DNA of 64,000 bases from IMG/VR virus record IMGVR_UViG_3300028048_000056, positions 64,001 to 128,000 of that record; one strand, 5' to 3'. The notes below the pieces were generated by a model. That model saw only the letters and a list, made by a program, of their open reading frames with translations. It did not search any database and was not told where the DNA came from. Source of the DNA: a virus (taxonomy: Duplodnaviria > Caudoviricetes). This document shows positions 1 to 64,000 of the stretch, one piece after another (position 1 is the first letter of the stretch; each line of letters opens with the position of its first letter). The position numbers and the translations under genes were made by a program.

Positions 1-71
1 TTGGTGTCTCTGAATAATAGTATATCTCGAGATACACTATTGATTTTATCTACCGAAAGGAGAAATCTATC

Positions 72-2333
72 ATGGTAAATGTGAACAAGAACATAGTGCC
101 AGATAAGCAGGCAGATGTTCAGTCTACGACAAAGCAGCGTCGCCCTCGCAACACAGAGCTGAATAGTTCTAAGAGTGTAACTTCTGCTATCGCCGGCGTA
201 AGTCTGGCAAATATTCGCAAGCTCAACTGTTCAAGAGAATCTGTGCTTCAGGAACTTCATCGTTGGCTTAGCGAAGATGAAGCAAAAGACTATCTTGAAG
301 CTTTCGAGAACGAGACTGGTGCTCAGGTTGTGCGTATCGCATCTCCTGAAGAGGCTGCTATGGACGGTGATTTCTGGGCTGTCAAGGACGGTAAGGAGCA
401 GCTCTGGTATCGCACAGACGGTAAGTGGTACACGAAAGACGACCTGGACGGCTCCTGTGGTGAGACAGACGCAGATTCTAGCCTCAACTGCGAAGCTGGT
501 TCCGCCAAGGTTTCTGGCACGGTAACTATCTATAATGATTTTGCCGACCTCGATAATGATACCACAGAGCGTCTGCTCAGAAGCAGAATCGAGAAAGCCG
601 TTCCTGGTGCTAAGGTTGACTTCGAGAAGGTTAACGACACTGACGTTAAGGTAAACATCGACTGCCCTGATGCTGATGCAGAGAAGGCACGCCTGGCAGT
701 AGAGTCGTCAGATGTAACTAAGTCTGTCGATTGGGAATCTGCAACCGAGGAGCTCGACTCATCTAAAGACGCTGATAAGTCGACAGAAGGCACTAATCTG
801 AATTCTTCGGCTGAACCTGAAGGAGATACTGACGGCGGTGAGTCTGTAGCTGAAGGTGTCGATGCCTCTGACATCAAGATTACCACAGAGTCCGGTAACG
901 AAGTGTCGATGCAGGATATTAAGATTGTTCAGAACCCTGACACCAATGAACTGGCAATCTTTATTCCGGAAGATGAGGACGAGACTATCCCTGAAGGATT
1001 CAGCGTAATCGGTATGGTTGTACCTGACACGCTTGGTTCTGCACCTGCCATTGAGGGCGGTGACGTTTGCCCTGAGTGTGGACAGGACCCTTGCGTATGC
1101 GAAGAAGGCAGCGAAGACGAAGGAGAACTCGACTCGTCTAGAAAAAAGAGTGAGCTGAACTGCTCCAGCAGCTCTGGGCTTCTTGAAGTCGCTACTGAGT
1201 ATTATGAGGATGAGCACGATGCACTCGTAGACATTCTTCAGTCAGTTGATAACCTCGGCTATGGTGATGCTGTTTACGAACAGCTCATAAAGAATTACGG
1301 CTATGAAGGAACCGATGCTCAGCAGGCTGACGAGGCTCTAATCAAGATGGCAAGTGAAGACGCAGATGAGCATGACTTTCTGGTTAGCCTTATTCAGGCC
1401 ATCGAAGACCTCGGCTACGGTAAGCAGGTATACACAGACGTGCTCGGAATCGGCGGAGACATTAACAGCTCAGTAAACAGCTCACTCGGTGGTGGTGACG
1501 ACAGACAGGACGCTACAAGTCAGGTAACCGTACCTAAGAGCTTTCCTGATGATAAGGTTCATGACCTGTACAGATGGGTAGAAAACGAACTGCTGCACGA
1601 AGGCATCGACGTTGATGTTTACGGCGTAAGCAGACCGTCAGCCAGCACAATCAGCTTTGAATTCGAGGTAACCGGCAGAGACCCGTCCGAGGTTGATGCT
1701 ATCATCGAAGACCGTGTTAAAGAGTTCATCGCTAACGGTAACAACGCAATCCAGTATCCAGAAGGTGACCCTCGCCACGAGTTGAACAGTGATAAGCAGG
1801 AGAAAAATCTGAACTGTACTGTCGAGAACGCTCGCGTTGAGCCTACCGAGCAAGGCACCTGGGTTGTTAAGGCAGATACAGACCGATTTGGAAAGGATGC
1901 TATTCTGTATGAGCATTACTCTGAGGAAGGCGCGAACAAATATCTGGACCGCTTGAAGGCAGGCGGTGATGCTGTAGCTAACGGCTACGATGGTCACATT
2001 GACCCCAAGAAGGTCGACCTCGATTCTGGAGACGGCACGGCAGAAGCTAAGCTGGATAAGGCGTCCATTTCCAAAGCAATGGCTAAAGTCCTTCTTGAGG
2101 ATAAAGATACACCGCTTGTCTTTATCAAGCTGAAAGACGGAGCCCAAGCATACCTTCAGCCTGCAGGCTACGAAGACAATCAGCTGGTTGCAGACGGAAA
2201 CTTTGATGAGGCTAAAGTCTATGTCGCAATGTACGACAAGAACTACAAACCCATCATGGTGAACGACCGAGAGGATAACAAGATGAGTGGTGCTGAGGTC
2301 GTCGACTACATCAAGCGTAATCTCGGTATGTAA
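72..2333 (+). CDS. Large acidic modular protein; putative prohead scaffold/internal-head polyprotein
   Basis: 753 aa, D/E-rich, RBS GAAAGGAG; about 12 [LIV]-[ND]-[SC] motifs separating small domains; internal duplication (EHDALVDILQSVDNLGYG / EHDFLVSLIQAIEDLGYG); CPECGQDPCVC motif. Confidence 0.55.
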   Translation: MVNVNKNIVPDKQADVQSTTKQRRPRNTELNSSKSVTSAIAGVSLANIRKLNCSRESVLQELHRWLSEDEAKDYLEAFENETGAQVVRIASPEEAAMDGDFWAVKDGKEQLWYRTDGKWYTKDDLDGSCGETDADSSLNCEAGSAKVSGTVTIYNDFADLDNDTTERLLRSRIEKAVPGAKVDFEKVNDTDVKVNIDCPDADAEKARLAVESSDVTKSVDWESATEELDSSKDADKSTEGTNLNSSAEPEGDTDGGESVAEGVDASDIKITTESGNEVSMQDIKIVQNPDTNELAIFIPEDEDETIPEGFSVIGMVVPDTLGSAPAIEGGDVCPECGQDPCVCEEGSEDEGELDSSRKKSELNCSSSSGLLEVATEYYEDEHDALVDILQSVDNLGYGDAVYEQLIKNYGYEGTDAQQADEALIKMASEDADEHDFLVSLIQAIEDLGYGKQVYTDVLGIGGDINSSVNSSLGGGDDRQDATSQVTVPKSFPDDKVHDLYRWVENELLHEGIDVDVYGVSRPSASTISFEFEVTGRDPSEVDAIIEDRVKEFIANGNNAIQYPEGDPRHELNSDKQEKNLNCTVENARVEPTEQGTWVVKADTDRFGKDAILYEHYSEEGANKYLDRLKAGGDAVANGYDGHIDPKKVDLDSGDGTAEAKLDKASISKAMAKVLLEDKDTPLVFIKLKDGAQAYLQPAGYEDNQLVADGNFDEAKVYVAMYDKNYKPIMVNDREDNKMSGAEVVDYIKRNLGM

Positions 2334-2350
2334 CCAGGAGGTGGAGCTCT

Positions 2351-2680
2351 ATGCTACGTATTCCAATCAAGGGTGATAGGTCTCTGAACTCCACCTTCGA
2401 GAATCATGAACACTCTGAAAAGTCTAAAGAAAAGATTTCTGAAGGAACTCTTGAGTATCATGTTCAGAGGCTTGAAGACGGTGTGGTAAAGGAAACCTAC
2501 CACGATATGTGGGATGCTGTCGAGTGGGTTAAAAACCACAGAAAAACTCGTGCTAAAGACGAGAGCATCTATAAAAGAATTCAGTTCGCTGTCTACGGTT
2601 GCGACGGTACCAAGTCGGCATACGGTTACGAGTGGAAACTTGACCAGATACCTGGTAAGGACCTTAAGGAGGAAGACTGA
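2351..2680 (+). CDS. NUMOD3/NUMOD1-like DNA-binding protein without nuclease domain
   Basis: HEHSEKSKEKISEG (NUMOD3-like) and KSAYGYEWK (NUMOD1/HTH-like); RBS AGGAGGT; N-terminal SLNS motif. Confidence 0.55.
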   Translation: MLRIPIKGDRSLNSTFENHEHSEKSKEKISEGTLEYHVQRLEDGVVKETYHDMWDAVEWVKNHRKTRAKDESIYKRIQFAVYGCDGTKSAYGYEWKLDQIPGKDLKEED

Positions 2681-3375
2681 TGCAGCCGCTGATGCGGAAT
2701 TCACTTCAGAAGGATAAGATACGGACTAAACTAAGGTGGATGAGCCGAGAAAGGTTCTCCACCTTAACCCCGTATGAGAAATACCGTCGACATATTCTGA
2801 GTGTCAGAAATGAAGTATATCGGCAACGATTTCTTGGAATCACCGACCTAAGCCATCAATACGACATCTCTAAATGGGATTTCAGTAATGAGCCCGACAT
2901 TCCCTCTCGTCTGGGTTGTAAGAATGAGCATTGGAAGATGTACAAGGACGCTGATAAAGAAGCGATGCGGCGTATAACTAATCGACCGATAGGACGGTAT
3001 ACACCGTGGGGTAATCTAAGGCAGATATATCCGACATTCGAAGCAGCCGCAGAATGGGTGTTGTGGTATTTCCAAGACCACATATCTGATGTTCAAGGAG
3101 CACGCCCTCCTAAGAGTAAAGAAAGAATTGAGCGTAGAATACGACAATGTTGCTTACATTGGATGGACGTAGCGCCTGATGACCAGTTTGCTTTTGATTA
3201 TTTCTGGGAAGATGAAATATATAATATGGGTAACATACCGTCGGTAGCTCGCCCATATGATTTTGTCTGGAAGTACCTGACATTTGAGGAAGCAACCACT
3301 ATCAATTACGGTGACCTAGAGTCACTTGACTATACAGGAAGTAGGGGGCGAGATTGTGCTAAGACTAAACTGTAG
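2680..3375 (+). CDS. Hypothetical protein with NUMOD1-like DNA-binding segment
   Basis: RPIGRYTPWGNLRQIYPTFEAAAEWV...IRQCC...YDFVWKY; TGATG coupling to previous gene. Confidence 0.45.
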   Translation: MQPLMRNSLQKDKIRTKLRWMSRERFSTLTPYEKYRRHILSVRNEVYRQRFLGITDLSHQYDISKWDFSNEPDIPSRLGCKNEHWKMYKDADKEAMRRITNRPIGRYTPWGNLRQIYPTFEAAAEWVLWYFQDHISDVQGARPPKSKERIERRIRQCCLHWMDVAPDDQFAFDYFWEDEIYNMGNIPSVARPYDFVWKYLTFEEATTINYGDLESLDYTGSRGRDCAKTKL

Positions 3376-3715
3376 AGCTGTTTCACAAGCTAACCCATTC
3401 ACAGATAAGCACGAAGGTGCTGAGCGAGAAAAGCAAAAGATGTGGACAGGTTTCCAGTCGTCTAATATAGACGGCATGGCCTACAAAGTTGAAAAAGAAC
3501 AGCTGTGGGTTCGTTTCAAAGATGGGTCTGTATACACCTATTTCGACGTTCCTCTAAACATTGCTAAGGGTTTATACAAAGCTGGGTCGAAAGGAAAATA
3601 CTTCTGGAAAAAGATTCGTAATAATCCTAGATATCAGTATCAAAGATTATCTGCGTCTCTCCGACATCAGCTTGACAATTATGCAGGTCTCCGAGAAGAC
3701 CTAGGAGGTGAGTGA
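3356..3715 (+). CDS. KTSC domain protein
   Basis: SSNIDGMAY...LWVRFKDGSVYTYFDVP...AGSKGKYFWKKIR matches the KTSC pattern; GTG start after GGGGG RBS. Confidence 0.8.
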   Translation: MLRLNCRAVSQANPFTDKHEGAEREKQKMWTGFQSSNIDGMAYKVEKEQLWVRFKDGSVYTYFDVPLNIAKGLYKAGSKGKYFWKKIRNNPRYQYQRLSASLRHQLDNYAGLREDLGGE

Positions 3716-4124
3716 ATTGAGGAAATTCAGAATTAACTCTGGAGCGAGTGTCATGCCTAGCAAATTTGAAAATCCAGTAGATGAGGAATTTCTCAATGAT
3801 GTTAGCAATATCATTACGCTTGAAGACGGTACTTCACTTGATTTGAGCCGAGCTCGACTATTGTATAATCCGAATACACATCAGGTGCAGCTGACAGATG
3901 CCGAAGCCAACCCCAAGGACTTCGTTCAACTTGCTACGCTCACCATTACCAAAGATAAGCCTGAGGTGAACAACGATGAGTCATTCGAGGAACCGACCGA
4001 AGAGGGAACAGAAGAAGAAGAAGCTCTCGGCGAAGGCGCGGGAGAAGCAGTTGTGCGAGATACAGGAGACGTCGATGAAGAAATGCCAGCAGATGGAGAT
4101 GATTCCGGTGAGTTCTTCCAGTGA
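3708..4124 (+). CDS. Acidic hypothetical protein (putative internal head protein)
   Basis: RBS AGGAGG; N-terminal RINSG; core resembles a module of ORF 72..2333; acidic tail. Confidence 0.6.
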   Translation: MSELRKFRINSGASVMPSKFENPVDEEFLNDVSNIITLEDGTSLDLSRARLLYNPNTHQVQLTDAEANPKDFVQLATLTITKDKPEVNNDESFEEPTEEGTEEEEALGEGAGEAVVRDTGDVDEEMPADGDDSGEFFQ

Positions 4125-4185
4125 CCACATGGTTACACCCGCTAGATTAGCAATTCTTCGTAGATATTTTAAGATAGACTAAGAG

Positions 4186-4216
4186 TAGGTCGGTTCAGCT
4201 GAACCGACCTATTTCT
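4186..4216 (+). terminator. Intrinsic terminator
   Basis: Perfect 26-bp palindrome TAGGTCGGTTCAGCTGAACCGACCTA followed by TTTCT. Confidence 0.7.
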
Positions 4217-4228
4217 ATATCACGAACT

Positions 4229-4286
4229 GCTTATATGCACGGTGAGCATATAATACAGTATACACCGTATACCACTGCATTTAAGC
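4229..4286. repeat. 58-bp inverted-repeat element, copy 1
   Basis: GCTTATATGC-N38-GCATTTAAGC. Confidence 0.85.
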
Positions 4287-4316
4287 AAAACCGTACAAGA
4301 AACAGGAGGTTAGTAT

Positions 4317-5519
4317 ATGCTATTCAAGGTCAGTCAGATATCACCAACGGTAGAGTTGGTATTCGCCGATGCTGAGCGATTTATTAACGTCTACCCGAGT
4401 TATCATCAGAATGGAGATTTAATCTACGCTAATGTCAATCCCGCAGCGTGGACTTTAGTAGGAACTGAATACAGATGGGAGACCACTTTCGTAGGTATCA
4501 CGGACATGACAGTACCGGTAATTCAGCTAATATACTCATACAATGCTACTCAAGCACAGAGACAGCAGCAATATGAAGCATTTAAGTCCATAACATCCGT
4601 CGAAACTGTTGAAAACAAGTTGTATCTACGAGCACCGATACGACCAAGCATTCCCTTCCGTATAAGATATCGTCGACTAGATAGGATGGATTTGGCAATA
4701 TCACTAAACCGATATCTAGGTATTGGTTTAGGTGTAGATGCACACCATGACAGTCTTGACGTATCTATGACCGCTATGAATCCGCTAACCGGTCAGTCAT
4801 TACCACTCACTACCACGCTTCAAGAAGCAGGTATAGGGTATGCAGGCGTACTGTCTTCTGATATGTTCGCTCGGATTCTTAAACTCGAGGACACCTACAA
4901 CAAGACGCTAACCCAACCTTATCGAATTGAGGGGTATGCTTCCGCCATTGCTGCTACGCCAGTCACAACCTACTACGCAGACATTGCAGCAGTTCAAGCT
5001 GTTGCCTCCGGTACCTGGTACAAGGAATGCGCACTATACAGCATAACAGATGCTGCTGACTTTGACACTGCGGTACACCTATTTTACCAACAGCAAGCTA
5101 CGTTGCTTGATTTAACACATATTTACACTGGCAACGTAGAATCCTTTAGTTATGCGTTAGCTGCTAACGTGTTGCTACAAGATATCAAAGGACTACAATT
5201 ACTTGATACACATAAAGCTACTGACATCAGCTATATGTTCGCTGATGATTCTGCCCTAGAATCTATCGATTTAGGTGTTTGTGACCTCAGGAACGTTCTG
5301 AATGTTGAAGGACTGTTCAAAGGCTGCACCGGGTTACAATACCTAGACGTTTGCAGTATAGACTTTACTAAGAAAGACGGTCAAGGAACTGCTCTGATTG
5401 AGCAGCCAGATGTGTTCACAGGAGTCCCTAATTCTTGTGAAATTTGGGTAGGCGGTCAAGCGCAACGAGATGCTATAATTGCTGTCTACCCGAATCTAAC
5501 CGGCATCACTTATAATTGA
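4317..5519 (+). CDS. Putative tail fibre/receptor-binding protein with BspA/DUF285-like LRR C-terminus
   Basis: DISYMFADDSALESIDL..NVEGLFKGCTGLQYLDV repeats; AGVLSS motif; N-terminal segment like Bacillota phage fibre domains. Confidence 0.55.
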   Translation: MLFKVSQISPTVELVFADAERFINVYPSYHQNGDLIYANVNPAAWTLVGTEYRWETTFVGITDMTVPVIQLIYSYNATQAQRQQQYEAFKSITSVETVENKLYLRAPIRPSIPFRIRYRRLDRMDLAISLNRYLGIGLGVDAHHDSLDVSMTAMNPLTGQSLPLTTTLQEAGIGYAGVLSSDMFARILKLEDTYNKTLTQPYRIEGYASAIAATPVTTYYADIAAVQAVASGTWYKECALYSITDAADFDTAVHLFYQQQATLLDLTHIYTGNVESFSYALAANVLLQDIKGLQLLDTHKATDISYMFADDSALESIDLGVCDLRNVLNVEGLFKGCTGLQYLDVCSIDFTKKDGQGTALIEQPDVFTGVPNSCEIWVGGQAQRDAIIAVYPNLTGITYN

Positions 5520-5550
5520 TTTATTTTCATATATTAGAATGAATAGTATA

Positions 5551-5582
5551 ACTTCGATGTCCACAGGTAAGTTTGTTATAAT
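5551..5582 (+). promoter_or_regulatory. ACTTCG-N20-TATAAT promoter
   Basis: Member of the 13-copy motif family; upstream of ORF 5615. Confidence 0.75.
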
Positions 5583-5614
5583 AAAGATATAATCAAAAGC
5601 GAGGTGCTAGCATA

Positions 5615-5791
5615 ATGAAAACAGTCGAGCAGCTGATTAAATCTTTTGAAGCAAAAGCCGCCATGGATAACTGCTCAATCGTGTCGCGAGATGACCTGCT
5701 AACAGCGGTTATGTATCTAAAAACTGTCACAGGTGATTCTGAGGTCAAGATTTCCCTCAACGCGGACCGAGTACCTTCTGAGTCTAAGTAA
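5615..5791 (+). CDS. Small hypothetical protein (58 aa, not in ORF track)
   Basis: RBS GAGGTG; MKTVEQLIKSFEAKAAMDNC...PSESK. Confidence 0.65.
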   Translation: MKTVEQLIKSFEAKAAMDNCSIVSRDDLLTAVMYLKTVTGDSEVKISLNADRVPSESK

Positions 5792-5829
5792 TCGATGTGC
5801 TATTCAGATATTTCTGAAAGGAGGATTCC

Positions 5830-6252
5830 ATGAAGAATGTTCTGTATGGTGTTGATGAGAACACCGGTGCTCAAATCGATGTAACCGACATAGCTGTCTT
5901 GAATACAGTCGTAGCTCAGGTGTCTGATGCCGACGGTAATATCTACCCAGGTGACCAGGTTACATTGATAACTGACAGAGATTTTCTGTATGTGCCTGAC
6001 CTTGACCAGTCACTTTCGGTAGGTGACCAGATTTACCTTGACAACCAGTCACACCAACGCTGGGAGGTAAAGAAGGGATGGTACTCGGTTGACGACAACC
6101 CTGCGATATACGGATATTATCTATCCTCTATTCCTGCAGGCAAGACGAGAAGCTTATTCCTGAAAGACTTCAATTCGTTGACGTTCGTCACACCGAAAAC
6201 GCAATTTACGCTACCGACACTTCTAACGGAGGAGGACACAGACAATGGTTAA
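5830..6252 (+). CDS. Hypothetical protein
   Basis: RBS AAAGGAGG; 140 aa. Confidence 0.7.
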   Translation: MKNVLYGVDENTGAQIDVTDIAVLNTVVAQVSDADGNIYPGDQVTLITDRDFLYVPDLDQSLSVGDQIYLDNQSHQRWEVKKGWYSVDDNPAIYGYYLSSIPAGKTRSLFLKDFNSLTFVTPKTQFTLPTLLTEEDTDNG

Positions 6253-6484
6253 AATACCTGTAAACAGCTCGCTACACCCGCTTGCTGGTAAATCTGTAGC
6301 TGAAATGACCGCACTGCTCAATAATAGATACAGCAGCGTCCAGGAGATGAACGGTGCCTTTATCGTTTCCTCAGAGCAAGGTCCTATTCTTATCTCATGG
6401 GATGCTTCCCACAATGATTGGGTAGGTCAACCCTTCCAGTTTACCGGTGGTGCTCACTTCCTGAACGAAGACGGCACCTATTAA
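6245..6484 (+). CDS. Small hypothetical protein with N-terminal VNSS motif
   Basis: RBS GGAGG; MVKIPVNSSL. Confidence 0.65.
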   Translation: MVKIPVNSSLHPLAGKSVAEMTALLNNRYSSVQEMNGAFIVSSEQGPILISWDASHNDWVGQPFQFTGGAHFLNEDGTY

Positions 6485-6496
6485 GGAGACGATGTT

Positions 6497-7126
6497 ATGG
6501 ACGAACTGATGCCGAAGTATTATGCTATCGATAATTGGAGACAAGCTACCAACTGCGTTAGCAATGTTGACAAATCCCTCAAGATACGATATACCCAATT
6601 TGTAAACTCCGACCTATTGGAAGGAGCACGAATTCAGGTTGTTCATCCTGAGTACGGTGTTGTGTTCGCTGCTATGACCGCCGCTTCTGGTTCAGAAGTG
6701 AACTATGATGCTGACGCATTTCTAGACACGCCTACTATTCTGAAGGGACTGCGACAGTGGGGATTCGACATTCGATTTAAGACAAATCCTGTGATTAACC
6801 AAGCAACACTTGAGTACCTCAAGGCTGCGTTGGCACTGGGTTACACCACTGTGCGTTGGGCTGTCAAGAAGCATAAGGTTCAGATAGACAATACCTGCTT
6901 CAGAGGTAACTGCCGAAAGCACGGCTGTGCTGAGAGATATACGCATGTCGTTGTCTTATTCGACGAGAATAAATGCCCTGAACTGCTTAGACAATACCCA
7001 CCTCCGATTAAGAATTTCGGTGGTGATATCATGGAAGTAGACATGGCTAAGAACACAGCACTTGATTTTACCTGGCTTAATTTGCCAATGAATATTCAGA
7101 GCATCTTGGATGCTCAACCACAGTGA
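6497..7126 (+). CDS. Hypothetical protein
   Basis: RBS AAGGAG; 209 aa. Confidence 0.7.
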   Translation: MDELMPKYYAIDNWRQATNCVSNVDKSLKIRYTQFVNSDLLEGARIQVVHPEYGVVFAAMTAASGSEVNYDADAFLDTPTILKGLRQWGFDIRFKTNPVINQATLEYLKAALALGYTTVRWAVKKHKVQIDNTCFRGNCRKHGCAERYTHVVVLFDENKCPELLRQYPPPIKNFGGDIMEVDMAKNTALDFTWLNLPMNIQSILDAQPQ

Positions 7127-7140
7127 AAGGAGGACTTCGT

Positions 7141-7617
7141 ATGTTCGGAAAAATTCTAAAACTCGACTGCGCACGACAGAACCGAGTTAATCCGAATGGC
7201 TTCATGGAGCTATTTACACAAGAGTCTCAGACGAAAATTAAGCAGATGGACGCTAAGGCACCTGCTACGTTCAACAGCCTGAATTCAAGTGTATGCCCTA
7301 ACTTCCATGAGCCAGTACCCGTAAGACAAACTCTGTATCCTTCCTACTTCGACGCTACCATGCTTCGTACTCTGTATTACAACATCAGAATTCATGGTGA
7401 CCTTCCTAAGATGACTCGTGTATTTATCAACAAGGACCAGTCTGTTGTATTCGAGTTCGAGGATAGCGTAAAGAAGGAAACCGCAGAGAGGCTGCACGAG
7501 ATTCTTAAGAGTCTAGGACGTGTCGAGTTTACAAATCCGGAAATCTCTGGCAAGCGTGTGGGATTCGACATTGAAACAGATTCCTATACAGAACCGAGGA
7601 GTGATGTTGATGAGTAA
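7141..7617 (+). CDS. Hypothetical protein with LDC/LNSS motifs
   Basis: RBS AAAGGAGG before ATG 7141. Confidence 0.65.
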   Translation: MFGKILKLDCARQNRVNPNGFMELFTQESQTKIKQMDAKAPATFNSLNSSVCPNFHEPVPVRQTLYPSYFDATMLRTLYYNIRIHGDLPKMTRVFINKDQSVVFEFEDSVKKETAERLHEILKSLGRVEFTNPEISGKRVGFDIETDSYTEPRSDVDE

Positions 7618-8182
7618 TCCGAAGTATGAAGCAACCGTAAAGAACTATGCTGACGTATTCAACTATGGAACTGGTCAACCAATCGAGCTGCCAAAGTCGG
7701 ACGAATCCTATCAAGGATTGCAGGCATGGGTTGAGCGGAACAATCAGCTCATCTATCATCTGCTAATCAGCGATACCGAAGCTATCAGGGCTATTCAGCC
7801 TGGTACAAGACTAAAGCTCATTCAGCAGTTGAAAGAACGAAACAAAGAGTTACGCTTGCTCCGCTTCAATCGGATTACCGACAAGCTCACCAATAAGCTG
7901 GAGTATGCAATCGACGCACTCATGCAGTCGGATGTAGACCATGACGCTCAGTATATTCCGATGTATACTCAACTACTCATGTCACTCCAGCAGGCAACCA
8001 AAAACATCGATATACCCGTCGATGTGCAGGACGCTATCATATTCGACACGATTGAAGACGCTAACGATACAGAACTTTCTGCTAAGGAGCGCCAGAACAT
8101 TCGTGATGCTGCAAAGGAGTTCAGGAAACTATGTACGAGTACCTCGACCGATTTACAGAAGGATGGAGCTCAGACGACCTAA
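7604..8182 (+). CDS. Helical hypothetical protein (possible terminase small subunit)
   Basis: RBS GAGGAG; coiled-coil character; upstream of terL; function is positional inference only. Confidence 0.4.
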   Translation: MLMSNPKYEATVKNYADVFNYGTGQPIELPKSDESYQGLQAWVERNNQLIYHLLISDTEAIRAIQPGTRLKLIQQLKERNKELRLLRFNRITDKLTNKLEYAIDALMQSDVDHDAQYIPMYTQLLMSLQQATKNIDIPVDVQDAIIFDTIEDANDTELSAKERQNIRDAAKEFRKLCTSTSTDLQKDGAQTT

Positions 8183-8499
8183 TCGAAATCCTCGGCTCAC
8201 TGCCTGATGAATATAAATTAGACGTTTCAGCTTGGGCACCGGTGATTGCTTGCGTGGGGGTTAAGGGATTTACTCGACTTTGTGCGGTATTTCCAAATCA
8301 ACCGGTGAAGTTCCCGTCTATGTTCGAGCTCCTTGCGGTGTTCGCTGCGAAGGAAATTGTGCTAAAGATGAGAACAATGTCAAGAACAGATGCTACAAAA
8401 GAAGTATTAGGTACACTTCAACTCAAGGAGGTGGACAGGATTGTCGACCGATTACTCACTTCTACGGACACTCCTGCAAATGACCAGGACAAGGGCTGA
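8131..8499 (+). CDS. Possible Mor/C-family transcription activator-like protein
   Basis: VIACVGVKGFTRLCAVFPNQPVKFPS resembles the Mor IG-x-E..KL...FGG..IYIP pattern. Confidence 0.35.
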   Translation: MYEYLDRFTEGWSSDDLIEILGSLPDEYKLDVSAWAPVIACVGVKGFTRLCAVFPNQPVKFPSMFELLAVFAAKEIVLKMRTMSRTDATKEVLGTLQLKEVDRIVDRLLTSTDTPANDQDKG

Positions 8500-8567
8500 T
8501 GTTACCGAAGACTACATCACAGAGTGCACCAGATATCTAAGCACTCGAACTGAAGGAGGGTCTGAGG

Positions 8568-8894
8568 ATGATTATAGGAATATCCAGCATAGATTGGATA
8601 GGGCAATTGCCGATAAACGTCCTAAATGAATATTTCAACTATATCGATAAACTCATTGTCACCGTAGACGATTCTGAGGAAGAATGGGACTATGACGACA
8701 GAGTTTATTATCGACATATGTCGTATGCTGCGCTGAAACAGCTGATGAACTTCTGGGGTTGTTGCAAGGCATATCCTAGAAAAGTTCTTTGGTCTAATCA
8801 CTTTGCTGTTCAGGAAATACCAGCAGGTATGACGCCAGATGATTTAAAGCGGAGGTGGTTAGATGAACTACGAGCAAAAGGATTGGTACAATGA
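8568..8894 (+). CDS. Hypothetical protein
   Basis: RBS GAAGGAGG; 108 aa. Confidence 0.6.
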   Translation: MIIGISSIDWIGQLPINVLNEYFNYIDKLIVTVDDSEEEWDYDDRVYYRHMSYAALKQLMNFWGCCKAYPRKVLWSNHFAVQEIPAGMTPDDLKRRWLDELRAKGLVQ

Positions 8895-9198
8895 GCTATA
8901 CCGCATCTTTTCCTGTAATGACAGTCTGATTACGCAGACTCAGGCGGTTAAGATAGGACAATGCTTGAGAGCTCTTGCAGCTGGTGAAAATATCACATAT
9001 AAGCTGGAAGATTTGTACCACGCATTTCGCGGCAACAAGAAAATCTGTGGCCCGCTGGAAAACTATATGCATCAGTACATCGACAACATCAAGGAAGATG
9101 CTGTTGAACAAAGTCAACCCAAAATAGATGAGGAGGAAACCGACTATGGTAATTTATCCGAGCAAGGCACCGGAGACTACAGCAACCCCAACGCCTAA
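8863..9198 (+). CDS. Hypothetical protein
   Basis: RBS GGAGGTG; 111 aa. Confidence 0.6.
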   Translation: MNYEQKDWYNELYRIFSCNDSLITQTQAVKIGQCLRALAAGENITYKLEDLYHAFRGNKKICGPLENYMHQYIDNIKEDAVEQSQPKIDEEETDYGNLSEQGTGDYSNPNA

Positions 9199-9442
9199 GC
9201 AAAGCCTGAACAGCTCTGTTGGTGTTGATAGAGAACTTCTTCTTTCAATCTCCCAGGACCTAACAAATCACGCACAGAGTCTCGCTGCTTCTATCGAGGC
9301 TCGTCTAGAAACACCGATGGCTGAAACCTCAGCTGAATCTCAGGAAAATACCCAGCAGCTGCTCGACTGGGTTGCTGACTTATACGCAATCGGTGCTGAC
9401 ATTCAGGCTTATCTTAACCCTGAGGTGGCAGACAATACATGA
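9146..9442 (+). CDS. Small acidic protein with SLNSS motif
   Basis: RBS GAGGAGG before ATG 9146. Confidence 0.6.
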   Translation: MVIYPSKAPETTATPTPKQSLNSSVGVDRELLLSISQDLTNHAQSLAASIEARLETPMAETSAESQENTQQLLDWVADLYAIGADIQAYLNPEVADNT

Positions 9443-9642
9443 TAACGAAACAGGAACGCAAGGAAGCTGAAAAGGCTGCTCGTTCGCTGTATCAAGATGT
9501 GCTGAAAGTGGAAGTAAAGGAGGACCCAGACAACGAGTCCTCCTTGCTCCTTACCATCACTCGTGGTCGAGTTATGCCAACTGTTCGCATAGATAGAAAA
9601 GCGGTGACTCCAAAACCAATATTTCCTAAGAAAGGGGAATGA
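9439..9642 (+). CDS. Small hypothetical protein
   Basis: ATGA overlaps at both ends; RBS GAGGTGG. Confidence 0.6.
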   Translation: MITKQERKEAEKAARSLYQDVLKVEVKEDPDNESSLLLTITRGRVMPTVRIDRKAVTPKPIFPKKGE

Positions 9643-10583
9643 ATATGAGTAGCACACTTAATCTGACTATGCTTTCACCTGAACGCTTCCAAGCGATATA
9701 TAATTCGTTGAATGAAGCCGAGCAGAAAACTCTTAGGACAATTCTAGAAGAGCTCGCTGAGACAGGTGAAAGTGAAACCTATGAAAAGGTGTGGCTGGAA
9801 GACTACGAAGAAATTCCAGTCGACATCGATACTTTTCTAGAAGACCCTAGATATCTAGGAAACGCAACCAATAACGGTACTCAGATATATCCATTCTGGC
9901 GTGAACAGCTACGAAAGATATTTGCAAGCGGAGATACCGATTATGACGAGATTGCATTCACCGGTGCTATTGGAATTGGCAAGACCCAAATTGCGGTGTA
10001 TGCGATTGCATATCTAACGTATAGGCTGCTGTGCTTGAGGCATCCTCAACGGTATTTTGGATTTGCGGATACCGACGAGATTGCCATATTCTTCTTCAAC
10101 GCTACTGTCGCACTGGCACAGGCTGTCGGATATGGTAGACTGCACAACTGCTTAATGGAATCCCCTTGGTTCTTAGACCATGGTTCTATTCACGGCTCAC
10201 AAGACAACCCGTACTATGTACCTGGAAAACACATTGCGATTAAAGCCGGTTCTAAAGCAAGTCACGGATTAGGTCAGCAAATATTCTGCCTTGTTGGTTC
10301 GACTCTGATTGACACTGACCAAGGAGTCCTGCCTTTATCAGAATTGGAAGGTAAGACTGTATCGGTACTTCAAAGGAACGAACAAGGTCATCTTTCTTGG
10401 GTAAAAGCGCCAGTGTTAAAAACCAAGTATGCTACTAAAACTATCAGAATAACTCTCGAAAATGGTGAGACTATAGAAGGTACTCCTGAACATCGAGTAA
10501 TGCTGGTAGATGGTACCTATAAAGCATTAGGTGATTTAACCGAAGACGACGAATTAATGGATTTCGAGGTGGACCATGCGTAA
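9639..10583 (+). CDS. terL: Terminase large subunit N-fragment fused to split intein N-half
   Basis: Walker A FTGAIGIGKT; IYPFW adenine-binding region; ends with intein N-domain and TAA. Confidence 0.9.
   Translation: MNMSSTLNLTMLSPERFQAIYNSLNEAEQKTLRTILEELAETGESETYEKVWLEDYEEIPVDIDTFLEDPRYLGNATNNGTQIYPFWREQLRKIFASGDTDYDEIAFTGAIGIGKTQIAVYAIAYLTYRLLCLRHPQRYFGFADTDEIAIFFFNATVALAQAVGYGRLHNCLMESPWFLDHGSIHGSQDNPYYVPGKHIAIKAGSKASHGLGQQIFCLVGSTLIDTDQGVLPLSELEGKTVSVLQRNEQGHLSWVKAPVLKTKYATKTIRITLENGETIEGTPEHRVMLVDGTYKALGDLTEDDELMDFEVDHA
10287..10580 (+). mobile_element. Split intein N-fragment (IntN, 98 aa)
   Basis: Block A CLVGSTLI, block B GTPEHRVM, acidic end LTEDDELMDFE, then stop. Confidence 0.9.
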
Positions 10584-11462
10584 ATATCATATATACCGAC
10601 ACACAACACCTGACGGTAAGGTTTATATAGGTTGTACATGCCAGAATCCTGAAGCTCGTTGGGGTAGGGGCGGCGAAAACTACCAATCCAATAAAGAGTT
10701 CTGGTGTGCAATTCAAAAATATGGGTGGGATAATGTCAAGCATGAAATTCTCAGAGTAGAACTTGATAGACAAACCGCCTTAGCTTTAGAATATGAATAC
10801 ATTCATCAGCACAAAGCTACTAACCCTGATTATGGTTATAATCACATATCCGGACCTAAATATCGCATGGATTTACATGAGCAATTTAGAAAGCAATATC
10901 CGAAAGGTCTAAAGGATATTGGACTAATCCTGAATATCGCGCTTTAATTTCTAGACGAGTAAGCGAAGCAAGGAAAGGAATTAGATTTACCAACGAGCAC
11001 CGTGAACATCTGCGTCAATCTAAACTTAAGATTAATCAGATAAAAGGCAATCAATGCTGGATTTACAAAGGCCATCAAGAGTCTTTAATACCAGAATCTG
11101 AGTTGAGTAGATACCTAAGTGATGGCTGGGTTTCAGGTCGACTTAATGATAAGAACATCTATATGCACAAGCAGGGTTGTATGGACATTAAAGTCACTGA
11201 GGAGGAAGTCGAGGATTATACCAAACAAGGTTGGGTATTAGGCAGAGGAGATGAGGTAAGTAAGAATATATCTAAATCACGACGAAATTTTGTGTGGAAG
11301 TACCGTGAGTTAGAGTTTGAAAGTAGCACTGACCTTACCGAGTATCTAAAGCAACACGGTTATCCTAAAATCGCGATGTCAACCGTAACCGGCTTAGCCA
11401 GAGGTGGTAAGTACACCACCTATCAAGAGCTGATGGGAACTATAAGCAAAATAAGAAAATAA
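10576..11462 (+). mobile_element. Free-standing GIY-YIG homing endonuclease, frameshifted near 10890-10893
   Basis: YHIY...KVYIGCT, NPDYGYN; -1 frame from 10890 reads AISERSKGYWTNPEYR...NEHREHLRQSK and joins ORF 11103..11462 (YLSDGWVSGR repeats). Confidence 0.8.
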
Positions 11463-11499
11463 TATAAAATCTAGAAATAAGGAAGGGAGGGGTCACACT

Positions 11500-11625
11500 G
11501 TGAAAATTACTCGAATTGAGCACATTAATCATGAGGAGCCGATAGCTGTTTATGATGTAATAGACGCTAAGCCAAATCATAATTTCTGTGTACGAGTTGG
11601 AAAACATCGTATAATTTCGCACAAT
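11500..11625 (+). mobile_element. Split intein C-fragment (IntC, 42 aa; not in ORF track)
   Basis: RBS AAGGAAGGGAGG, GTG start; MKITRIEHINHEEPIAVYDVIDAKPNHNFCVRVGKHRIISHN then +1 Cys. Confidence 0.9.
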
Positions 11626-12931
11626 TGTGGTTTCCTTTGACGAGGTGAACTTCGCACCTGGTGCGAATACCACCATGGAGAAGTCTAAGATTATGCAGAC
11701 TTACTCTTCTGTCAAAGCCAGAATCAAATCACGTTTCATTCGAAACGGAAAACTTTTGGGTAAGATGTTCTTGGTTTCTTCCAAGAAGGCACAAGACGAC
11801 TTCCTAGAAGTTTACCTAGATAAACGTAGAAAAGAGGACGACGCTGCCAGACTGTTTATCGTCGACGAACCGTTGTGGGTTGTAAAGCCGTCAGATACCT
11901 ATTGTGGTAAGAAGTTCCTTGTTGCTTACGGTTCAAAGCAACTTACTCCTCGAGTGATAGAACCCGGTGAAGACCTTGAAGCCATCAAGAAGCTCGGTTA
12001 TGAGATATTAGAAGTGCCTATCGAACTGGAGTCAGACTTCCGTTTCAATATTATTACCGCACTGCAAGACTTAGCAGGTAAGGCACTTCCCGGCACAACC
12101 AGCTACTTCAGTTACAAGATTATCAGCTCATGCTACACAGACAGACCTAGCCCCTTTACGGCTGAGGTACTTGAGATTGGTCTGAACGACCACATGGAAT
12201 ACCAGGAATTCTTTAACCTAGATGTTATTCCAAAAGAATATTTCTCTCGCCCGATGGCAATACATCTGGATACTTCATTAAAGAATGATATTACAGGTAT
12301 TTCAGGAGCCTGCTATGTAGACAATGTTCTAGCAGACACTGATGACGGTACGATTGAGAAACGTGTCTACGCTCAGGTATTCTCTGTCGGTATTAAGGCA
12401 CCGCCTGGTTCTGAAATCAGCATGGCGAAGAATCGACGGTTTATCTACTGGCTACGCAGCGTAGGTTTCAACATTGCTATAATCAGTACTGATACCTTCC
12501 AGACAGCAGAGTCACATCAGATACTGCGGGATAAGGGATTCACGACTGCCATTCGTTCTCTTGACCGAACTCCTGAAGGATATCAGACACTCCGTGAAGC
12601 TATGGTCGAGAAACGAATTAGCATGATAAGACACGCAAAGCTAGAGAATGAGCTAATCTATCTACAGCGTGACACGAGCACCGGAAAGCTAGACCACCCA
12701 GCTAATGGTTCAAAAGATATTTCAGATAGTTTAGCAGGTGCAATCTGGGATTTGAGCTTACTACCATATTCACCTGCATTGCACAACTTCGTCATGTATT
12801 CTCACGAAAAAGAAGACGTCATGCCGGCTTCTATCAACGCGATGTTCGGTGGCTTACAACCCTACGACAAGTATCAGTTCGAGAGAAGCCCAGAAGATAT
12901 CAGAATTATCCAGGAAATATCGCATTTGTAA
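11500..12931 (+). CDS. terL: IntC plus terminase large subunit C-fragment (needs +1 shift at 11635-11641)
   Basis: After a +1 shift reads CGFLDEVNF (Walker B); nuclease motifs IHLDTSLKND and SKDISDSLAG. Confidence 0.85.
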
Positions 12932-12963
12932 TTACCGCGCACAACAAAGTATAAGTCAACATC

Positions 12964-12979
12964 ACTGCATTTAAGCAGT
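12964..12979. repeat. Half-site of the 58-bp element
   Basis: ACTGCATTTAAGCAGT; no recognisable left arm 38 nt upstream. Confidence 0.7.
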
Positions 12980-12984
12980 ACCAC

Positions 12985-13030
12985 AAGACGCACGTTAGAA
13001 TTTACCATGCTGACGTGCGTCTTTATCTTG
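12985..13030 (+). terminator. Intrinsic terminator after terL
   Basis: AAGACGCACGTTAG...CTGACGTGCGTCTT hairpin plus T-rich tail. Confidence 0.65.
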
Positions 13031-13203
13031 ATTTCACGGTGTATTATATGATGTAAGCAACACACAGCATGCTACAATATGCGATAGTGTTTTCGTATGT
13101 GTACACTTGTATTATACATACAACGTCACCACGCAAATCACACGCACGCTGTACGCAAGGTGTGTGGTACTGTATTTACTAACCAGTAAAGGAGGTACAT
13201 GAT

Positions 13204-14784
13204 TTGCCGTTATTCAAACGAAAGAAAAAGCAGGTTGTGCAGAACAATGCTATCCCTGCCAACCAGGTTAAGAAGCGAACTGATGTCTATGACATCGACT
13301 ATCGTGTACTTGCCGGTGCTCTAACCGACCTTGACCAGATTAAGCAGTCAACTACCGCTCTGAAGGACAGAGCAACCATGTACAATGCGATGACTCAGCT
13401 TAAATCTGATGCTATCATAGGTCCTGCAATCGAAATCTACGCTACCAATGCGACAGGCACGAATGCAGACGGAAATGTTATCTGGGCAATTCCGGTAAAT
13501 GACGATGAAGTCTCGATATTAGCTGCAAAAGCCGCTAATGAAAGAATGAGAGTTTGGAAGCTGAATTGGCGTGCTTACAGCCATATGATTGAGCTGGTTA
13601 CCTACTCTAATCTGTACCTAAAGACAACCGAGTTTGTAACTCCGAGAGCAAAGGAGCAGAATCAGGGTATACTTAGCTTAAATCAGCGAAATCCTAATGC
13701 TCATTGGGATGTTCGTACGGATGTTGCTATAAATCCTGCAATCATCTACGAGCTACGTCATGACGACGAACCTTCTGCTTTCTGTGTCGATTTCTCGCTT
13801 CAGGACAATATGACTGCGACCTCATATGACAGCTGGTGCAAAATCAAAGGAAGACCTTGGTCGGTTCAGTCCAGCGATTCTGTAATCCACATTGTCTACA
13901 ACCTGTCGTTGTATCCGTCTGAAATCGAGGTAGAAGACGCTGAAGGTGTCACTCCATACACCATATACCAAGGAGACCCACTGTTCGTAGATGCGTATGT
14001 ACCAGCACAGATTTTGTCTTTGCTGGAAGATGCTATTGTTGCCAACAGAGTTACCAAGTCTGCGTTAATCAGGATTCTTCAGCTTGAAGTAGGTGACTGC
14101 TCACCTGAAGAGGAGTTCAGATTACTCGACCAACTCAAAAGACAAATGGAGCATAAGCTAGCAGCAAATACCACTTCTGGTACAGCTTCTTCTTACGCTG
14201 ACCCAGGTCCGCTTGAAAAGATTGTCTACACGGTTACTCGTGATGGTAAGGGTGTAATCAATCTAGAAACTCTAGGCGGCGATGTAAACATCCGTGACAT
14301 TGTTGACCTTGACTGGTATAAGCAGAAGATTACATCGATTACAGACGTTTCTCCTGGTAATCTTGGTCAATCAACAGATGAAGAAGGAACTGGTGGAGCT
14401 ACTATCTTGACCCAGAACAACATCAGGTTGTATCGTAAGATAATCGGACTTCAGCATGCCTACAGCGAGGGTATTCGTGAAGCTATAAATACCTACTTCC
14501 GAAAGAATGACCTCGAGCAGTATTGCGACCGATTTGAGGTAAAGATGCAACCACCTGTAGGTCCTGAGGACGAAACCAAATCTGAATTGTCATCTAATGC
14601 GGTTAGCCGTGCTAACGACATTATCGCACTCCTTGAAAACCTTGGCGTTAAGGATTCTAAGATTAAGGTGAGGGCTGTCAAGGGACAACTTGACGTTATC
14701 GACCCTGATATCTATCGTATCTTGAACAAGGCAGACTTTACAGAAGCTACCGAGCCGCAGACAGAAGAAAATCCCTTCGTGTAA
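13204..14784 (+). CDS. Portal protein (T4 gp20-like)
   Basis: LSLLEDAIVANRVTKS..RI, INLETLGG, DIVDLDWY; position after terL; TTG start with AAAGGAGGT. Confidence 0.85.
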   Translation: MPLFKRKKKQVVQNNAIPANQVKKRTDVYDIDYRVLAGALTDLDQIKQSTTALKDRATMYNAMTQLKSDAIIGPAIEIYATNATGTNADGNVIWAIPVNDDEVSILAAKAANERMRVWKLNWRAYSHMIELVTYSNLYLKTTEFVTPRAKEQNQGILSLNQRNPNAHWDVRTDVAINPAIIYELRHDDEPSAFCVDFSLQDNMTATSYDSWCKIKGRPWSVQSSDSVIHIVYNLSLYPSEIEVEDAEGVTPYTIYQGDPLFVDAYVPAQILSLLEDAIVANRVTKSALIRILQLEVGDCSPEEEFRLLDQLKRQMEHKLAANTTSGTASSYADPGPLEKIVYTVTRDGKGVINLETLGGDVNIRDIVDLDWYKQKITSITDVSPGNLGQSTDEEGTGGATILTQNNIRLYRKIIGLQHAYSEGIREAINTYFRKNDLEQYCDRFEVKMQPPVGPEDETKSELSSNAVSRANDIIALLENLGVKDSKIKVRAVKGQLDVIDPDIYRILNKADFTEATEPQTEENPFV

Positions 14785-14872
14785 CGAATAGCAAGGGCAA
14801 TCCTGACAACACTCTATATAATAGAAGGAATAGACGACAAGCGGGATTGTCTATTTAAGCGAGGTGAGTAAG

Positions 14873-15475
14873 ATGGCAACAGAAATGACGCAGGATAGTA
14901 AAACCGGTAGGTTTATCGTAGCAGGCGACTTTCTCGATATCGGTATTCCGAATCAAGATGGTTTAACCTTTTCTCGAGAGACTATCGAATGGCTAATGAA
15001 CGACCCGACATTCAAGGATTGTCTGGCTCGTCATGTATATCCTGCATACATTGAGCATCCGTCAGACAACACACCAGGCTTCCGCGGAACTGAAGCAGGT
15101 TTCCTAATCGACTGCCACATCGAGGGAGACAAGCTGAAAGGTGCAATCGAGCTTCTCGATACCACTAAGGAAGGTCAGTACATCAGAGACTTGTACAGAC
15201 ACGAGATTAAACCGGGTGTCAGCATTCGAGCTAACGGATGTACCGACACTGGCGGATATCCTGGCAAAACAACAGGTCCGATTGACTTCTTCGGATTTGA
15301 CTTTGTGGCGCAACCAGCGTTCAAATATGCGGTTCCTATTCCGCTCGCAGCTTCAAGGCGAAACCTCATTCAGAACACTTTAAGGCTTTCGGACACCAGC
15401 CGTCAACTGGCAGCTCTGAGAAAGAGTGCTCTGTCTGAGTTGTTATACAATTCGCATTTCAAAAACTTTAGCTAA
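14873..15475 (+). CDS. Prohead protease (T4 gp21-like)
   Basis: YIEHP, GVSIRANG, FDFVAQPAF catalytic motifs; lies between portal and capsid. Confidence 0.85.
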   Translation: MATEMTQDSKTGRFIVAGDFLDIGIPNQDGLTFSRETIEWLMNDPTFKDCLARHVYPAYIEHPSDNTPGFRGTEAGFLIDCHIEGDKLKGAIELLDTTKEGQYIRDLYRHEIKPGVSIRANGCTDTGGYPGKTTGPIDFFGFDFVAQPAFKYAVPIPLAASRRNLIQNTLRLSDTSRQLAALRKSALSELLYNSHFKNFS

Positions 15476-15489
15476 AGGAGATTGATACT

Positions 15490-16860
15490 ATGCTTAAGCC
15501 TTACACAAATGCAGGCAAGTCTGGCATTCAGAGCCTGAACTCCAGCCGTGCCGCAAAAGGACTGTCACAGTATGATGCTATCGGGCTTTCTAAGGCTCAG
15601 AAGATTCTCAATAGCGCATACGCACTGCAGAAGAGAGCTTTGAACTCAAGCCTTCTTCCTACTTCTATCATTCCATCTGCAACTCAGCCAGGTGACGTTC
15701 TCCAGAAGACCACATACATGAATGTTCTTCGTGCAACACTCGTGGATTGGCTCATTCCTGAGTTCTGTACAATGCAGCCTATGGCTTCTCGTCACACCTC
15801 AATTCCTTACACTCTCTTCCACTTCGGTGAAGATAAGGGTACTGTAAAGGCTGGTCAGGTGTTCGCAAGCCCCTTCGAGCTCGCAAGAGGTGAAGAGAAC
15901 TACTCTGGCAGTGATGTCAACAACGAGCCTCTCACAGACCTCTACCTCCGTGCTCCTGTTATTCCTACCACTGTTCGTATCGTTCCTCAGAGCGGCTCTA
16001 CAATCTTTGATGATGGCGAGGGCAAGCTCCAGACTCTGAACGGTGCTACTGTTACAGATGTCGGCACTATTGATTACGCAACTGGCGTTATCACAGGCGT
16101 TACTGCAGCAGCTACAACTCTCGCTTCTTACAGAGTTGACAACATTTCAGCTTCTGCTAATACACCTCCTATCTACAGTGAGCTCGCTTGGCTCGACCTT
16201 GTTGCAGAGGACAACACTCTCGCAGCGCGTTGGTCACAGGCAGCTGCTTACGATATGGAACAGCAGTATGGTCTTGACGGTCCTAAGATGCTCGAGGAGC
16301 AGGCTACATCTGTAATCGTAAATGAGCTCAATACCAAGGTTGCTCATGATATGTGGGCTAACGCAGGAGCAGGTCAGCCTGTTGTATGGAGCGCTACACC
16401 CCCTATCGGACAAGGCCAGGCAGGTGACCTTGCACACGACAACTCTTTCATCAGAGCTATCAACGCAGGTTCACAGAGAATCTACGACGCAACAGGTCGT
16501 ATTCGTCCTAACTTCATGCTCGTTGGTTCCAGCGTCATGACTGTTATCCAGGGTATGACTCAGTTCACTCCTGCTAACACTCAGAAGACAACTGGTTCTT
16601 ACTATGCAGGTACTCTCGGCGATAAGAAGGTATACTGCTTCAGAGGTGGTATTCCTCATGACCAGTACGTTCTCGGTCACGTTTCCAGCAACGATGTCGA
16701 GCCTTCTTATGTATTCGGCACATATATGCCTGTTACAGCAACAGCTGCTCTTATGGATGCTACATTCACAGGTCAGCAGGGCTTCGCAACATCGAACGCT
16801 CTGAAGATGGTGAATCCGAAGGCATTCATCCGTGGCGTTGTTACTAACCTGGTATACTAA
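15490..16860 (+). CDS. Major capsid protein (T4 gp23-like)
   Basis: CTMQPM, LAARWSQAAAYDMEQQYGLD, VFGTYMPV, QQGFATS; highly biased codons; three LNS motifs in the N-terminal 53 aa. Confidence 0.9.
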   Translation: MLKPYTNAGKSGIQSLNSSRAAKGLSQYDAIGLSKAQKILNSAYALQKRALNSSLLPTSIIPSATQPGDVLQKTTYMNVLRATLVDWLIPEFCTMQPMASRHTSIPYTLFHFGEDKGTVKAGQVFASPFELARGEENYSGSDVNNEPLTDLYLRAPVIPTTVRIVPQSGSTIFDDGEGKLQTLNGATVTDVGTIDYATGVITGVTAAATTLASYRVDNISASANTPPIYSELAWLDLVAEDNTLAARWSQAAAYDMEQQYGLDGPKMLEEQATSVIVNELNTKVAHDMWANAGAGQPVVWSATPPIGQGQAGDLAHDNSFIRAINAGSQRIYDATGRIRPNFMLVGSSVMTVIQGMTQFTPANTQKTTGSYYAGTLGDKKVYCFRGGIPHDQYVLGHVSSNDVEPSYVFGTYMPVTATAALMDATFTGQQGFATSNALKMVNPKAFIRGVVTNLVY

Positions 16861-16887
16861 TCAAATTCCAAAAGGAGGATTAACGCT

Positions 16888-17400
16888 ATGAGTTACACGG
16901 TTACAATTACCTACACTGCTGCGAAGGATATTTACAATATCGATAAGCAGACTCCAAACCTCAAGACGGTTGCTCCAATCCCTGGCTTGTCTTCTAGCAC
17001 AATGCCTGGTAAGTGGAAGGGACCTTCCAAGGAGTACCTCTATGCTGCAGACGATGCAACTGCACCTGAGTATCTCAAGGAGAATCTCTACACGAATTCT
17101 TCGAATACTCTCACACCTGCTAACCTCAGCCTTCTCACTTCTTCCCAGAAAAGATGGCCTGAGTCTACTGCGATGGACCTCATGAACATCCTTCAGGCTT
17201 ACCTCATTCCTCAGATTCCTATCTACAGAGCATGGCAGACATTCAAGATGACTGCTGACCTTGACGGTGCTTCCAACTCCTTCGACGTTGATACTGCTGC
17301 TGAAGCATCCTTCTACGTTCAGGCAGGTGCTGCTCTCAAGGATTACGGCTTTGAGGTTACTTCTGCAGCCGCTGACGGCGGAGAGGGCGGAGAGGGCTAA
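16888..17400 (+). CDS. Putative head decoration/structural protein
   Basis: Follows MCP; strong RBS; high-expression codon bias. Confidence 0.5.
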   Translation: MSYTVTITYTAAKDIYNIDKQTPNLKTVAPIPGLSSSTMPGKWKGPSKEYLYAADDATAPEYLKENLYTNSSNTLTPANLSLLTSSQKRWPESTAMDLMNILQAYLIPQIPIYRAWQTFKMTADLDGASNSFDVDTAAEASFYVQAGAALKDYGFEVTSAAADGGEGGEG

Positions 17401-17424
17401 TTCCAGATAAGGAGGGGTGGTTAA

Positions 17425-18129
17425 ATGCTAAACCCCACAGTTCAAGAATATCTGGATGATATGCACCTCGAAGTCCCCTGGACTGAGGGAGAACTAAAAC
17501 CAGGCGATGATATGAAGCTTCTCATGAAGGCTTTTCGTGAGCTGAAAGAGAAGCTTCATGAATACGCCGATTTGACCGTACCTTATAAGGAAAGAATCTC
17601 TGTAAAAGACCTAAAGGTTCAGAGTTTCATTTCGGTCAGACGTGCCACAGTACCAGCAGGACTGAATGTGGATAACACCAGCGTAGGTAATGTCTTTACA
17701 GCACTCGCAGGTATGTCCGCTGTACCGAACTCTGGTGCATATCACGCCTATTTCGACAGATACACTCAGTCGATGCTGTGTCAATCCCTCAAGAACACGG
17801 TGTCGCAAGATTTACAATATCTATACGACCAGCAAAATCAATGTCTATATGTCGCTGCGAATGTTCCGAAACCGACGTATGTCACGATTACCTATATTCC
17901 TGAGTATGACGACCCGTCCGAGTTGAAGACGAAGTTCGCACAGAGTCAATTACGCAAACTCGCCGTAGCGTATATGAAAATTCATGTAGGCAGCAAGCGT
18001 CGTAAAGTACGATTACCGAATAGCCCTGCACAACTCGACGGCGAAGCTTTACTATCCGAGGGATTAGAAGAGCTCCGAGAAGTCAGGTCTCATCTGGTAC
18101 AGAACAATACACCACAGACTGTATTGTAA
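17425..18129 (+). CDS. Neck/head-tail adaptor (T4 gp13-like)
   Basis: C-terminal RLPNSPAQLDGEALLSEGLEELRE typical of gp13-like proteins; synteny. Confidence 0.65.
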   Translation: MLNPTVQEYLDDMHLEVPWTEGELKPGDDMKLLMKAFRELKEKLHEYADLTVPYKERISVKDLKVQSFISVRRATVPAGLNVDNTSVGNVFTALAGMSAVPNSGAYHAYFDRYTQSMLCQSLKNTVSQDLQYLYDQQNQCLYVAANVPKPTYVTITYIPEYDDPSELKTKFAQSQLRKLAVAYMKIHVGSKRRKVRLPNSPAQLDGEALLSEGLEELREVRSHLVQNNTPQTVL

Positions 18130-18153
18130 TATTCTAATAGGAGGTAAACCAAT

Positions 18154-18465
18154 ATGGCTAAGGATGCTAAAAGAAAGCTTCTCAAGCTCGACAGCTCCAA
18201 GAAGAAAGAAAACCTGAATTCTTCTAAGGAATTCGAGGGTACCGTATATTACAGCCTTGAGGATGTCGAGATTATCACTCAGGCAATTCTCGCAGAGCTC
18301 TCGTCTGACCCGTCTATCGGCGTTACAATCACTCCTTCAGACACAGGTGTTGTTCTCAACTGCGTGCCTGAGAACGGTGACGAGTATACCGTTGATGTTG
18401 ACTTGAATACCGAGACTCTCGCTGAGGACGCAGCTGCTGAAGGCGGCGAGCCTGCAGTAGAGTAA
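18154..18465 (+). CDS. Small acidic protein with LDSS/LNSS leader
   Basis: RBS AGGAGGT; MAKDAKRKLLKLDSSKKKENLNSS. Confidence 0.65.
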   Translation: MAKDAKRKLLKLDSSKKKENLNSSKEFEGTVYYSLEDVEIITQAILAELSSDPSIGVTITPSDTGVVLNCVPENGDEYTVDVDLNTETLAEDAAAEGGEPAVE

Positions 18466-18487
18466 AACCAGCAAGGGAGGAGCAGCT

Positions 18488-18991
18488 ATGAGTCTAATCG
18501 TCCCTGAAGAAATCGATTACCTGAGACAACAGTTCAAATTTACTGTGAAACAGGTGGGTGTTCTGTTTCAATACAGATACCCGTTGAATAACAAAATCGA
18601 TTACTTTAATCAACCTGCTCCTGACGGGTACTCTGAACGCATGCCGGTGTACGGTATTTTCGAAGGAGAACCCAAACTGAAGACATATAGGAATTTAGGG
18701 TGGGTTGTTGAAAAGAATGACAACCTACCCTTTCTTATTCATGTACCTTTTGACGTTCCTCATATCCAGAGAGGTTGTCTTTTTGAGATTGACGGTCAGA
18801 TAACCGCAATCGAGTCACGTCTGTTTCAGGTTACAGAGTTATCAACTGGGCTGGTATGTCCTGACCACATTATATGTCAGATTGTCCCACTCGTAGGTAA
18901 CTCACGTCCACTTACGGAAGAAACAGAACGAGACCTAAATCGTAAGAACTCTGAACCGAGACGGTTCTTGAAAAACCAGACCGATTCATAA
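18488..18991 (+). CDS. Putative neck/head-closure protein
   Basis: Synteny between adaptor and tail completion; beta-rich. Confidence 0.5.
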   Translation: MSLIVPEEIDYLRQQFKFTVKQVGVLFQYRYPLNNKIDYFNQPAPDGYSERMPVYGIFEGEPKLKTYRNLGWVVEKNDNLPFLIHVPFDVPHIQRGCLFEIDGQITAIESRLFQVTELSTGLVCPDHIICQIVPLVGNSRPLTEETERDLNRKNSEPRRFLKNQTDS

Positions 18992-19004
18992 AGTAGGTGA
19001 GATT

Positions 19005-19358
19005 ATGCTTAGACTGGAACTACCAAATGACGTTAAGGATTCGGGGCTGGCACTTCCGCAGTCGACTCCGAAGACCCTTGTTCAAATCGAGGGTGAAAAT
19101 CTACCGTATGCTTGTCAGTGCCCTTGCTGCGGAGCTCTCTTCAATATACCAGAAGGACTGCTCTACAAGATTGAGGAAGACACGCTTATCGACGGAGACC
19201 TCGGTGCAGAAGCCGCTGAGGGAGAAGCTCAGACTGACATCGACGTGAATGTAAGCGAACCTGACCTTAATGAGGGCGGCGTCGGCTCATCTACACAGGA
19301 GTCCAGCACGACCTCCTCAGCTACGGGAGTAGGTGAGTCAGATGATACGTTTATATGA
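19005..19358 (+). CDS. Acidic protein with CxCPCC zinc-ribbon-like motif
   Basis: YACQCPCCGALF. Confidence 0.55.
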   Translation: MLRLELPNDVKDSGLALPQSTPKTLVQIEGENLPYACQCPCCGALFNIPEGLLYKIEEDTLIDGDLGAEAAEGEAQTDIDVNVSEPDLNEGGVGSSTQESSTTSSATGVGESDDTFI

Positions 19359-19950
19359 TACCGCAATATATGAATATCTGAAAGCTAATTTCGGTGACAA
19401 TCTAGGTATCGTACCAGTAAAAGATTACTGGAACGTAGCAGCAATGCACAAAGAGACCAGATTGCAGTTGCCTGCCATAGTGTTGTTCAGAACGAACGTC
19501 ACACCTGAAAGGCAGCTTCAATCATGGCCGATAGCTCGTAGGGGCAGAATGGACCGAATTCAAGAGCACAAGAAAATCATGGAACGAGCCATTCCAATTC
19601 AAGCTGATTATACAATCACCTTGTTGGCAACAACGCAAGATGACATAGATGAGCTGACGAGTGAAGTTACGTTCCTTTTCGTGATGAAGCCCCGTCTCGA
19701 GATAAAATTACCCTATGGCTCTGCTCGAACAATTCACGGGCAGATTATGATAAATGGTGATTTCCAGCCCAGTTCTGGAACTGACCGATTCTCTGAAACA
19801 GGTATTCTATATCAACAGATAATTCCGATTCGTGTGTTAGGAGCTAACATCATCGACATCAGGAAGAAAAATCTACGTTATCTGGATTGGCAAATAGATT
19901 CTAACCTGTATAATACAGTAAAGGAGGAGATTGAAGATGCCAAGAATTAA
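19342..19950 (+). CDS. Tail completion/terminator protein (gp15-like)
   Basis: LQLPAIVL, IPIQADYTITLLATTQDDIDEL; precedes sheath. Confidence 0.6.
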   Translation: MIRLYDTAIYEYLKANFGDNLGIVPVKDYWNVAAMHKETRLQLPAIVLFRTNVTPERQLQSWPIARRGRMDRIQEHKKIMERAIPIQADYTITLLATTQDDIDELTSEVTFLFVMKPRLEIKLPYGSARTIHGQIMINGDFQPSSGTDRFSETGILYQQIIPIRVLGANIIDIRKKNLRYLDWQIDSNLYNTVKEEIEDAKN

Positions 19951-22843
19951 CATCTATGAGCATTCGGAAACCTACAGCTTCCAGACTAAGAATAATGCTT
20001 ATGCCACGGTTGCTTTTCCGATTGCCGCAATCTGGGGTCCTACCTTCGTAGAGGGTGACGAGGACTCAAACCCGGACTGGGTTCACTTCAGCTCCGGTTT
20101 CAGAGGCACTACTGATTTCATGACAACATTCAGAGGTGCCAACAACTATCTTGGTGCTCGTGAGAAGTCTTTCGACTATGCTCTGAAGCTTCTGGCAGCT
20201 GGTTACGATATTCTCGTCAAGAGAGTCGACGGCTTAGGCAACAAGAGTAGCAATGGTCTGTTCGTAATTCCCGCAGGCGTTGCTGCACCTGTCCCGGCTT
20301 CTGCGTATCTGTACCTTAAGCCTTCGGAACAGCCATACTCTGCGAACTATGATAAGTTCTTATACAGAGTGCTTATGCCACACGCTGTAAATCACAGCAT
20401 TGCTTGGGATTACAGCTATGCAGGTGAAGAAGACCAGCAGCTCACAGCCCAAATCTATGGTCAGAAGTATGACGCAGGGACCAACAAGTGGTCTAAGTAT
20501 CAGTCGAATTCACCTATTCTCAAGGTAACTGCAAAGTCAGCTAATACCGACACAGACAAACCTCTCGTGGTTGTAATTGGTAAGCCCAACATTATCACCA
20601 CACAGCAGAAGCCTACTCGCAATGCTCAGATGGTTCTGGACGGCGGTAGTTATCTCACGTCCAATACCGGTAAGCAGGTAACAGTACAGGGTTCTGTTCC
20701 AATTTCTGTTTTCTCTTCGGACGGCATTCTTTTAGAGCGTCGTAATGTTACAATGACCGAAACGACAGAAGCTGTTGCTTCATCTGCTTCTACCGGTCCT
20801 GACCGTACTGTTACGGTCTCTGTTGACAGCGTACTCGTTCCTGAGTTCACCTATATTCAGCTGGAAGAAATTCCTGCACTGCTGTCACTAAAGGTTGCAT
20901 ACGAAGAGACAATCAGCAATCTGTTCTCCAGTAATGAGGCTGATGTAAAGCTCGGCATGATTACCGTTCGCCTAGGTAACGCATGGACACAGCCAGCAGC
21001 TATGTCTTGTTCAGCAACAGCAAGCGGTTCCGGTGTAACAGCCGCAACTGTAGACGAGCTGGCGTTCAATAGTGCCGTTCAGGGTGTATCTGGTACATAC
21101 GAGTTCAAGTATGACGGTACCAAGTGGACACTCGGTTCAGGTGCGTCTGCGAAGGTTGTCACACCTTCTCAGTATGGTATTACCTATACAGGTACACCTG
21201 CAAACAATGACACAATCACAGTTACCTACGCCTTCGGCACTCCTGCTGATGTAGCAGGTCTATCTGCTGGTGCTGCTGCAGTAATCGATGCATCTACTCA
21301 GGAAGTTCGTCTTCAGGCGAAATATCCCGGCACCTTCGGTAATAACCTTAAGGTTAGAATCAAGTGCGGCTTAAACGGCGAAGGCTTCAAAATCGGTACT
21401 GTCGAGGTATTCGATAACAACGGTTACAGCGGTCATCCGAATGAGATTGTTCCTACCGACCAGCTGCTCGAGCTTGTGTCTGTCGCATTTGACGAAGACG
21501 CAGCGTCGGACAACCGTCCTCTCATCACAGAAGCTACTTTCAGTAATCTGGATACTCCTCGATTCATCGTAACCGGTACTGGTGCTGACGTGTCGCCTTC
21601 TGCGTATCCTACAGGCATGAAGGTTGTGTCACTTCTTTACGGTACTGACTACGCTACTGAGATTGGCAGTGGTGCTGACGCACAGCCTATCACCAAAGAT
21701 GCTATCCTCGAGCTCGTTGCAGAACGTTTCCCAACCGACAGTCAGTTCTACAACTATATTAGCATCATCGCAAGCGACTATGAGCAGAATGACCAGGATG
21801 CTCTGATTCGTCTGTACAACCAGCAGATTATGTACAGCAGATTCTATAAGGCTGTCGGCGAGTTGACTGACCCTATCTGCTACGATTGGGACGCACTCGT
21901 TCAGGGCATTGCAGATGACCAGTATGTACCTAAGTCCTTCTTGGAGGCAAACAGGGACACTTTCTTCATGGAGTACGAAGTATCTACACTCGTTACTCGT
22001 ATGATTGAGGTTGCTGCTAACTCCAAGTGTGGAGCTGCGCTCATCGGTACTCCGTTCGGTATGCCAAGAGGTATTCAGACAGGTACAGGTGCGTCTGCTG
22101 TTAAGACGGGTGCTCTCAAGTATAAAGATTCCGTTTCCCAGGTTGTCGGTCCGGTTTACTCTACATTTGGTGAGGTTGTAGGTCCTTGGTGCAAGACCAC
22201 ACTGGCACTTGCCGGCGCAAACAGCTGGATTGCACCTGAAATCGGTCACCTTCTGCTCATCATCAACTCCAAGGGCATCGGTGGTCAGAATAAGTGGTGG
22301 ATGGTTCCTGCCGGCATGCTCGGCACTGGCATCGTACACACACCTGAGTACAAAATCAAGAGACATTATCTTGACCTCATTCAGGACCACGACGAAGGCG
22401 TTTGCTTGAACCCGCTTATGGAAGTTCCTGGTAAGGGCTTCACTTGCTTCGGCAACAGCACACTCTGGGACAAGCCGCTGGGTTCCTACAACGCACTGCA
22501 GAACTTGTCTACCAGATTCCTTACTAACAGGGTTAAGCAGCGTATCTGGGATACTGCACTTCAGATTCTGTTCCGCTACAATAATGAGGATGCTTACTCA
22601 CACTTCTACGCAGGACTCAGCCCTCTTCTCGATGAGATGAGAGCTGTCGGCGCACTCACAGGTAACGAATACAACCCATGGGGCTATCGCATCATCATGA
22701 ACCCCGACATCGTTAACCTTGACCGCATCAATGCCAATACGGTTATTGGTAAGGTTGAGCTCGCTGTTACCGGCGTAATCGACACCGTCGACGTCGACCT
22801 CTTCCTGTTACCTCCTACAGGATTCCAGGAGACGTACGACTAA
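19937..22843 (+). CDS. Contractile tail sheath protein with large insertions
   Basis: MPRINIYE, AIWGP, AKYPGTFGNNLKV, WMVPAG, LNPL...FGNSTL, C-terminal sheath domain; 970 aa. Confidence 0.9.
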   Translation: MPRINIYEHSETYSFQTKNNAYATVAFPIAAIWGPTFVEGDEDSNPDWVHFSSGFRGTTDFMTTFRGANNYLGAREKSFDYALKLLAAGYDILVKRVDGLGNKSSNGLFVIPAGVAAPVPASAYLYLKPSEQPYSANYDKFLYRVLMPHAVNHSIAWDYSYAGEEDQQLTAQIYGQKYDAGTNKWSKYQSNSPILKVTAKSANTDTDKPLVVVIGKPNIITTQQKPTRNAQMVLDGGSYLTSNTGKQVTVQGSVPISVFSSDGILLERRNVTMTETTEAVASSASTGPDRTVTVSVDSVLVPEFTYIQLEEIPALLSLKVAYEETISNLFSSNEADVKLGMITVRLGNAWTQPAAMSCSATASGSGVTAATVDELAFNSAVQGVSGTYEFKYDGTKWTLGSGASAKVVTPSQYGITYTGTPANNDTITVTYAFGTPADVAGLSAGAAAVIDASTQEVRLQAKYPGTFGNNLKVRIKCGLNGEGFKIGTVEVFDNNGYSGHPNEIVPTDQLLELVSVAFDEDAASDNRPLITEATFSNLDTPRFIVTGTGADVSPSAYPTGMKVVSLLYGTDYATEIGSGADAQPITKDAILELVAERFPTDSQFYNYISIIASDYEQNDQDALIRLYNQQIMYSRFYKAVGELTDPICYDWDALVQGIADDQYVPKSFLEANRDTFFMEYEVSTLVTRMIEVAANSKCGAALIGTPFGMPRGIQTGTGASAVKTGALKYKDSVSQVVGPVYSTFGEVVGPWCKTTLALAGANSWIAPEIGHLLLIINSKGIGGQNKWWMVPAGMLGTGIVHTPEYKIKRHYLDLIQDHDEGVCLNPLMEVPGKGFTCFGNSTLWDKPLGSYNALQNLSTRFLTNRVKQRIWDTALQILFRYNNEDAYSHFYAGLSPLLDEMRAVGALTGNEYNPWGYRIIMNPDIVNLDRINANTVIGKVELAVTGVIDTVDVDLFLLPPTGFQETYD

Positions 22844-22932
22844 TACCTATATACTGATGTGCGTCTGTATATTAGAGCGTGGAGCGTTCACAGACGCACA
22901 TCAATAATTCTATTAAAGAAAGGTTTGATATC

Positions 22933-23208
22933 ATGAATAAGACAGAGTTTGTCTCAGCTCTCAAGGAGAAGACTGGATTTACTAACGAGCAGGCTTACAA
23001 GGCAATCGACGGCGTATTCGACGTCATCACAGACGCACTCGAAAAGGGTGATAGCGTCACAGTTCAGTCTTTCGGTACATTCGAGGTTCGCAACCGTGCA
23101 GCTCGTAAGGGCATCAATCCTCAGACTAAGAAGCCTATCGACATCAGTGCGAGCAAGGCTCCTGCGTTCAAGGTCAGCTACAAGCTGAAAGAGCGTATCA
23201 ACAAGTAA
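22933..23208 (+). CDS. hup: HU family DNA-binding protein
   Basis: MNKTEFV...FGTFEVRNRAARKGINPQT...PAFK. Confidence 0.95.
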   Translation: MNKTEFVSALKEKTGFTNEQAYKAIDGVFDVITDALEKGDSVTVQSFGTFEVRNRAARKGINPQTKKPIDISASKAPAFKVSYKLKERINK

Positions 23209-23222
23209 TCCCTGTTGATTTT

Positions 23223-23280
23223 GCTTAAATGCAGTGACGTTGTGTTACATTATGTACACGCATTTACCTTGCATTTAAGC
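23223..23280. repeat. 58-bp inverted-repeat element, copy 2
   Basis: GCTTAAATGC-N38-GCATTTAAGC. Confidence 0.9.
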
Positions 23281-23316
23281 AGTATCGTAAAAATCTATTA
23301 AAAGGAGGACGAGTCT

Positions 23317-23865
23317 ATGTGGATGGAAAGAATGTACTTCGGTACTGACCATATGATTGGTCAGGACGACTACATGCCGTACCTGAAAGACAAGTTCGAG
23401 ATTAGACTATATAACGTCAATTCGTCAGAGCTTGCATCCTTTTCAGATATTCTAACACTGTCTACAGACTCTCTTGGTGAGTTCAAGAAGGGTTACGGCG
23501 TTATCGAGGACTTCTACGGCAATGACAGCTTGAAGTTCGCAGGTAAGCCTACATTCCAGAATGTTTCTTGGACAATCAAGGGCTACGTTGGTCTCGATAG
23601 CCAGCAGGCACTCGTAGACCTCGACAGACAGGTGTTCGACTCTGCAACCGAGAAGGTCGGCAGACCAAGCCGCTACATGAAGGATGCGTATGTCCTTAGA
23701 GACTCTGGTGACGGTGACTCTAACTACTCTCGTATCTGGAAGTGGAGAGGCGTCTGGATTTCTTCGCTTGGCTTCGGCGATGCGGACTACAAGTCTTCGG
23801 ACATTGTCAAGTTCAACTGTACTCTGGAAGTTTCACGTGCAATTTACCTCGGTCCTATGTCTTAA
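23317..23865 (+). CDS. Tail tube protein (T4 gp19-like)
   Basis: LKFAGKPTF, RIWKWRGVWISSLGFGDADY; follows sheath. Confidence 0.8.
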   Translation: MWMERMYFGTDHMIGQDDYMPYLKDKFEIRLYNVNSSELASFSDILTLSTDSLGEFKKGYGVIEDFYGNDSLKFAGKPTFQNVSWTIKGYVGLDSQQALVDLDRQVFDSATEKVGRPSRYMKDAYVLRDSGDGDSNYSRIWKWRGVWISSLGFGDADYKSSDIVKFNCTLEVSRAIYLGPMS

Positions 23866-23879
23866 GGAGGTAGAAAAGC

Positions 23880-25787
23880 ATGAATGTATTCATTTCAGAA
23901 ATGCTCAAGACAATGGGTATTGCAGCAGACAGCCAGAAGCTCAACTGCTGCAAAGCCCAGGGCACAATTATCGACGACTCAAAGGTAGGATTCAGCTTAA
24001 CGCTGCCTGATGGCACTACTGTCGAGGTATACACACCAAAGGAAGACAGCTGTGCGACAGAAGAAGGATTTGCGTACATCCCCGAATGTGACGCAGAAAG
24101 CCCTGATATGTGTGCTGAAGACCTCGGTACCTGGGTAGGAGACTGCCTCGACTGCTCCAGACGTATCGATGCCTATTATGAGTCTATTCGAGGCAGAAGC
24201 ACAGAACTCAATTCGGCTCTTGAGCCAGACACAGCACGTCGTATCAAAGACGTGTTCAGAGCTGCACAGTCAGCAGTTGACCTGCCGCCTGGATTCCGCT
24301 ACACCGCATTCCGTGAGAACAAAGATGCAGACCTCATCTTGTCTACATTGATGTATACATCACAGAAGGTCGGTACTCAGTGGGTAGCTAAATCTTCACT
24401 TGCTCTCGATGTAGGTGCAGGTGCTGATGAGAGTGGCAGTGATGACTGGACATTCGAGCCAAACTACAATCCTGATTCTGAAGCTCATCTCATTTACCAC
24501 AGAGCAGGTCGATTCATCGATGTTGAGCGCGGCGCATACGGTGATACCGTTACCGGTGATACAGCTGAGAAGAGGGACAAGCAGGCAGCCTATTGGCTTG
24601 CCGGACTGTTGTCTGACATGGTCGACAGTATGCTTCAGAATCCGCCAGCTCGTTGCTACGAGTTCTTCCTTGCAGATGGCATTGCCGAGCTCAAGAAGTC
24701 AGACCTTGACCGTATGAGCACACCTGGTATTATGCGTCTGGTAACCAAGGGTTATATCAAGGCAGAGGACGTTCTAAAGGCAAAGCCGGCACTCGCAAAA
24801 GACCTGGTTCAGAAGAAGCTGATTACACCTGAAATCGTGGCACGTCGTGTTCCCGAGCGTCTCCTCTGGCTTGTTCAGGCTGGTTACATCAGCCCTGACT
24901 ATGCAGTCAAGGTTGACCCCACTATCAAGGATAAGCTGGTTAAGAAGGGCCTGTACACGATTGCTGATAACCTTCCTGATGACCCTTCTGCAATCTTGGA
25001 AGGTGTCAAGGCTGGTGAAATTCCGCCTACAGATGCTTACAGAAAGAATCCTAAGCTACTTCAGCCTATGGTCGAACAGAAACTCATCACACCGCAGGAA
25101 GCCTACAAGCTCGATGCGTCTATTGTTACATGGTTATTGCTCAATCACTTTATCGGCAGAGAAGAAGCCACGAAAGTAAAGCCCGACATTCAGAAGTACA
25201 TCGCAAGAAAGTATAAGGATGTCAACTGGGAAGAGCTGGACGCTTCTTGTAGCGACGGCGAAACCTTGAATTCAGGCGACGGTGGGCAGTTCAAAGACAA
25301 GCTAAAGAAGCTCAGAGAAGCATTTGCTAAACGCCAGAAGTCTGCCAAGAAGGCAGAGGAGGGTATCGACGCTGCTAATGAGGCAATCCTCAACAAGACA
25401 GCTAAGCTCCGCGAAGCAGCAGGTTTGAACAGCTCGATGGGCTTCAACAGCAATATGATAGGCGACGGCGATAACGTAGGCGAGCCACTTTCAAGCTCCG
25501 AAACACCTCATGTATTCGAGGAAGGAGACTTCAGCCAGTATGCACCTGGCTATGAGCCGCTTGCTACTACAACCGCTGAAGGACCTGGATTCATTGCTGA
25601 GGTTATGTTACCGGAAGACAATTTTGACGGGATTGTCGTACCCGGTGATTCTGCAGATATCGCAAAGGAAACTCTTACTCAGATGCTTCTGGCAAACGAC
25701 GGAACCTTCATCGACTGGAAGCCTGTAGATGACATTCAGACATTCAAGACTGAGAATGCTGACAAGAACATTCTCGTTCTTAACTAA
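23880..25787 (+). CDS. Modular protein with ~23-aa helical repeats and multiple LNS/LDC motifs
   Basis: Repeats LVTKGYIKAEDV/LVQKKLITPE/LVQAGYISPD; motifs KLNCC, LDCS, ELNSA, LDAS, TLNSG, GLNSS. Confidence 0.6.
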   Translation: MNVFISEMLKTMGIAADSQKLNCCKAQGTIIDDSKVGFSLTLPDGTTVEVYTPKEDSCATEEGFAYIPECDAESPDMCAEDLGTWVGDCLDCSRRIDAYYESIRGRSTELNSALEPDTARRIKDVFRAAQSAVDLPPGFRYTAFRENKDADLILSTLMYTSQKVGTQWVAKSSLALDVGAGADESGSDDWTFEPNYNPDSEAHLIYHRAGRFIDVERGAYGDTVTGDTAEKRDKQAAYWLAGLLSDMVDSMLQNPPARCYEFFLADGIAELKKSDLDRMSTPGIMRLVTKGYIKAEDVLKAKPALAKDLVQKKLITPEIVARRVPERLLWLVQAGYISPDYAVKVDPTIKDKLVKKGLYTIADNLPDDPSAILEGVKAGEIPPTDAYRKNPKLLQPMVEQKLITPQEAYKLDASIVTWLLLNHFIGREEATKVKPDIQKYIARKYKDVNWEELDASCSDGETLNSGDGGQFKDKLKKLREAFAKRQKSAKKAEEGIDAANEAILNKTAKLREAAGLNSSMGFNSNMIGDGDNVGEPLSSSETPHVFEEGDFSQYAPGYEPLATTTAEGPGFIAEVMLPEDNFDGIVVPGDSADIAKETLTQMLLANDGTFIDWKPVDDIQTFKTENADKNILVLN

Positions 25788-25788
25788 T

Positions 25789-25883
25789 CACGTAGCACGC
25801 TAACGCATACCAACGGTTTATAAATCGTATGTAGTTTTACAGGTTTACTGTTACTCACACAGAAATCGTTAGCGTATCACGTG
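25789..25883. repeat. Second intergenic repeat family (CACGTAGCACGCTAACGCATA)
   Basis: 21-bp exact match to 34908-34928; imperfect inverted arm at 25867-25883. Confidence 0.7.
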
Positions 25884-25918
25884 CATATAACGTGATTTGT
25901 ATTATAGAACTATAAATA

Positions 25919-25960
25919 AAACACGGTAGTGTTGTTGTCGACATTACCGTGTTTCTTTTT
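25919..25960. terminator. Bidirectional terminator between convergent blocks
   Basis: AAACACGGTAGTGT...ACATTACCGTGTTT with A- and T-tracts on either side. Confidence 0.75.
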
Positions 25961-25965
25961 GATGT

Positions 25966-26256
25966 TCAAATCCACATTCTGTGCCTTGCGTATTCAAGCT
26001 CTTTCTGCTTCATTTTCTTGAGAAATAGCTTTACTTCATAGGTGGACAGTGCTACATTGGTGTTACCCACACCCTTCTTGTCGATAAGCTGCTCGTCGTA
26101 TGATTGTAGTCTGAATTCATTCCAGACGCTTCTGCGTTCAATGCAGACGGTGTGGTAATACTTGTACTTCTTGTCGTACCGTTCATAATGAACACGTCGA
26201 ACATCCTCATACACCTTGTTAAAACCTATCTTAGCAAGCTTCTGGTCAACTGTCAT
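25966..26256 (-). CDS. Hypothetical protein
   Basis: 96 aa, last gene of the minus operon. Confidence 0.6.
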   Translation of the reverse strand: MTVDQKLAKIGFNKVYEDVRRVHYERYDKKYKYYHTVCIERRSVWNEFRLQSYDEQLIDKKGVGNTNVALSTYEVKLFLKKMKQKELEYARHRMWI

Positions 26257-26581
26257 ATTGTTCCATCAACTCCTTATGAGAGATTCCACCTGCAAGGCCT
26301 GGTGATTTATCACTGTCTTGCGGTGTGTAATGTGCGTCTGAATAGGAAGGATGCTTATACTCAATCATTGCAAAGTTAGCAATATCTACCAGATAATCCA
26401 GATTATGCGTTCTGTTGTAGAGGTCCAACCGTTCCTGAATACACTTCACAGCCTGTGCGAGCTCAGGGTAGGTATCTGACATCCAACCGTATTTGTAGTG
26501 ACTGGTTTCTATTGCTCGCTCCATCTTGGCAACGAATTCGCTTGACCAGTCTCGCTTCATTATTTCTTCCTTACTGTCCAT
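26246..26581 (-). CDS. Putative all-alpha NTP pyrophosphohydrolase (MazG/dGTP diphosphohydrolase-like)
   Basis: SHYKYGW...YLVDIANFAMIE; RBS AAGGAG before MDSK. Confidence 0.4.
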   Translation of the reverse strand: MDSKEEIMKRDWSSEFVAKMERAIETSHYKYGWMSDTYPELAQAVKCIQERLDLYNRTHNLDYLVDIANFAMIEYKHPSYSDAHYTPQDSDKSPGLAGGISHKELMEQYDS

Positions 26582-26930
26582 TGATACTCCACTCCTTCTT
26601 ACCAGGCAGCTCATCTAGATACACGCAATATCTTTTCTGAGTCATTCCTTGATTATCATGACGTTCTGCTGAACCTACATAGACATGGTAACCCATCTGC
26701 TGCAAGTCGTCTAAGAAGTTTTCAATTCCAGGGAACCACCATTCTTCCCAGATATTTACCCAGGACCTGTCATTCATCCAGAGTTCGTTGATGGCTTTCA
26801 TAATCTCGTCGCGGCGTTTGCACCACACCTTTCGCTGTAGCTGCTCACGCCACATGGGCTTGTTCACCCGCTGCTCATTAGCGGTTTTTAGCTCACTGAA
26901 GCAGTCTCCTGCTTGATAAAATTCACTCAT
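26571..26930 (-). CDS. Hypothetical protein
   Basis: Coupled to polA stop. Confidence 0.6.
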   Translation of the reverse strand: MSEFYQAGDCFSELKTANEQRVNKPMWREQLQRKVWCKRRDEIMKAINELWMNDRSWVNIWEEWWFPGIENFLDDLQQMGYHVYVGSAERHDNQGMTQKRYCVYLDELPGKKEWSINGQ

Positions 26931-29236
26931 TCTTCAGCACCTTCACCTTCTGACTCTTCGTCCTCTTCCTCCTCAATGTCAACTTCTGCGCCATACCAGC
27001 AAGGTGCTGTCTCTGGGTCAGACTTGAAGGGAACCGGTAAGTGAGAAGCTACCTTTTCCATATCTTCTTTGATATAAGTGATAGCTTCCTTATGATTTTC
27101 GATGGGGCACTCACAGATAACCTCATCGTGAATCATCAAGAGCAGATAACAATCCAGCTTCTTCAGGCGTGGGTCCTTATCAATCTCAATCATTGCGAGT
27201 TTGCTCATGTCGGCGGCACTGCCTTGTATCCTTGCGTTAAGACATTTACGACTCTGCTCGGAAATCTGATATGAATAATCCTTCACCTCTATACCTTGAG
27301 CTATCAAGCCCTGGATATACTCGTTCTTATCTTTACGCCACTTCAGACTCATAAGGTCGTTAAGATACTTCTTCTTGGCAGATTCTGACAACTCACTTGA
27401 ATCTGAAGAACCGTCTGGGTCAAACGGGTCAAAGTCTGGATTACAGCCGTCTTTATACCTGAACTCATAGGGGTCGTGCATCATAACCGACAGATGTCTA
27501 CGTCTGCCCCATAGGGTTTCTACATAACCCTTATCGTGTGCCATCTGAGCAGCTTCGTCTTGTGCCCTCAGAAGACCCGGAAAACTCTTGGTTACCTTGT
27601 CATATATCAACTGCGCTTCCTCAACTGAACACTTCAGCTGCTCCGCAATGGAAGGAATCTGCCTGCCGTAACAAATTCCCAAAACAATTGTCTTGGCTTG
27701 ACCTCTACGCTCCTTACCTTCTAGGTACAGTTCGCCGTTCGGTCTCTTCTCCAGACACTCCTCATAGGTGGTATTGAAGGCAACAGCCGCAATCATCGAG
27801 TATAAATCCAAACCCTTCTGATACGTCTCTATCATTTTCGGGTCCTTAGATAGTGAAGCAGTAAGACGAGGCTCCTGACCAGAATAGTCACAGGATATGA
27901 GATAACGACCAGGACGTGCGATGTACATCGTACGAATTTCTCTGTTATGTGACGGGATGTTCTGCATATTAGGGTCTACTGCTGAGGTACGTCCTGTATC
28001 TGCACCCAGCTGCTTAATACCACCATGAACTGTACCGTCAGCATGAAGGAACTTATCGAGACCTTCAAGATAAGTAGACAGCAGCTTGGTTGCTTCTCTG
28101 TATCTGAGAATTGCCGGTGCAATCGGGTGATTTATCTCCTTCAGTGCGTGCTTGTCGACCTTACCAGATTCTGGTTTTGGAAGTCCCATGATGTCATACA
28201 GAAGAATCTTGAGCTGACTATCAGAACCGATTTTAACCGGCATATCGATAATCTTGCCCTTGGTTCTTCCAAAACGCATTCTCCACTGATTAATCTTGGG
28301 AATATACGGTTCATACTCATGGACTACATCAGCTTCTGCGGCTTCCTTCAGTCCGCGATATTTCACGATTAATTCTGCTCTCTTGGCTTCATCGACGAGA
28401 ACACCTTTCTCACGCATTCGGAGAAGTACTGGAATAAGTGGTCTCTCGATAGTCTCCCACACCCTGAGAAGACCGGCGTTTTCAGGCTTTCTCAATTCTG
28501 AGTAAGCATAGTCGACAAGCTCACTTGCCATCTCAGCGTCTCGAGCGCCGTATGCACTGGTGTACTTGAACGGACATCGATTGAAAGTTCCAGGCGGGAA
28601 TAACTCACCGAACCTAGGTCCTCTGGTTGTATGAGAACAAAACTCAGCGTGTAAGTCTTTCAAGTTGTTGTTTCTGTGACGTTCTGTGTTCAACAGACGC
28701 ATCATCAGACTCGCATCATTCGAGCAGATATCCCAGAGTTTTACTCCCATCGAATACCAGAGTTCGTTCATATCGAATGGTGCGTTAAAGTAATCGATTG
28801 TCATACCAGGAATCCCAACCAAACGATTAAGCTGCTGAGCGCAGAACTCAACCGGTAACTGGTTCGGGTCGACTTTACCTGTAAATCGGGACAAATGTAA
28901 CATCGGAACATAAATTGCCTTTCGTCCAGGTGCGTATAATGAGAATCCGACAACAGGGTCTTTGAAGATGTTCAGTCCGGTTGTCTCAGTATCAAGACCG
29001 GTTCTCTTCTCTGATATGATGGTGTCTATGTAATCGATTAAAACATCTTTATCAGTCACGCAGTCATATTGCCCTGCGTATTTCTCTGACATAGCTTTCG
29101 CCTGTGCGATAATGGTGTCCATATCTTTTACAGGCTTAGCTCTCTTCTGAAGTGATTTTGGGATTTCGATTGGTGCCTGAGGTTCTGCTGAATTTGGCTG
29201 AATTCTAGGCGTCAATGATATTCGTCTTCTAGGCAT
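26927..29236 (-). CDS. polA: Family A DNA polymerase (3'-5' exo + pol, no 5'-3' exo)
   Basis: LDTETTG, DYSGQEPR, AKTIVLGICYG, NARIQGSAAD, MIHDEV. Confidence 0.95.
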   Translation of the reverse strand: MPRRRISLTPRIQPNSAEPQAPIEIPKSLQKRAKPVKDMDTIIAQAKAMSEKYAGQYDCVTDKDVLIDYIDTIISEKRTGLDTETTGLNIFKDPVVGFSLYAPGRKAIYVPMLHLSRFTGKVDPNQLPVEFCAQQLNRLVGIPGMTIDYFNAPFDMNELWYSMGVKLWDICSNDASLMMRLLNTERHRNNNLKDLHAEFCSHTTRGPRFGELFPPGTFNRCPFKYTSAYGARDAEMASELVDYAYSELRKPENAGLLRVWETIERPLIPVLLRMREKGVLVDEAKRAELIVKYRGLKEAAEADVVHEYEPYIPKINQWRMRFGRTKGKIIDMPVKIGSDSQLKILLYDIMGLPKPESGKVDKHALKEINHPIAPAILRYREATKLLSTYLEGLDKFLHADGTVHGGIKQLGADTGRTSAVDPNMQNIPSHNREIRTMYIARPGRYLISCDYSGQEPRLTASLSKDPKMIETYQKGLDLYSMIAAVAFNTTYEECLEKRPNGELYLEGKERRGQAKTIVLGICYGRQIPSIAEQLKCSVEEAQLIYDKVTKSFPGLLRAQDEAAQMAHDKGYVETLWGRRRHLSVMMHDPYEFRYKDGCNPDFDPFDPDGSSDSSELSESAKKKYLNDLMSLKWRKDKNEYIQGLIAQGIEVKDYSYQISEQSRKCLNARIQGSAADMSKLAMIEIDKDPRLKKLDCYLLLMIHDEVICECPIENHKEAITYIKEDMEKVASHLPVPFKSDPETAPCWYGAEVDIEEEEDEESEGEGAEE

Positions 29237-29268
29237 TGCGAGTGTACCTCCTAACTCTTATATATACA

Positions 29269-29300
29269 ATTATACACGATTTCCTAAATCGTCGTCGAAT
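29269..29300 (-). promoter_or_regulatory. ATTCG-N21-TATAAT promoter for polA
   Basis: Motif family member with extended TG. Confidence 0.7.
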
Positions 29301-29310
29301 ATACGAAACT

Positions 29311-29368
29311 GCTTAAATGCTACAAGTGTGCGTGTGTAATTGTTTACCACACAACCGTGCATTTAAGC
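29311..29368. repeat. 58-bp inverted-repeat element, copy 3
   Basis: GCTTAAATGC-N38-GCATTTAAGC. Confidence 0.9.
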
Positions 29369-29379
29369 AGTACCGCGGT

Positions 29380-30021
29380 TTAATACTTCTTTCGCTTAGG
29401 CATTTGGTAAAAGGCACGACCTAACTCCCAGCCCTGGGACAGATAGTCATCAAGGAGCTCAGGTCTAATCTGCTTTGACTTATCGCCAAGGTGTACCCAT
29501 TTCTTACCAGAATGAGCTTTTACAAATTTTTCCCGGATTTCAGGATTACTCCACGCTTTCTTCGCAGAGTTAGATAACTTTTCGTGCATTCCTGGTTTTG
29601 TCATTGCTTTCTTACCTGATTCGCTTTTTAACGCCCTAACCTCAGGTCGATTTTGAGCTATCTTTTGAGCTTCGCATAGTTTCTGATGTGTCTCAGCATT
29701 CGCATGAGCTTTGCGTGCCGACTCAGATAGTCTTCGTATCATACGCGGTGACGCGCCGCCGATTCCTTTTACCAGATTATACCCAAATTCAGGATTGTCT
29801 GCTTTATAAAGCTGAATATAGTGATTTTCAAGAACAGCTGATTCTTTCTGGGTTTCAGCTGTTGCAAGTATTTCGGTGGTAATTTGCTTCCAACCATATT
29901 TCTTCACCACCTCACCAAATTGTCCCTGATACCCTAACCAACGCCGTTCTTGTATAGACTTTGATGTACATCCAACATAGACTTTCCCGTCAGGAATTCT
30001 GTGGATATAGATAGTATACAT
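29380..30021 (-). CDS. Free-standing GIY-YIG homing endonuclease (intact)
   Basis: YTIY...KVYVGCT, NPEFGYN, NUMOD3-like repeats, YLSQGWELGR. Confidence 0.85.
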   Translation of the reverse strand: MYTIYIHRIPDGKVYVGCTSKSIQERRWLGYQGQFGEVVKKYGWKQITTEILATAETQKESAVLENHYIQLYKADNPEFGYNLVKGIGGASPRMIRRLSESARKAHANAETHQKLCEAQKIAQNRPEVRALKSESGKKAMTKPGMHEKLSNSAKKAWSNPEIREKFVKAHSGKKWVHLGDKSKQIRPELLDDYLSQGWELGRAFYQMPKRKKY

Positions 30022-30033
30022 AAAATCACCTTC

Positions 30034-32754
30034 TCAGATGTTCTTAAAGAACTTAATTCTAGAACCGGTTGCTGTTTTCTCGACAGTGAAACCTTGAGGT
30101 ATTGTGTCGATTAAATCTTGGACGTGCGAGATGATACCCACACTCTTGATATTCTTCAAATCACGCAACGTCATCAATGTTCTGCTAAGGCAGTCACCGT
30201 CGAGTGTGCCAAAACCCTCATCTACGAACAGTAAGTTCAAATCACGTGCTGTGAACAAAGAATCGATTGCAGTCATCAAACCCAAGCTGAGACTCAGACT
30301 GAGCATGAACAGCTCGCCACCCGAGAATGTCTGAGCAGGACGTGTGCTTCCTGTGAAGTGGTCTGTGATTGTAATTTCAAGACCGCCTTGTGTACGTCCC
30401 GAAGACGACTCCCATCTAACCTGAAGCTCGAACTGACCTGCAGACAACGTATGGAGATACTGGTTACTGGACTGAAGAATCCATTCAAGCTGCCTGTGAA
30501 GAACGAAGGTCTCGAATGATATCTTGGAGCTATTCTTACCAGATAACAAGTTATAGATGTAGGTGTGCGTATCGTAGGAAGCGGTGTTCTTTTCACGCTC
30601 TGTGCGAATGTCCTTAACACGCTTAACAAGCTCCTTGCGAGCGTCAAGTGAATTCTTTGCAGCAGAGATACGGCTGATTGCTTCCTCGATACCGATGTTA
30701 GCTTCCTCGATAATCTGCTGACACGATGCCTTGGTATATCCGGGGTGGGGGTTAACAGGTTCAGCTACTGCCATGAGATTGTCACGAAGCATCTCATACT
30801 GTTGAATTTTGTACAGGTAGTCATTCAGATGAACACCATAGTCATCAATATCAGCGGCATGAGACAATGCTTCTTTCAGCTCAGGAGAGTCTTCCTCGAG
30901 TGCTTCTGGCTGAGACCTAGCAGTTTCCAGACTCTCAGATAGTTTCTGAATTTTCTCCTGGACGCTCTTGAGATAACCCTCCAGGAGGTTTCTGCTTCTT
31001 TTTGCCATCTCATTGTCGTCAACCTTAGCCCAGAGCTCACTGTATTCAGCTTTGACCGACTCTGCTTCTGCTTCAAGCGCTGCTTTGTCCATGCTGGCAA
31101 TATCCGGCTCAATCCTAGCAAGCTCACTTTTAGCTGTAGCCAATGAACCCTCAATGGTTTTGATTTTTCCTTCAACCGTGTAGAGCTGTCCGCCCCAATC
31201 GTTGAATTTTCCTACGCAGTCATTCCATTGCGCAGTCAAATCAGCAAATGGAACTACCTCGGTGCATTCTGGCTCGACAAGCTGCGGTAGGCTTTCAAGT
31301 CTAACCTTTAAGCCCTCAAGCTGATTCTTCTTCGCTTCAAGCTCTCGCTGCTTCGCGTCCATGCTACCTGAAGTTTCCTCTGCAAGGTGGTCAGCTGTGT
31401 ATGGAGCACCACAAATTGGACACTTTCCGGGTTCACTCATACTGATAATCTTGGTAGCCAGAAGCTGAGTATATACAGCCTTATTGCCTTCGATGAACGC
31501 AGTCAGAGCATCGATATCAGACTGAATTTGAGCTCTTTCCTTGTCTCTTGCGAGTACATCTGCACGTGCTTGGTCAAAAGCTCTTCGGTTGTCAAGTCGC
31601 TGCTTAAGGACGGATTTCGTCTCTTCTATCGCAGCAATGGATGCCCGTAAGCTAACCTGTTTATCCTGGAGCTCCTGCATCTCAGTGCCGTACTCATCAA
31701 TCTGACTACGATATCGTTCAACCTGACTGAATAGATTAAGCAGATTGGTAATTTCCGACTGACGCTGCTGAAGTGCAGCGACCTTATTAGAAAGCTCCTC
31801 ATCGACAACTACACTGGCAATACGCTTCTGATAATCAGCTTCTTGCTCCCTCGCAGCCGCTAACTCATTGCGCAGTCGGTTGTACGTCCCATACCACTCT
31901 AAGGTACCAGCATACGCATTGAATACCTCACGCTTTTTATACAGTACCTCAACTTCTGATTTAAGCTGCGCTAACTGTTCCAGCTCTTTCTGTGCTTTCT
32001 GGTATGCAGCGTACTCCTGGTCATACCTAATCATATCAGGGAGGATTTGGTCAGCTGACTCTTTTCTCTTCTTCAGCTCGTCAAGGCGTGCCTGTTCCTC
32101 ACGAATGGTTTCTGCCGTGGTGATAATAGCACTTTCAATTGTTTCCAGCATTTCGCCTTGAAGCAAGTTCTGCTCCAACTCAGTGGAGTTAAGAATAGTA
32201 TTCTTCAGGTTAGCACATCTGTCTTTGAAACGAATCTCAATATCCTTGAAAAGCTGGGTATCAAAGATGTCACGAAGTATTTCAGCACGAGTACGGGAAT
32301 CTGCCAGCAGAAACTTTGAAAAGTTACCCTGCTCCAGCATAACCATCTGGTCGAACTGCTTCACCGTGAGACCGATAATCTTTTCCAAGTGCTCATTGGC
32401 TTCCTTTACCTTGTCATAGATAATACCAGGTGCGAACAGCTGAACAGCAGTACCGCCGTCCTTCTTGAGTGTGCGTATCACCTTATAATCGATTTTATCC
32501 TGATTAAATGTGAGTGTGACCACCGTGTCTTCATTTGCAGGAGCATAGGTACTCCTGATTTCCTTGGTCACTGCTGCACGATTAGACGAGAGTGTCTTGC
32601 CGAACAATGCCCAATGGATTGCATCAAGCATTGAAGATTTACCTGAACCGGTAGGTCCTGAAATGAGGAACACACCGTCGTTCAATTCTTCAAAATCGAC
32701 AGACGCTTGCTTGATACTGATGAAGTTCTTAATTTGCAGTTTCAGTAATCTCAT
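30034..32754 (-). CDS. sbcC: SbcC/Rad50 ATPase
   Basis: GPTGSGKS, QGNF Q-loop, CPICG zinc hook, FSGGE signature, FVDEGFGTLD, IISH. Confidence 0.95.
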   Translation of the reverse strand: MRLLKLQIKNFISIKQASVDFEELNDGVFLISGPTGSGKSSMLDAIHWALFGKTLSSNRAAVTKEIRSTYAPANEDTVVTLTFNQDKIDYKVIRTLKKDGGTAVQLFAPGIIYDKVKEANEHLEKIIGLTVKQFDQMVMLEQGNFSKFLLADSRTRAEILRDIFDTQLFKDIEIRFKDRCANLKNTILNSTELEQNLLQGEMLETIESAIITTAETIREEQARLDELKKRKESADQILPDMIRYDQEYAAYQKAQKELEQLAQLKSEVEVLYKKREVFNAYAGTLEWYGTYNRLRNELAAAREQEADYQKRIASVVVDEELSNKVAALQQRQSEITNLLNLFSQVERYRSQIDEYGTEMQELQDKQVSLRASIAAIEETKSVLKQRLDNRRAFDQARADVLARDKERAQIQSDIDALTAFIEGNKAVYTQLLATKIISMSEPGKCPICGAPYTADHLAEETSGSMDAKQRELEAKKNQLEGLKVRLESLPQLVEPECTEVVPFADLTAQWNDCVGKFNDWGGQLYTVEGKIKTIEGSLATAKSELARIEPDIASMDKAALEAEAESVKAEYSELWAKVDDNEMAKRSRNLLEGYLKSVQEKIQKLSESLETARSQPEALEEDSPELKEALSHAADIDDYGVHLNDYLYKIQQYEMLRDNLMAVAEPVNPHPGYTKASCQQIIEEANIGIEEAISRISAAKNSLDARKELVKRVKDIRTEREKNTASYDTHTYIYNLLSGKNSSKISFETFVLHRQLEWILQSSNQYLHTLSAGQFELQVRWESSSGRTQGGLEITITDHFTGSTRPAQTFSGGELFMLSLSLSLGLMTAIDSLFTARDLNLLFVDEGFGTLDGDCLSRTLMTLRDLKNIKSVGIISHVQDLIDTIPQGFTVEKTATGSRIKFFKNI

Positions 32755-33817
32755 GAACAACCTCCTGAACTAATTGTAATTTCTGAGTGTCGAGAACAGG
32801 TACCTCCAGCTGATTGCAGAAGCTATCGAGTGCCGATTCGATAGAGTCGAACTGAACCATAGGCTTATTCAGGTCAGCTTCCCAATCGTCGGTAATCTTA
32901 GACACAGCCGTTACCATATTCTCGAAGTGAGCTTGAAGCTGCGGTAACGCTACATCGAGTGGCACATCCTCGTCTACCAGCTCAACCTTGATGTATGCGC
33001 GGGAGTCTGGAATACTCAGACAGTGTTTCAAACTGCCACGAATAATCTCGAAATTTCTACGCAGCTGTACTGGAACTACCTCGCTCGTGATGTCATATTC
33101 CCAGCTAAAGTGATTAGACAGTTTAATGTCCCACACGGTGAACCCACCTGCATATTCATCACCGAAAGCATATGGCATAAGGCTTCCTGGGTAGTAGATG
33201 TTACGAATACGCTGCTTCTTGTGAATATGACCTGCCATGACCAGTGGATACGCCTTAACGACTTCCTGAGAAACCGCATCATCAAAGAATGACATCGCTT
33301 CTGATGAACCGGTTGTGCAGCCTTCGAATGTCTGGTGGGCAATCAGAATTGTTCCTGTATTCTCAGGGAGGTAAGCCTTGAACGCTTCATTGTAGGAATC
33401 GAACTCACGATTGAATTTGGTTTCTGCGATAGAAGGCTTCACGAACGAGATTGCTCGAAATGGTATGCCTTCAATCTCGATGTCCTCTAATTCACGAACT
33501 ATGTGAATGTGCTCTCCCATAAATCGCTCCCACAAGCCTAAGCGTCGGCTAGAGTCATGATTACCCACGATGATGATACAAATGAGCTTCTTTTCTTCGC
33601 AGATAGCTTTGACATAATTCATAAAACCTACGAACAGCTCCTGTGCTTCAATAGAGGGGTTTGCAGAATCGAACACATCTCCTGCAATTACCAGATGAGC
33701 ACACTCGGTTTTCATGAGACTTGTTACCTGCTCCAACATCCACGACTGGTCAGCTATCAGACTTTTCTTATGGAATGTCTTTCCTAGATGCAAGTCTGCT
33801 AAATGAATAACTTTCAA
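32729..33817 (-). CDS. sbcD: SbcD/Mre11 nuclease
   Basis: ADLHLG, AGDVFD, GNHD, AGHIH, YPGS. Confidence 0.95.
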   Translation of the reverse strand: MKVIHLADLHLGKTFHKKSLIADQSWMLEQVTSLMKTECAHLVIAGDVFDSANPSIEAQELFVGFMNYVKAICEEKKLICIIIVGNHDSSRRLGLWERFMGEHIHIVRELEDIEIEGIPFRAISFVKPSIAETKFNREFDSYNEAFKAYLPENTGTILIAHQTFEGCTTGSSEAMSFFDDAVSQEVVKAYPLVMAGHIHKKQRIRNIYYPGSLMPYAFGDEYAGGFTVWDIKLSNHFSWEYDITSEVVPVQLRRNFEIIRGSLKHCLSIPDSRAYIKVELVDEDVPLDVALPQLQAHFENMVTAVSKITDDWEADLNKPMVQFDSIESALDSFCNQLEVPVLDTQKLQLVQEVVHEITETAN

Positions 33818-34032
33818 TATACATCCTCCTTATCCATAATGACGTCAACGACGTCACCATCTTGGTCAATTTCTGCCAGGTAGTCGACACACTCGTCACC
33901 GAAATGTGCGAACGCTAGATACCACGCTTGCCGGACAGATACCGCATAGAAGGTGAACTCTTCGCCTTCATAGCAAGCGCGGTAGTTATCATAGGTATGC
34001 TGCTCCATCTCAGAAGCTGATACTCGTCCCAT
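33814..34032 (-). CDS. Small hypothetical protein
   Basis: RBS GAGGAGG. Confidence 0.65.
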   Translation of the reverse strand: MGRVSASEMEQHTYDNYRACYEGEEFTFYAVSVRQAWYLAFAHFGDECVDYLAEIDQDGDVVDVIMDKEDVY

Positions 34033-34194
34033 CTACTCAACCTCCTCGACGCTTATAATCTGATATTCTACATCAGGCTGGTCAAGTCCATAAAATTCTT
34101 TGCACTCCTTGATGCTCGACGCAACGCATTCCTGCTCCGACCACGTTTCCTCCCTGGTGTAGCGGTCTTTATACTTGAACTTGATTTTCAGCAT
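34033..34194 (-). CDS. Small hypothetical protein (53 aa, not in track)
   Basis: RBS AAGGAGGG; MLKIKFKYKDRYTREETWSEQEC. Confidence 0.65.
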   Translation of the reverse strand: MLKIKFKYKDRYTREETWSEQECVASSIKECKEFYGLDQPDVEYQIISVEEVE

Positions 34195-34196
34195 AA

Positions 34197-34373
34197 TTAG
34201 CCCTCCTTGTCTGCATTCGGGTCCTGTGCTTCTACAGAAATCTTCAAACCATAGTCAGCAAACCACTCTGCCAGCATACCCTTAACAACCATTGGTACGT
34301 ATTCAGCACGAACGTTCTGAGCTACGATAAGACCGTTTGCTTTGATAGTGTAGTAAAGTTCATCCATACTCAT
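34197..34373 (-). CDS. Small hypothetical protein (58 aa, not in track)
   Basis: RBS AGGAGGTG; MSMDELYYTIKANGLIVAQNV. Confidence 0.6.
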   Translation of the reverse strand: MSMDELYYTIKANGLIVAQNVRAEYVPMVVKGMLAEWFADYGLKISVEAQDPNADKEG

Positions 34374-34837
34374 TCACCTCCTAACAGCTTCAGGGCTTCC
34401 GCGGCATAACGCCAATTTCTCAAATCCTCTCTTATGGTACATTCTTTACAACAAGGACACCACTCAATATAAGAACAGATATTGCAACTTTGTCCATTAC
34501 CATCTAGATTTCTCTTGTCGCGCAGGAGTTCATGTATATCCTCAACCGCCAATTTCAGAAGCCGCTTGTACTCTTCTATCTGTTCCGACTTCTTTAGAAG
34601 TTCGCCTTTCTCTTTTATCAGCCGGTCGCACTCCTGTGTCAGCACTTTGTTTTCCTCTCGCAGGTTTTTATAGTCCGATAGCCATTCTGCAAGCTGCCTG
34701 CACTCTTTTGCGCGTTGACGGCGTACTTCTGGCGGTGTAGCTTCACTGTAATAATCCATTCGTATATAATTATCAGCACATCTATCTTGTTGCTCTGCTT
34801 CGTTAAGTAGTTTCTTAATCGCTTCATCTATCATCAT
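34370..34837 (-). CDS. Coiled-coil hypothetical protein with Cys cluster
   Basis: RBS GGAGGG; CNICSYIEWCPCCKEC. Confidence 0.65.
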   Translation of the reverse strand: MMIDEAIKKLLNEAEQQDRCADNYIRMDYYSEATPPEVRRQRAKECRQLAEWLSDYKNLREENKVLTQECDRLIKEKGELLKKSEQIEEYKRLLKLAVEDIHELLRDKRNLDGNGQSCNICSYIEWCPCCKECTIREDLRNWRYAAEALKLLGGE

Positions 34838-34868
34838 TTGCCTTAACCCTCCGATTTATTATATACAC

Positions 34869-34900
34869 ATTATAACACATTTCGTTCACGCACACGAAGT
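34869..34900 (-). promoter_or_regulatory. ACTTCG-N20-TATAAT promoter
   Basis: Motif family member. Confidence 0.75.
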
Positions 34901-34980
34901 TATAAACCACGTAGCACGCTAACGCATATCACGTGGTTGTGTTTCTTGTATAACTTGTAACCACTGTAAGCAGCCTAAAG

Positions 34981-35018
34981 AAAAACCGTAGCATACACAT
35001 GGTACGCTACGGTTTCTT
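34981..35018 (-). terminator. Intrinsic terminator after DUF932 gene
   Basis: AAACCGTAGC...GCTACGGTTT hairpin with A-tract on + strand. Confidence 0.7.
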
Positions 35019-35035
35019 GTACATTTATGAGTTAG

Positions 35036-35956
35036 TTATGCGTTTACAGTGCTTCTGATGATGTTGAGCAGTCGTGACATTGCACCGGCGTCGAATGTAA
35101 CCTGCGAGAATGTAGTCTCAGCTGAACGTTCGGTCTGCTTACGCTCTCTGTGAGTCTCGTAGTCAGTGAATGCGTTGACGAGTCCCCACGCAGTACCTGT
35201 AAAGTTAGCGTTATCAGCATCCTTGTAGCACAGATTGAGTCTGGTCTTCTTCTCGTCAAGAGCTTCCTTCTGGCGGTCTGTGATAGCCTTAGTGCTCTCA
35301 AAGAAAGCGTCGATAATCTTATTGCGGTCTGTGTCTGTAATGTGCAGCAGCGCCAGCTCTTCTGCTGTGTTCGTGAATCCCTGCATATAGATTGCGGTGT
35401 CCTTAAGAAGCTGCTGAGCTTCTGCGATACAGGAATCGATACGAGCAGAGTGGCGAATTGAAATGGTATTGTCCATATTCTTGAACGACATCGCGAACTG
35501 ATTCTGGCATACGATTCTGAGCGGGCATATTGTTGCTCTGAGGGAGAACCATCCGTTGTGGCTTGTCTGAAAGATGACATAAGGTGTGAATGTGTCGTTG
35601 AGTATAGTGAGGCTTGGGAGCTTACCTATGATGTAGACCATACCATTGTAGGTTTCTCCTGCACGAACGAATTCGATATCAGGAATCTCCTCCAGGAACT
35701 TGAACGCATCAGCATTCTGATAAATTTCGTAACGCTCAGATACGAGACCGATTGGTTCGCGAAGTGCAGGGCGTCCGTCAGCTGCGTCACGAGTTTTGAT
35801 TGTTGCGATACGGCTGGGTACGAGAATTCCGTCGTGGAGATACACAGGCTCCTTGATGACTGTATAATCCAGATTTGCCTGCCTGAGAATTTCGTCGACG
35901 GTAGTCTGCTGAGAAACGTCTGTACCTACCTTTGTCCATGTAGCTTCTCTTGTCAT
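35036..35956 (-). CDS. DUF932 (LGT_TIGR03299-like) protein
   Basis: GLVSERYEIYQNADAF, TSHNG, PLRIVCQNQ, SIRHS, GTAWGLVNAFTDY. Confidence 0.85.
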   Translation of the reverse strand: MTREATWTKVGTDVSQQTTVDEILRQANLDYTVIKEPVYLHDGILVPSRIATIKTRDAADGRPALREPIGLVSERYEIYQNADAFKFLEEIPDIEFVRAGETYNGMVYIIGKLPSLTILNDTFTPYVIFQTSHNGWFSLRATICPLRIVCQNQFAMSFKNMDNTISIRHSARIDSCIAEAQQLLKDTAIYMQGFTNTAEELALLHITDTDRNKIIDAFFESTKAITDRQKEALDEKKTRLNLCYKDADNANFTGTAWGLVNAFTDYETHRERKQTERSAETTFSQVTFDAGAMSRLLNIIRSTVNA

Positions 35957-36017
35957 ATAAATACCTCCTGTTAAGTTATGGGCTCTTGTGACCCGTTGTT
36001 GTGTTTACTGTACCTAT

Positions 36018-36049
36018 ATTATAACATAACAACGGTACGAAAACGAAGT
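36018..36049 (-). promoter_or_regulatory. ACTTCG-N20-TATAAT promoter
   Basis: Motif family member. Confidence 0.75.
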
Positions 36050-36062
36050 TAATTGTAGGTAC

Positions 36063-36890
36063 TTATAGACGAATAGAATCTTGTAATGAGCGCGCACGTG
36101 CTTCATAATTTCTCTGAAGTAATCTTCCATCATGGTAGGAGTTAGGAGACTCGCACACGATGACTGGATTAAAATCAGGGCGCTCAGGTAGGGACCTAAG
36201 GAATTGTGCAGGCTTAGGTCCCGCATCTCGAATCGAGAATGGCACGTGCTTCTTCTCACCCTTGTCAGTATACTCTAGCTTAGAAAAATGAATGTGCATA
36301 CAGTTCACTTTCCATGCTGGTAATAACGCATAAAGCTGATTAAATACAGTCTCAAACTCTTCCTTGGTATTAAGGAACTTACCGAGTGTCCTGGCGTGCA
36401 GGTGTCCGAAATCGATACAAGGTATGAAATTATCAGTCAGATTGCACATACGACAGATATCCTCGATAGTACCTACCTGACTTAGCTTACCCAGATTTTC
36501 TATACAAATGAGAGAACTATCAAGAAGACCTGCATCTCTCATCTTAAACCAGAGTGACCACAGTGTCTTCCTCTGCACTTCCCAGACTTCTTCAGGTGTA
36601 CGTTCAGAATAATTCGCAGCGTGTACCACGATACGATTGGTAACGCCAGGCTGAATTTGTCGCATAATAGTTAGGTGTTTTATAATTGTCTCGGTACTCA
36701 TAAATCGAACACCAGGTTTCTTGCTTCCTATCGCAACCAGCATCGGTGAATGCATCGAAAGATAAATCCCGGTGTTTTCTTTAAGTTCACGGATTTTGGG
36801 AAGAACTGGTTCATCTAGGATTACTTCAGCTCCTTGTAATTTCCAACCTACAGTAGCATCTGTTGGATACCAATCAGCACTAAATAGCAT
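36063..36890 (-). CDS. Endonuclease IV / AP-endonuclease-2 family TIM barrel
   Basis: SMHSP, VVHA, IENLGK, CIDFGHLHAR, HIHFSKLEYTDKGEKKH, VCESP. Confidence 0.85.
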   Translation of the reverse strand: MLFSADWYPTDATVGWKLQGAEVILDEPVLPKIRELKENTGIYLSMHSPMLVAIGSKKPGVRFMSTETIIKHLTIMRQIQPGVTNRIVVHAANYSERTPEEVWEVQRKTLWSLWFKMRDAGLLDSSLICIENLGKLSQVGTIEDICRMCNLTDNFIPCIDFGHLHARTLGKFLNTKEEFETVFNQLYALLPAWKVNCMHIHFSKLEYTDKGEKKHVPFSIRDAGPKPAQFLRSLPERPDFNPVIVCESPNSYHDGRLLQRNYEARARSLQDSIRL

Positions 36891-36901
36891 GACTATAACC
36901 C

Positions 36902-37825
36902 TCAAGGTTCCGACTTAGCAACACCTCTAGGGAGGTCATGCTGTTCAAGGACATAGTGGCAGGTACGCGGTATTGTCAGACGAACCTCAGGATTGTGCTG
37001 AGCGAGAAAACCTCGTCTTGTCCAGCATCTGGGACTCTTGGGGTAGAGCTTTTTCAGGTAACTGTCGAACCAAGCAGCATGACCCTCTTCAATCTTTCTA
37101 CGCTCTTCAAGGTTATCGTAGATAAGACTTTTCTCACCCGCAGACTGACCGACTTCCTTACCGATGAGGAATCTATTGCGAATGCAGTGAAAACCTGCTT
37201 TAATCCAATCCAGTTGGAACATAGTATCCTCCGGCGGTTCATTCAGCTGAGCAGCAGTGTCTTTGTCGAAATATATTTCCTTACCTTGATATTTCTTGAT
37301 GTTAGGTATGAACACCGCTTGTAGACTTCCATGGATTGGGTCTTTACCCATGAACCAGTGCGTCTCTCGCATAGGCCATTCATAATTGGTTTTCTTGAAC
37401 GGTTCATACATAGGTAGTATGCAGGAAATCATATAACCCTGCTTGCAGAGCTCAAGAACAGCCGGTGTGTTGAGGTCGTCGAACCAATCCTGATAACGAT
37501 AATGGTCATAGAACACACGGTCATCATCAAGTAGGAAAAGCCAGTCATAATCTGAGTTGTAGAACTTCTCTAATAAGAAGTTTCGATTTACCGCACAGGT
37601 GTGCTTATCAACCTCGATTGACTTCAGGTCAAGCGTAGTTCCGAGCTCAGCTTTTGCAGTTGGGCCCCAAGCACTCTCGACACGATAGACCTCGAATGAG
37701 TCACGCACCTGCGTAGCGAGTCCTTCAAGCCAGCGTAACTGTTCTTGGTGAATGGGTATACGAAGTTTGCCACGGTCTGTTTCAGGCATATAGGAAATTA
37801 TTCCTACCATGTAGTTTGCACTCAT
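36902..37825 (-). CDS. GT-A fold glycosyltransferase, paralog A
   Basis: NRNFLL...DYDWLFLLDDDR, PPEDT; paralog of 47073..47981. Confidence 0.7.
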   Translation of the reverse strand: MSANYMVGIISYMPETDRGKLRIPIHQEQLRWLEGLATQVRDSFEVYRVESAWGPTAKAELGTTLDLKSIEVDKHTCAVNRNFLLEKFYNSDYDWLFLLDDDRVFYDHYRYQDWFDDLNTPAVLELCKQGYMISCILPMYEPFKKTNYEWPMRETHWFMGKDPIHGSLQAVFIPNIKKYQGKEIYFDKDTAAQLNEPPEDTMFQLDWIKAGFHCIRNRFLIGKEVGQSAGEKSLIYDNLEERRKIEEGHAAWFDSYLKKLYPKSPRCWTRRGFLAQHNPEVRLTIPRTCHYVLEQHDLPRGVAKSEP

Positions 37826-37853
37826 GATATTACCTCCTTTATGGTTATATCCA

Positions 37854-37886
37854 ATTATAACATGAATGTGCGGTTGCATTCGAAGT
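37854..37886 (-). promoter_or_regulatory. ACTTCG-N21-TATAAT promoter
   Basis: Motif family member. Confidence 0.75.
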
Positions 37887-37894
37887 TCAGTCAC

Positions 37895-40351
37895 TCAGAT
37901 GTTTGGATTTAGAACACCACTGGCAGCTGAAGTTCTATCAGAATAATAGGTCATGCGTCCTGTGCCAGAAGGTATCCAAGATGACGGTGAATCGTAAATC
38001 CAACGAGCGTCAACTATACCAGCTGCATAATAGTTTTCATAGAACTGTCCGTCTTGAGGGCAACCCGTTTCACTATTATTACCGGTGGGTCCTCCACCAG
38101 CTATAATTCTCATCTTGTCGAAGTCGTCCATATCGGAAGTATATCCAGTCATCACTCCACCATACTTCAGCATATAATAGAAATTTTCTAATCCTTCTTG
38201 AGTGCCCTGGGTACGAACTGTATCTAATAAATCATGTTCATTATAGAATGTTCCGAACGACCAGGCACCGGTTTGCGGATTAAGCAACGCACGACCTTCT
38301 TCTGTCAGGTCATGAGAAAATCTGATGTAATAGCCAAGCATTAGATAGGTACGGAACATCCTAGCATACAACCAACTAACCGGATTGTTACCATACTCTC
38401 GTATGCTTATTCCATACATAATACCTAAACCAACATTCTGACTTATATCAGCTAAGGCTGGTAATGTGCCCATGTAAAAATCTGATAAATCTTTAGTAAT
38501 ATACTCAGGAAATGGTGTGTATCGATTATCTACCTGAACTCCTTCTGTATTAGTAATCTGGTCACATACCCACGCATAGATAGCCCTAGAAGCGTCAGGA
38601 AGATAATGCAAGTTATCACTGGTTAGCCAAGCAGCTCCCTTATCAAGTTCTAATTGCTTTATGTAAGCAGCTACGTCTAAGACATGGATATTAGCTACAC
38701 CAGACAATGCAGACTTTAGGTCTTCGTTGAACTGCTCAATTTCTTGGTTAAACGGACCTAAATCTTGACCAGAACCACCGTCGCACTTACCACTACCGCT
38801 ACCGTCAGGACAATGACCAACAGTACCTACAAACACCATTGCGTTATTGCCGACATTATTGGCAATCGACTTGTACACATTTGCATAATTGCTAGCACCG
38901 GATTGTAATCCATTCACGCCCCACCAGAGGATTATGTTATGCTGAGTGCCTTCTGATTCTATTTCAGACTGCACTTCTATCAGTTTAGCTAACGCCTGAC
39001 CTCCATAACCTCTACCGTCAGTGCCAGTAGCTGAAATCAGTTGAACTGTTCTAGAATCACCTGACCAGTACCAATCGGTAAATGGTGAATATATCTTACC
39101 GCTTGGAGTAGGAACAGGAGTAGGTCCTGAACCTGAATGCTTGAGATATATGCTAACCTCAGCTTGTGATATTGGAAGAGGGTCATCAACCTGACCACGC
39201 TGAAATGATATAGGTTTCTGAGCAAAGAATATTTCGTCCAGATAGGGCTTACCATCAGGAGGATTACTGGCATAGAACAAACCTTGCATAGCAGTAGACT
39301 TTAGCTCTTCTATGTCACATAAGCTGTTAGGAGAGTCGTAGATAAACGACGAACCGACCTCGATGAATCCGATTGTATGAACGTTACCTTGCATTAGGAC
39401 TAAGGTGCTCATACGATAACACCAGATTGTCCTAATCTCGACAACCTGATTAACGGTTACATATGAATTTCTCAACTCTAACCTTAATATCTTACCAGAT
39501 AAACCAGCTCGAGTAGTATCCTGTCTAAAGATTACTGCGGGACAATTCTCAATAATAATCCTGTCCGCTGTAATCTGATTTAGGTACACAATCGAGGTGA
39601 TGTCCCGCAACACCAGTATCTTAAATGTACCTGATAGACGAAGAATACCGCCGTAAAATCCTTGATACACCTTAGATTCACGTAGCATATCATTGATAGT
39701 TAGTGTACCTGTATGTGACTTTAACAGACTAGATATCAAAGATTGTGGCGGGTTTACCAATGTTTGCTCGCTTGTCGAACCAGAAAGTACATAATGAGAA
39801 TCGTCATAGATAAGTCCTTCCTCATCTTTACCGATACTGACTAGATTAGGAATTACGCCGTTCAGGTTTAGAACATAATCAGAGCTCACTGAAATCCTAT
39901 TGATAGCTTCTGTGTCTAGTTTTACTCGTTTTTTCAAGTCATCTAGCATATTCTCAATCTTCCCTTGCAATTCCTTGATGTATGCTAAAGACGGTACCCA
40001 GTATACAGCTACCGATGTTTTCTCGGTTAGTTCATCCGTATAACCACGCAGTATCATTTCATCAGCCTTTATTTCAACCTCTATCAAATCCTCTATATGC
40101 TTTAATTCAGATTCATCTTCCGAAAGAAATTCCAGATAGGGTATACGATTAGCCACCTCAGCAATCTGTAGATGATACTCATACCAGGTAGTATCTTCTA
40201 GAACTACTTCCTGAGCTTTATCTAGCATAAATACATCGGGATTATCATATCGATAAATTTCACCTAGATTTGTACCAGAATGTCGCAATATCCTATAGAA
40301 GTAAAGCACCTGCGTGTCTCGGTTAGACACTTGACCTAACTGATAAATCAT
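37895..40351 (-). CDS. Tail appendage paralog 3 fused to SGNH hydrolase
   Basis: Shared N-domain (YRILR..PYLEF..VYW); PTPVPTP linker; SGNH blocks GDSRT, WGVNG, DNLHY. Confidence 0.65.
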   Translation of the reverse strand: MIYQLGQVSNRDTQVLYFYRILRHSGTNLGEIYRYDNPDVFMLDKAQEVVLEDTTWYEYHLQIAEVANRIPYLEFLSEDESELKHIEDLIEVEIKADEMILRGYTDELTEKTSVAVYWVPSLAYIKELQGKIENMLDDLKKRVKLDTEAINRISVSSDYVLNLNGVIPNLVSIGKDEEGLIYDDSHYVLSGSTSEQTLVNPPQSLISSLLKSHTGTLTINDMLRESKVYQGFYGGILRLSGTFKILVLRDITSIVYLNQITADRIIIENCPAVIFRQDTTRAGLSGKILRLELRNSYVTVNQVVEIRTIWCYRMSTLVLMQGNVHTIGFIEVGSSFIYDSPNSLCDIEELKSTAMQGLFYASNPPDGKPYLDEIFFAQKPISFQRGQVDDPLPISQAEVSIYLKHSGSGPTPVPTPSGKIYSPFTDWYWSGDSRTVQLISATGTDGRGYGGQALAKLIEVQSEIESEGTQHNIILWWGVNGLQSGASNYANVYKSIANNVGNNAMVFVGTVGHCPDGSGSGKCDGGSGQDLGPFNQEIEQFNEDLKSALSGVANIHVLDVAAYIKQLELDKGAAWLTSDNLHYLPDASRAIYAWVCDQITNTEGVQVDNRYTPFPEYITKDLSDFYMGTLPALADISQNVGLGIMYGISIREYGNNPVSWLYARMFRTYLMLGYYIRFSHDLTEEGRALLNPQTGAWSFGTFYNEHDLLDTVRTQGTQEGLENFYYMLKYGGVMTGYTSDMDDFDKMRIIAGGGPTGNNSETGCPQDGQFYENYYAAGIVDARWIYDSPSSWIPSGTGRMTYYSDRTSAASGVLNPNI

Positions 40352-41610
40352 CTGTTATCACCTCCTGATGTGATGTAGTTAGCAACCCATTTAGAAACGT
40401 ACATACCCGGCTGAGGTTCTGCATCACAATTACCTAATCTCGGTGTTAGATTTTTCTGACCTACAATCATTATATTATCAAAATCAGAAACGAAAGCACC
40501 TATGATATTATGCACATTGAAGTCAAAGACTGTATTAGAATTATCCTGATACTCGCTAAGTTGTACTCTACCAGGTACAGCTACCTGAGCACAACACCAA
40601 TAGGTACACCCCGGTCCTACATAAGCTAAATCCTGAACATTCGATCTCCAGTGTCTGCACAGACTGTTCGCTTCCATTACTAATTCTTTGATAACATGAA
40701 CATGGTTTTCAAGATAAACCGTACTGCCCTTGCTAATCTGCAACTTGCTAAGTCTGCAAATGTAGATTGGGTCTGTAGCAGTTAGATGCACTTCCGGACA
40801 ATCGATTACGGTAATAGTACCTATCCAATTCGTTACCAAGACCTGCCCTCTCAGATTTTTGAGTACCAAATCACCGCTACCCGAAATAAGAATAACCGGT
40901 GCTAGGAATCCATCTAGGATATAATGGTCTTGATTGATAAAACGGAACTCTACTGACTGATTAAATATTCTTTCCATATGATTTAGATTGTCCTGCGATA
41001 GGTTAACGAACAGTCTATCACTGTCAGCGGTCATTACTCGGTATAGCGAGTCTACCAAGTCAGAGCCGGAATTATCATTCTGGATTTTAATCAGATTTGG
41101 AATTAAACCGACAGGTCGTCTTAGGTATTTACCGGTATCTTTGAAATTCCTAATCTCATCTTCTAGCTTATCAAAATCTTTAGCTATCTTACTCAAATCA
41201 GACAGTATATCTGTCAGCAAAGAATCGATATGTCTAAGTGAATAACACCAATATACCTGAATAGGCAACGTTTCTAGATAATTAGTAGCACTATATAGAA
41301 TTATGGAAGAGTTGTCAACTTCAACATCTATAAAATCAGCAATCCACTTCCAATCTGTGCCAGCCTCCGGATGGAATTCTAGGAAAGGTACACCACCATC
41401 CTCAGGAGTTATACCGTCCAGGCGAGCTGCGTAGACTGTATCGTATCCCTCGATTTCGCGAGTGCTCAACTCCCAAGATAAGGTAGTTGCTTCTTGCTTA
41501 TCACCGCCTCGGCATATTGCACTTAGATTATCAGAAGGTTCTCTAAGAATGCGGTATTCGTAGAGTAGCTGTATATTTCTATTGGTTACTGAACCAATGT
41601 CATAGAACAT
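40348..41610 (-). CDS. Tail appendage paralog 2 (beta-helix-like)
   Basis: Shared N-domain NRNIQLLYEYRILR; coiled segment; beta-repeat C-terminus. Confidence 0.55.
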   Translation of the reverse strand: MFYDIGSVTNRNIQLLYEYRILREPSDNLSAICRGGDKQEATTLSWELSTREIEGYDTVYAARLDGITPEDGGVPFLEFHPEAGTDWKWIADFIDVEVDNSSIILYSATNYLETLPIQVYWCYSLRHIDSLLTDILSDLSKIAKDFDKLEDEIRNFKDTGKYLRRPVGLIPNLIKIQNDNSGSDLVDSLYRVMTADSDRLFVNLSQDNLNHMERIFNQSVEFRFINQDHYILDGFLAPVILISGSGDLVLKNLRGQVLVTNWIGTITVIDCPEVHLTATDPIYICRLSKLQISKGSTVYLENHVHVIKELVMEANSLCRHWRSNVQDLAYVGPGCTYWCCAQVAVPGRVQLSEYQDNSNTVFDFNVHNIIGAFVSDFDNIMIVGQKNLTPRLGNCDAEPQPGMYVSKWVANYITSGGDNR

Positions 41611-42846
41611 TTAATCACCACCTTGACGTATGTGTATATTATCAACATCAAATTCTAACAGACGTGACGGCATCAACTCAGCATCATGTTCTCCGCTAAC
41701 CTCGTCGATACGTCTACCAGCTACATATAAAGCAGTACTCTCACCTACAAGACTACACCACCAAGCTGTGCCAAGTATATGCGCAGGATTTATCGGAATA
41801 GGTTTATCCCAGCTGTAGAAGTAGCAACCGTGACCTATCAGCGTGACGTGCTTGATATTCAAACCGGTATATGTTAAGCTAGCCACAGTCGGTACCACGA
41901 TTAGTGTAGTACCACCTACGATACAGACATCGTCTACCGAACATTGATTGAGTACGACCAATGACCTGTGTGCGTGTAGATAATCACATTGATATCCAGA
42001 ACGAATAGAAACGGAATTGTCGACAGTCGTACGAAAATGCACCAGCCGACAATTCCAAAGATAAACCTTACCCGTACCGGTAACAAAGTTAATACCACTG
42101 TCTACGTCACGGATTACCCAGTTACCATTACCTTTGATATTGATAGAGAATCCTGAGAACGATTCTAGGTAGCGAGTACCGCCGTCAGTAATCGATATAT
42201 TTATGCTATGCTTTAACTTTCTAGGCAATGACATTAGCAGCTCCTGACTTGGGTCTACCAGAAGTTGTGCGTCTAAAGCTGATGTTATCATATAGTCAGA
42301 ATCTTGCATAGTCACTCCAGAAGTACTGTCAGCAAATTGAATTATGTTCTGGTCTCTACCAGAAATGGCAGCAATACCTTTCGGCTGATTCTTTCGGTCG
42401 TTAAACGCTTTTCGCAGTTTTTCTACGTCGAGTTCGTCTAGGGCTTCTAGATAAGCATCGATTGCCTTTCGGATGCTGTCTAAAGAACTAACCCAGTATA
42501 CCCTAACTTGAACTGGTTCTGTAAATGTAGCTGACTTACCATAGATTGTAGCATCATTCAGATACAACAATGTTTCTAGGTGTTTTCTATCAGCTTCATT
42601 CTTGGTATCAAATTCTAGATATGGTATGTATCCGTCACGTATTTCTACGTCTAAGTTAAATGCGTATACCGGGTAGCCATCGTCAGTTTCCAGCTCTGTA
42701 GTCACGCCCTCGAATATTTCGGTGACTTCGGGCTCACCTGCATCGTAGATAGCTGACAAGAAGTCCGATGGCTGTCGCAATATTCTGTAATAATGCAGTA
42801 AGGACAGGTCTCGATTACTAATCTCATTCATCTGATACATTCTCAT
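41611..42846 (-). CDS. Tail appendage paralog 1 (beta-helix-like)
   Basis: Shared N-domain NRDLSLLHYYRILR; RBS GGAGG before 42846. Confidence 0.55.
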   Translation of the reverse strand: MRMYQMNEISNRDLSLLHYYRILRQPSDFLSAIYDAGEPEVTEIFEGVTTELETDDGYPVYAFNLDVEIRDGYIPYLEFDTKNEADRKHLETLLYLNDATIYGKSATFTEPVQVRVYWVSSLDSIRKAIDAYLEALDELDVEKLRKAFNDRKNQPKGIAAISGRDQNIIQFADSTSGVTMQDSDYMITSALDAQLLVDPSQELLMSLPRKLKHSINISITDGGTRYLESFSGFSINIKGNGNWVIRDVDSGINFVTGTGKVYLWNCRLVHFRTTVDNSVSIRSGYQCDYLHAHRSLVVLNQCSVDDVCIVGGTTLIVVPTVASLTYTGLNIKHVTLIGHGCYFYSWDKPIPINPAHILGTAWWCSLVGESTALYVAGRRIDEVSGEHDAELMPSRLLEFDVDNIHIRQGGD

Positions 42847-44791
42847 TGTCCTCCGGATTCTCATCCTCGATAGGTTCATCTTCACCGTCATATTCAGGCT
42901 GCGGTCCCTGTTCTGTTGAACTTGCAGCGTCTGACGCGTCTTCCTCGATTACCTGAGTATCATGTCTATATACTTCTGCATACAGGATTTCTTCATCTGT
43001 CTGCTCTGCATGTAGTCTTAAGAATGCTTGTCTGTTCTCTTCAAAGAATGACACATCTCCGTCTGAAGTCGCATAAGACTTTTGTTCGTCTTCCCAGGCC
43101 TGAGCTAGATTATGATACTGGAATAGGAAAGTGCCTGAACCCTTAGCAAGTGGCTCATCAAATGGGACACCTATACTGGTACCTGCTGGTACCGCGATTA
43201 CGCGAATGTGTGTATCTTTATTTATTGTTATACTATTGCTGTACCGCAATGCGTTAGCTGCTAACGCATACACCACGGTATCGTTGTTGTTTGTATATTG
43301 ATACGGTGATGAACCATCAACGGTATAATATAGGTCTGCGTTGTCTGCGTCGGTGGTAATCGTGATAATCTGTTCACGTTCACTCAACAATTCATTACCT
43401 GTTGGTATTACACCAGGTACCGGTGAAAAATAGATACGTTTCGGTGGTATTACATCAACTGTAACCTTGATTACTTCGGTGTACTCGCCACCGCCACCAC
43501 CTCCTCCGCCACCGGAAGTAGGCATGGGCATAAGAACTTTGTCGCAGTCTAGGTCACCATTATAACCAGAAACTCGACCTACCCAGCTATGCTGAAATAT
43601 ATAAACCTTAGTGTAGGTAGATTCTGGCAGATAACTTTCTAAGGTAGCACGAGTAGCACTTTCAAACGGAAAATCGACATAAGCAGCCCAGATTGGTTTG
43701 TCACCAATAGATGATGCGGGATATATCGTGAAGGTTCCTGCAGAACTGTAGACACCTGCAAGAGGATAATCTGCGTTATCGAACACATTCATGAAACGCT
43801 CGACAAACGCATAATTGATATTAGTATCAGCAGATGGTGTGGGGTCTCGACTGCCACCCTGTTCGGTGTCAATCCACACTCCCATATTAACCTTATCTTT
43901 TGTAGCACCAATTGTCTGAAGATAAGCTAAAGCGTCCTCGAAAGCTGAGGTCATATCGTTCTCATAATTCGCATAGTTATAGAAATAGATACCCAGACCC
44001 AATCCTGCATCGAGTACCCGCTGTACTGCTTCCGCTGGATTAAAACTCGACGCAGCCTCAAAACCAGAATTTCGGATAGCACCAACCTGGATAATCACAC
44101 CACCACTACCACTGTTAGCAATAGCATCGATACAGGTATTCAGGCTACCATTAACCACCTGTGCCCATGATATATCATAACACTCAGTCTGTGGGAAAAA
44201 CGGCTCACTCGGAGTATCACCACCCGGTGGTCCATAATCAGTAGCAGTTTTATCCAGCGGTATATAATCCCAATTATTACCGTTGTCAACGGCATCTGGA
44301 AAATTCCAACCTGTAGGTAGCGTTGCAGAGTCAAAAGCTAAAATCGGGTCACCTATACGACTACCGCCCTGCCGAACATCATAATGCAGATGAGCACCTT
44401 GTGAATCACCGGTATTGCCGATGAGTCCCACCGTATCTCCTTGCTTAACTTCATCACCTACCGATACGGGAAGTGAGTTCTCGACCAGGTGCATAAAGTA
44501 ATGAGTTCGTCCATTTCCCTCATCGATAGCTACCGAAGTACCCATACCGTCGTTCCAGCCTGTCTGGTTAGCAACGATTACTGTACCGAACACTGGCGTT
44601 CTGGCAGGTACCGTTAATGCAGTGCCAGTACCCATATCCCAGGCATCTAGATGATGATGGCTGGTAGGTCTTGCATAATGACCATCACTGTCTACCAATG
44701 CTAATTGGAAAAATCTAGGAAGACTCATCTGATTACCTGAAGTGTCTCTTAATACTACTTGACCTGAAGTATTGTATTCATTTCCCATCAA
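42824..44791 (-). CDS. Multi-domain peptidoglycan hydrolase: M23 peptidase + GH25 muramidase + FN3/chitobiase-like domain
   Basis: HLDAWD, YFMHL, GNTGDSQGAHLHY (M23); YDISWAQ, IDTE, FQHSWVGRVSGYNGDLDCD (GH25); LYYTVDGSSP. Confidence 0.85.
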   Translation of the reverse strand: MMGNEYNTSGQVVLRDTSGNQMSLPRFFQLALVDSDGHYARPTSHHHLDAWDMGTGTALTVPARTPVFGTVIVANQTGWNDGMGTSVAIDEGNGRTHYFMHLVENSLPVSVGDEVKQGDTVGLIGNTGDSQGAHLHYDVRQGGSRIGDPILAFDSATLPTGWNFPDAVDNGNNWDYIPLDKTATDYGPPGGDTPSEPFFPQTECYDISWAQVVNGSLNTCIDAIANSGSGGVIIQVGAIRNSGFEAASSFNPAEAVQRVLDAGLGLGIYFYNYANYENDMTSAFEDALAYLQTIGATKDKVNMGVWIDTEQGGSRDPTPSADTNINYAFVERFMNVFDNADYPLAGVYSSAGTFTIYPASSIGDKPIWAAYVDFPFESATRATLESYLPESTYTKVYIFQHSWVGRVSGYNGDLDCDKVLMPMPTSGGGGGGGGGEYTEVIKVTVDVIPPKRIYFSPVPGVIPTGNELLSEREQIITITTDADNADLYYTVDGSSPYQYTNNNDTVVYALAANALRYSNSITINKDTHIRVIAVPAGTSIGVPFDEPLAKGSGTFLFQYHNLAQAWEDEQKSYATSDGDVSFFEENRQAFLRLHAEQTDEEILYAEVYRHDTQVIEEDASDAASSTEQGPQPEYDGEDEPIEDENPEDNENVSDE

Positions 44792-46075
44792 TCACTCCTC
44801 CATTCCTTGTATCCAGTTTGAGTAATCACTCTTGTCATAGGTTGTGTCCTCATCATGTAAGAACAGAAATCCTCGAGCATCTTCTGCTTCTGGAATATTA
44901 CCGGACGCGTCTCGCATGAAGGTAGCGTGCCTTGCTGCTAGAAGTAGCATTGTAGCTTTCGCATCGCTACCGTCATTAGCAGAATTGGTAAAGTAAGCAG
45001 ATGACCTACCCCAATCTTGACTATGAGTAGCAACATCTGTTATCACGCATCGGAAATGCACAGGAAACTGCGTCCTGATAGTCGGTACATAGTCTTTAGA
45101 GCGTTCATAGTCATTAGTACCATCAGCATTTAGGAACAGAGTTCGGCCATGAAGTAACGGGTCAGAATTATTTAAGGTGAACATCATTACGATACCCTCT
45201 TTAATTGCCTGCTGCCACTCTGCATCAGTTTCACTATTGGTGTATCTATATGTGTAGAATGGTATGAACTCTAACCAGGAATCTGAAAATCGGTCAGTCG
45301 CCACTCTACCTGATTCATCTACTACCAATTCAGCAGTACGGAAATAACCGGGAATCACACTATTAAACTCACCATTCTGCTTCCTAATCTGATACTGGAA
45401 CTCTAACTTCTGAACAAATTTGAGTTCTATATCAAGAGACTCCAATGATTGAGACTTATTCTCAGTTGCTTCCGATGCTGTGATAGAGTCACCATTACCC
45501 TTGACATATCGCAAAACCTTAGCTGCCTCAGTATCTTGAATTGTCCATGTAGCCGCTAAATCAGCCGGGTCGCTGTCTTGCAAGTATTTCGTACCAGCTG
45601 CACATGATTTGGGAATCGCTTGACCACCAGTATTAGGACCACTCCCAGCATTTAACCCATACGCATTACCGTTCAGATAATCTACAAAAATATCGCAATG
45701 GCTATGAGAACCAGAAGCTCTTATGTCACCGGGGTGAACATCTGAAGCATCGAATGGTAGAACTGCCCAGTCTGGTGATATATTACCATTCGCGTCTTTT
45801 ACGAAATTACTGGTAGCATCTGTCAGATACCAACCGTCACCTGTATGACCGGCTACCGACGACACACCCCAATTCGGGTCATAACCCATCACACGAATAA
45901 TGCACTGAATTACTCCAGTACAGTCACAACGGCATTGATACGAAGAACCGTCTATATCCAGAGTAACTGATATTTCGGAACCATAGCTACCTGATGGGTG
46001 AGCCACACCTAGAGCTGCGTATACCTTAGCAGCTGCGGTTAAGAAAGTTGACTCAGCCGCATCCCAAGCTTCCAT
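44792..46075 (-). CDS. NlpC/P60-CHAP-like amidase domain protein
   Basis: CDCTGVI...PGDI...HSHCDIF Cys/His dyad; unknown C-domain. Confidence 0.6.
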   Translation of the reverse strand: MEAWDAAESTFLTAAAKVYAALGVAHPSGSYGSEISVTLDIDGSSYQCRCDCTGVIQCIIRVMGYDPNWGVSSVAGHTGDGWYLTDATSNFVKDANGNISPDWAVLPFDASDVHPGDIRASGSHSHCDIFVDYLNGNAYGLNAGSGPNTGGQAIPKSCAAGTKYLQDSDPADLAATWTIQDTEAAKVLRYVKGNGDSITASEATENKSQSLESLDIELKFVQKLEFQYQIRKQNGEFNSVIPGYFRTAELVVDESGRVATDRFSDSWLEFIPFYTYRYTNSETDAEWQQAIKEGIVMMFTLNNSDPLLHGRTLFLNADGTNDYERSKDYVPTIRTQFPVHFRCVITDVATHSQDWGRSSAYFTNSANDGSDAKATMLLLAARHATFMRDASGNIPEAEDARGFLFLHDEDTTYDKSDYSNWIQGMEE

Positions 46076-46730
46076 TGTACCACCCCTTATCTACCGTATA
46101 ATAACCGGCAACACCACTCATAATCATCTCCTCACGATGTCGGTCGAAAATTTCCTCTACCCGCATTATGCTACGAGTTTTATTCTCGACATCATCTCGG
46201 AGTAAGAACAGCTGCATTCGGTTAAGATTTCCTTTCCAATTACGTTTGCGAACATTTTTATCAGTGGTCTTAGTCAATATCGCTCGCTCGACGTTTGCAC
46301 CAGATACCTCGATGAAATAGATACCCCAGTCTCCGTCTTGATTGTGGTAATACAATCTAAGACCGCTGAACACTCTCTCACGGATAATCTGCTTGTAAAG
46401 TTCCTCTCGCTCTATTGTAAGGAGCCTTAAGGATTCGATGCAATGCTCGGTATTTTCCAGTAGATACAATGACTCTATAACCTTGATATAACGATTAAGG
46501 ATACGAGTACCTCTATCCCAGTCTTTCACGTCATCAGGAAGAAAGAGACGGTTCACTTCAAGTTGTGTGCCAGATTCATCATCACGTAGAATGAACCCGT
46601 CATAGAACTTGCAGCCCATCTCTTTCAACTCTCTATATTCAGGAATTCGATTTCCTATCTCGAACAGCCTGTTACGTCTTTCGATAATATCTTGCATATA
46701 AAAGAAGCTTGGTATTTCCATCACAATCAC
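46053..46730 (-). CDS. Hypothetical protein
   Basis: 225 aa, coupled in operon. Confidence 0.6.
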   Translation of the reverse strand: MIVMEIPSFFYMQDIIERRNRLFEIGNRIPEYRELKEMGCKFYDGFILRDDESGTQLEVNRLFLPDDVKDWDRGTRILNRYIKVIESLYLLENTEHCIESLRLLTIEREELYKQIIRERVFSGLRLYYHNQDGDWGIYFIEVSGANVERAILTKTTDKNVRKRNWKGNLNRMQLFLLRDDVENKTRSIMRVEEIFDRHREEMIMSGVAGYYTVDKGWYNGSLGCG

Positions 46731-47101
46731 GCTCCAATTCGTCTAGGCATCCTTCCGCTTTCAACGATACAAAGCATCCTGAGAAATCGTATTAGATACC
46801 AGAACGTGTGGAGATAACTGCGAGCATCAGTTTCAGGATGTGTTCTGGTTGCTGTGATGTCTCTCCGAATTATATCATGCAGCTTCTTCTTTAACTCTGG
46901 GTCCTGACTTTCGTCTGCTGTAACCAGCTCGTTAATCCAGGATTTTGGAAGATTATCAAGAATGAAGAACGCATCAGAACAATAGGTCGAAATTGTTCTT
47001 CTCTTTACACCTGGCTTAATCTGCTCCATAAACGAAAAGAATGCTGTGCGTATACATTCAACCTGATACAGGTCATTTTTTATCAACAATACTGTCCCAT
47101 T
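46727..47101 (-). CDS. Hypothetical protein
   Basis: Probable start MNGTV; coupled to the next gene. Confidence 0.5.
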   Translation of the reverse strand, partial: NGTVLLIKNDLYQVECIRTAFFSFMEQIKPGVKRRTISTYCSDAFFILDNLPKSWINELVTADESQDPELKKKLHDIIRRDITATRTHPETDARSYLHTFWYLIRFLRMLCIVESGRMPRRIGA

Positions 47102-47981
47102 CATCCTGCCAAGGCACCTCCCTGCGAAGAAAAAGTCTAGTAGGGTCGAATGTGTTTCTGCGAGCATTAAGCTCTTTCTTTGTCCAGAGTGCTTTGTTTC
47201 GAGGGTTCTTACTCTTGAGATATTCTGTTATCCAGCCTTTGTGGTATTCCTCAGCCTCTCTGCGGTGAGCTTTACTTTCATAGATTGAGCTCTGATTATC
47301 ACCGCCGAATTCTTTCATAACCAGATTCTTGTTCATAGCGAGTCCGTGCTTAGCAAGAACCCAATCCAGCTCGAACTGCACATCTTCAGGAGGAGAACCA
47401 GGTAAACAGCTTGTTTCACCATTCATATAAACTGGCTCATAGCCGTACTTGACTAGATTAGGAATACACGCAATCTGAAGAAATCCTGAAGGAGTGCTCT
47501 TTGACAAGAACCACGCTTCATGCCGTTTCGGAAACTCTACACACTGTTTCTTAAAAGGTTCCGTCATAGGAGTCAGAGCTTTAATAATCGTACCGGCAGC
47601 TGCCAGTCTATCTCCATCAGGTCCTTTGAGTTCTTTCGTGAAAAATTCCTCGCCGTTGAAATATGGGTACAGCGCCCGGTCATCGTCCATAATGACTAAC
47701 CAGTCATAATCTGACTCATACAGCTCCTTTAATAGATAATTTCGATTTGCACCAGGATATGCTGCCGGTACTGGCATACTGGTTATCTCGAAAGGTACAT
47801 CGTAAAGACAGTCATAGTCAGAATCATCTCCCCACGCACTCTCGACACGGTAATATAAATCATCTGGCGTTAGGAAGGTAGACAACCAATCCAGCTGCTT
47901 TCTGTGATTTATAATTCGCTGAGCCTTTCGCTTACCGTCAGGCGGAATAAAACTTATCGTACCATACATTACCTTACCCAT
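47073..47981 (-). CDS. GT-A fold glycosyltransferase, paralog B
   Basis: ANRNYLL...DYDWLVIMDDDR, PPEDV; RBS AAGGAGGT. Confidence 0.7.
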   Translation of the reverse strand: MGKVMYGTISFIPPDGKRKAQRIINHRKQLDWLSTFLTPDDLYYRVESAWGDDSDYDCLYDVPFEITSMPVPAAYPGANRNYLLKELYESDYDWLVIMDDDRALYPYFNGEEFFTKELKGPDGDRLAAAGTIIKALTPMTEPFKKQCVEFPKRHEAWFLSKSTPSGFLQIACIPNLVKYGYEPVYMNGETSCLPGSPPEDVQFELDWVLAKHGLAMNKNLVMKEFGGDNQSSIYESKAHRREAEEYHKGWITEYLKSKNPRNKALWTKKELNARRNTFDPTRLFLRREVPWQDEWDSIVDKK

Positions 47982-48017
47982 AATTAACCTCCTTAGTGTC
48001 GGTATTTTCGTAATATT

Positions 48018-48050
48018 ATTATATAACACCACACGAGTCAGAAACGAACT
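48018..48050 (-). promoter_or_regulatory. AGTTCG-N21-TATAAT promoter
   Basis: Motif family member. Confidence 0.7.
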
Positions 48051-48571
48051 TATGTGGTGTTATCCAAGATATTCTTAATTTCGTCATATCTATCATACGA
48101 CGTGAGTGGCTCATAATCTAAATCCCACAACCCTTTCGTCTTTTCCAAGAACCGTGGGTCATTAAAGTCTGTGACATATTCGCGAGTTTTCTGGTCAACC
48201 CACATTACGCTACCGAACAGATGAAGCCGATACTCACGTAGAAACCCTCCCAGCCACTCTACGGGAAGATTGGCTCTCAGGTAGAGTTGAAATTTTATTC
48301 TTACCTGAGGTGGTATCGGTCGTGCGTATGCTAAATCTTTCTTACGAATTACATTGCAGCAGGCTTCATAAGCCGGCATGGTATCTGCAGTTATTCTGTA
48401 GAATGACTCGTTGATTAGGAGTATTCCTTGCACATACATACCTACATAGGTCATCAGGCTTGCATACTCCGCTTGCTGATTTCTTGGCAGCTCGAGTGCG
48501 TCTTGATAATCATGTGGTTTAGCCTTAATAACACCTAATACTTTGGCAGCTTGATACTCGATAGGCGACAT
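48050..48571 (-). CDS. Hypothetical protein
   Basis: RBS GAGGTG; 173 aa. Confidence 0.65.
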   Translation of the reverse strand: MSPIEYQAAKVLGVIKAKPHDYQDALELPRNQQAEYASLMTYVGMYVQGILLINESFYRITADTMPAYEACCNVIRKKDLAYARPIPPQVRIKFQLYLRANLPVEWLGGFLREYRLHLFGSVMWVDQKTREYVTDFNDPRFLEKTKGLWDLDYEPLTSYDRYDEIKNILDNTT

Positions 48572-48586
48572 GACACATCACCTCTC

Positions 48587-49465
48587 TTATCTTGGCTTAC
48601 GACGCTGTAGATAAACTCCAAGTAGGTTGGTTAGCTCCTGGGAATCTGTTCTTGCTGCGAACTTATCGATAAACCTGTCAATGACCTCGTCTGTAATGAC
48701 TGTGGTGGGTTCTTCCCAGTGGTCGACGCTGGTATTCAAGGAAACCAACTTCTTGTTACGCATAACAGCGTCCTGATGCTCGATTAGCTTAGACTGAATC
48801 TTACGCTTATTGGTAACCTTGACAATGTTAGCGTAGATATCATCTACACTGTCGAACTCACGCAGCAATTCGATACCAGTTGTCTCGCCGATTCCAGGTA
48901 CACCGGGAATGTTATCAGAGCCATCGCCTATGAGTGCTTTCAAAGACACAAGCTGCTTAGGTGCAATCTTCTTCTCAGCGAAGAATAATGCATCGTCCCA
49001 AAGGACGTGTCTGCCATTCGTTTTCAGCTGAATTACCTTAACATTCTTCTGCAAAAGCTGAAGCCAGTCAGCGTCGACAGTCAGTAGCGTTATCTCATCT
49101 GTAGCTGCGTAGCGTTCAACGAACGCACCTGCGAGGTCATCTGCTTCTCTACCAGGTTGCTTATAAACAGTACCTATCATAGCGCCCAGTTCAAGAATGA
49201 AGTCTACCTGGTCATAGAATGACGGTTCAGCGGCAGTTCGGTTAGCTTTGTAATCAGGGAACAGCTGCTTGCGTTCATCAGCCGAGCCTGGCATGTCGGT
49301 TACAAAGATTGGGTAATAATCTTCCACTGAATGCACTCGGCTTAAAAACTGTTTGAAGAAACCGATAATAACAGAAGTAGGTTCACCTTTATCATTGGTC
49401 AAATCAGGGTAACCGTATAGAGCTCTGAAGCTCAAGGCGTATGTGTCTATCACAAGATACTTCAT
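48587..49465 (-). CDS. 5'-3' exonuclease / flap endonuclease (PolI N-domain type)
   Basis: LVIDT, YKANR, EADDL, DADWLQL, LIGDGSDNIPGVPGIGE. Confidence 0.95.
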   Translation of the reverse strand: MKYLVIDTYALSFRALYGYPDLTNDKGEPTSVIIGFFKQFLSRVHSVEDYYPIFVTDMPGSADERKQLFPDYKANRTAAEPSFYDQVDFILELGAMIGTVYKQPGREADDLAGAFVERYAATDEITLLTVDADWLQLLQKNVKVIQLKTNGRHVLWDDALFFAEKKIAPKQLVSLKALIGDGSDNIPGVPGIGETTGIELLREFDSVDDIYANIVKVTNKRKIQSKLIEHQDAVMRNKKLVSLNTSVDHWEEPTTVITDEVIDRFIDKFAARTDSQELTNLLGVYLQRRKPR

Positions 49466-49519
49466 TAGACTCCTCCTTAGAAATCATCTTATAAAAGCCT
49501 TACACTTTATATTATCTCA

Positions 49520-49551
49520 ATTATAACATTTTTTGGGTGTTATTTCGAAGT
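49520..49551 (-). promoter_or_regulatory. ACTTCG-N20-TATAAT promoter
   Basis: Motif family member. Confidence 0.75.
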
Positions 49552-49554
49552 TCC

Positions 49555-49923
49555 TTAACCAGCAAGGCAATCCACCAGCTGGTCTGGCAGCACAGCAGGC
49601 ACGCAAGGGAATTCATCTACGGTACACAGCGCGTCACGCATATCAAATTCAAATTCAAGATTATACTGCTTATGCACTTCAGAATCCTTGATTACACGAA
49701 ATTCGTGCTCCGTACATAGTCGGGTAAAGTCCTCGACATCACGGATGCCACTCTCAACCTCAATGCGAGTTGTCTGATAGGTGGTAGAGGTGACAGCTGC
49801 CGCAATCAGGTTAGCACCACGCTTCATGATATACAAGTCGATAGGCTCGTTCTTAGGTACACCTTCAATCTTTACTCTACAGGTTTGCTTATACATTGAA
49901 TTCATCCTTTCCAAAATAGACAT
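49555..49923 (-). CDS. Hypothetical protein
   Basis: ORF; true start may be MYKQ at 49896 after GGAAAGG. Confidence 0.55.
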   Translation of the reverse strand: MSILERMNSMYKQTCRVKIEGVPKNEPIDLYIMKRGANLIAAAVTSTTYQTTRIEVESGIRDVEDFTRLCTEHEFRVIKDSEVHKQYNLEFEFDMRDALCTVDEFPCVPAVLPDQLVDCLAG

Positions 49924-49930
49924 AAGAACT

Positions 49931-49988
49931 GCTTAGATGCTACGGTGTCGGTACACTATATGTACACAACAAGACCGTGCATTTAAGC
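49931..49988. repeat. 58-bp inverted-repeat element, copy 4
   Basis: GCTTAGATGC-N38-GCATTTAAGC; flanks nearly identical to copy 3 (ACCGTGCATTTAAGCAGTACCGCG). Confidence 0.9.
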
Positions 49989-50001
49989 AGTACCGCGTTT
50001 C

Positions 50002-50487
50002 TTATACCAGACTGTCGTCTGTTTCGTCTCCTTCTTCGTCTACCTGACAGCAGTTCTCGCAGCAGTTCCCACCACTGCCGCTGCCTTTCTTAGATGAACC
50101 GAGTAGGTATGGAGCATCTGCATCACCATTGATTGTTTTGAGATATAGATACGCATACCAATCTGGGTTCTGCCGAAACGTATCGAAACTGAACATGATA
50201 CGCAGACGAACCGTTCCTTCAAGACCAAGCGAGTCTAGCCATGTGCTAGGTACTACAATCTCAGGACGTTCACCAACTTGCTGGAATAGTTTCCAGCTGT
50301 CGTCGCTCGAGTCAATAATATGCTTATCATTATCCTCGACGTTCCAAGTCACCTTGGTTAACCGACCACGGAAGTTCTTCGGCATTAGGAATCTCAGGTC
50401 AATATCATGACCCCATTCCTTGATTTTCATGAATCCACAGGTAGTGAATTCAGCGGGATTCGTTAAGATATCAATCTGATTTCTCAT
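50002..50487 (-). CDS. Hypothetical protein with C-terminal CCENCC/acidic tail
   Basis: RBS AAGGAGAAGAGG before MRNQ. Confidence 0.6.
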   Translation of the reverse strand: MRNQIDILTNPAEFTTCGFMKIKEWGHDIDLRFLMPKNFRGRLTKVTWNVEDNDKHIIDSSDDSWKLFQQVGERPEIVVPSTWLDSLGLEGTVRLRIMFSFDTFRQNPDWYAYLYLKTINGDADAPYLLGSSKKGSGSGGNCCENCCQVDEEGDETDDSLV

Positions 50488-50541
50488 GAACCTCTTCTCC
50501 TTTTCATTAGATTTATGCAACACAGCAAAGCTGTGGTAACA

Positions 50542-59315: not shown

Positions 59316-60085
59316 TGGATTATATCGGACAGGAAAAGTTGATTGAAAGTTTATCTTCTACGAATGCTCGTGCAATGCTTATCCAAGGTCCTGCTCATTC
59401 TGGTAAGAAAACTCTTATCAGAAAGTTATATAAGGACCTTGGGTTGTATGTCTATGAGGTTTCAGGTACAGTATCAGATTTTCGAGAGACCTTAGAGTTT
59501 ATTAAAACTCAGACAAAACCGATTATGTATCTCATTCCTGATGTAGACAAACTACACTCAGGTATACAAAATCTTCTTTTGAAGATACTTGAAGAGCCAC
59601 CAATGCGTGCTAGATTCTGTCTAACCGCAAGTAATTCAATTTTACCTACGATTAAATCTAGATGCGTGTGCTATATCATGGAGCCGTACACACCTGAGCA
59701 GATACAAGCCCTTCTTTGTGACTCAGAGAGGTTTGTGGTTCAGAAATATATAGGTGTAATTAGTCACGCGGTGACCACCCCAGGTCAACTCTATCTTCTG
59801 GTAGGCTGGGGAAATTACGACATTCTGTCAGGTATGATTGACCAGATGTTGGATATTCAGTCGTCTATAACTCAACCACTGGCTGTGGTTTTGAATAAGG
59901 CGAACATACTCAGCAAGTTTATGAAAGAAAATAATGTCGACTTCTACGTGTTCTATCTGTTGGCGAGAGGTATGCACTCAGATACAGTTAGCTATACTAT
60001 ACTGACACAGAACTTGCATGAACTTGACCGATATATCATGTGCTATTTCTATGCAGAATTGTGGAAGGAGGTTGCGTGTAAATGA
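59315..60085 (+). CDS. holB: Clamp loader delta' subunit-like
   Basis: YIGQ, GPAHSGKK, QNLLLKILEEPP, ILPTIKSRC. Confidence 0.75.
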   Translation: MDYIGQEKLIESLSSTNARAMLIQGPAHSGKKTLIRKLYKDLGLYVYEVSGTVSDFRETLEFIKTQTKPIMYLIPDVDKLHSGIQNLLLKILEEPPMRARFCLTASNSILPTIKSRCVCYIMEPYTPEQIQALLCDSERFVVQKYIGVISHAVTTPGQLYLLVGWGNYDILSGMIDQMLDIQSSITQPLAVVLNKANILSKFMKENNVDFYVFYLLARGMHSDTVSYTILTQNLHELDRYIMCYFYAELWKEVACK

Positions 60086-61026
60086 CCATAACTGAATTTA
60101 GGGAGCGGATGAAGACGCCTCCTGATTATTTTATTATCATGGCAAATGACCATGATTTGAGAACCTTATATCTGAAACAGTTCTGTAAGGCGCATAACTG
60201 CGAACCTAAGTTCGTAGATACAATCGATTGGAAATCCAAAGGACGTATGATTACCACAAATCAGGTGCTGGTGCTCACAGACGACCTGGATGTTATCAGT
60301 GCACCTAAGCCTGAGTATAAGCAGTCCGGACGAAAGATTGTGTTTCTGTACACATCAATCAAGAAGATTTCGGAGTCCACTCTTGAGTTCTTTGGAGGCA
60401 ATGCACTCACTATCGAGGACTTAACCTGGGCACAGGCTTCGAACATTCTGACAAAGAAAAAGCTGAGTCCGTCAATAATCGAGCACATGAAGAATAATGT
60501 CGACACACCTGGTAATATGCGTCTGTTCGGCTTACAGATTCTTGACCTCGCAGCTTCACTGGGCATGTCAGATACTGATGTATTCAAGATATACTTCAAA
60601 CCATGGATGCAGTCTGAAATTAGTGAAGAACCTGGTCCTTTCTGTGACGCCCTTCTAGACGGTGATTTTACATTTATCTTTACCTATCTAGAAGCTCAGC
60701 GTGGTAATGAATTTTTCGTATATGCTTCTATCTTTAGATGGTTGGAGCAGATAATGCGTTTCGTATCCTGCGGTAATGACTATTGGAATAAAGGTGGTTT
60801 GGTTAAAGCTGTATACACCAATTTTCAAGGTCGAGGTCTGCAGAATGTTCCCTGGGTTGAGTGGATTTACCTATATAAGGTAGGGTTGAAATTCAGAAAA
60901 CAGATTAAGGTGAGTGAACGTGATGCACTGACCGGACTGGAGGTGTATGTATGTATCATTTTACGAACCCTTCTGGACAACCGAATAATAATACCGGATA
61001 CTGCAAATACTGCGGGCGCCCACTGA
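60082..61026 (+). CDS. Putative clamp loader delta subunit-like
   Basis: Size, degenerate AAA+ layout and position after gamma and delta'; no diagnostic motif. Confidence 0.5.
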   Translation: MTITEFRERMKTPPDYFIIMANDHDLRTLYLKQFCKAHNCEPKFVDTIDWKSKGRMITTNQVLVLTDDLDVISAPKPEYKQSGRKIVFLYTSIKKISESTLEFFGGNALTIEDLTWAQASNILTKKKLSPSIIEHMKNNVDTPGNMRLFGLQILDLAASLGMSDTDVFKIYFKPWMQSEISEEPGPFCDALLDGDFTFIFTYLEAQRGNEFFVYASIFRWLEQIMRFVSCGNDYWNKGGLVKAVYTNFQGRGLQNVPWVEWIYLYKVGLKFRKQIKVSERDALTGLEVYVCIILRTLLDNRIIIPDTANTAGAH

Positions 61027-61166
61027 AGAATCACGGTTCTATTAATCAAGATGCCGGTGATGTGTGCTTGGCAAAGCATCGTCGTACTCGTGTGCGGAGA
61101 ATAGGAGAAAAGGTAGGTGTGCAGAATGGACCTGACAAACCAGAGTCAGATACAAATTCAGAATAA
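60951..61166 (+). CDS. Small zinc-finger protein (DUF6011-like)
   Basis: CKYCGRPLKNHGSINQDAGDVC; RBS GGAGGTG. Confidence 0.6.
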   Translation: MYHFTNPSGQPNNNTGYCKYCGRPLKNHGSINQDAGDVCLAKHRRTRVRRIGEKVGVQNGPDKPESDTNSE

Positions 61167-62100
61167 GATATTTACATTAGGTAGTCCGGTAACACACGCT
61201 GACACGTTAGACCAGCTTTTGTATGCGTTTCAGCAAATGGGTGTTACTGAAAGACCGATTGTTATCATAAATCCGGTGGGTGACGCTATTCCTGACCTCG
61301 CTAATCTTCTCGAGAATTACATCGAGAATGCTATGCAGGGTTCATACTCAGCTCCTCGTACCACCTATCTGTTTCAGGATTATACCGATGAGCAGATTAC
61401 CGAGTGGGCAAATTCTCAGTATAAGGCAGGCGGAGCATCGTTAGATTACTGGATTGAAACCGGTAAAGCTATCAGGGAGCAGAGTCATCTTAAGACTGAG
61501 CTGGATAGGGTAAATGCTCGTCGAGAAGAACTCTGGAAGCAGCATTGTCTTCGTCCAGAATCTAATGAAGGCTCAGACGAGTATGCAAATCTCACCTACA
61601 ATGTGGTGCCTCAGATTGAGGCAGCTATCAAGAATGTGACTGATGCAATGGGTAAGATTCCGAAGGACTTGAATAATGGGTCTGAACCAACTCAATCAGT
61701 ACCCGTTGAAAATCCTGTTGAGAGTGTTGAAAACCGTGTGGAATCACCTTCGGTAAGTGTTGAAAACCATGTTGAGAATGTTGATACTACATTAGAGATG
61801 TCTGGTACAGGAAAGCCTGACATCATGCTATGCAGCACTTCTCGTCTTATAATGCCGTTATCCATTGCAAAGCAGATTTCAGATAGTCCGGATAATCAGC
61901 TGTATAAGAAACAACAGCAGCAGGAGGTACCGGGATATGTCACCGTACCGATTGAATATCTAATTGCTCTAGGTATAAAGCTGTATCCCGACGGTGTACC
62001 GGTTGTATTTACTAAATCTGGTAAGTTCCGTCGTGTAGGGGTGTCACAGGTTAGTCCAATTGTGTCTTCGTATTGGTATCCTACACCTCGATACAAGTAA
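61126..62100 (+). CDS. Hypothetical protein containing a VEN-repeat segment
   Basis: ORF; VENPVESVENRVES..VENHVENVD. Confidence 0.65.
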   Translation: MDLTNQSQIQIQNKIFTLGSPVTHADTLDQLLYAFQQMGVTERPIVIINPVGDAIPDLANLLENYIENAMQGSYSAPRTTYLFQDYTDEQITEWANSQYKAGGASLDYWIETGKAIREQSHLKTELDRVNARREELWKQHCLRPESNEGSDEYANLTYNVVPQIEAAIKNVTDAMGKIPKDLNNGSEPTQSVPVENPVESVENRVESPSVSVENHVENVDTTLEMSGTGKPDIMLCSTSRLIMPLSIAKQISDSPDNQLYKKQQQQEVPGYVTVPIEYLIALGIKLYPDGVPVVFTKSGKFRRVGVSQVSPIVSSYWYPTPRYK

Positions 62101-62132
62101 CTTCGTAAACTATTATACCACTATTGTATAAT
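62100..62132 (+). promoter_or_regulatory. ACTTCG-N21-TATAAT promoter
   Basis: Motif family member. Confidence 0.7.
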
Positions 62133-62276
62133 TTTAATGTCACTTATAGTGACACAACGTGTGCGAGGTTTTGCTACGTGGTTGTGTTTTTAATAACTGT
62201 ATATGTTATAATGTGGAACCTGTAGCAGAACCTTAGCAAAACACACGCAAAATTGAGAGTAACAAGGGGTGCGTGT

Positions 62277-62699
62277 ATGAGAAATAATTTACCTCAACCG
62301 TACTGGTCACACGTTCTAAATAGATTTCCTAAAGAAAGCAATCTGCTAGCAGCGGCAGCTGGGTATCTTGAAATGAGAATTAAGAAGAATAAAGAGCTCA
62401 GTATCAATGAATGGGATGCTTGCCTAGACGAGGTTCTTAAGACATATGACATAGCTGACCCGACTAAACCAGCGTCTCGAGTTCGAAAGTTGTCTGTGAA
62501 GAACACTATCACTATTCCAGAAATAACTTACCTGTTTCTAACTGCAACTGCTAGGAAATGGAATCATATTGTGTTCACGTCTGAACAAGATAAGATGTAC
62601 GCGAACATATCGTACTACCAGGACCCGTACTGGAATGAAATCAAAAATAATCCCAAGACATTAGCAATACTTAGAGAGGAGCTAGGTAATGATGAATAA
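62277..62699 (+). CDS. Hypothetical protein
   Basis: RBS AAGGGG; precedes DnaC-like gene. Confidence 0.6.
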   Translation: MRNNLPQPYWSHVLNRFPKESNLLAAAAGYLEMRIKKNKELSINEWDACLDEVLKTYDIADPTKPASRVRKLSVKNTITIPEITYLFLTATARKWNHIVFTSEQDKMYANISYYQDPYWNEIKNNPKTLAILREELGNDE

Positions 62700-63234
62700 T
62701 CAGATAGATATTCTTCCGACACTTATTCGCAAGGCAGGGCTTCCTGAGAAGCTGACTGAATATCCGAATGAGGATTACATCAGACCAGCTATTAAGCAGG
62801 TGTGTCAGAACATTGCAACCTTTGACGGTGTGATTTTACTGAACGGCTTGAAGCGAGGGAAGACAACGAATGCCGCTATGATACTTATGTCGTATCTTAA
62901 TTCTCGTAGATATATCATGGATACCCAGAATGTAGGTCTGTATATATCAGTAAATCAGCTCTGTTATCAGAACCGAACTCAGGATAGATTTAATCGTGAC
63001 AATGAGGTTCAGGCTATGGTGCGTCGAGCGGCGGCAGCAAGATGTCTGGTGCTCGATGGTTTGTTTTCTTACCTAACTCAGATAGATGACCTCATGCTTC
63101 AGTCTATCTATGATGCTAGACAGAATAAGTCCTGCATTACGGTAGTGACTACACCAATGACTGACCCTTTGAATTGTGCAGGTAGCATTATGTATAGAAT
63201 AGCAAGAGATGCAAAGATAAAGGAGGAATTCTGA
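62689..63234 (+). CDS. DnaC/IstB-like ATPase (helicase loader-like)
   Basis: ILLNGLKRGKT, CLVLDGL, SIYDARQNKSCITVVTT. Confidence 0.65.
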   Translation: MMNNQIDILPTLIRKAGLPEKLTEYPNEDYIRPAIKQVCQNIATFDGVILLNGLKRGKTTNAAMILMSYLNSRRYIMDTQNVGLYISVNQLCYQNRTQDRFNRDNEVQAMVRRAAAARCLVLDGLFSYLTQIDDLMLQSIYDARQNKSCITVVTTPMTDPLNCAGSIMYRIARDAKIKEEF

Positions 63235-64000
63235 TGGCATTAACTCTTAGCCAGGAAGTTGCTTTTAAGCGCATTATGTCCTGGTACAACAATCGTGAAA
63301 GTGAGGTATTTAAGCTCGGTGGTCCGGCTGGTAGTGGTAAGAGTTATCTTATCGCATTGGTTGCTGAGCAAATTGGCGTAGAAAATTGCCTGCTTATCAC
63401 ACCTACCGGCAAGGCAGCGAACAACCTGATTAAGGCATCACTGCCTGCTCGTACCATTCACTCGCAGATTTATCACGTTCAATCAGAGAGTTCTGAAGAT
63501 GGTGCGATTGATTTCGAAACGATGGGTGACAACGAGTTTAAGAATCTGGAGCTGATGCTTCAGCAGAGTCACGACCGTGGGTATGACTTTAGCGGTGAAG
63601 AGACTCGTTTCTGTCTTAAGGAAGAGCTGGATGCTAATGTGAAATGTATCATCATAGACGAAGGAAGTATGGTTGGCGGTAAACTCTTGAATGATGTGCT
63701 GTCATTCGGTATTCCGACTCTTCTGGTTGGCGACCCTAATCAGTTACCTCCTGTCAATGACACGACTGTATTCACCAAGTGCGATTATTATCTGACAGAA
63801 ATTGTCAGACAGGCTCAGGGTAGTCCGGTCATCTGGTTATCTCAGGAAGTTCTTCAGGGAAGGCTCAAGACAGGCGTATTCGGCTCATGTATGGTTCGAA
63901 AAGGACCTGTGTCTGACAGTGAGCTTTGCTATGCTGACATTATTCTGACAGATACAAACGTATCCAGAGGTAATCTGAATGACCGATTAAGGGCACTTGC
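63234..64000 (+). CDS. RecD/Dda-like SF1B helicase (partial, runs off the window)
   Basis: GGPAGSGKS, TPTGKAA, TIHS, IIDEGSM, LVGDPNQLPPV, LTEIVRQA. Confidence 0.9.
   Translation, partial: MALTLSQEVAFKRIMSWYNNRESEVFKLGGPAGSGKSYLIALVAEQIGVENCLLITPTGKAANNLIKASLPARTIHSQIYHVQSESSEDGAIDFETMGDNEFKNLELMLQQSHDRGYDFSGEETRFCLKEELDANVKCIIIDEGSMVGGKLLNDVLSFGIPTLLVGDPNQLPPVNDTTVFTKCDYYLTEIVRQAQGSPVIWLSQEVLQGRLKTGVFGSCMVRKGPVSDSELCYADIILTDTNVSRGNLNDRLRAL

Follow-up and report, generated by a model that had tools for sequence, protein, structure and literature searches.

Why do otherwise unrelated late proteins of one phage carry the same short motif, L-[N/D]-[S/C], near their N-termini, and which enzyme, if any, acts on it? 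The original prediction for this locus took the motif for the cleavage signal of a gp21-like protease with Ser/Cys instead of Glu specificity. The phage is uncultured and has a 162-kb genome from the cattle gut; searches revealed neither a cultured relative nor a published description of such a motif code in this phage lineage. The window analysed here is a stretch of 64,000 nucleotides of its genome.

Enrichment of the motif in late proteins

We compared motif counts in 33 late proteins encoded on the + strand (8142 aa) and in the remaining genes of the window (11183 aa), using 300 within-protein shuffles as null. In the late set [LIV][ND][SC] occurred 39 times (16.0 ± 3.9 expected), L[ND][SC] 27 times (6.4 ± 2.6 expected), L[ND][SC]S 14 times (0.44 expected) and LNSS 8 times (0.14 expected), and for all four patterns the observed count was matched by none of the 300 shuffles. 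The remaining genes showed no excess (25 versus 20.9, 10 versus 8.5, 1 versus 0.54 and 0 versus 0.16, respectively). The enrichment that the original prediction expected in late products is present, and every motif listed there was found in its place.

An unbiased scan gave NSS, LNC and LNS as the top three of 4123 tripeptides in the late set (p 6e-8 to 3e-7), and no comparable signal was seen in the rest of the genome. Over the whole 162-kb genome, motif clusters were restricted to ORF72, the leader of the major capsid protein (MCP), ORF18154, ORF23880 and the small ORFs 2351, 3356, 3708, 6245, 7141 and 9128. Codon choice varies freely at each motif position, so the signal is in the protein and not in a DNA word. 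The third place of the motif also accepts Ala, and the first also Ile or Val. Late proteins that must stay intact are depleted in the motif (3 observed versus 8.7 expected; only 12 of 500 shuffles were as low), and FVNSD in ORF6497 as well as VNSS and LDSQ in the tail tube protein ORF23317 look like chance matches. For the Glu-type pattern [LI]xE, the predicted substrates show no enrichment (26 versus 24.8).

Two conserved sites in the leader of the major capsid protein

In the following, the arrow marks the predicted scissile bond.

15490..16860, + strand: major capsid protein (gp23 family), 456 aa; Pfam Gp23, E 6.6e-23
nt 15535-15543, + strand: site SLNS↓SR in the MCP leader (residues 1-53); conserved, residues 16-19
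nt 15640-15648, + strand: second MCP leader site ALNS↓SL; conserved, residues 51-54

Three LNS motifs had been noted in this leader. The columns of two of them (16-19 and 51-54) are 100% conserved in 51 relatives, with Ser or Ala at the third place (P1), while their flanks are only 16-50% conserved. The motif at 40-42 did not hold up, S42 being retained in 6% of the relatives. The predicted N-terminus of the mature MCP is Ser54. The leader contains no Glu at all, therefore a Glu-specific enzyme would find nothing to cut in it. Distant MCP relatives have xNE↓S or LNE↓A within the corresponding leader region.

Leaders of small late proteins

2351..2680, + strand: 109-aa protein, 14-aa leader ending SLNS↓T; site kept in orthologues of 82-94% identity
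3356..3715, + strand: KTSC-domain protein, leader MLRLNC↓R; Pfam KTSC, E 1.5e-18; orthologues start MLRLNCR
3708..4124, + strand: 138-aa acidic protein, 11-aa leader ending RINS↓G; orthologues have KINS↓G, or KVNA↓S at 52% identity
6245..6484, + strand: 79-aa protein, 8-aa leader ending PVNS↓S; conserved near the N-terminus
7141..7617, + strand: 158-aa protein, KLDC↓A and SLNS↓S in the first 49 residues; both conserved
9128..9442, + strand: 104-aa helical protein (alternative start 9146), hypervariable leader ending SLNS↓S; orthologues have KLNS↓S, KLNC↓A, KLNS↓A
18154..18465, + strand: 103-aa protein, N-terminal sites KLDS↓S and NLNS↓S; conserved in ten orthologues
13204..14784, + strand: portal protein (T4 gp20 family), context only; Pfam Portal_T4, E 8e-26

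Leaders of 6-32 residues that end in the motif are present in ORFs 72, 2351, 3356, 3708, 6245, 7141, 9128, 18154 and 23880 and are conserved in orthologues. A family search with ORF2351 gave no match. The start of the KTSC-domain protein is probably at 3356. Orthologues of ORF6245 with 38-47% identity retain LNS, LNC or INA near the N-terminus, and eight orthologues, the most distant at 51% identity, have both sites of ORF7141 between flanks that vary and contain gaps. Three of the leaders and the MCP start with M-[LV]-[KR]; a comparison of the leaders revealed no shared targeting sequence beyond the motif itself. The portal protein has no site, and no scaffold protein was identified in this phage.

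Two putative polyproteins

72..2333, + strand: ORF72, 753 aa, 32-aa leader followed by about 7 modules of 70-110 aa, with 12-13 motif sites as separators
23880..25787, + strand: ORF23880, 635 aa, predicted second multi-site substrate, leader 1-23 (KLNC↓C)

The P1 residues in ORF72 are 32, 53, 140, 230, 245, 355, 364, 466, 470, 573, 582 and 652. Each of 76 homologues contains 5-14 copies of L[ND][SCA], in total 710 versus 77 expected, and of the homology breakpoints inside the protein, 54% are no more than 6 aa away from a site, compared to 19% at random. By its sequence, ORF72 is a putative bead-on-a-string polyprotein of swappable modules. Its linkers are of low complexity, acidic and Ser-rich, and one module is duplicated; it has no family match in Pfam or PHROG. 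The further sites of ORF23880 (P1 at 92, 112, 455, 465 and 518) delimit two parts, a conserved core of 343 aa and a helical piece of 53 aa, and within its family the sites are invariant and the flanks variable. An AF2 model of residues 113-465 (pLDDT 85) has an alpha/beta domain and a helical-hairpin repeat. In one relative of ORF23880 we found an inserted module resembling the last module of ORF72.

The prohead protease

14864..15475, + strand: prohead protease, 203 aa, gp21 (S77) family; phrog_207, E 1.1e-10
nt 15344-15352, + strand: predicted self-cut site L161-A-A163↓S164; LAAS conserved in orthologues

The assignment as a gp21-like protease was confirmed in three ways: by the match to phrog_207 (head maturation protease, E 1.1e-10), by a family profile of the query and 55 homologues that matches T4 gp21 (5JBL) with E 2.4e-30, and by Foldseek. 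The query alone stays below the Pfam Peptidase_S77 threshold, while its homologues P0064 and P0073 are above. With the AF2 model (pLDDT 83.8), the top three Foldseek matches were 5JBL chains (E 8e-7, probability 1.0, TM 0.67 by target), followed by the EBV, HSV-2, HCMV, KSHV and PrV proteases (probability 0.94-0.99, TM 0.31-0.43). These herpesvirus matches of the model fit the known superfamily relation, not membership in the assemblin family.

H65, S120, R122 and D146 are invariant in 56 aligned homologues, and His65 and Ser120 align with T4 His85 and Ser140 (T4 residues: PMC12991175). The alignment predicts that the catalytic triad is His65-Ser120-Asp146. An assemblin Ser-His-His triad is ruled out, the third position being the invariant Asp146 of an F-D-x-V motif, as in T4-type enzymes. 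Cutting after Glu is a property of characterised S77 members, not of the fold.

The LAAS noted just after the catalytic domain is kept in orthologues as L-[AV]-A-S-R-R, and a 40-aa C-terminal helix follows it. In silico the conserved sites do not follow T4-type (L/I)-x-E; they end in Ser, Cys or Ala, and the MCP leader is without Glu. Both the inferred L-[ND]-[SCA]↓S and the putative self-site L-A-A↓S match the assemblin pattern (V/L/I)-x-A↓S.

Motif class follows active-site residues in the protease family

Across the 150 cluster representatives nearest to the protease, the class of motif changes together with the active-site residues. Where the enzyme has N-G-R-x-Y, E-x-D-H-P and S-S-R, its fused scaffold tail is rich in [LIVM]xE[SAG] (588 versus 183 expected, z 33). 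In contrast, enzymes with L/M, I/L/F, F/Y and I/V at four positions have [LIVM]xAS (172 versus 26 expected, z 29), and their tails are depleted in xE[SAG]. All 37 enzymes of this small class, including that of the phage studied here, are non-polar at three of the four discriminating positions; at the fourth, Glu is found in one divergent member (P0196). A site [IL]-A-A↓S just after the catalytic domain is present in all three small-class branches. MCP leaders adjoining small-class proteases contain 53 [LIVM]x[AS][ASG] (19 expected) and not a single [LIVM]xE.

The four marks of the Glu class are Arg and Tyr of N-G-R-x-Y, the Glu three residues before His, and the Ser after the nucleophile. By alignment all four are present in T4 gp21; the protease of this phage has Leu34, Phe36, Tyr62 and Ile121 instead, which makes these positions candidate specificity residues. 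Since the members of each class are related to one another, the covariation stands for no more than two or three evolutionary events. The phage's protease is on a very long branch (3.8 changes per site), its link to the large small-P1 clade has an AU p of 0.22, and the tree does not decide if both share one switch.

Fixed sites with diverging flanks, depletion in intact proteins, a Glu-free MCP leader and the covariation with the active site together support, in silico, the non-Glu specificity of the original prediction. The accepted set has to be widened, since it comprises Ser, Cys and Ala, not Ser and Cys alone.

A probable cleavage code read by the phage's own protease

We consider it likely that the motif marks eleven substrates for cleavage behind a small P1 residue in the prohead, and that the phage's own protease (14864-15475) is the cutter. 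About ten marked proteins had been expected, and we arrive at eleven: the protease, the MCP and nine further proteins. With the motif [L>I,V]-[N,D]-[S,C,A]↓[S>A,G,T,C], a T4 gp21-type serine protease would both recognise its substrates and cut them. The substrate pocket of this protease would have changed in such a way that the cut comes not after Glu but after Ser/Cys/Ala (P1), preceded by Asn/Asp at P2 and Leu at P3. By analogy to T4, the protease would be built into the prohead. It would cut the leader of 53 residues off the MCP as two pieces, trim the short N-terminal leaders of seven small proteins, cut ORF72 into about 7 and ORF23880 into about 5 pieces, and detach itself at LAA↓S from the C-terminal helix that anchors it. 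We infer the position of the scissile bond from homology, and also infer what the released pieces may do; T4 and phiKZ-type phages suggest by analogy that the substrates are packed into the prohead or capsid as cargo.

That the sites are cut by some other protease, encoded by the host or also by the phage, is improbable. The phage is uncultured, and motif cleavage is predicted from sequence and assigned to no enzyme; moreover, in some staphylococcal phages the leaders of capsid and scaffold proteins are reportedly trimmed by the host protease Prp. However, motif class follows the active-site residues of the phage protease itself, this protease bears the motif where T4-type enzymes cut themselves, and only late-module proteins have the motif.

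It is also quite improbable that the motif stays uncut and serves as a tag for binding or sorting (scaffold, portal or chaperone) or as a glycosylation or phosphorylation site. Leaders might target uncut, and some sites read N-x-S/T (NSS, NCS, NST), but such a sequon does not hold because Asp freely replaces Asn and P1' is often without a following Ser or Thr (NCE, NSA, NSG). Ala for Ser or Cys in relatives would remove the hydroxyl or thiol acceptor. The layout of the sites is that of T4-type protease sites (leader ends, module joints, MCP leader end, after the protease domain), and depletion in structural proteins fits avoidance of cutting. That the excess is a functionless by-product of Ser/Asn-rich linker composition or recent duplication is very unlikely indeed: the linkers and the duplicated module of ORF72 would suit it, but composition-keeping shuffles within proteins never reach the counts, the L-N-S-S order is fixed, unrelated proteins carry the motif, it is invariant amid hypervariable neighbouring residues, and its loss, which on this reading should be without cost, was not seen in 76 ORF72 homologues or 51 MCPs.

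Implications of a possible second specificity class

The T4-type and giant-phage head proteases studied so far all cut after glutamate (PMC5694885). This lineage, with its probable small-P1 code, points to a second specificity class within the same enzyme family, as judged from sequence, and a larger uncultured clade agrees. The predicted cutting rule of this class is the one known from the herpesvirus proteases, which are distant relatives, and the four candidate specificity residues can be swapped at the bench. With the code one can also list, from sequence, which proteins probably travel in the capsid of this phage. A putative polyprotein is the largest of these; its modules are exchanged between relatives at predicted cut sites, a simple route to new packaged proteins.

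Cleavage by a head protease can serve as a tripwire for immune sensors of the host, as described for decoy-loop sensing of the Glu type with T4 gp21 and a CBASS CD-NTase (PMC12991175). A changed cutting rule could, speculatively, therefore bear on immune evasion. A joint reading, which we regard as rather doubtful, is that the switch from Glu to small P1 was an adaptive re-keying that evades decoy-loop sensors and also created a plug-and-play joint for effector modules. The polar S1 pocket (Arg/Tyr of N-G-R-x-Y, the Glu before the catalytic His, the Ser after the nucleophile) would have been replaced by hydrophobic residues, possibly more than once, with the advantage that host sensors with Glu-type decoy loops would no longer be tripped. 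New effector modules of about 100 residues could be recombined at the joint into capsid-delivered ORF72 and ORF23880. T4 IPI* protects modified phage DNA on entry, and by analogy some modules might protect the unusually modified DNA of this phage.

Comparison with known systems

The prohead core of T4 contains gp21 (MEROPS S77, PDB 5JBL), the gp23 propeptide, the gp22 scaffold, and IPI-III and Alt with capsid-targeting leaders. Our phage shares with T4 the protease family and fold, the order of the genes (portal, protease, MCP), a leader of about 50-65 residues on the MCP that is ended by a three-residue motif with hydrophobic P3 (cleavage here is predicted), and short leaders ending in the motif on otherwise unrelated proteins. 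Both have several sites in proteins meant for break-up and a self-cut site C-terminal to the catalytic domain, which here is predicted. T4 gp21 cuts I/L-x-E (PMC12991175), and in the T4, phiKZ, 201phi2-1 and SPN3US enzymes the third motif residue is P1 and self-cleavage occurs at the C-terminus (PMC5694885; PMC12991175). In contrast to the Glu of T4, P1 is here probably Ser/Cys/Ala. No scaffold gene lies between protease and MCP, and the main predicted substrate is a 753-aa multi-module polyprotein, while T4 has single small internal proteins.

The herpesvirus assemblins have the consensus (V/L/I)-x-A↓S, and the HSV and HCMV M-sites are V-N-A↓S, close to L-N-A↓S of this lineage. The predicted cut after a small residue and before Ser, with hydrophobic P3, is shared, as is the predicted release of the protease by self-cleavage from a C-terminal capsid-binding part. 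PrV protease sites are YLQA-T and VQA-S (PMC4498786). However, the phage protease is closer to gp21 in sequence and fold (TM 0.67 versus about 0.35), its third triad member is Asp146 and not His, a fused scaffold is lacking, and many substrates are predicted versus essentially one. Convergence, or an old trait that varies within the superfamily, is the simplest explanation of the common specificity, which is no sign that the two are more closely related.

In phiKZ (gp175) and SPN3US (gp245; both MEROPS S80), one head protease processes many head proteins, propeptides carry several motif copies, and proteins packaged in large amounts are passed on to the host (PMC5694885, PMC10052503). One protease for many proteins, as predicted here, and several motif copies are common to both systems, but those enzymes cut after Glu (S/A/G-x-E, A-x-E) and act on proteins with long propeptides that are each encoded by a gene of their own, not on strings of swappable modules linked by sites.

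The uncultured clade of protease-scaffold fusions (I-A-A↓S) shares with this phage the small-P1 class, hydrophobic residues at the same four positions, [IL]-A-A↓S directly after the catalytic domain and MCP leaders without Glu-type sites. Its enzymes are about 450-560 aa long with a fused coiled-coil scaffold and prefer [IV]-x-A↓[SAG] with free P2, whereas the enzyme of this phage is a stand-alone protein of 203 aa with a predicted preference for Leu at P3, Asn/Asp at P2 and Ser/Cys at P1.

The late gene block

The IMG/VR virus record has a length of 162,085 bp and is about 93% complete; the window corresponds to its bases 64001-128000. The late block extends over positions 72-25787 on the + strand and includes the following genes:

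13204-14784, + strand: T4-type portal (Pfam Portal_T4, E 8e-26)
14864-15475, + strand: head maturation protease (phrog_207)
15490-16860, + strand: gp23-type major capsid protein, MCP (Pfam Gp23, E 6.6e-23)
17425, + strand: head-tail adaptor
19931-22843, + strand: sheath
22879-23208, + strand: HU-like DNA-binding protein (phrog_379, E 2e-32)
23317, + strand: tail tube

The location of the HU-like gene, between the genes for tail sheath and tail tube, is unusual. Among cultured phages, the closest MCPs come from Bacillus phage HSE3, Listeria phage LIS04 and a Streptococcus phage, with an identity of only about 30%. A tblastn search with the protease against 50,697 phage records gave no match. 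At locus L002 (G000:C1:140274-140465, outside the window), 60 residues within a reading frame of about 1140 aa align with MCP residues 158-217 at 40% identity (E 6e-7). A module resembling the capsid insertion domain may have been reused here in a large structural protein.

Enrichment of the motif in late proteins

The original prediction pointed to an L-[ND]-[SC]-S motif shared by otherwise unrelated late proteins, and all motifs it named were found in the sequence. The proposed enrichment was confirmed, as the late set showed an excess over shuffled sequences and the other genes of the window did not. L[ND][SC] occurs 27 times in 33 late proteins versus 6.4 ± 2.6 expected from within-protein shuffles (n=300), and L[ND][SC]S 14 times versus 0.44 expected (same shuffling, n=300); none of the 300 shuffles equalled the late-set count for either pattern. 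For the remaining window genes the values were 10 versus 8.5 and 1 versus 0.54, respectively. In a pattern-free scan (4123 tests), NSS, LNC and LNS were the top tripeptides of the late proteins, with p values of 6e-8 to 3e-7; the genome's remaining 191 proteins gave no comparable signal. Genome-wide, clusters of the motif are restricted to the MCP leader, to three ORFs (ORF72, ORF18154 and ORF23880) and to six small ORFs located between ORF72 and the terminase. Late proteins that are expected to stay intact, among them the protease domain and the MCP in its mature form, are depleted of the motif (3 versus 8.7 expected; 12 of 500 shuffles had as few as 3 sites).

An N-glycosylation sequon was ruled out by the exchange of N for D and of S/C for A, and by the frequent lack of S/T after the third position. 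The signal sits in the protein, since the motif Leu, Asn/Asp and Ser/Cys are each encoded by their full codon sets; this use of every synonymous codon rules out a DNA-level word.

The protease and its predicted cleavage specificity

A profile of the protease and 55 homologues matches T4 gp21 (PDB 5JBL) with E 2.4e-30, and the AF2 model (pLDDT 83.8) also has 5JBL as its first match (E 8e-7, TM 0.67), followed by herpesvirus proteases. Because profile and fold both match 5JBL, the protease is a member of the gp21 family, as had been proposed. His65, Ser120, Arg122 and Asp146 are invariant in the homologue alignment. The only element C-terminal to the predicted self-cut site is a 40-residue helix. 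No scaffold protein was identified in this phage; its closest cultured relatives have a scaffold-protease fusion, as does the clade of enzymes with a small residue in their tail motif (h-x-A-S, small class).

Enzymes of the T4 type cut hydrophobic-x-Glu motifs behind the third residue and also process themselves on the C-terminal side of the catalytic domain (PMC12991175; PMC5694885). When aligned to 5JBL, the place of the self-cut reads I-T-E|S in T4, x-x-E|S in homologues with an h-x-E tail motif (Glu class) and L-A-A|S in this phage. This LAAS, already noted behind the catalytic domain in the original prediction, is retained in orthologues as L-[AV]-A-S-R-R. Leaders of distant MCPs carry VNE|A, ANE|S or LNE|A at the place of LNS|S or LNA|S in this lineage. 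Because of the T4-type cutting rule, the alignment of the self-cut sites and the sites in distant MCP leaders, the third motif residue was taken as the predicted P1. Retained Glu specificity was ruled out by the MCP leader, which is free of Glu, and by [LI]xE, which is not in excess in the candidate substrates. The same two observations favour the predicted non-Glu specificity, but its restriction to Ser/Cys appears too narrow, since Ala is also found at the third position.

Conservation of the predicted cut sites

In the MCP, L16, N17, S19 and R20 of the first site and L51, N52 and S54 of the second are invariant (51/51) among cluster representatives that are 70-97% identical, and the third motif position is either Ser or Ala. 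Conservation of residues 6-14 is only 16-50% in these representatives. A further MCP site suggested earlier (ILNSA, 40-42) turned out not to be conserved in this sample. The MCP would be cut behind Ser18 (SLNS|SR) and Ser53 (ALNS|SL), and the protease behind its Ala163. The predicted mature MCP would have Ser54 at its N-terminus (SLLPTSIIPSATQPGDVLQK); the peptide crossing the predicted cut site is ALNSSLLPTSIIPSATQPGDVLQK.

Orthologues of the candidate substrates ORF2351, 3356, 3708, 6245, 7141, 9128, 18154 and 23880 retain their sites, while the flanks are variable or gapped; the first position can also be Ile or Val and the third also Ala. By comparison to its orthologues, ORF3356 probably starts with MLRLNC|R. 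Pfam identifies a KTSC domain in this protein (E 1.5e-18); ORF72, 2351, 3708, 6245, 9128, 18154 and 23880 had no match to a Pfam or PHROG family.

Multi-site candidate substrates

In a large protein collection, all 76 homologues of ORF72 contain between 5 and 14 L[ND][SCA] sites, 710 in total versus 77 expected. ORF72 orthologues are 60-73% identical in genomes with MCPs of 93-99% identity. Entire modules were gained, missing or duplicated in the relatives, and the motif was retained at every joint. Of the internal homology breakpoints, 54% lie within 6 residues of a site, versus 19 ± 4% for random positions (maximum 32% in 500 draws). If all sites were cleaved, the products would be a leader of 32 residues and about seven pieces, each 70-110 residues long. 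The module at residues 471-573 (window 1482-1790) is duplicated in some relatives (loci L017-L019, around 5400-5700) as diverged, motif-bounded tandem copies. Its Atlas model resembles small ferredoxin-like domains with low confidence (best described by a TM of 0.67 to a protein of 102 aa, over 86 aligned residues). For ORF72 itself the Atlas model was poor, and the ESM Atlas search returned low-TM matches only.

The second multi-site protein, ORF23880, has a conserved core of 343 residues flanked by sites, and in one relative an additional inserted module is similar to the final module of ORF72. The core was modelled (pLDDT 85) as an alpha/beta domain with a helical-hairpin repeat. No usable match to ORF23880 was obtained in the ESM Atlas, Foldseek searches of the core against PDB and BFVD gave nothing at E <= 0.001, and VIA-align wide Z scores of up to 6.4 were within the stated noise range of the tool.

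T4 gp21 is active within the assembled core. Because of this, we infer that the candidate substrates of this phage would be packaged into the prohead.

Tail motifs and active-site residues

We compared the 150 nearest protease cluster representatives; most of them are fusions of protease and scaffold with about 500 residues, and they fall into the two classes. Enzymes with S-S-R, counted from the nucleophile, have [LIVM]xE[SAG] in their tails 588 times versus 183 expected (z 33), and xAS is not in excess there. For S-[IV]-R enzymes, [LIVM]xAS was counted 172 times versus 26 expected (z 29) and xE[SAG] is depleted. Four alignment columns separate the classes with zero exceptions, a covariation that represents few independent events because the members of each class are related. 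At these columns T4 gp21 has Glu-class residues (4/4) and the enzyme of this phage small-class residues (4/4). Counted from His85, the T4 residues would be approximately Arg55, Tyr57, Glu82 and Ser141.

Residues at the four discriminating columns
Leu34 column: Glu class, Arg (95/100); small class, Leu/Met/Ile
Phe36 column: Glu class, Tyr (100/100); small class, Ile/Leu/Phe
Tyr62 column: Glu class, Glu/His/Gln/Asn; small class, Phe/Tyr
Ile121 column: Glu class, Ser/Ala/Thr; small class, Val/Ile (Glu in P0196)

The leaders of MCPs adjoining 25 small-class fusions in IMG/VR contain 53 [LIVM]x[AS][ASG] versus 19 expected, and not a single [LIVM]xE. A quick tree grouped the enzyme of this phage with the large small-class clade and the homologue P0196 (SH-aLRT 86, with a long-branch warning). 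In a careful tree, from which P0196 was left out, its position had no support and its branch was 3.8 changes per site long. A single small-P1 clade was not rejected by the AU test (p 0.22).

P0196 is a 557-aa protease-scaffold fusion of the small class that shares E-H-P before the catalytic His with the enzyme of this phage. Its domain is followed by AIAA|SK, and its tail contains RINSS, IRSS and IRAS. The MCPs P0052 and P0053 (36% identical) carry INAS|R and IRS|G. These three proteins may come from lineages that connect the code of this phage with the I-x-A|S clade. A search of IMG/VR for the P0196 locus found none.

An interrupted terminase gene

The large terminase gene (window 9639-12931) is a single 650-aa ORF in close relatives and is interrupted in this phage. 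Residues 1-217 continue into an intein N-terminal splicing domain, of which about 97 aa are present (junction QQIF|CLVGST), and a GIY-YIG gene follows the intein-like part in two ORFs (10576-10947 and 11103-11462). The terminase picks up again at 11627; in-frame stops lie just upstream, and the intein C-terminal block is absent. No Rfam intron was found. The interruption may represent a split gene, an intein that has decayed or an intron that was not recognised. A relative with a 78% identical MCP (L012) has the identical terminase layout, and two others have insertions at a different site.

Comparison with known systems

The predicted system resembles the T4 prohead core in its protease, its MCP propeptide and its leader-tagged internal proteins. 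It likewise resembles the multi-substrate systems of giant phages. The cleavage consensus of herpesviruses is (V/L/I)-x-A|S, and the predicted cutting rule of this phage would be similar to that of herpesvirus assemblin. The sites of the PrV protease are YLQA-T and VQA-S (PMC4498786). All T4-type and giant-phage enzymes published so far cleave after Glu (PMC5694885).

Follow-up and report, generated by a model that had tools for sequence, protein, structure and literature searches.

The locus examined here raises the question of why an uncultured 162-kb T4-type phage should encode a single, highly acidic chain in which a three-residue motif recurs a dozen times, and whether that chain is a polyprotein cut apart in the assembling head. 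The window is a 64,000-nucleotide stretch of the virus record IMGVR_UViG_3300028048_000056 (positions 64,001 to 128,000), and all coordinates below refer to it. The gene in question is:

72..2333, + strand: predicted polyprotein gene, product P0001; ATG start, 753 aa, 82 kDa, pI 4.2, net charge -89

A Shine-Dalgarno-like AAAGGAG is found at 56..62, and the gene has a -10-like box of its own. Upstream lie a homing endonuclease gene and genes of nucleotide metabolism (ligase, dUTPase). The gene for P0001 is the first in a run of genes, almost all of them + strand, that reaches the terminase, portal, protease and capsid genes. In view of the 11 kb that separate it from the portal gene downstream, the nucleotide-metabolism genes before it and its -10-like box, late timing of the gene is an assumption on our part.

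A recurrent motif between small acidic modules

The motif, L-[N/D]-[S/C], starts at residues 30, 51, 138, 228, 243, 353, 362, 571, 580 and 650 of P0001, and variants with Ile or Val in the first position start at residues 464 and 468, giving 12 sites in total. The 10 L-type copies compare with 0.77 expected (13-fold), a count reached in 0 of 20,000 shuffles. The copies use different codons, which rules out a DNA-level repeat as their source and indicates that the motif is maintained at the protein level. An I-D-C at residue 196 is probably not a site, since it lies inside a strand and is followed by Pro.

Seven folded domains are predicted in the AlphaFold2 model of P0001, all of them strongly acidic (pI 4.05-4.76). 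The initial annotation had placed about 12 motifs in linkers between compact blocks, and domain parsing of the model agrees with this: motifs occur in linkers only, with each of the 12 sites inside or bordering a segment of pLDDT below 50 (residues 1-53, 127-143, 224-264, 320-367, 460-475, 574-580 and 632-653), and 10 of the 13 linker leucines are motif leucines. From the N- to the C-terminus, the parts are as follows:

72..230, + strand: basic N-terminal leader, aa 1-53, with sites at aa 30-32 and 51-53; pI about 10, pLDDT below 50
231..449, + strand: folded module 1, aa 54-126, alpha+beta in the AlphaFold2 model, module family F
483..491, + strand: site L-N-C, aa 138-140, in the linker 127-143
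501..737, + strand: folded module 2, aa 144-222, ferredoxin-like beta-alpha-beta-beta-alpha-beta, family I
753..806, + strand: double site, L-D-S aa 228-230 and L-N-S aa 243-245, with a 15-aa spacer
864..1100, + strand: module A, core aa 265-319 (small beta domain) and four-Cys knuckle aa 333-343
1128..1163, + strand: double site, L-D-S aa 353-355 and L-N-C aa 362-364, with a 9-aa basic spacer
1173..1448, + strand: folded module 4, aa 368-459, a three-helix unit duplicated in tandem (helices 369-408 and 416-458)
1461..1481, + strand: double variant site, I-N-S aa 464-466 and V-N-S aa 468-470
1503..1736, + strand: folded module 5, aa 478-555, ferredoxin-like
1782..1817, + strand: double site, L-N-S aa 571-573 and L-N-C aa 580-582, with a 9-aa spacer
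1818..1964, + strand: folded module 6, aa 583-631, three strands and a helix, family D
2019..2027, + strand: site L-D-S, aa 650-652
2031..2330, + strand: folded module 7, aa 654-753, alpha/beta, family G

Several blocks recognized earlier from the sequence are thereby given a structural description. The two alpha/beta units correspond to the ferredoxin-like modules 2 and 5, the tandem helical duplication is reproduced in module 4 of the model, and the knuckle consists of the four cysteines within aa 333-343.

The leader is the most conserved part of the family, module A excepted; among 60 homologues its invariant residues are M1, V2, V4, R23, R24 and L30-N-S-S33, and it is a candidate capsid-targeting propeptide. 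In module A, T272-E277, Q287, P289 and T291-E293 are invariant in the same 60 homologues. This is the sole module common to nearly all family members, distant ones included, and most distant homologues align to P0001 over aa about 250-330 only. The site directly following module A is also well preserved, with L353-S356 kept in at least 90% of the 60 homologues.

Searches for a family, fold or function yielded little. P0001 had no match in Pfam, PHROGs or NCBIfam, and tblastn and megablast against 50,697 phage records returned none; within the same family databases and the tblastn search, no sequence homology to the T4 internal proteins or to gp22, gp67 or gp68 was found. Foldseek with the whole model against the PDB gave no match at E ≤ 0.001, and against BFVD it gave two long, poor alignments, with a match to a T4-like Ip7 protein (E 0.067) being too weak to trust. 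The VIA wide search returned only generic ferredoxin-like chains, for aa 144-222 (Z about 9) and 477-558, and module A, searched against the ESM Atlas, scored at most 0.77 and could be placed in no family. Thus, neither the family searches nor the whole-model fold searches assigned a recognizable function to any module, and none of the signature domains of polyvalent proteins (MuF, zincin-like MPTase, ART, ParB-like and others) was detected in P0001. Nor did any match point to the injected anti-defence role proposed earlier.

The motif in the capsid protein, the protease and small genes

The head genes and the other genes that bear on the meaning of the motif are:

2351..2680, + strand: small downstream gene, one motif at aa 12
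3326..3715, + strand: KTSC-domain gene, one motif at aa 14
3708..4124, + strand: module-A paralogue gene, one motif at aa 9
13204..14784: portal gene (Pfam Portal_T4, gp20-like)
14864..15475, + strand: prohead protease, 203 aa, phrog_207 (E 1e-10), with the fold of T4 gp21 and herpesvirus assemblin
15490..16860, + strand: gp23-like major capsid protein (MCP), Pfam Gp23 (E 7e-23)
18154..18465, + strand: 103-aa head-module protein, two motifs in its first 24 residues

The best Foldseek match to the model of the protease (pLDDT 77.6) is 5JBL, T4 gp21 (E 3e-6, TM 0.65), followed by herpesvirus proteases (E about 0.04-0.1), and H65, H113 and S120 are invariant. The protease gene adjoins that of the gp23-like capsid protein. 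In the latter, motifs are found at aa 16-18, 40-42 and 51-53 (15535..15543, 15607..15615 and 15640..15648), and none occurs further on. In MCP homologues down to 70% identity two N-terminal sites are kept, with Ser or Ala in the third position, and the invariant mature sequence begins directly after the last site, while the predicted propeptide varies in both sequence and length. The first 53 residues of the MCP contain no Glu, so a Glu-specific cut is impossible there. The protease itself carries a conserved L161-A-A-S164-R165 (15344..15358) in a disordered linker before its C-terminal helix, and this is a candidate self-cleavage site.

The motif also ends leaders of 3-30 aa that front many unrelated small proteins, a pattern that is, as read from these sequences, that of cleaved targeting peptides. 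Relatives of the KTSC-domain protein begin only three residues before the motif Leu, and relatives of the 103-aa protein retain the sites though the leader sequence differs. Genome-wide, the four-residue form of the motif is concentrated in P0001, the first 53 residues of the MCP, the 103-aa head protein and a 635-aa protein (23880..25787). Given its occurrence in the MCP N-terminus, in the leaders of neighbouring genes and, as L-A-A-S, in the linker of the protease, L-[N/D]-[S/C] is most likely the cutting signal of the head protease. The 635-aa protein is encoded after the tail tube gene; it may belong to the tail, which would be at odds with a protease acting in the head only.

It had also been suggested that one block of P0001 resembles the product of gene 3708..4124. 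The pairwise similarity is weak (E 0.009 over 33 aa), but a broadened module-A profile supports the relationship, matching this gene at E 2e-4 in a set of 233 ORFs. When module HMMs were derived from close relatives, they matched no other ORF of this genome.

Module exchange among relatives

The family set comprised 76 + 92 metagenomic homologues, of which 76 + 74 members were examined for motifs. Many motifs were present in every member examined, mostly 5-15 compared to fewer than one expected. The resulting site logo has Leu at P3, Asn (68%) or Asp (32%) at P2, Ser (74%) or Cys (26%) at P1, and Ser at P1' in 65% of sites. In a comparison of whether Ser versus Ala at the third position shifts in step between capsid and cargo proteins, one contig mixed both, and a loci search with P0131 gave no match.

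The family proteins are mosaics of about 25 module families exchanged at the motifs, so that the module gain and loss expected between homologues indeed takes place at these sites. DNA homology blocks end at aa 230, 248, 364 and 467-471, all of which are sites: homology with locus L008 ends at aa 230, that with L005 begins at aa 248, and that with L004 stops exactly at aa 364. In L005 and L007, an extra module is inserted at the double site at aa 464-470. Ends of protein HSPs likewise cluster at the sites (median distance 8 aa versus 21 for random positions), although neither this clustering nor the motif enrichment is fully independent of composition, because the linkers are in any case rich in Asn, Asp and Ser and alignments tend to stop in poorly conserved linkers.

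Every relative examined has the polyprotein gene in a syntenic position, and among relatives whose MCPs are 92-99% identical, P0001 is only 32-73% identical and the module sets differ. Module 7 is absent from some relatives and swapped for families N or L in others. Modules are also found as single genes consisting of a short leader, a site and the module. Family D (module 6) occurs elsewhere as stand-alone proteins of 59-93 aa (P0145, P0147, P0148), and family G (module 7) in relatives (P0138, P0149) of the 635-aa protein.

Proposed processing and its alternatives

The placement of the motifs, the capsid propeptide, the leaders, the protease linker and the comparison of homologues together support the earlier view of independent modules separated by cleavage motifs, and we consider the polyprotein a well-supported prediction from sequence and models. 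Our preferred reading, to which we assign a probability of about 65%, is that P0001 is a T4-type head-core polyprotein, targeted by its leader and cut by the protease at 12 sites, with a fixed leader and module A and swappable cargo. The basic leader, possibly together with module A, would bring P0001 into the assembling prohead, where the gp21/assemblin-fold protease (14864..15475) would cut it at the 12 L/I/V-[N/D]-[S/C] sites, the scissile bond most likely falling after the small residue, with Ser as P1'. The expected products would be two basic peptides from the leader, four spacer peptides (4-15 aa) and seven acidic proteins, each folded on its own and 7.7-11.5 kDa in size. Leader and module A would form the fixed part and the remaining modules accessory cargo, which, once released, would probably remain in the head and enter the host with the DNA, like the T4 internal proteins. 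All family members are metagenomic, and we infer both cleavage and presence in the virion from sequences and models.

It is also possible, though doubtful, that P0001 is chiefly a scaffold or core that stands in for T4 gp22, is diced by the protease and has its acidic pieces expelled before or during DNA packaging rather than delivered. The acidity of the modules does suit an expelled scaffold or core better than proteins packed with DNA, and the combination of a very acidic chain with many sites recalls T4 gp22 (PMC9026906). The initial annotation was right that no scaffold gene lies between the protease and MCP genes, and the protease lacks a long scaffold-like extension, unlike the 559-aa protease-scaffold fusion of Listeria phage LIS04, an SP-15-like relative that does not use the motif. 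The syntenic presence of the gene in all relatives examined and the near-universal leader and module A would likewise fit a scaffold. However, P0001 is not encoded beside the head genes, as the portal, protease and MCP genes lie about 11-13 kb downstream, and two other proteins, those of 103 aa (18154..18465) and 635 aa (23880..25787), are candidates for the same role. Seven small globular domains are unlike the known extended helical scaffolds, and module content that varies freely between phages with nearly identical capsids is hard to fit to a shape-determining protein; this argues against the variable part acting as a scaffold. That P0001 is not beside the protease and MCP genes, consists of globular modules and is not conserved in step with the MCP lowers its standing as a scaffolding protein, while the conserved leader and module A could still play a part in the core.

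Two further explanations, which dispense with the capsid protease, appear very improbable. P0001 might stay uncut as beads on a string, the motif serving as a docking or modification signal such as an Asn-x-Ser/Thr sequon or a capsid-interior binding motif; several copies do match Asn-x-Ser/Thr, some as Glu-x-Asn-x-Ser, and short linear motifs in disordered linkers often serve as docking sites. Yet Asp replaces Asn at about a third of the sites, for which reason an N-glycosylation sequon was rejected, and two positions further on, residues other than Ser and Thr also occur. Moreover, the motif is located exactly where T4-type capsid proteins shed their propeptide, in the protease's own linker, and at the ends of the leaders of many unrelated small proteins. 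The other explanation, to which we attach equally little weight, is that P0001 is a polyprotein of the early or middle class, cut outside the capsid by a different enzyme of host or phage to release intracellular effectors. The position of the gene after the ligase, dUTPase and homing endonuclease genes and its -10-like element would suit this, as would the fact that a virion location is itself deduced from sequence. Against it, the motif also marks the MCP propeptide and further proteins of the head module, the searched region showed no second protease, and the gene opens the nearly all-+ block running into the terminase, portal, protease and capsid genes.

Taken as a head-core polyprotein, P0001 resembles and departs from several known systems. 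In T4, a motif of three residues directs gp21 to the core and internal proteins that it cleaves, and the propeptides serve to target the capsid (PMC9026906, PMC3012670). In the phage described here, too, the portal is gp20-like, the protease has the gp21 fold and the capsid protein is gp23-like; a motif of three residues, Leu being P3, is found in its capsid propeptide and small-protein leaders and many times in an acidic core protein; and its cargo set is hypervariable, as are T-even internal-protein loci. In contrast with T4, where gp21 (MEROPS S77) cuts after Glu in L/I-x-E, the L-[N/D]-[S/C/A] motif lacks a Glu at P1, a single 753-aa chain holds all the cargo modules in place of separate genes encoding them, the polyprotein gene lies outside the head gene block, and P0001 has no sequence similarity to the T4 core or internal proteins (gp22, gp67, gp68, IPI-III, Alt). 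In an alternative register, the cut could fall after Asn/Asp, keeping an acidic or amide P1 as in T4.

The maturation and release sites of herpesvirus assemblin follow the consensus (V/L/I)-x-Ala then Ser. The sites described here share with it the hydrophobic P3, a small P1 (Ser, Cys or Ala) and Ser at P1', MCP homologues at 70-75% identity carry L-N-A then S, and herpesvirus proteases are the next structural matches after T4 gp21, to which the phage protease is nonetheless closer (E 3e-6 compared to about 0.04-0.1).

In phiKZ, 201phi2-1 and SPN3US, a gp21-related protease cuts many internal head proteins, some at several sites (PMC10052503, PMC5694885), and SPN3US sites prefer Ser at P1' (PMC10052503). 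The three-residue motif and the P1' preference are thus shared, whereas the motifs of these giant phages end in Glu, which the motif here lacks, and their cuts mostly trim long N-terminal propeptides rather than freeing successive folded modules from one another. In phages and conjugative elements, polyvalent proteins are long chains of unrelated, swappable domains encoded by late genes and are thought to be codelivered with DNA and processed into individual units (PMC5512222). P0001 similarly joins many unrelated domains in one chain of variable architecture, but it has neither the signature conflict domains nor an embedded MPTase peptidase, and its processing would be carried out by the capsid protease at linker motifs.

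If the predicted cleavage is true, the gp21-type head proteases of phages are not all Glu-specific, and one lineage uses an assemblin-like code, which would bear on the common origin of phage and herpesvirus capsid proteases. The rule of a leader followed by L-N/D-S/C/A and then S would list the capsid cargo of an uncultured gut or rumen phage group, including about 25 orphan module families now without context. A cargo polyprotein cut apart at the sites where its cassette-like modules are shuffled would also extend the T4 internal-protein principle and point to a natural scheme by which a capsid could be loaded with several foreign proteins.

A candidate slippery heptamer in the aa 353-364 spacer

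One further feature of the gene lies in the spacer that follows module A:

1142..1148, + strand: A_AAA_AAG heptamer in the -1 slippery phase, inside the 9-aa spacer

After the heptamer, the -1 frame contains one Glu codon and then TGA. Of the hallmarks of dnaX-type -1 frameshifting, a heptamer in phase and a nearby -1 stop are thus present, while a downstream stimulatory stem-loop is not supported, as the 72 nt after the heptamer are no stabler than shuffles (z +1.25). A pattern search for further split-type junctions returned the G004 record only. The heptamer also enters a more speculative and, in our view, unlikely elaboration of the scheme above, in which this T4-type lineage would lack a scaffold gene of its own and the hypervariable polyprotein would form the core, anchored to the shell by the leader and module A. 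In it, the gp21-fold protease would have given up Glu in favour of a small residue, either by convergence on the assemblin code or by keeping that code; the acidic modules set free would be injected counter-defence or takeover factors, and the slippery site would set the ratio of short to long forms. From its sequence, we consider the heptamer a candidate for either a recoding site or a hotspot of gene fission and fusion. An A_AAA_AAG heptamer is found at the equivalent place in L004-L010, and in L010 the zero frame terminates there and the -1 frame continues.

Motif-bounded modules in the 753-aa protein

The 753-aa product of the plus-strand ORF 72..2333 (82 kDa, with a computed pI of 4.2 and net charge of -89) contains 10 copies of the motif L-[N/D]-[S/C], against 0.77 expected and a number reached in none of 20,000 shuffles, together with two I/V variants at aa 464 and 468. 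The copies use different codons, so the repeat exists at the level of the protein, and a DNA-level repeat was ruled out. AlphaFold2 modeling with 60 homologues as input (mean pLDDT 67.9) produced seven folded units, at aa 54-126, 144-222, 265-319, 368-459, 478-555, 583-631 and 654-753, the third of which is accompanied by a four-Cys knuckle at aa 333-343 (together, module A). These units are divided by stretches with pLDDT <50, and all 12 sites lie inside or at the edge of such stretches, placing the motifs in linkers between compact blocks as the initial annotation had described; 10 of the 13 leucines in the linkers are part of a motif. A thirteenth match to [LIV][ND][SC], I-D-C at aa 196, is located within a strand of the model with Pro directly after it, and is probably not a site. 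The motif counts, codons and modeled domains together bear out the observation of motifs and modules in this protein.

Word-indexed search identified 76 homologues and exhaustive HMMER search 92, metagenomic in every case. Each of the 76 contains 5-13 motifs (<1.2 expected), and a more distant set mostly displays a similar load, up to 15. When these proteins were cut at motifs and the pieces clustered, ~25 recurring module families were obtained, with the leader and module A near-universal and the remaining modules coming and going. Since this segmentation presupposes the motif, two unforced tests were added, based on BLASTP alignment ends and on blastn of the CDS. Internal BLASTP alignment ends have a median distance to a site of 8 aa, compared to 21 for random positions, and in blastn against four relatives the homology blocks end at aa 230, 364 and 467-471 and begin at aa 248, each of these positions being at a site. 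In two relatives (loci L005 and L007), an extra module is inserted at the double site at aa 464-470. By both tests, gain and loss of modules coincide with the motifs, and the proposed polyprotein of modules between cleavage motifs has good support from this comparative evidence, with cleavage itself predicted.

Modules also occur on their own, family D (aa 583-631) in the form of proteins of 59-93 aa and module A preceded by a short leader ending in the motif. A broadened module-A profile detects the product of 3708..4124 in the same genome (E 2e-4), lending moderate support to the resemblance previously remarked upon between this gene and a polyprotein block, although the pairwise likeness proved weak. 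In the double sites, the short basic spacers resemble the leaders of genes that were once independent, which suggests that the chain grew by gene fusion.

Predicted cleavage code and its occurrence in head genes

The window covers bases 64001-128000 of its parent IMG/VR record (162,085 bp, estimated 93% complete), which derives from a phage whose head genes are T4-type by family matches, and whose closest cultured relatives by capsid protein are SP-15-type myophages of Bacillus, Listeria and Streptococcus, at only ~30% identity.

Head genes of the phage
13204..14784: Portal_T4 protein (Pfam)
14864..15475, plus strand: head maturation protease, 203 aa (phrog_207, E 1e-10)
15490..16860, plus strand: Gp23-family capsid protein (Pfam)
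Downstream of the capsid gene: adaptor-like protein, sheath and tube

Genome-wide, the four-residue form of the motif is concentrated in the polyprotein, the N-terminus of the capsid protein, a 103-aa head-module protein and a 635-aa protein. All three capsid copies lie in the first 53 residues, and both copies in the 103-aa protein within the first 24. Among 57 capsid homologues compared, those at least 70% identical keep two of the N-terminal sites, in which the third residue is Ser or Ala; invariance begins directly after the last site, while the preceding part varies in length and sequence, a pattern indicative of a predicted propeptide boundary. For comparison, T4 gp23 loses 65 residues (PMC9026906). 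The predicted propeptide, comprising the first 53 residues, lacks Glu altogether, which makes a Glu-specific cut in this stretch impossible.

Residue preferences in a logo of 354 distinct family sites
P4: preference for Glu or Lys
P3: Leu
P2: Asn 68%, Asp 32%
P1: Ser 74%, Cys 26%; Ala in capsid proteins and more distant members
P1': Ser 65%
P2': preference for Lys or Arg

With the conserved Leu placed at P3, the predicted cut falls between a small residue and Ser; in an alternative register, it may fall after Asn or Asp. In herpesvirus assemblin sites, a small residue at P1 is followed by Ser, a pattern that the predicted small-residue/Ser code resembles. In contrast, the characterised gp21-type phage proteases, those of T4, phiKZ and SPN3US, all cut after Glu (PMC9026906, PMC10052503). 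The model of the protease (pLDDT 77.6) best matches T4 gp21 (5JBL, E 3e-6, TM 0.65), followed by a series of herpesvirus proteases, and His65, His113 and Ser120 are invariant in the alignment. A conserved L-A-A-S-R at aa 161-165 (window 15344..15358), with Ala at P2 and P1, sits in a disordered linker (aa 151-175) between the catalytic domain and the C-terminal helix, and is a plausible candidate for a self-release site by analogy with that described for SPN3US gp245 (PMC10052503). The motif is probably the cutting signal of the head protease, and we estimate a probability of about 0.65 that the polyprotein is cut by this enzyme.

Several small genes 3' of the polyprotein gene (2351, 3326 and 3708; also 6245) encode a single motif 6-14 residues from the start, and in relatives the small leader-bearing genes retain the site while the leader sequence drifts. 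Leader and motif resemble the sequences that target T4 internal proteins to the capsid (PMC9026906, PMC3012670). In the KTSC-domain protein (3326..3715, Pfam E 1.7e-18), the leader ends in L-N-C; the actual start probably lies at an internal GTG/TTG close to 3356, because the ORF in relatives starts just three residues before the Leu of the motif.

The gene for the acidic 635-aa protein (23880..25787) follows that for the tail tube. The protein has 6-7 motif copies, and its relatives (metagenomic homologues P0138 and P0149) include polyprotein module G (aa 654-753). A family search with this protein returned no match; it may be either another processed protein of the head or a tail protein resembling a tape measure.

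Gene context and possible fates of the modules

ORF 72..2333 is the first of an almost entirely plus-strand run of genes extending to the terminase and head genes, and is preceded by genes for NAD-ligase, DUF1653, dUTPase and a GIY-YIG endonuclease. The absence of a scaffold gene between protease and capsid genes, pointed out in the initial annotation, holds, as no gene lies between them, and the protease of the SP-15-type phage LIS04 has a long scaffold-like tail that the protease here lacks. Both absences would favor the polyprotein pieces being core material expelled from the head, as would an acidic protein predicted to be multiply cut, like T4 gp22, and the low computed pI of all seven predicted products (4.05-4.76), a property fitting for material that incoming DNA pushes out. 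Points against a scaffold role are the globular form of the modules, the 11-kb distance between this gene and the head genes, and an unstable module content. Moreover, five complete or near-complete relatives have capsid proteins 92-99% identical to that of this phage, whereas the polyprotein shares 32-73% identity over best segments and module sets differ, which argues against the variable modules acting as a shape-determining scaffold. We estimate expelled core material to be less likely than not, though by no means negligible, as a description of the pieces.

The same variability fits, by analogy with T-even internal-protein loci, accessory cargo under diversifying pressure (PMC3012670). 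That the pieces are cargo retained in the head and ejected is compatible with the expelled-core explanation, and we propose it tentatively, at somewhat below even odds. Family and fold searches with the modules gave no family and no informative fold for any of them, so the anti-defence role raised initially is a guess. Relative to known T4-type protease-processed head proteins, the predicted novelty lies in a non-Glu, assemblin-like code and in concatenated, shuffling cargo.

In LIS04, the 559-aa protease (locus L003, 16200..17879) has a helical, scaffold-like C-terminal part of 350 residues, in which respect it represents a different solution at the same head-module position; no L-N/D-S/C motifs were seen in this protease. 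Upstream of the polyprotein gene is a putative extended -10-like TGTATAAT (upstream locus L002, 13970..14040, equivalent to window -30..40) that lacks AACTTCG, the word found in early promoters of the phage, and the 5' leader following it contains two perfect hairpins.

Candidate slippery A-run after module A and an apparently interrupted terminase gene

1142..1148, plus strand: A_AAA_AAG heptamer in -1 slippery phase, in spacer 1128..1163

At every locus compared, the spacer after module A contains an A-run with this heptamer in the same phase. In fused genes, the -1 frame at the heptamer reaches TGA after a single Glu codon. In record G004 (locus L010, 11110..11175), where the gene is split, the zero frame stops two codons after the heptamer, and the -1 frame runs into a 546-aa 'second gene', restoring a degenerate motif copy. 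Thirteen family members end at most 4 residues from the heptamer junction, and some short members end naturally in a similar basic tail. A stimulatory hairpin downstream of the heptamer was sought by folding, and none was supported. The junction may reflect programmed frameshifting, transcript slippage or just a hotspot of fission and fusion.

The large terminase gene (window 9639..12931) is also apparently interrupted.

9639..10583: terminase-like N part; its match to intein splicing is weak (E 4.5e-6) and falls short of the Pfam cut-off
10576..10947: GIY-YIG-type homing endonuclease
11627..12931: possible remainder of the terminase

In two relatives (L010 and L004), the terminase ORF has the same N-terminus and extends much further.

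Follow-up and report, generated by a model that had tools for sequence, protein, structure and literature searches.

A terminase gene split by a mobile intein cassette in a 162-kb phage carries a frame break at an RF2-like CTT TGA C site and is probably restored by +1 frameshifting and trans-splicing

In the window, i.e., the whole stretch of 64,000 nucleotides analysed here, the two parts of a large terminase (TerL) gene, the two halves of an intein and an endonuclease gene lie on one strand (Table 1). The window belongs to a phage genome of 162 kb, which is 93% complete and is represented by a metagenome-derived linear contig. No second TerL was found in this 93%-complete genome; the N- and C-terminal pieces are the sole TerL pieces. 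Matches of this TerL to PHROG terminases are weak, PDB sequence searches with the protein or with its profile returned nothing relevant, and its full-length homologues carry a database assignment to PF27249. Its identity was settled by the fold search with the AlphaFold model (pLDDT 85.5) of an intein-less homologue, P0002. The model shows the two-domain ATPase-nuclease fold of large terminases, with both GAIGIGKT and CGFLDE present, and matches the terminases of HK97 (E 4e-15), D6E, T4 (gp17) and Sf6, with E values from 4e-15 to 9e-10. Overall, the locus is the single large-terminase gene of this phage, split by a mobile cassette where the Walker B strand begins (F216|C217), and both flanks align to the TerL pieces of relatives without frame-breaking indels.

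Table 1 Features of the split terminase locus (positions are those of the window)
Feature	Positions	Strand	Description
TerL N-extein	9639..10286	+	216 codons; Walker A GAIGIGKT; ends ...GLGQQIF; colinear with intein-less P0002
IntN	10287..10583	+	98 codons + stop; Cys1 at 10287; block B TPEH; acidic tail DLTEDDELMDFEVDHA
GIY-YIG homing endonuclease gene	10576..11462	+	start overlaps IntN stop; E 3.5e-8
Shine-Dalgarno (SD) of IntC ORF	11481..11492	+	GGAAGGGAGGGG; strong SD
IntC	11500..11625	+	42 codons from GTG; blocks F and G: VYDV...NHNF...ISHN
First four C-extein codons (Cys+1-Gly-Phe-Leu)	11626..11637	+	read in the IntC frame
Proposed +1 frameshift site CTT TGA C	11635..11641	+	zero-frame stop 11638-11640; same heptamer in L017 and L045
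TerL C-extein, +1 frame	11639..12931	+	430 codons + stop; starts DEVNF (Walker B acidic pair)

A sequence-only reading of this DNA had described a fractured terminase with a naturally split intein, and our analysis supports this description; the intein is of class-1 type, and an endonuclease gene lies between the halves. The ORF at 9639-10583 does consist of a 216-aa extein followed by the 98-aa IntN and a stop, with Cys1 (TGC at 10287) directly after ...GQQIF, and a separate GTG at 11500 with its own RBS, 917 nt after the IntN ORF, does open a 42-aa IntC that ends in HN before Cys+1. Cys1 is invariant in five IntN sequences, as is the TxxH motif of block B (TPEH) in the IntN alignment; in IntC, Y18, D19, N28 and N42 are invariant among 16 sequences and H41 is nearly so. 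The Pfam domain PF14890 (Intein_splicing) is matched by the N half only, with 27 bits against a cut-off of 35.8 bits, below which a half domain is expected to fall. Both intein halves are under purifying selection (for IntN, dN/dS is 0.095 against L045). Their matches to characterised split inteins are remote (Npu-type DnaE, E ~0.03; NrdJ-1, E 0.11). At the same insertion site, contiguous mini-inteins of 141–155 aa are found in P0156, P0161, P0165 and P0180, and the intein-less junction reads ...GQQIF|CGFLDEVNF in P0002 (97% identical) and in nine IMG/VR loci (L001-L009). The expectation that splicing would restore GQQIF-CGFLDEVNF, and with it the Walker B motif, exactly is thus borne out by what the intein-less relatives at 97% identity read.

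On the other hand, IntC is not fused to TerL-C as had been claimed. The IntC ORF (11500-11637) has 46 codons and stops at CGFL-TGA, and downstream of this TGA TerL-C is open in the +1 frame only, where its reading frame runs from GAC at 11639 to 12928. The earlier reading CGFL-DEVNF spans two frames across CTT-T-GAC. If CTTT is read as one Leu step, the sequence becomes ...HN|CGFLDEVNFAPGANTT..., which matches the intein-less P0002 and the nine IMG/VR loci. The heptamer CTT TGA C is identical to the +1 frameshift site of prfB (RF2). An IntC-TerL-C fusion cannot arise by ordinary translation and would need a +1 shift at CTT TGA C, so that packaging would depend on recoding as well as on splicing. 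Since TGA is the commonest stop of the genome (141 of 302 long ORFs), this codon is not reassigned; reassignment and read-through are both rejected, the zero frame also hitting another stop within 20 codons.

In its +1 frame TerL-C is under strong purifying selection, with dN/dS of 0.01–0.05 overall (0.011 against the intein-less L072 and 0.045 against L045). The same split layout and the same CTT TGA C are present in two separate metagenome records, L017 and L045, whose exteins are 70–80% identical to the window at the DNA level; these two are the real ones among the 47 matches of the metagenome pattern scan. Pattern scans of IMG/VR for further break alleles gave none, or chance matches only, and a scan of GTDB genome contigs gave only distant relatives, all of them intein-less. 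Protein clusters extend the picture considerably. The starts MVSFDEVNF (P0001, P0116, P0005, P0123, P0125, P0140, P0011, P0025), MECFDEVNF (P0023, P0135-137) and MDSFDEVNF (P0034) all need one extra base (T or C) just after the Leu codon, and starts that imply the same break are found in clusters down to 69% identity. In addition, P0145 is a cluster of 46-aa IntC-CGFL ORFs with 10 members. One 90%-identity cluster holds in-frame alleles (P0133, P0134) together with a shifted allele (P0023), which means that the break is easily gained or lost. The inserted base could be C instead of T in P0023, P0025 and P0034, and a P0023-type sequence gave no match with the T-specific pattern in the metagenome scan.

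Around the heptamer, all three frameshift alleles have GAC as the Asp codon and hence the weak UGA-C context, while all nine intein-less loci have GAT. The upstream SD-like stimulator is weak (UGUGGU with a UUC spacer; at most 4 of 5 pairs with the anti-SD), and no downstream RNA structure is conserved between the window and L045. A helix between the SD/start region of IntC and the shift site is predicted in a 201-nt fold (probability ~0.5) and is absent in folds of 400–600 nt; in these models, the pairing of the SD with the shift-site region depends on the context that is folded.

The cassette shows signs of mobility. Its endonuclease gene is intact (296 aa) in L017 and L045; in the window it is broken because an A run has lost one nucleotide (AAA at 10890-10892, compared with AAAA in L045), an indel found in the window genome only. 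Between the window and L045, the intein and endonuclease DNA is 84–99% identical, compared with the 70–80% of the exteins, and dS is 0.08–0.6 for the intein but >2 for the extein. Within the first ~40 nt of the C-extein, the window equals L045 at 7 of the 7 sites that differ from the closest backbone, L078, whereas beyond this point it follows L078. Judged from these sites, the frame break lies within a ~40-nt tract that moved with the intein cassette, i.e., the break travels with the cassette. The co-conversion is visible on the 3' side only, and its tract spans the break. Since the window, L017 and L045 owe their break to this one common co-converted tract, the three do not independently prove long-term selection on the T.

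In more distant relatives whose cassette is homologous, a stop-filled gap of 25 or 39 nt stands at the same Leu|Asp spot. In L070 and L077, ...HN|CGM-CTC-TGA is followed by 36 nt and then by CTC-GAT-GAA; in L080, CTG-TAA-TAG is followed by CTG-GAT-GAA, with 22 nt in between if the count starts at this TAA. In each case the landing codon is the same as the take-off codon (CTC/CTC in L070 and L077, CTG/CTG in L080), a stop stands right after the take-off codon, and the gaps are without any CU dinucleotide. The inteins of these three relatives are under selection, and their endonucleases are homologous to that of L045 (E 5e-56), the homology between L045 and L080 extending over the full length. 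In the three loci, the stretch from the last stop to LDEVNF holds no start codon and the first Met comes 19 codons past Walker B, and gene callers cut the gap alleles back to this first Met (P0142). Bypassing of the gene 60 type relies on a take-off stem-loop and on an SD-like element that lies 6 nt ahead of the landing codon. A 12-bp helix does end just 5' of the take-off codon in the gap relatives; no GAG- or GGAG-like element was found 5' of the landing codon in the gap alleles, and hairpins within the gaps are no better than those of shuffles (z -0.3 to -0.5). To give a continuous product, the 25- and 39-nt gaps would have to be hopped over in translation.

Based on the above analyses, we consider it probable that the locus is a split-intein terminase cassette expressed through an RF2-type +1 shift and then trans-splicing. 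In the cassette, IntN is followed by a free-standing GIY-YIG endonuclease gene and by IntC, and the frame is broken by one base after the first 12 nt of the C-extein. TerL-N-IntN would be translated from 9639, where its ORF is seen, and initiation at the GTG at 11500 would give IntC-Cys-Gly-Phe-Leu. As termination at the UGA-C in the A site would be poor, the peptidyl-tRNA-Leu on the P-site CUU would re-pair in +1, and decoding would resume at GAC GAG as in prfB/RF2, which would yield IntC-CGFLDEVNF...TerL-C. The halves would then associate and trans-splice into a terminase that is locally identical to the intein-less homologues, the spliced full-length TerL containing the peptide ...QQIFCGFLDEVNF... 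Terminating ribosomes would release a 46-aa IntC-CGFL peptide. It should be mentioned, as a point against the model, that this non-shifted IntC-CGFL could cap TerL-N unproductively, which looks costly.

A reading without any frameshift appears unlikely, though it survives best among the alternatives. Translation would re-initiate at the GTG at 11627 after the TGA at 11638, or TerL-C would have an independent start, and the terminase would work as non-covalent pieces, i.e., a TerL-N capped with CGFL by splicing and a TerL-C beginning with M-V-S-F-D-E. This GTG lies in the TerL-C frame 11 nt before the stop and is used by gene callers, the +1 reading V-S-F-D-E keeps hydrophobic residues ahead of the acidic pair, and split, non-ligated phage enzymes are known, such as T4 gp39/gp60 (bioRxiv 10.1101/2022.08.31.505936). 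However, the GTG at 11627 has no SD, and re-initiation fails for the family as a whole because L070, L077 and L080 offer no start codon; an independent TerL-C start is rejected on the same two grounds. Furthermore, IntC, including its HN/Cys+1, is under purifying selection, which is sensible only if IntC becomes joined to the C-extein, and non-covalent pieces would leave a duplicated, broken Walker B strand.

It is hardly probable that the break is a defect or an artefact, i.e., a homopolymer assembly error or the mark of a dead phage with a terminase pseudogene. The extra base does fall in a T run, the adjoining endonuclease gene has its 1-nt A-run indel in the window genome only, and the record is a metagenome-derived linear contig. 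But independent assemblies and many protein clusters share the break, on which ground sequencing error is rejected as its source, the 430-codon TerL-C is without further lesion at a dN/dS of 0.011–0.045, and the flanks align cleanly to the relatives. Correction at the RNA level is also very improbable, whether through slippage in transcription at the T run, through editing there, or through excision of the gaps as tiny introns: the direct repeats at the gap borders (CTC...CTC, CTG...CTG) would suit precise excision as well, but known slippage tracts are far longer than three T, we know of no self-splicing introns of 25–39 nt in phages or bacteria, and the stop directly after the take-off Leu in every allele together with the exact RF2 heptamer are ribosomal, not splicing, signals.

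The split-intein terminase with its frame break has parallels in several known systems. Dassa et al. 2009 (PMC2677866) have described fractured genes with split inteins and free-standing endonucleases, with gp41-1, NrdJ-1, IMPDH-1 and a phage terminase locus among them. As in those genes, a conserved phage enzyme gene is divided here into two same-strand ORFs, one ending with IntN and the other starting with IntC, and between the halves stands an endonuclease gene of the GIY-YIG (or Vsr-like) type, which is intact in L017 and L045; as in the NrdJ-1/IMPDH-1 group, the IntN tail is acidic and the start of IntC is basic. In contrast to them, IntC is not contiguous with the C-terminal host part in our case, as a TGA comes after four C-extein codons and recoding is needed, and the window intein is only remotely related in sequence to characterised inteins. 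The word 'frameshift' is absent from Dassa et al. 2009 (PMC2677866). The split intein itself belongs to a known kind, the fractured genes; what is unusual is the proposed obligatory recoding that travels with the intein.

In prfB (RF2), the +1 frameshift is programmed at CUU UGA C, where the P-site tRNA-Leu slips from CUU to UUU, and an SD-like stimulator lies 3 nt upstream of the CUU. The terminase site resembles this frameshift (reviewed in PMC5009743) in having the same heptamer, a zero-frame UGA followed by C, a Leu-Asp junction and an essential product in the +1 frame. It differs in its location, a phage terminase where it comes after 46 codons of a short ORF, and in its weak upstream SD-like element; it shows no evident autoregulatory logic and rides on a mobile intein cassette.

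The gap relatives bring to mind T4 gene 60, where a 50-nt translational bypass lies within the mobA endonuclease cassette (Manning and Atkins, bioRxiv 10.1101/2022.08.31.505936). In both families a homing endonuclease splits an essential gene, a short untranslatable insert near the start of the downstream piece travels with the endonuclease, and matched take-off and landing codons are found with a stop after take-off. Even the position is similar, the take-off being at codon 46-47 here and between codons 46 and 47 in gene 60. In our family, however, the gene is a terminase and not a topoisomerase, take-off is from Leu and not Gly, the endonuclease is of the GIY-YIG type, an intein would re-ligate the pieces, the gaps are of 1, 25 and 39 nt, and no SD-like element precedes the landing codon. 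No sequence homology to T4 gene 60 or to the topoisomerase cassette was found. Another case concerns the same enzyme: in the Streptomyces phage Hau3, the large-terminase ORF is likewise interrupted by short frame-breaking blocks, two 10-nt inserts headed by UUA for which bypass has been proposed (PMC10732093). Unlike in the window, the trigger in Hau3 is UUA, a rare sense codon for which a role as host-state sensor is proposed (PMC10732093), no intein or endonuclease is involved, and the inserts are at other sites in the protein.

As for the meaning of the break, we suggest tentatively that it is no accident but has been selected as part of one old mobile cassette (IntN, GIY-YIG endonuclease, IntC and break), which for now is a possible reading and not our favoured one. 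The break probably sits where the endonuclease cuts the intein-less allele. Because of this probable location and the 3'-only co-conversion spanning the break, the latter could protect its carrier from its own endonuclease, by analogy with the gap of T4 gene 60 against MobA. Through the break, the host gene may also have come to depend on the cassette: if recoding works only at this place, 46 codons into the short IntC ORF, as may be the case, precise intein loss could be lethal.

To our knowledge, very few natural genes with efficient +1 frameshifting, and above all with bypassing, are known; the recoding examples include prfB, T4 gene 60 and its topoisomerase homologues, some yeast mitochondrial genes and the Hau3 candidate. 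If the tentative reading of the break as a selected part of the cassette is true, this family would form a graded series in nature that begins with a 1-nt RF2-like slip and extends to hops of 25 and 39 nt, and programmed bypassing would have arisen in phages a second time, independently. An essential phage gene seems to need two rare post-DNA repairs in series, recoding and then trans-splicing, both brought by one selfish element. For studies of ribosome slipping and hopping, the family also offers sequence-diverse variants that can be put to the test, with breaks of 1, 25 and 39 nt and take-off and landing codons that covary. For annotation, gene callers fragment these terminases, and the resulting calls could pass for terminase pseudogenes. 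Finally, since the intein halves are only remotely like characterised split inteins, IntN and IntC are plausible as an orthogonal protein-ligation pair, for which the extra T must be removed when IntC fusions are cloned.

Sequence models scarcely recognise the large terminase (TerL) protein. The AlphaFold model of its intein-less homologue P0002 (pLDDT 85.5, from a 41-sequence alignment) matches the folds of large terminases first, i.e., HK97 with an E value of 4e-15, followed by D6E, T4 gp17 and Sf6. The C-part encoded in the window is 97% identical to P0002, which reads ...GQQIFCGFLDEVNF..., a junction reading shared by nine intein-less IMG/VR loci. Since P0002 and these loci read through the junction, the intein position is the start of the modelled Walker B strand (214–221 in P0002).

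All the coordinates of the sequence-only reading have been found correct in the ORF list and the sequence. Its fusion of IntC to TerL-C, read as CGFLDEVNF, had to be given up, as it joins two frames: the IntC frame hits a stop directly after the Leu codon. TerL-N and TerL-C are the only terminase pieces in the 162-kb phage genome (estimated 93% complete).

Features of the fractured terminase locus in the window, and the junctions of IMG/VR relatives with larger gaps
Feature	Position	Strand	Details
TerL-N + IntN ORF	9639-10583	+	216 extein residues, ending ...GLGQQIF; ORF list and sequence
IntN, 98 residues	Cys1 at 10287	+	Block B TPEH, acidic tail, then stop
GIY-YIG endonuclease gene	ATG at 10576	+	Overlaps IntN stop; Pfam E 3.5e-8; PHROG homing-endonuclease families
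Shine-Dalgarno (SD) of IntC ORF	11481-11492	+	Strong; sequence
IntC, 42 codons	GTG at 11500	+	Ends ...ISHN, then Cys-Gly-Phe-Leu
Last IntC-frame Leu codon, CTT	11635-11637	+	TGA directly next in same frame
TerL-C, long terminase ORF, +1 frame	GAC at 11639 to 12928	+	ORF list and sequence
L070, L077 junction			...VHN/CGM-CTC-TGA, followed by 36 nt that include four in-frame stops and by CTC-GAT-GAA-GTA-AAT-TTC
L080 junction			...VHN/CGM-CTG-TAA-TAG, a stretch of 22 nt when counted from this TAA, followed by CTG-GAT-GAA-GTT-AAC-TTT

We have scanned metagenome contigs with a degenerate DNA pattern that describes the shifted junction, and have obtained two true matches, L017 and L045. In both, TerL-N-IntN is followed by an endonuclease that is intact (296 aa), by IntC-CGFL-TGA and by a TerL-C in the +1 frame; their junction DNA shows 2 nearby synonymous differences from the window, and their extein DNA is only 70–80% identical to it. 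In addition, one extra base right after the Leu codon is needed by protein clusters starting with MVSFDEVNF (n = 8: P0001, P0116, P0005, P0123, P0125, P0140, P0011, P0025), MECFDEVNF (P0023, P0135–137) and MDSFDEVNF (P0034), and the 46-aa IntC-CGFL ORF is represented by a 10-sequence cluster. Judged from these sequences, the frame break is real. More short IntC ORFs (at the 50%-identity level) end at CGFV, CGML, CGLL, CAFMD or C. Among such ORFs are P0146, P0163, P0169, P0175 and P0177 (45–50 aa), which stop after CGFV, CGLL, CAFMD or directly after Cys+1; the position of the break in other lineages is therefore not fixed, but ranges over the first five codons of the C-extein.

Two in-frame alleles were also observed. 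In P0019 (residues 43–55), four extra residues at Leu/Asp (CGFL-QRTQ-DEVNF) correspond to a stop-free 12-nt insert, exactly where the 1-, 25- and 39-nt breaks lie in other alleles. In P0134 (residues 38–46), which shares a 90%-identity cluster with the shifted alleles P0023 and P0135–137, Lys replaces the penultimate His (...VFKN/CGML...).

Across the relatives, Cys1, TPEH, the block F/G residues and HN/Cys+1 are conserved, and purifying selection acts on IntN (dN/dS 0.095 for window vs L045, 0.086 for L077 vs L080). Other terminases carry contiguous 141–155-aa mini-inteins of the same family at the same site; among inteins of solved structure, Npu-type DnaE (E about 0.03) and NrdJ-1 (E 0.11) come closest. 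Since fractured genes built in this way have been described, with a phage terminase and GIY-YIG endonucleases among them (Dassa et al. 2009, PMC2677866), the split intein of the window is a further case of a known kind.

The broken gene should be functional: for the +1-frame TerL-C ORF, dN/dS is 0.011 in the comparison with L072, which has no intein, and 0.045 in that with L045. We infer that a +1 ribosomal frameshift probably joins the frames, because of this selection and five further observations. Taking CTTT as one Leu step gives the exact intein-less sequence; GTG at 11627 is preceded by no SD; TGA is the most frequent stop of the genome (141/302 long ORFs); CTT TGA C is the heptamer at which prfB (RF2) undergoes its +1 frameshift; and the Asp codon is GAC in 3/3 shifted alleles (a weak UGA-C context) vs GAT in 9/9 intein-less alleles. 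The SD-like element upstream of the shift site is weak, no downstream RNA structure is conserved, and an RNA helix joining start and break appears in the predictions only when a short context is folded. Outside the window, the genome (C1:13354-17179) encodes three phage tRNA-Leu (UAG, CAA, UAA) and tRNAs for Pro, Gln and Ile. Slippage at the yeast Ty1 +1 site involves this kind of tRNA, a tRNA-Leu(UAG) that decodes CUN by wobble, and the phage one might serve the CUU/CUC/CUG take-off codons.

A single +1 shift, by the sequence, cannot rescue either gap allele. Within each allele (L070/L077 and L080) the take-off and landing codons are identical, while they differ between the two alleles; a stop directly follows the take-off, which is codon 47. 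These matched codons, the stop and the codon position resemble T4 gene 60 bypassing, from which the three differ in having no SD-like landing aid and no homology to gene 60. The matched codons could instead have originated from target-site duplication, but a hop would still be required for expression. Both gaps lack the CU dinucleotide, and between gap and LDEVNF there is no start codon; gene callers shorten these terminases to the first Met past Walker B, from which P0142 is 100% identical. The inteins of L077 and L080 show a dS >1, yet are still under selection. In published work, phage bypass cassettes occur in topoisomerase genes only; the 10-nt gaps proposed in the phage Hau3 terminase (PMC10732093) are, unlike the window, without an intein. 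Our text searches of the literature found no report of an intein combined with a coding gap or a bypass.

L077 (3557-4165 and 4162-4953) has, after IntN and ahead of the endonuclease gene, a second IntC in frame with ~160 residues of divergent TerL-C (...SHN/CAFMD...), which looks like a leftover of recombination between two distinct alleles of the split intein. A similar protein, of 190 aa, is the representative P0149.

Identity between the window and L045 climbs to 97–99% over the 3' part of the endonuclease gene and IntC and drops again within TerL-C, and dS is 0.08–0.6 in the intein vs >2 in the exteins. Compared with L078, the closest intein-less backbone, the window equals L045 at 7/7 differing sites in the first ~40 nt of the C-extein, and beyond it tracks L078, with identity reaching 100% in some of the 60-nt bins; no comparable co-converted tract exists on the 5' side. 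By these patterns, the break travels with the cassette. That co-conversion is seen on one side only points to an endonuclease cut within the C-extein, close to the break. As the likely cut is thus placed, one idea is that the break may confer self-immunity against the cassette's own endonuclease, modelled on MobA and the gene 60 gap (bioRxiv 10.1101/2022.08.31.505936).

In this genome only, the endonuclease gene is frameshifted (10885-10895; AAA vs AAAA in L045/L017, where one 296-aa ORF exists), which would reflect either decay or a -1 slip at A-AAG that would restore ...FRKAISERSKGYW.... The L080 and L045 endonucleases show homology along their whole length (33% identity, E 5e-56). L045 (1509-2480) and L080 (2856-3200) have an additional GIY-YIG endonuclease gene immediately upstream of their terminase gene; homing endonuclease genes seem to accumulate in this region.

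P0011, P0017, P0140 and L080 (5158-6837) carry a second, contiguous intein in the nuclease domain (...HPANG/C...VHN/SKDISD...), absent from the window. In the distant relative L082 (2012-6299), IntN and an in-frame IntC-TerL-C lie ~2.7 kb apart, with five ORFs between them that have no family match and include no recognisable endonuclease. The distant terminase L138 (around 5001-5030) has an in-frame stop four codons past Walker B DE (DEISF, stop, PNQ vs DEISFIQNQ in L086), which may reflect stop-codon reassignment or a further site of recoding.
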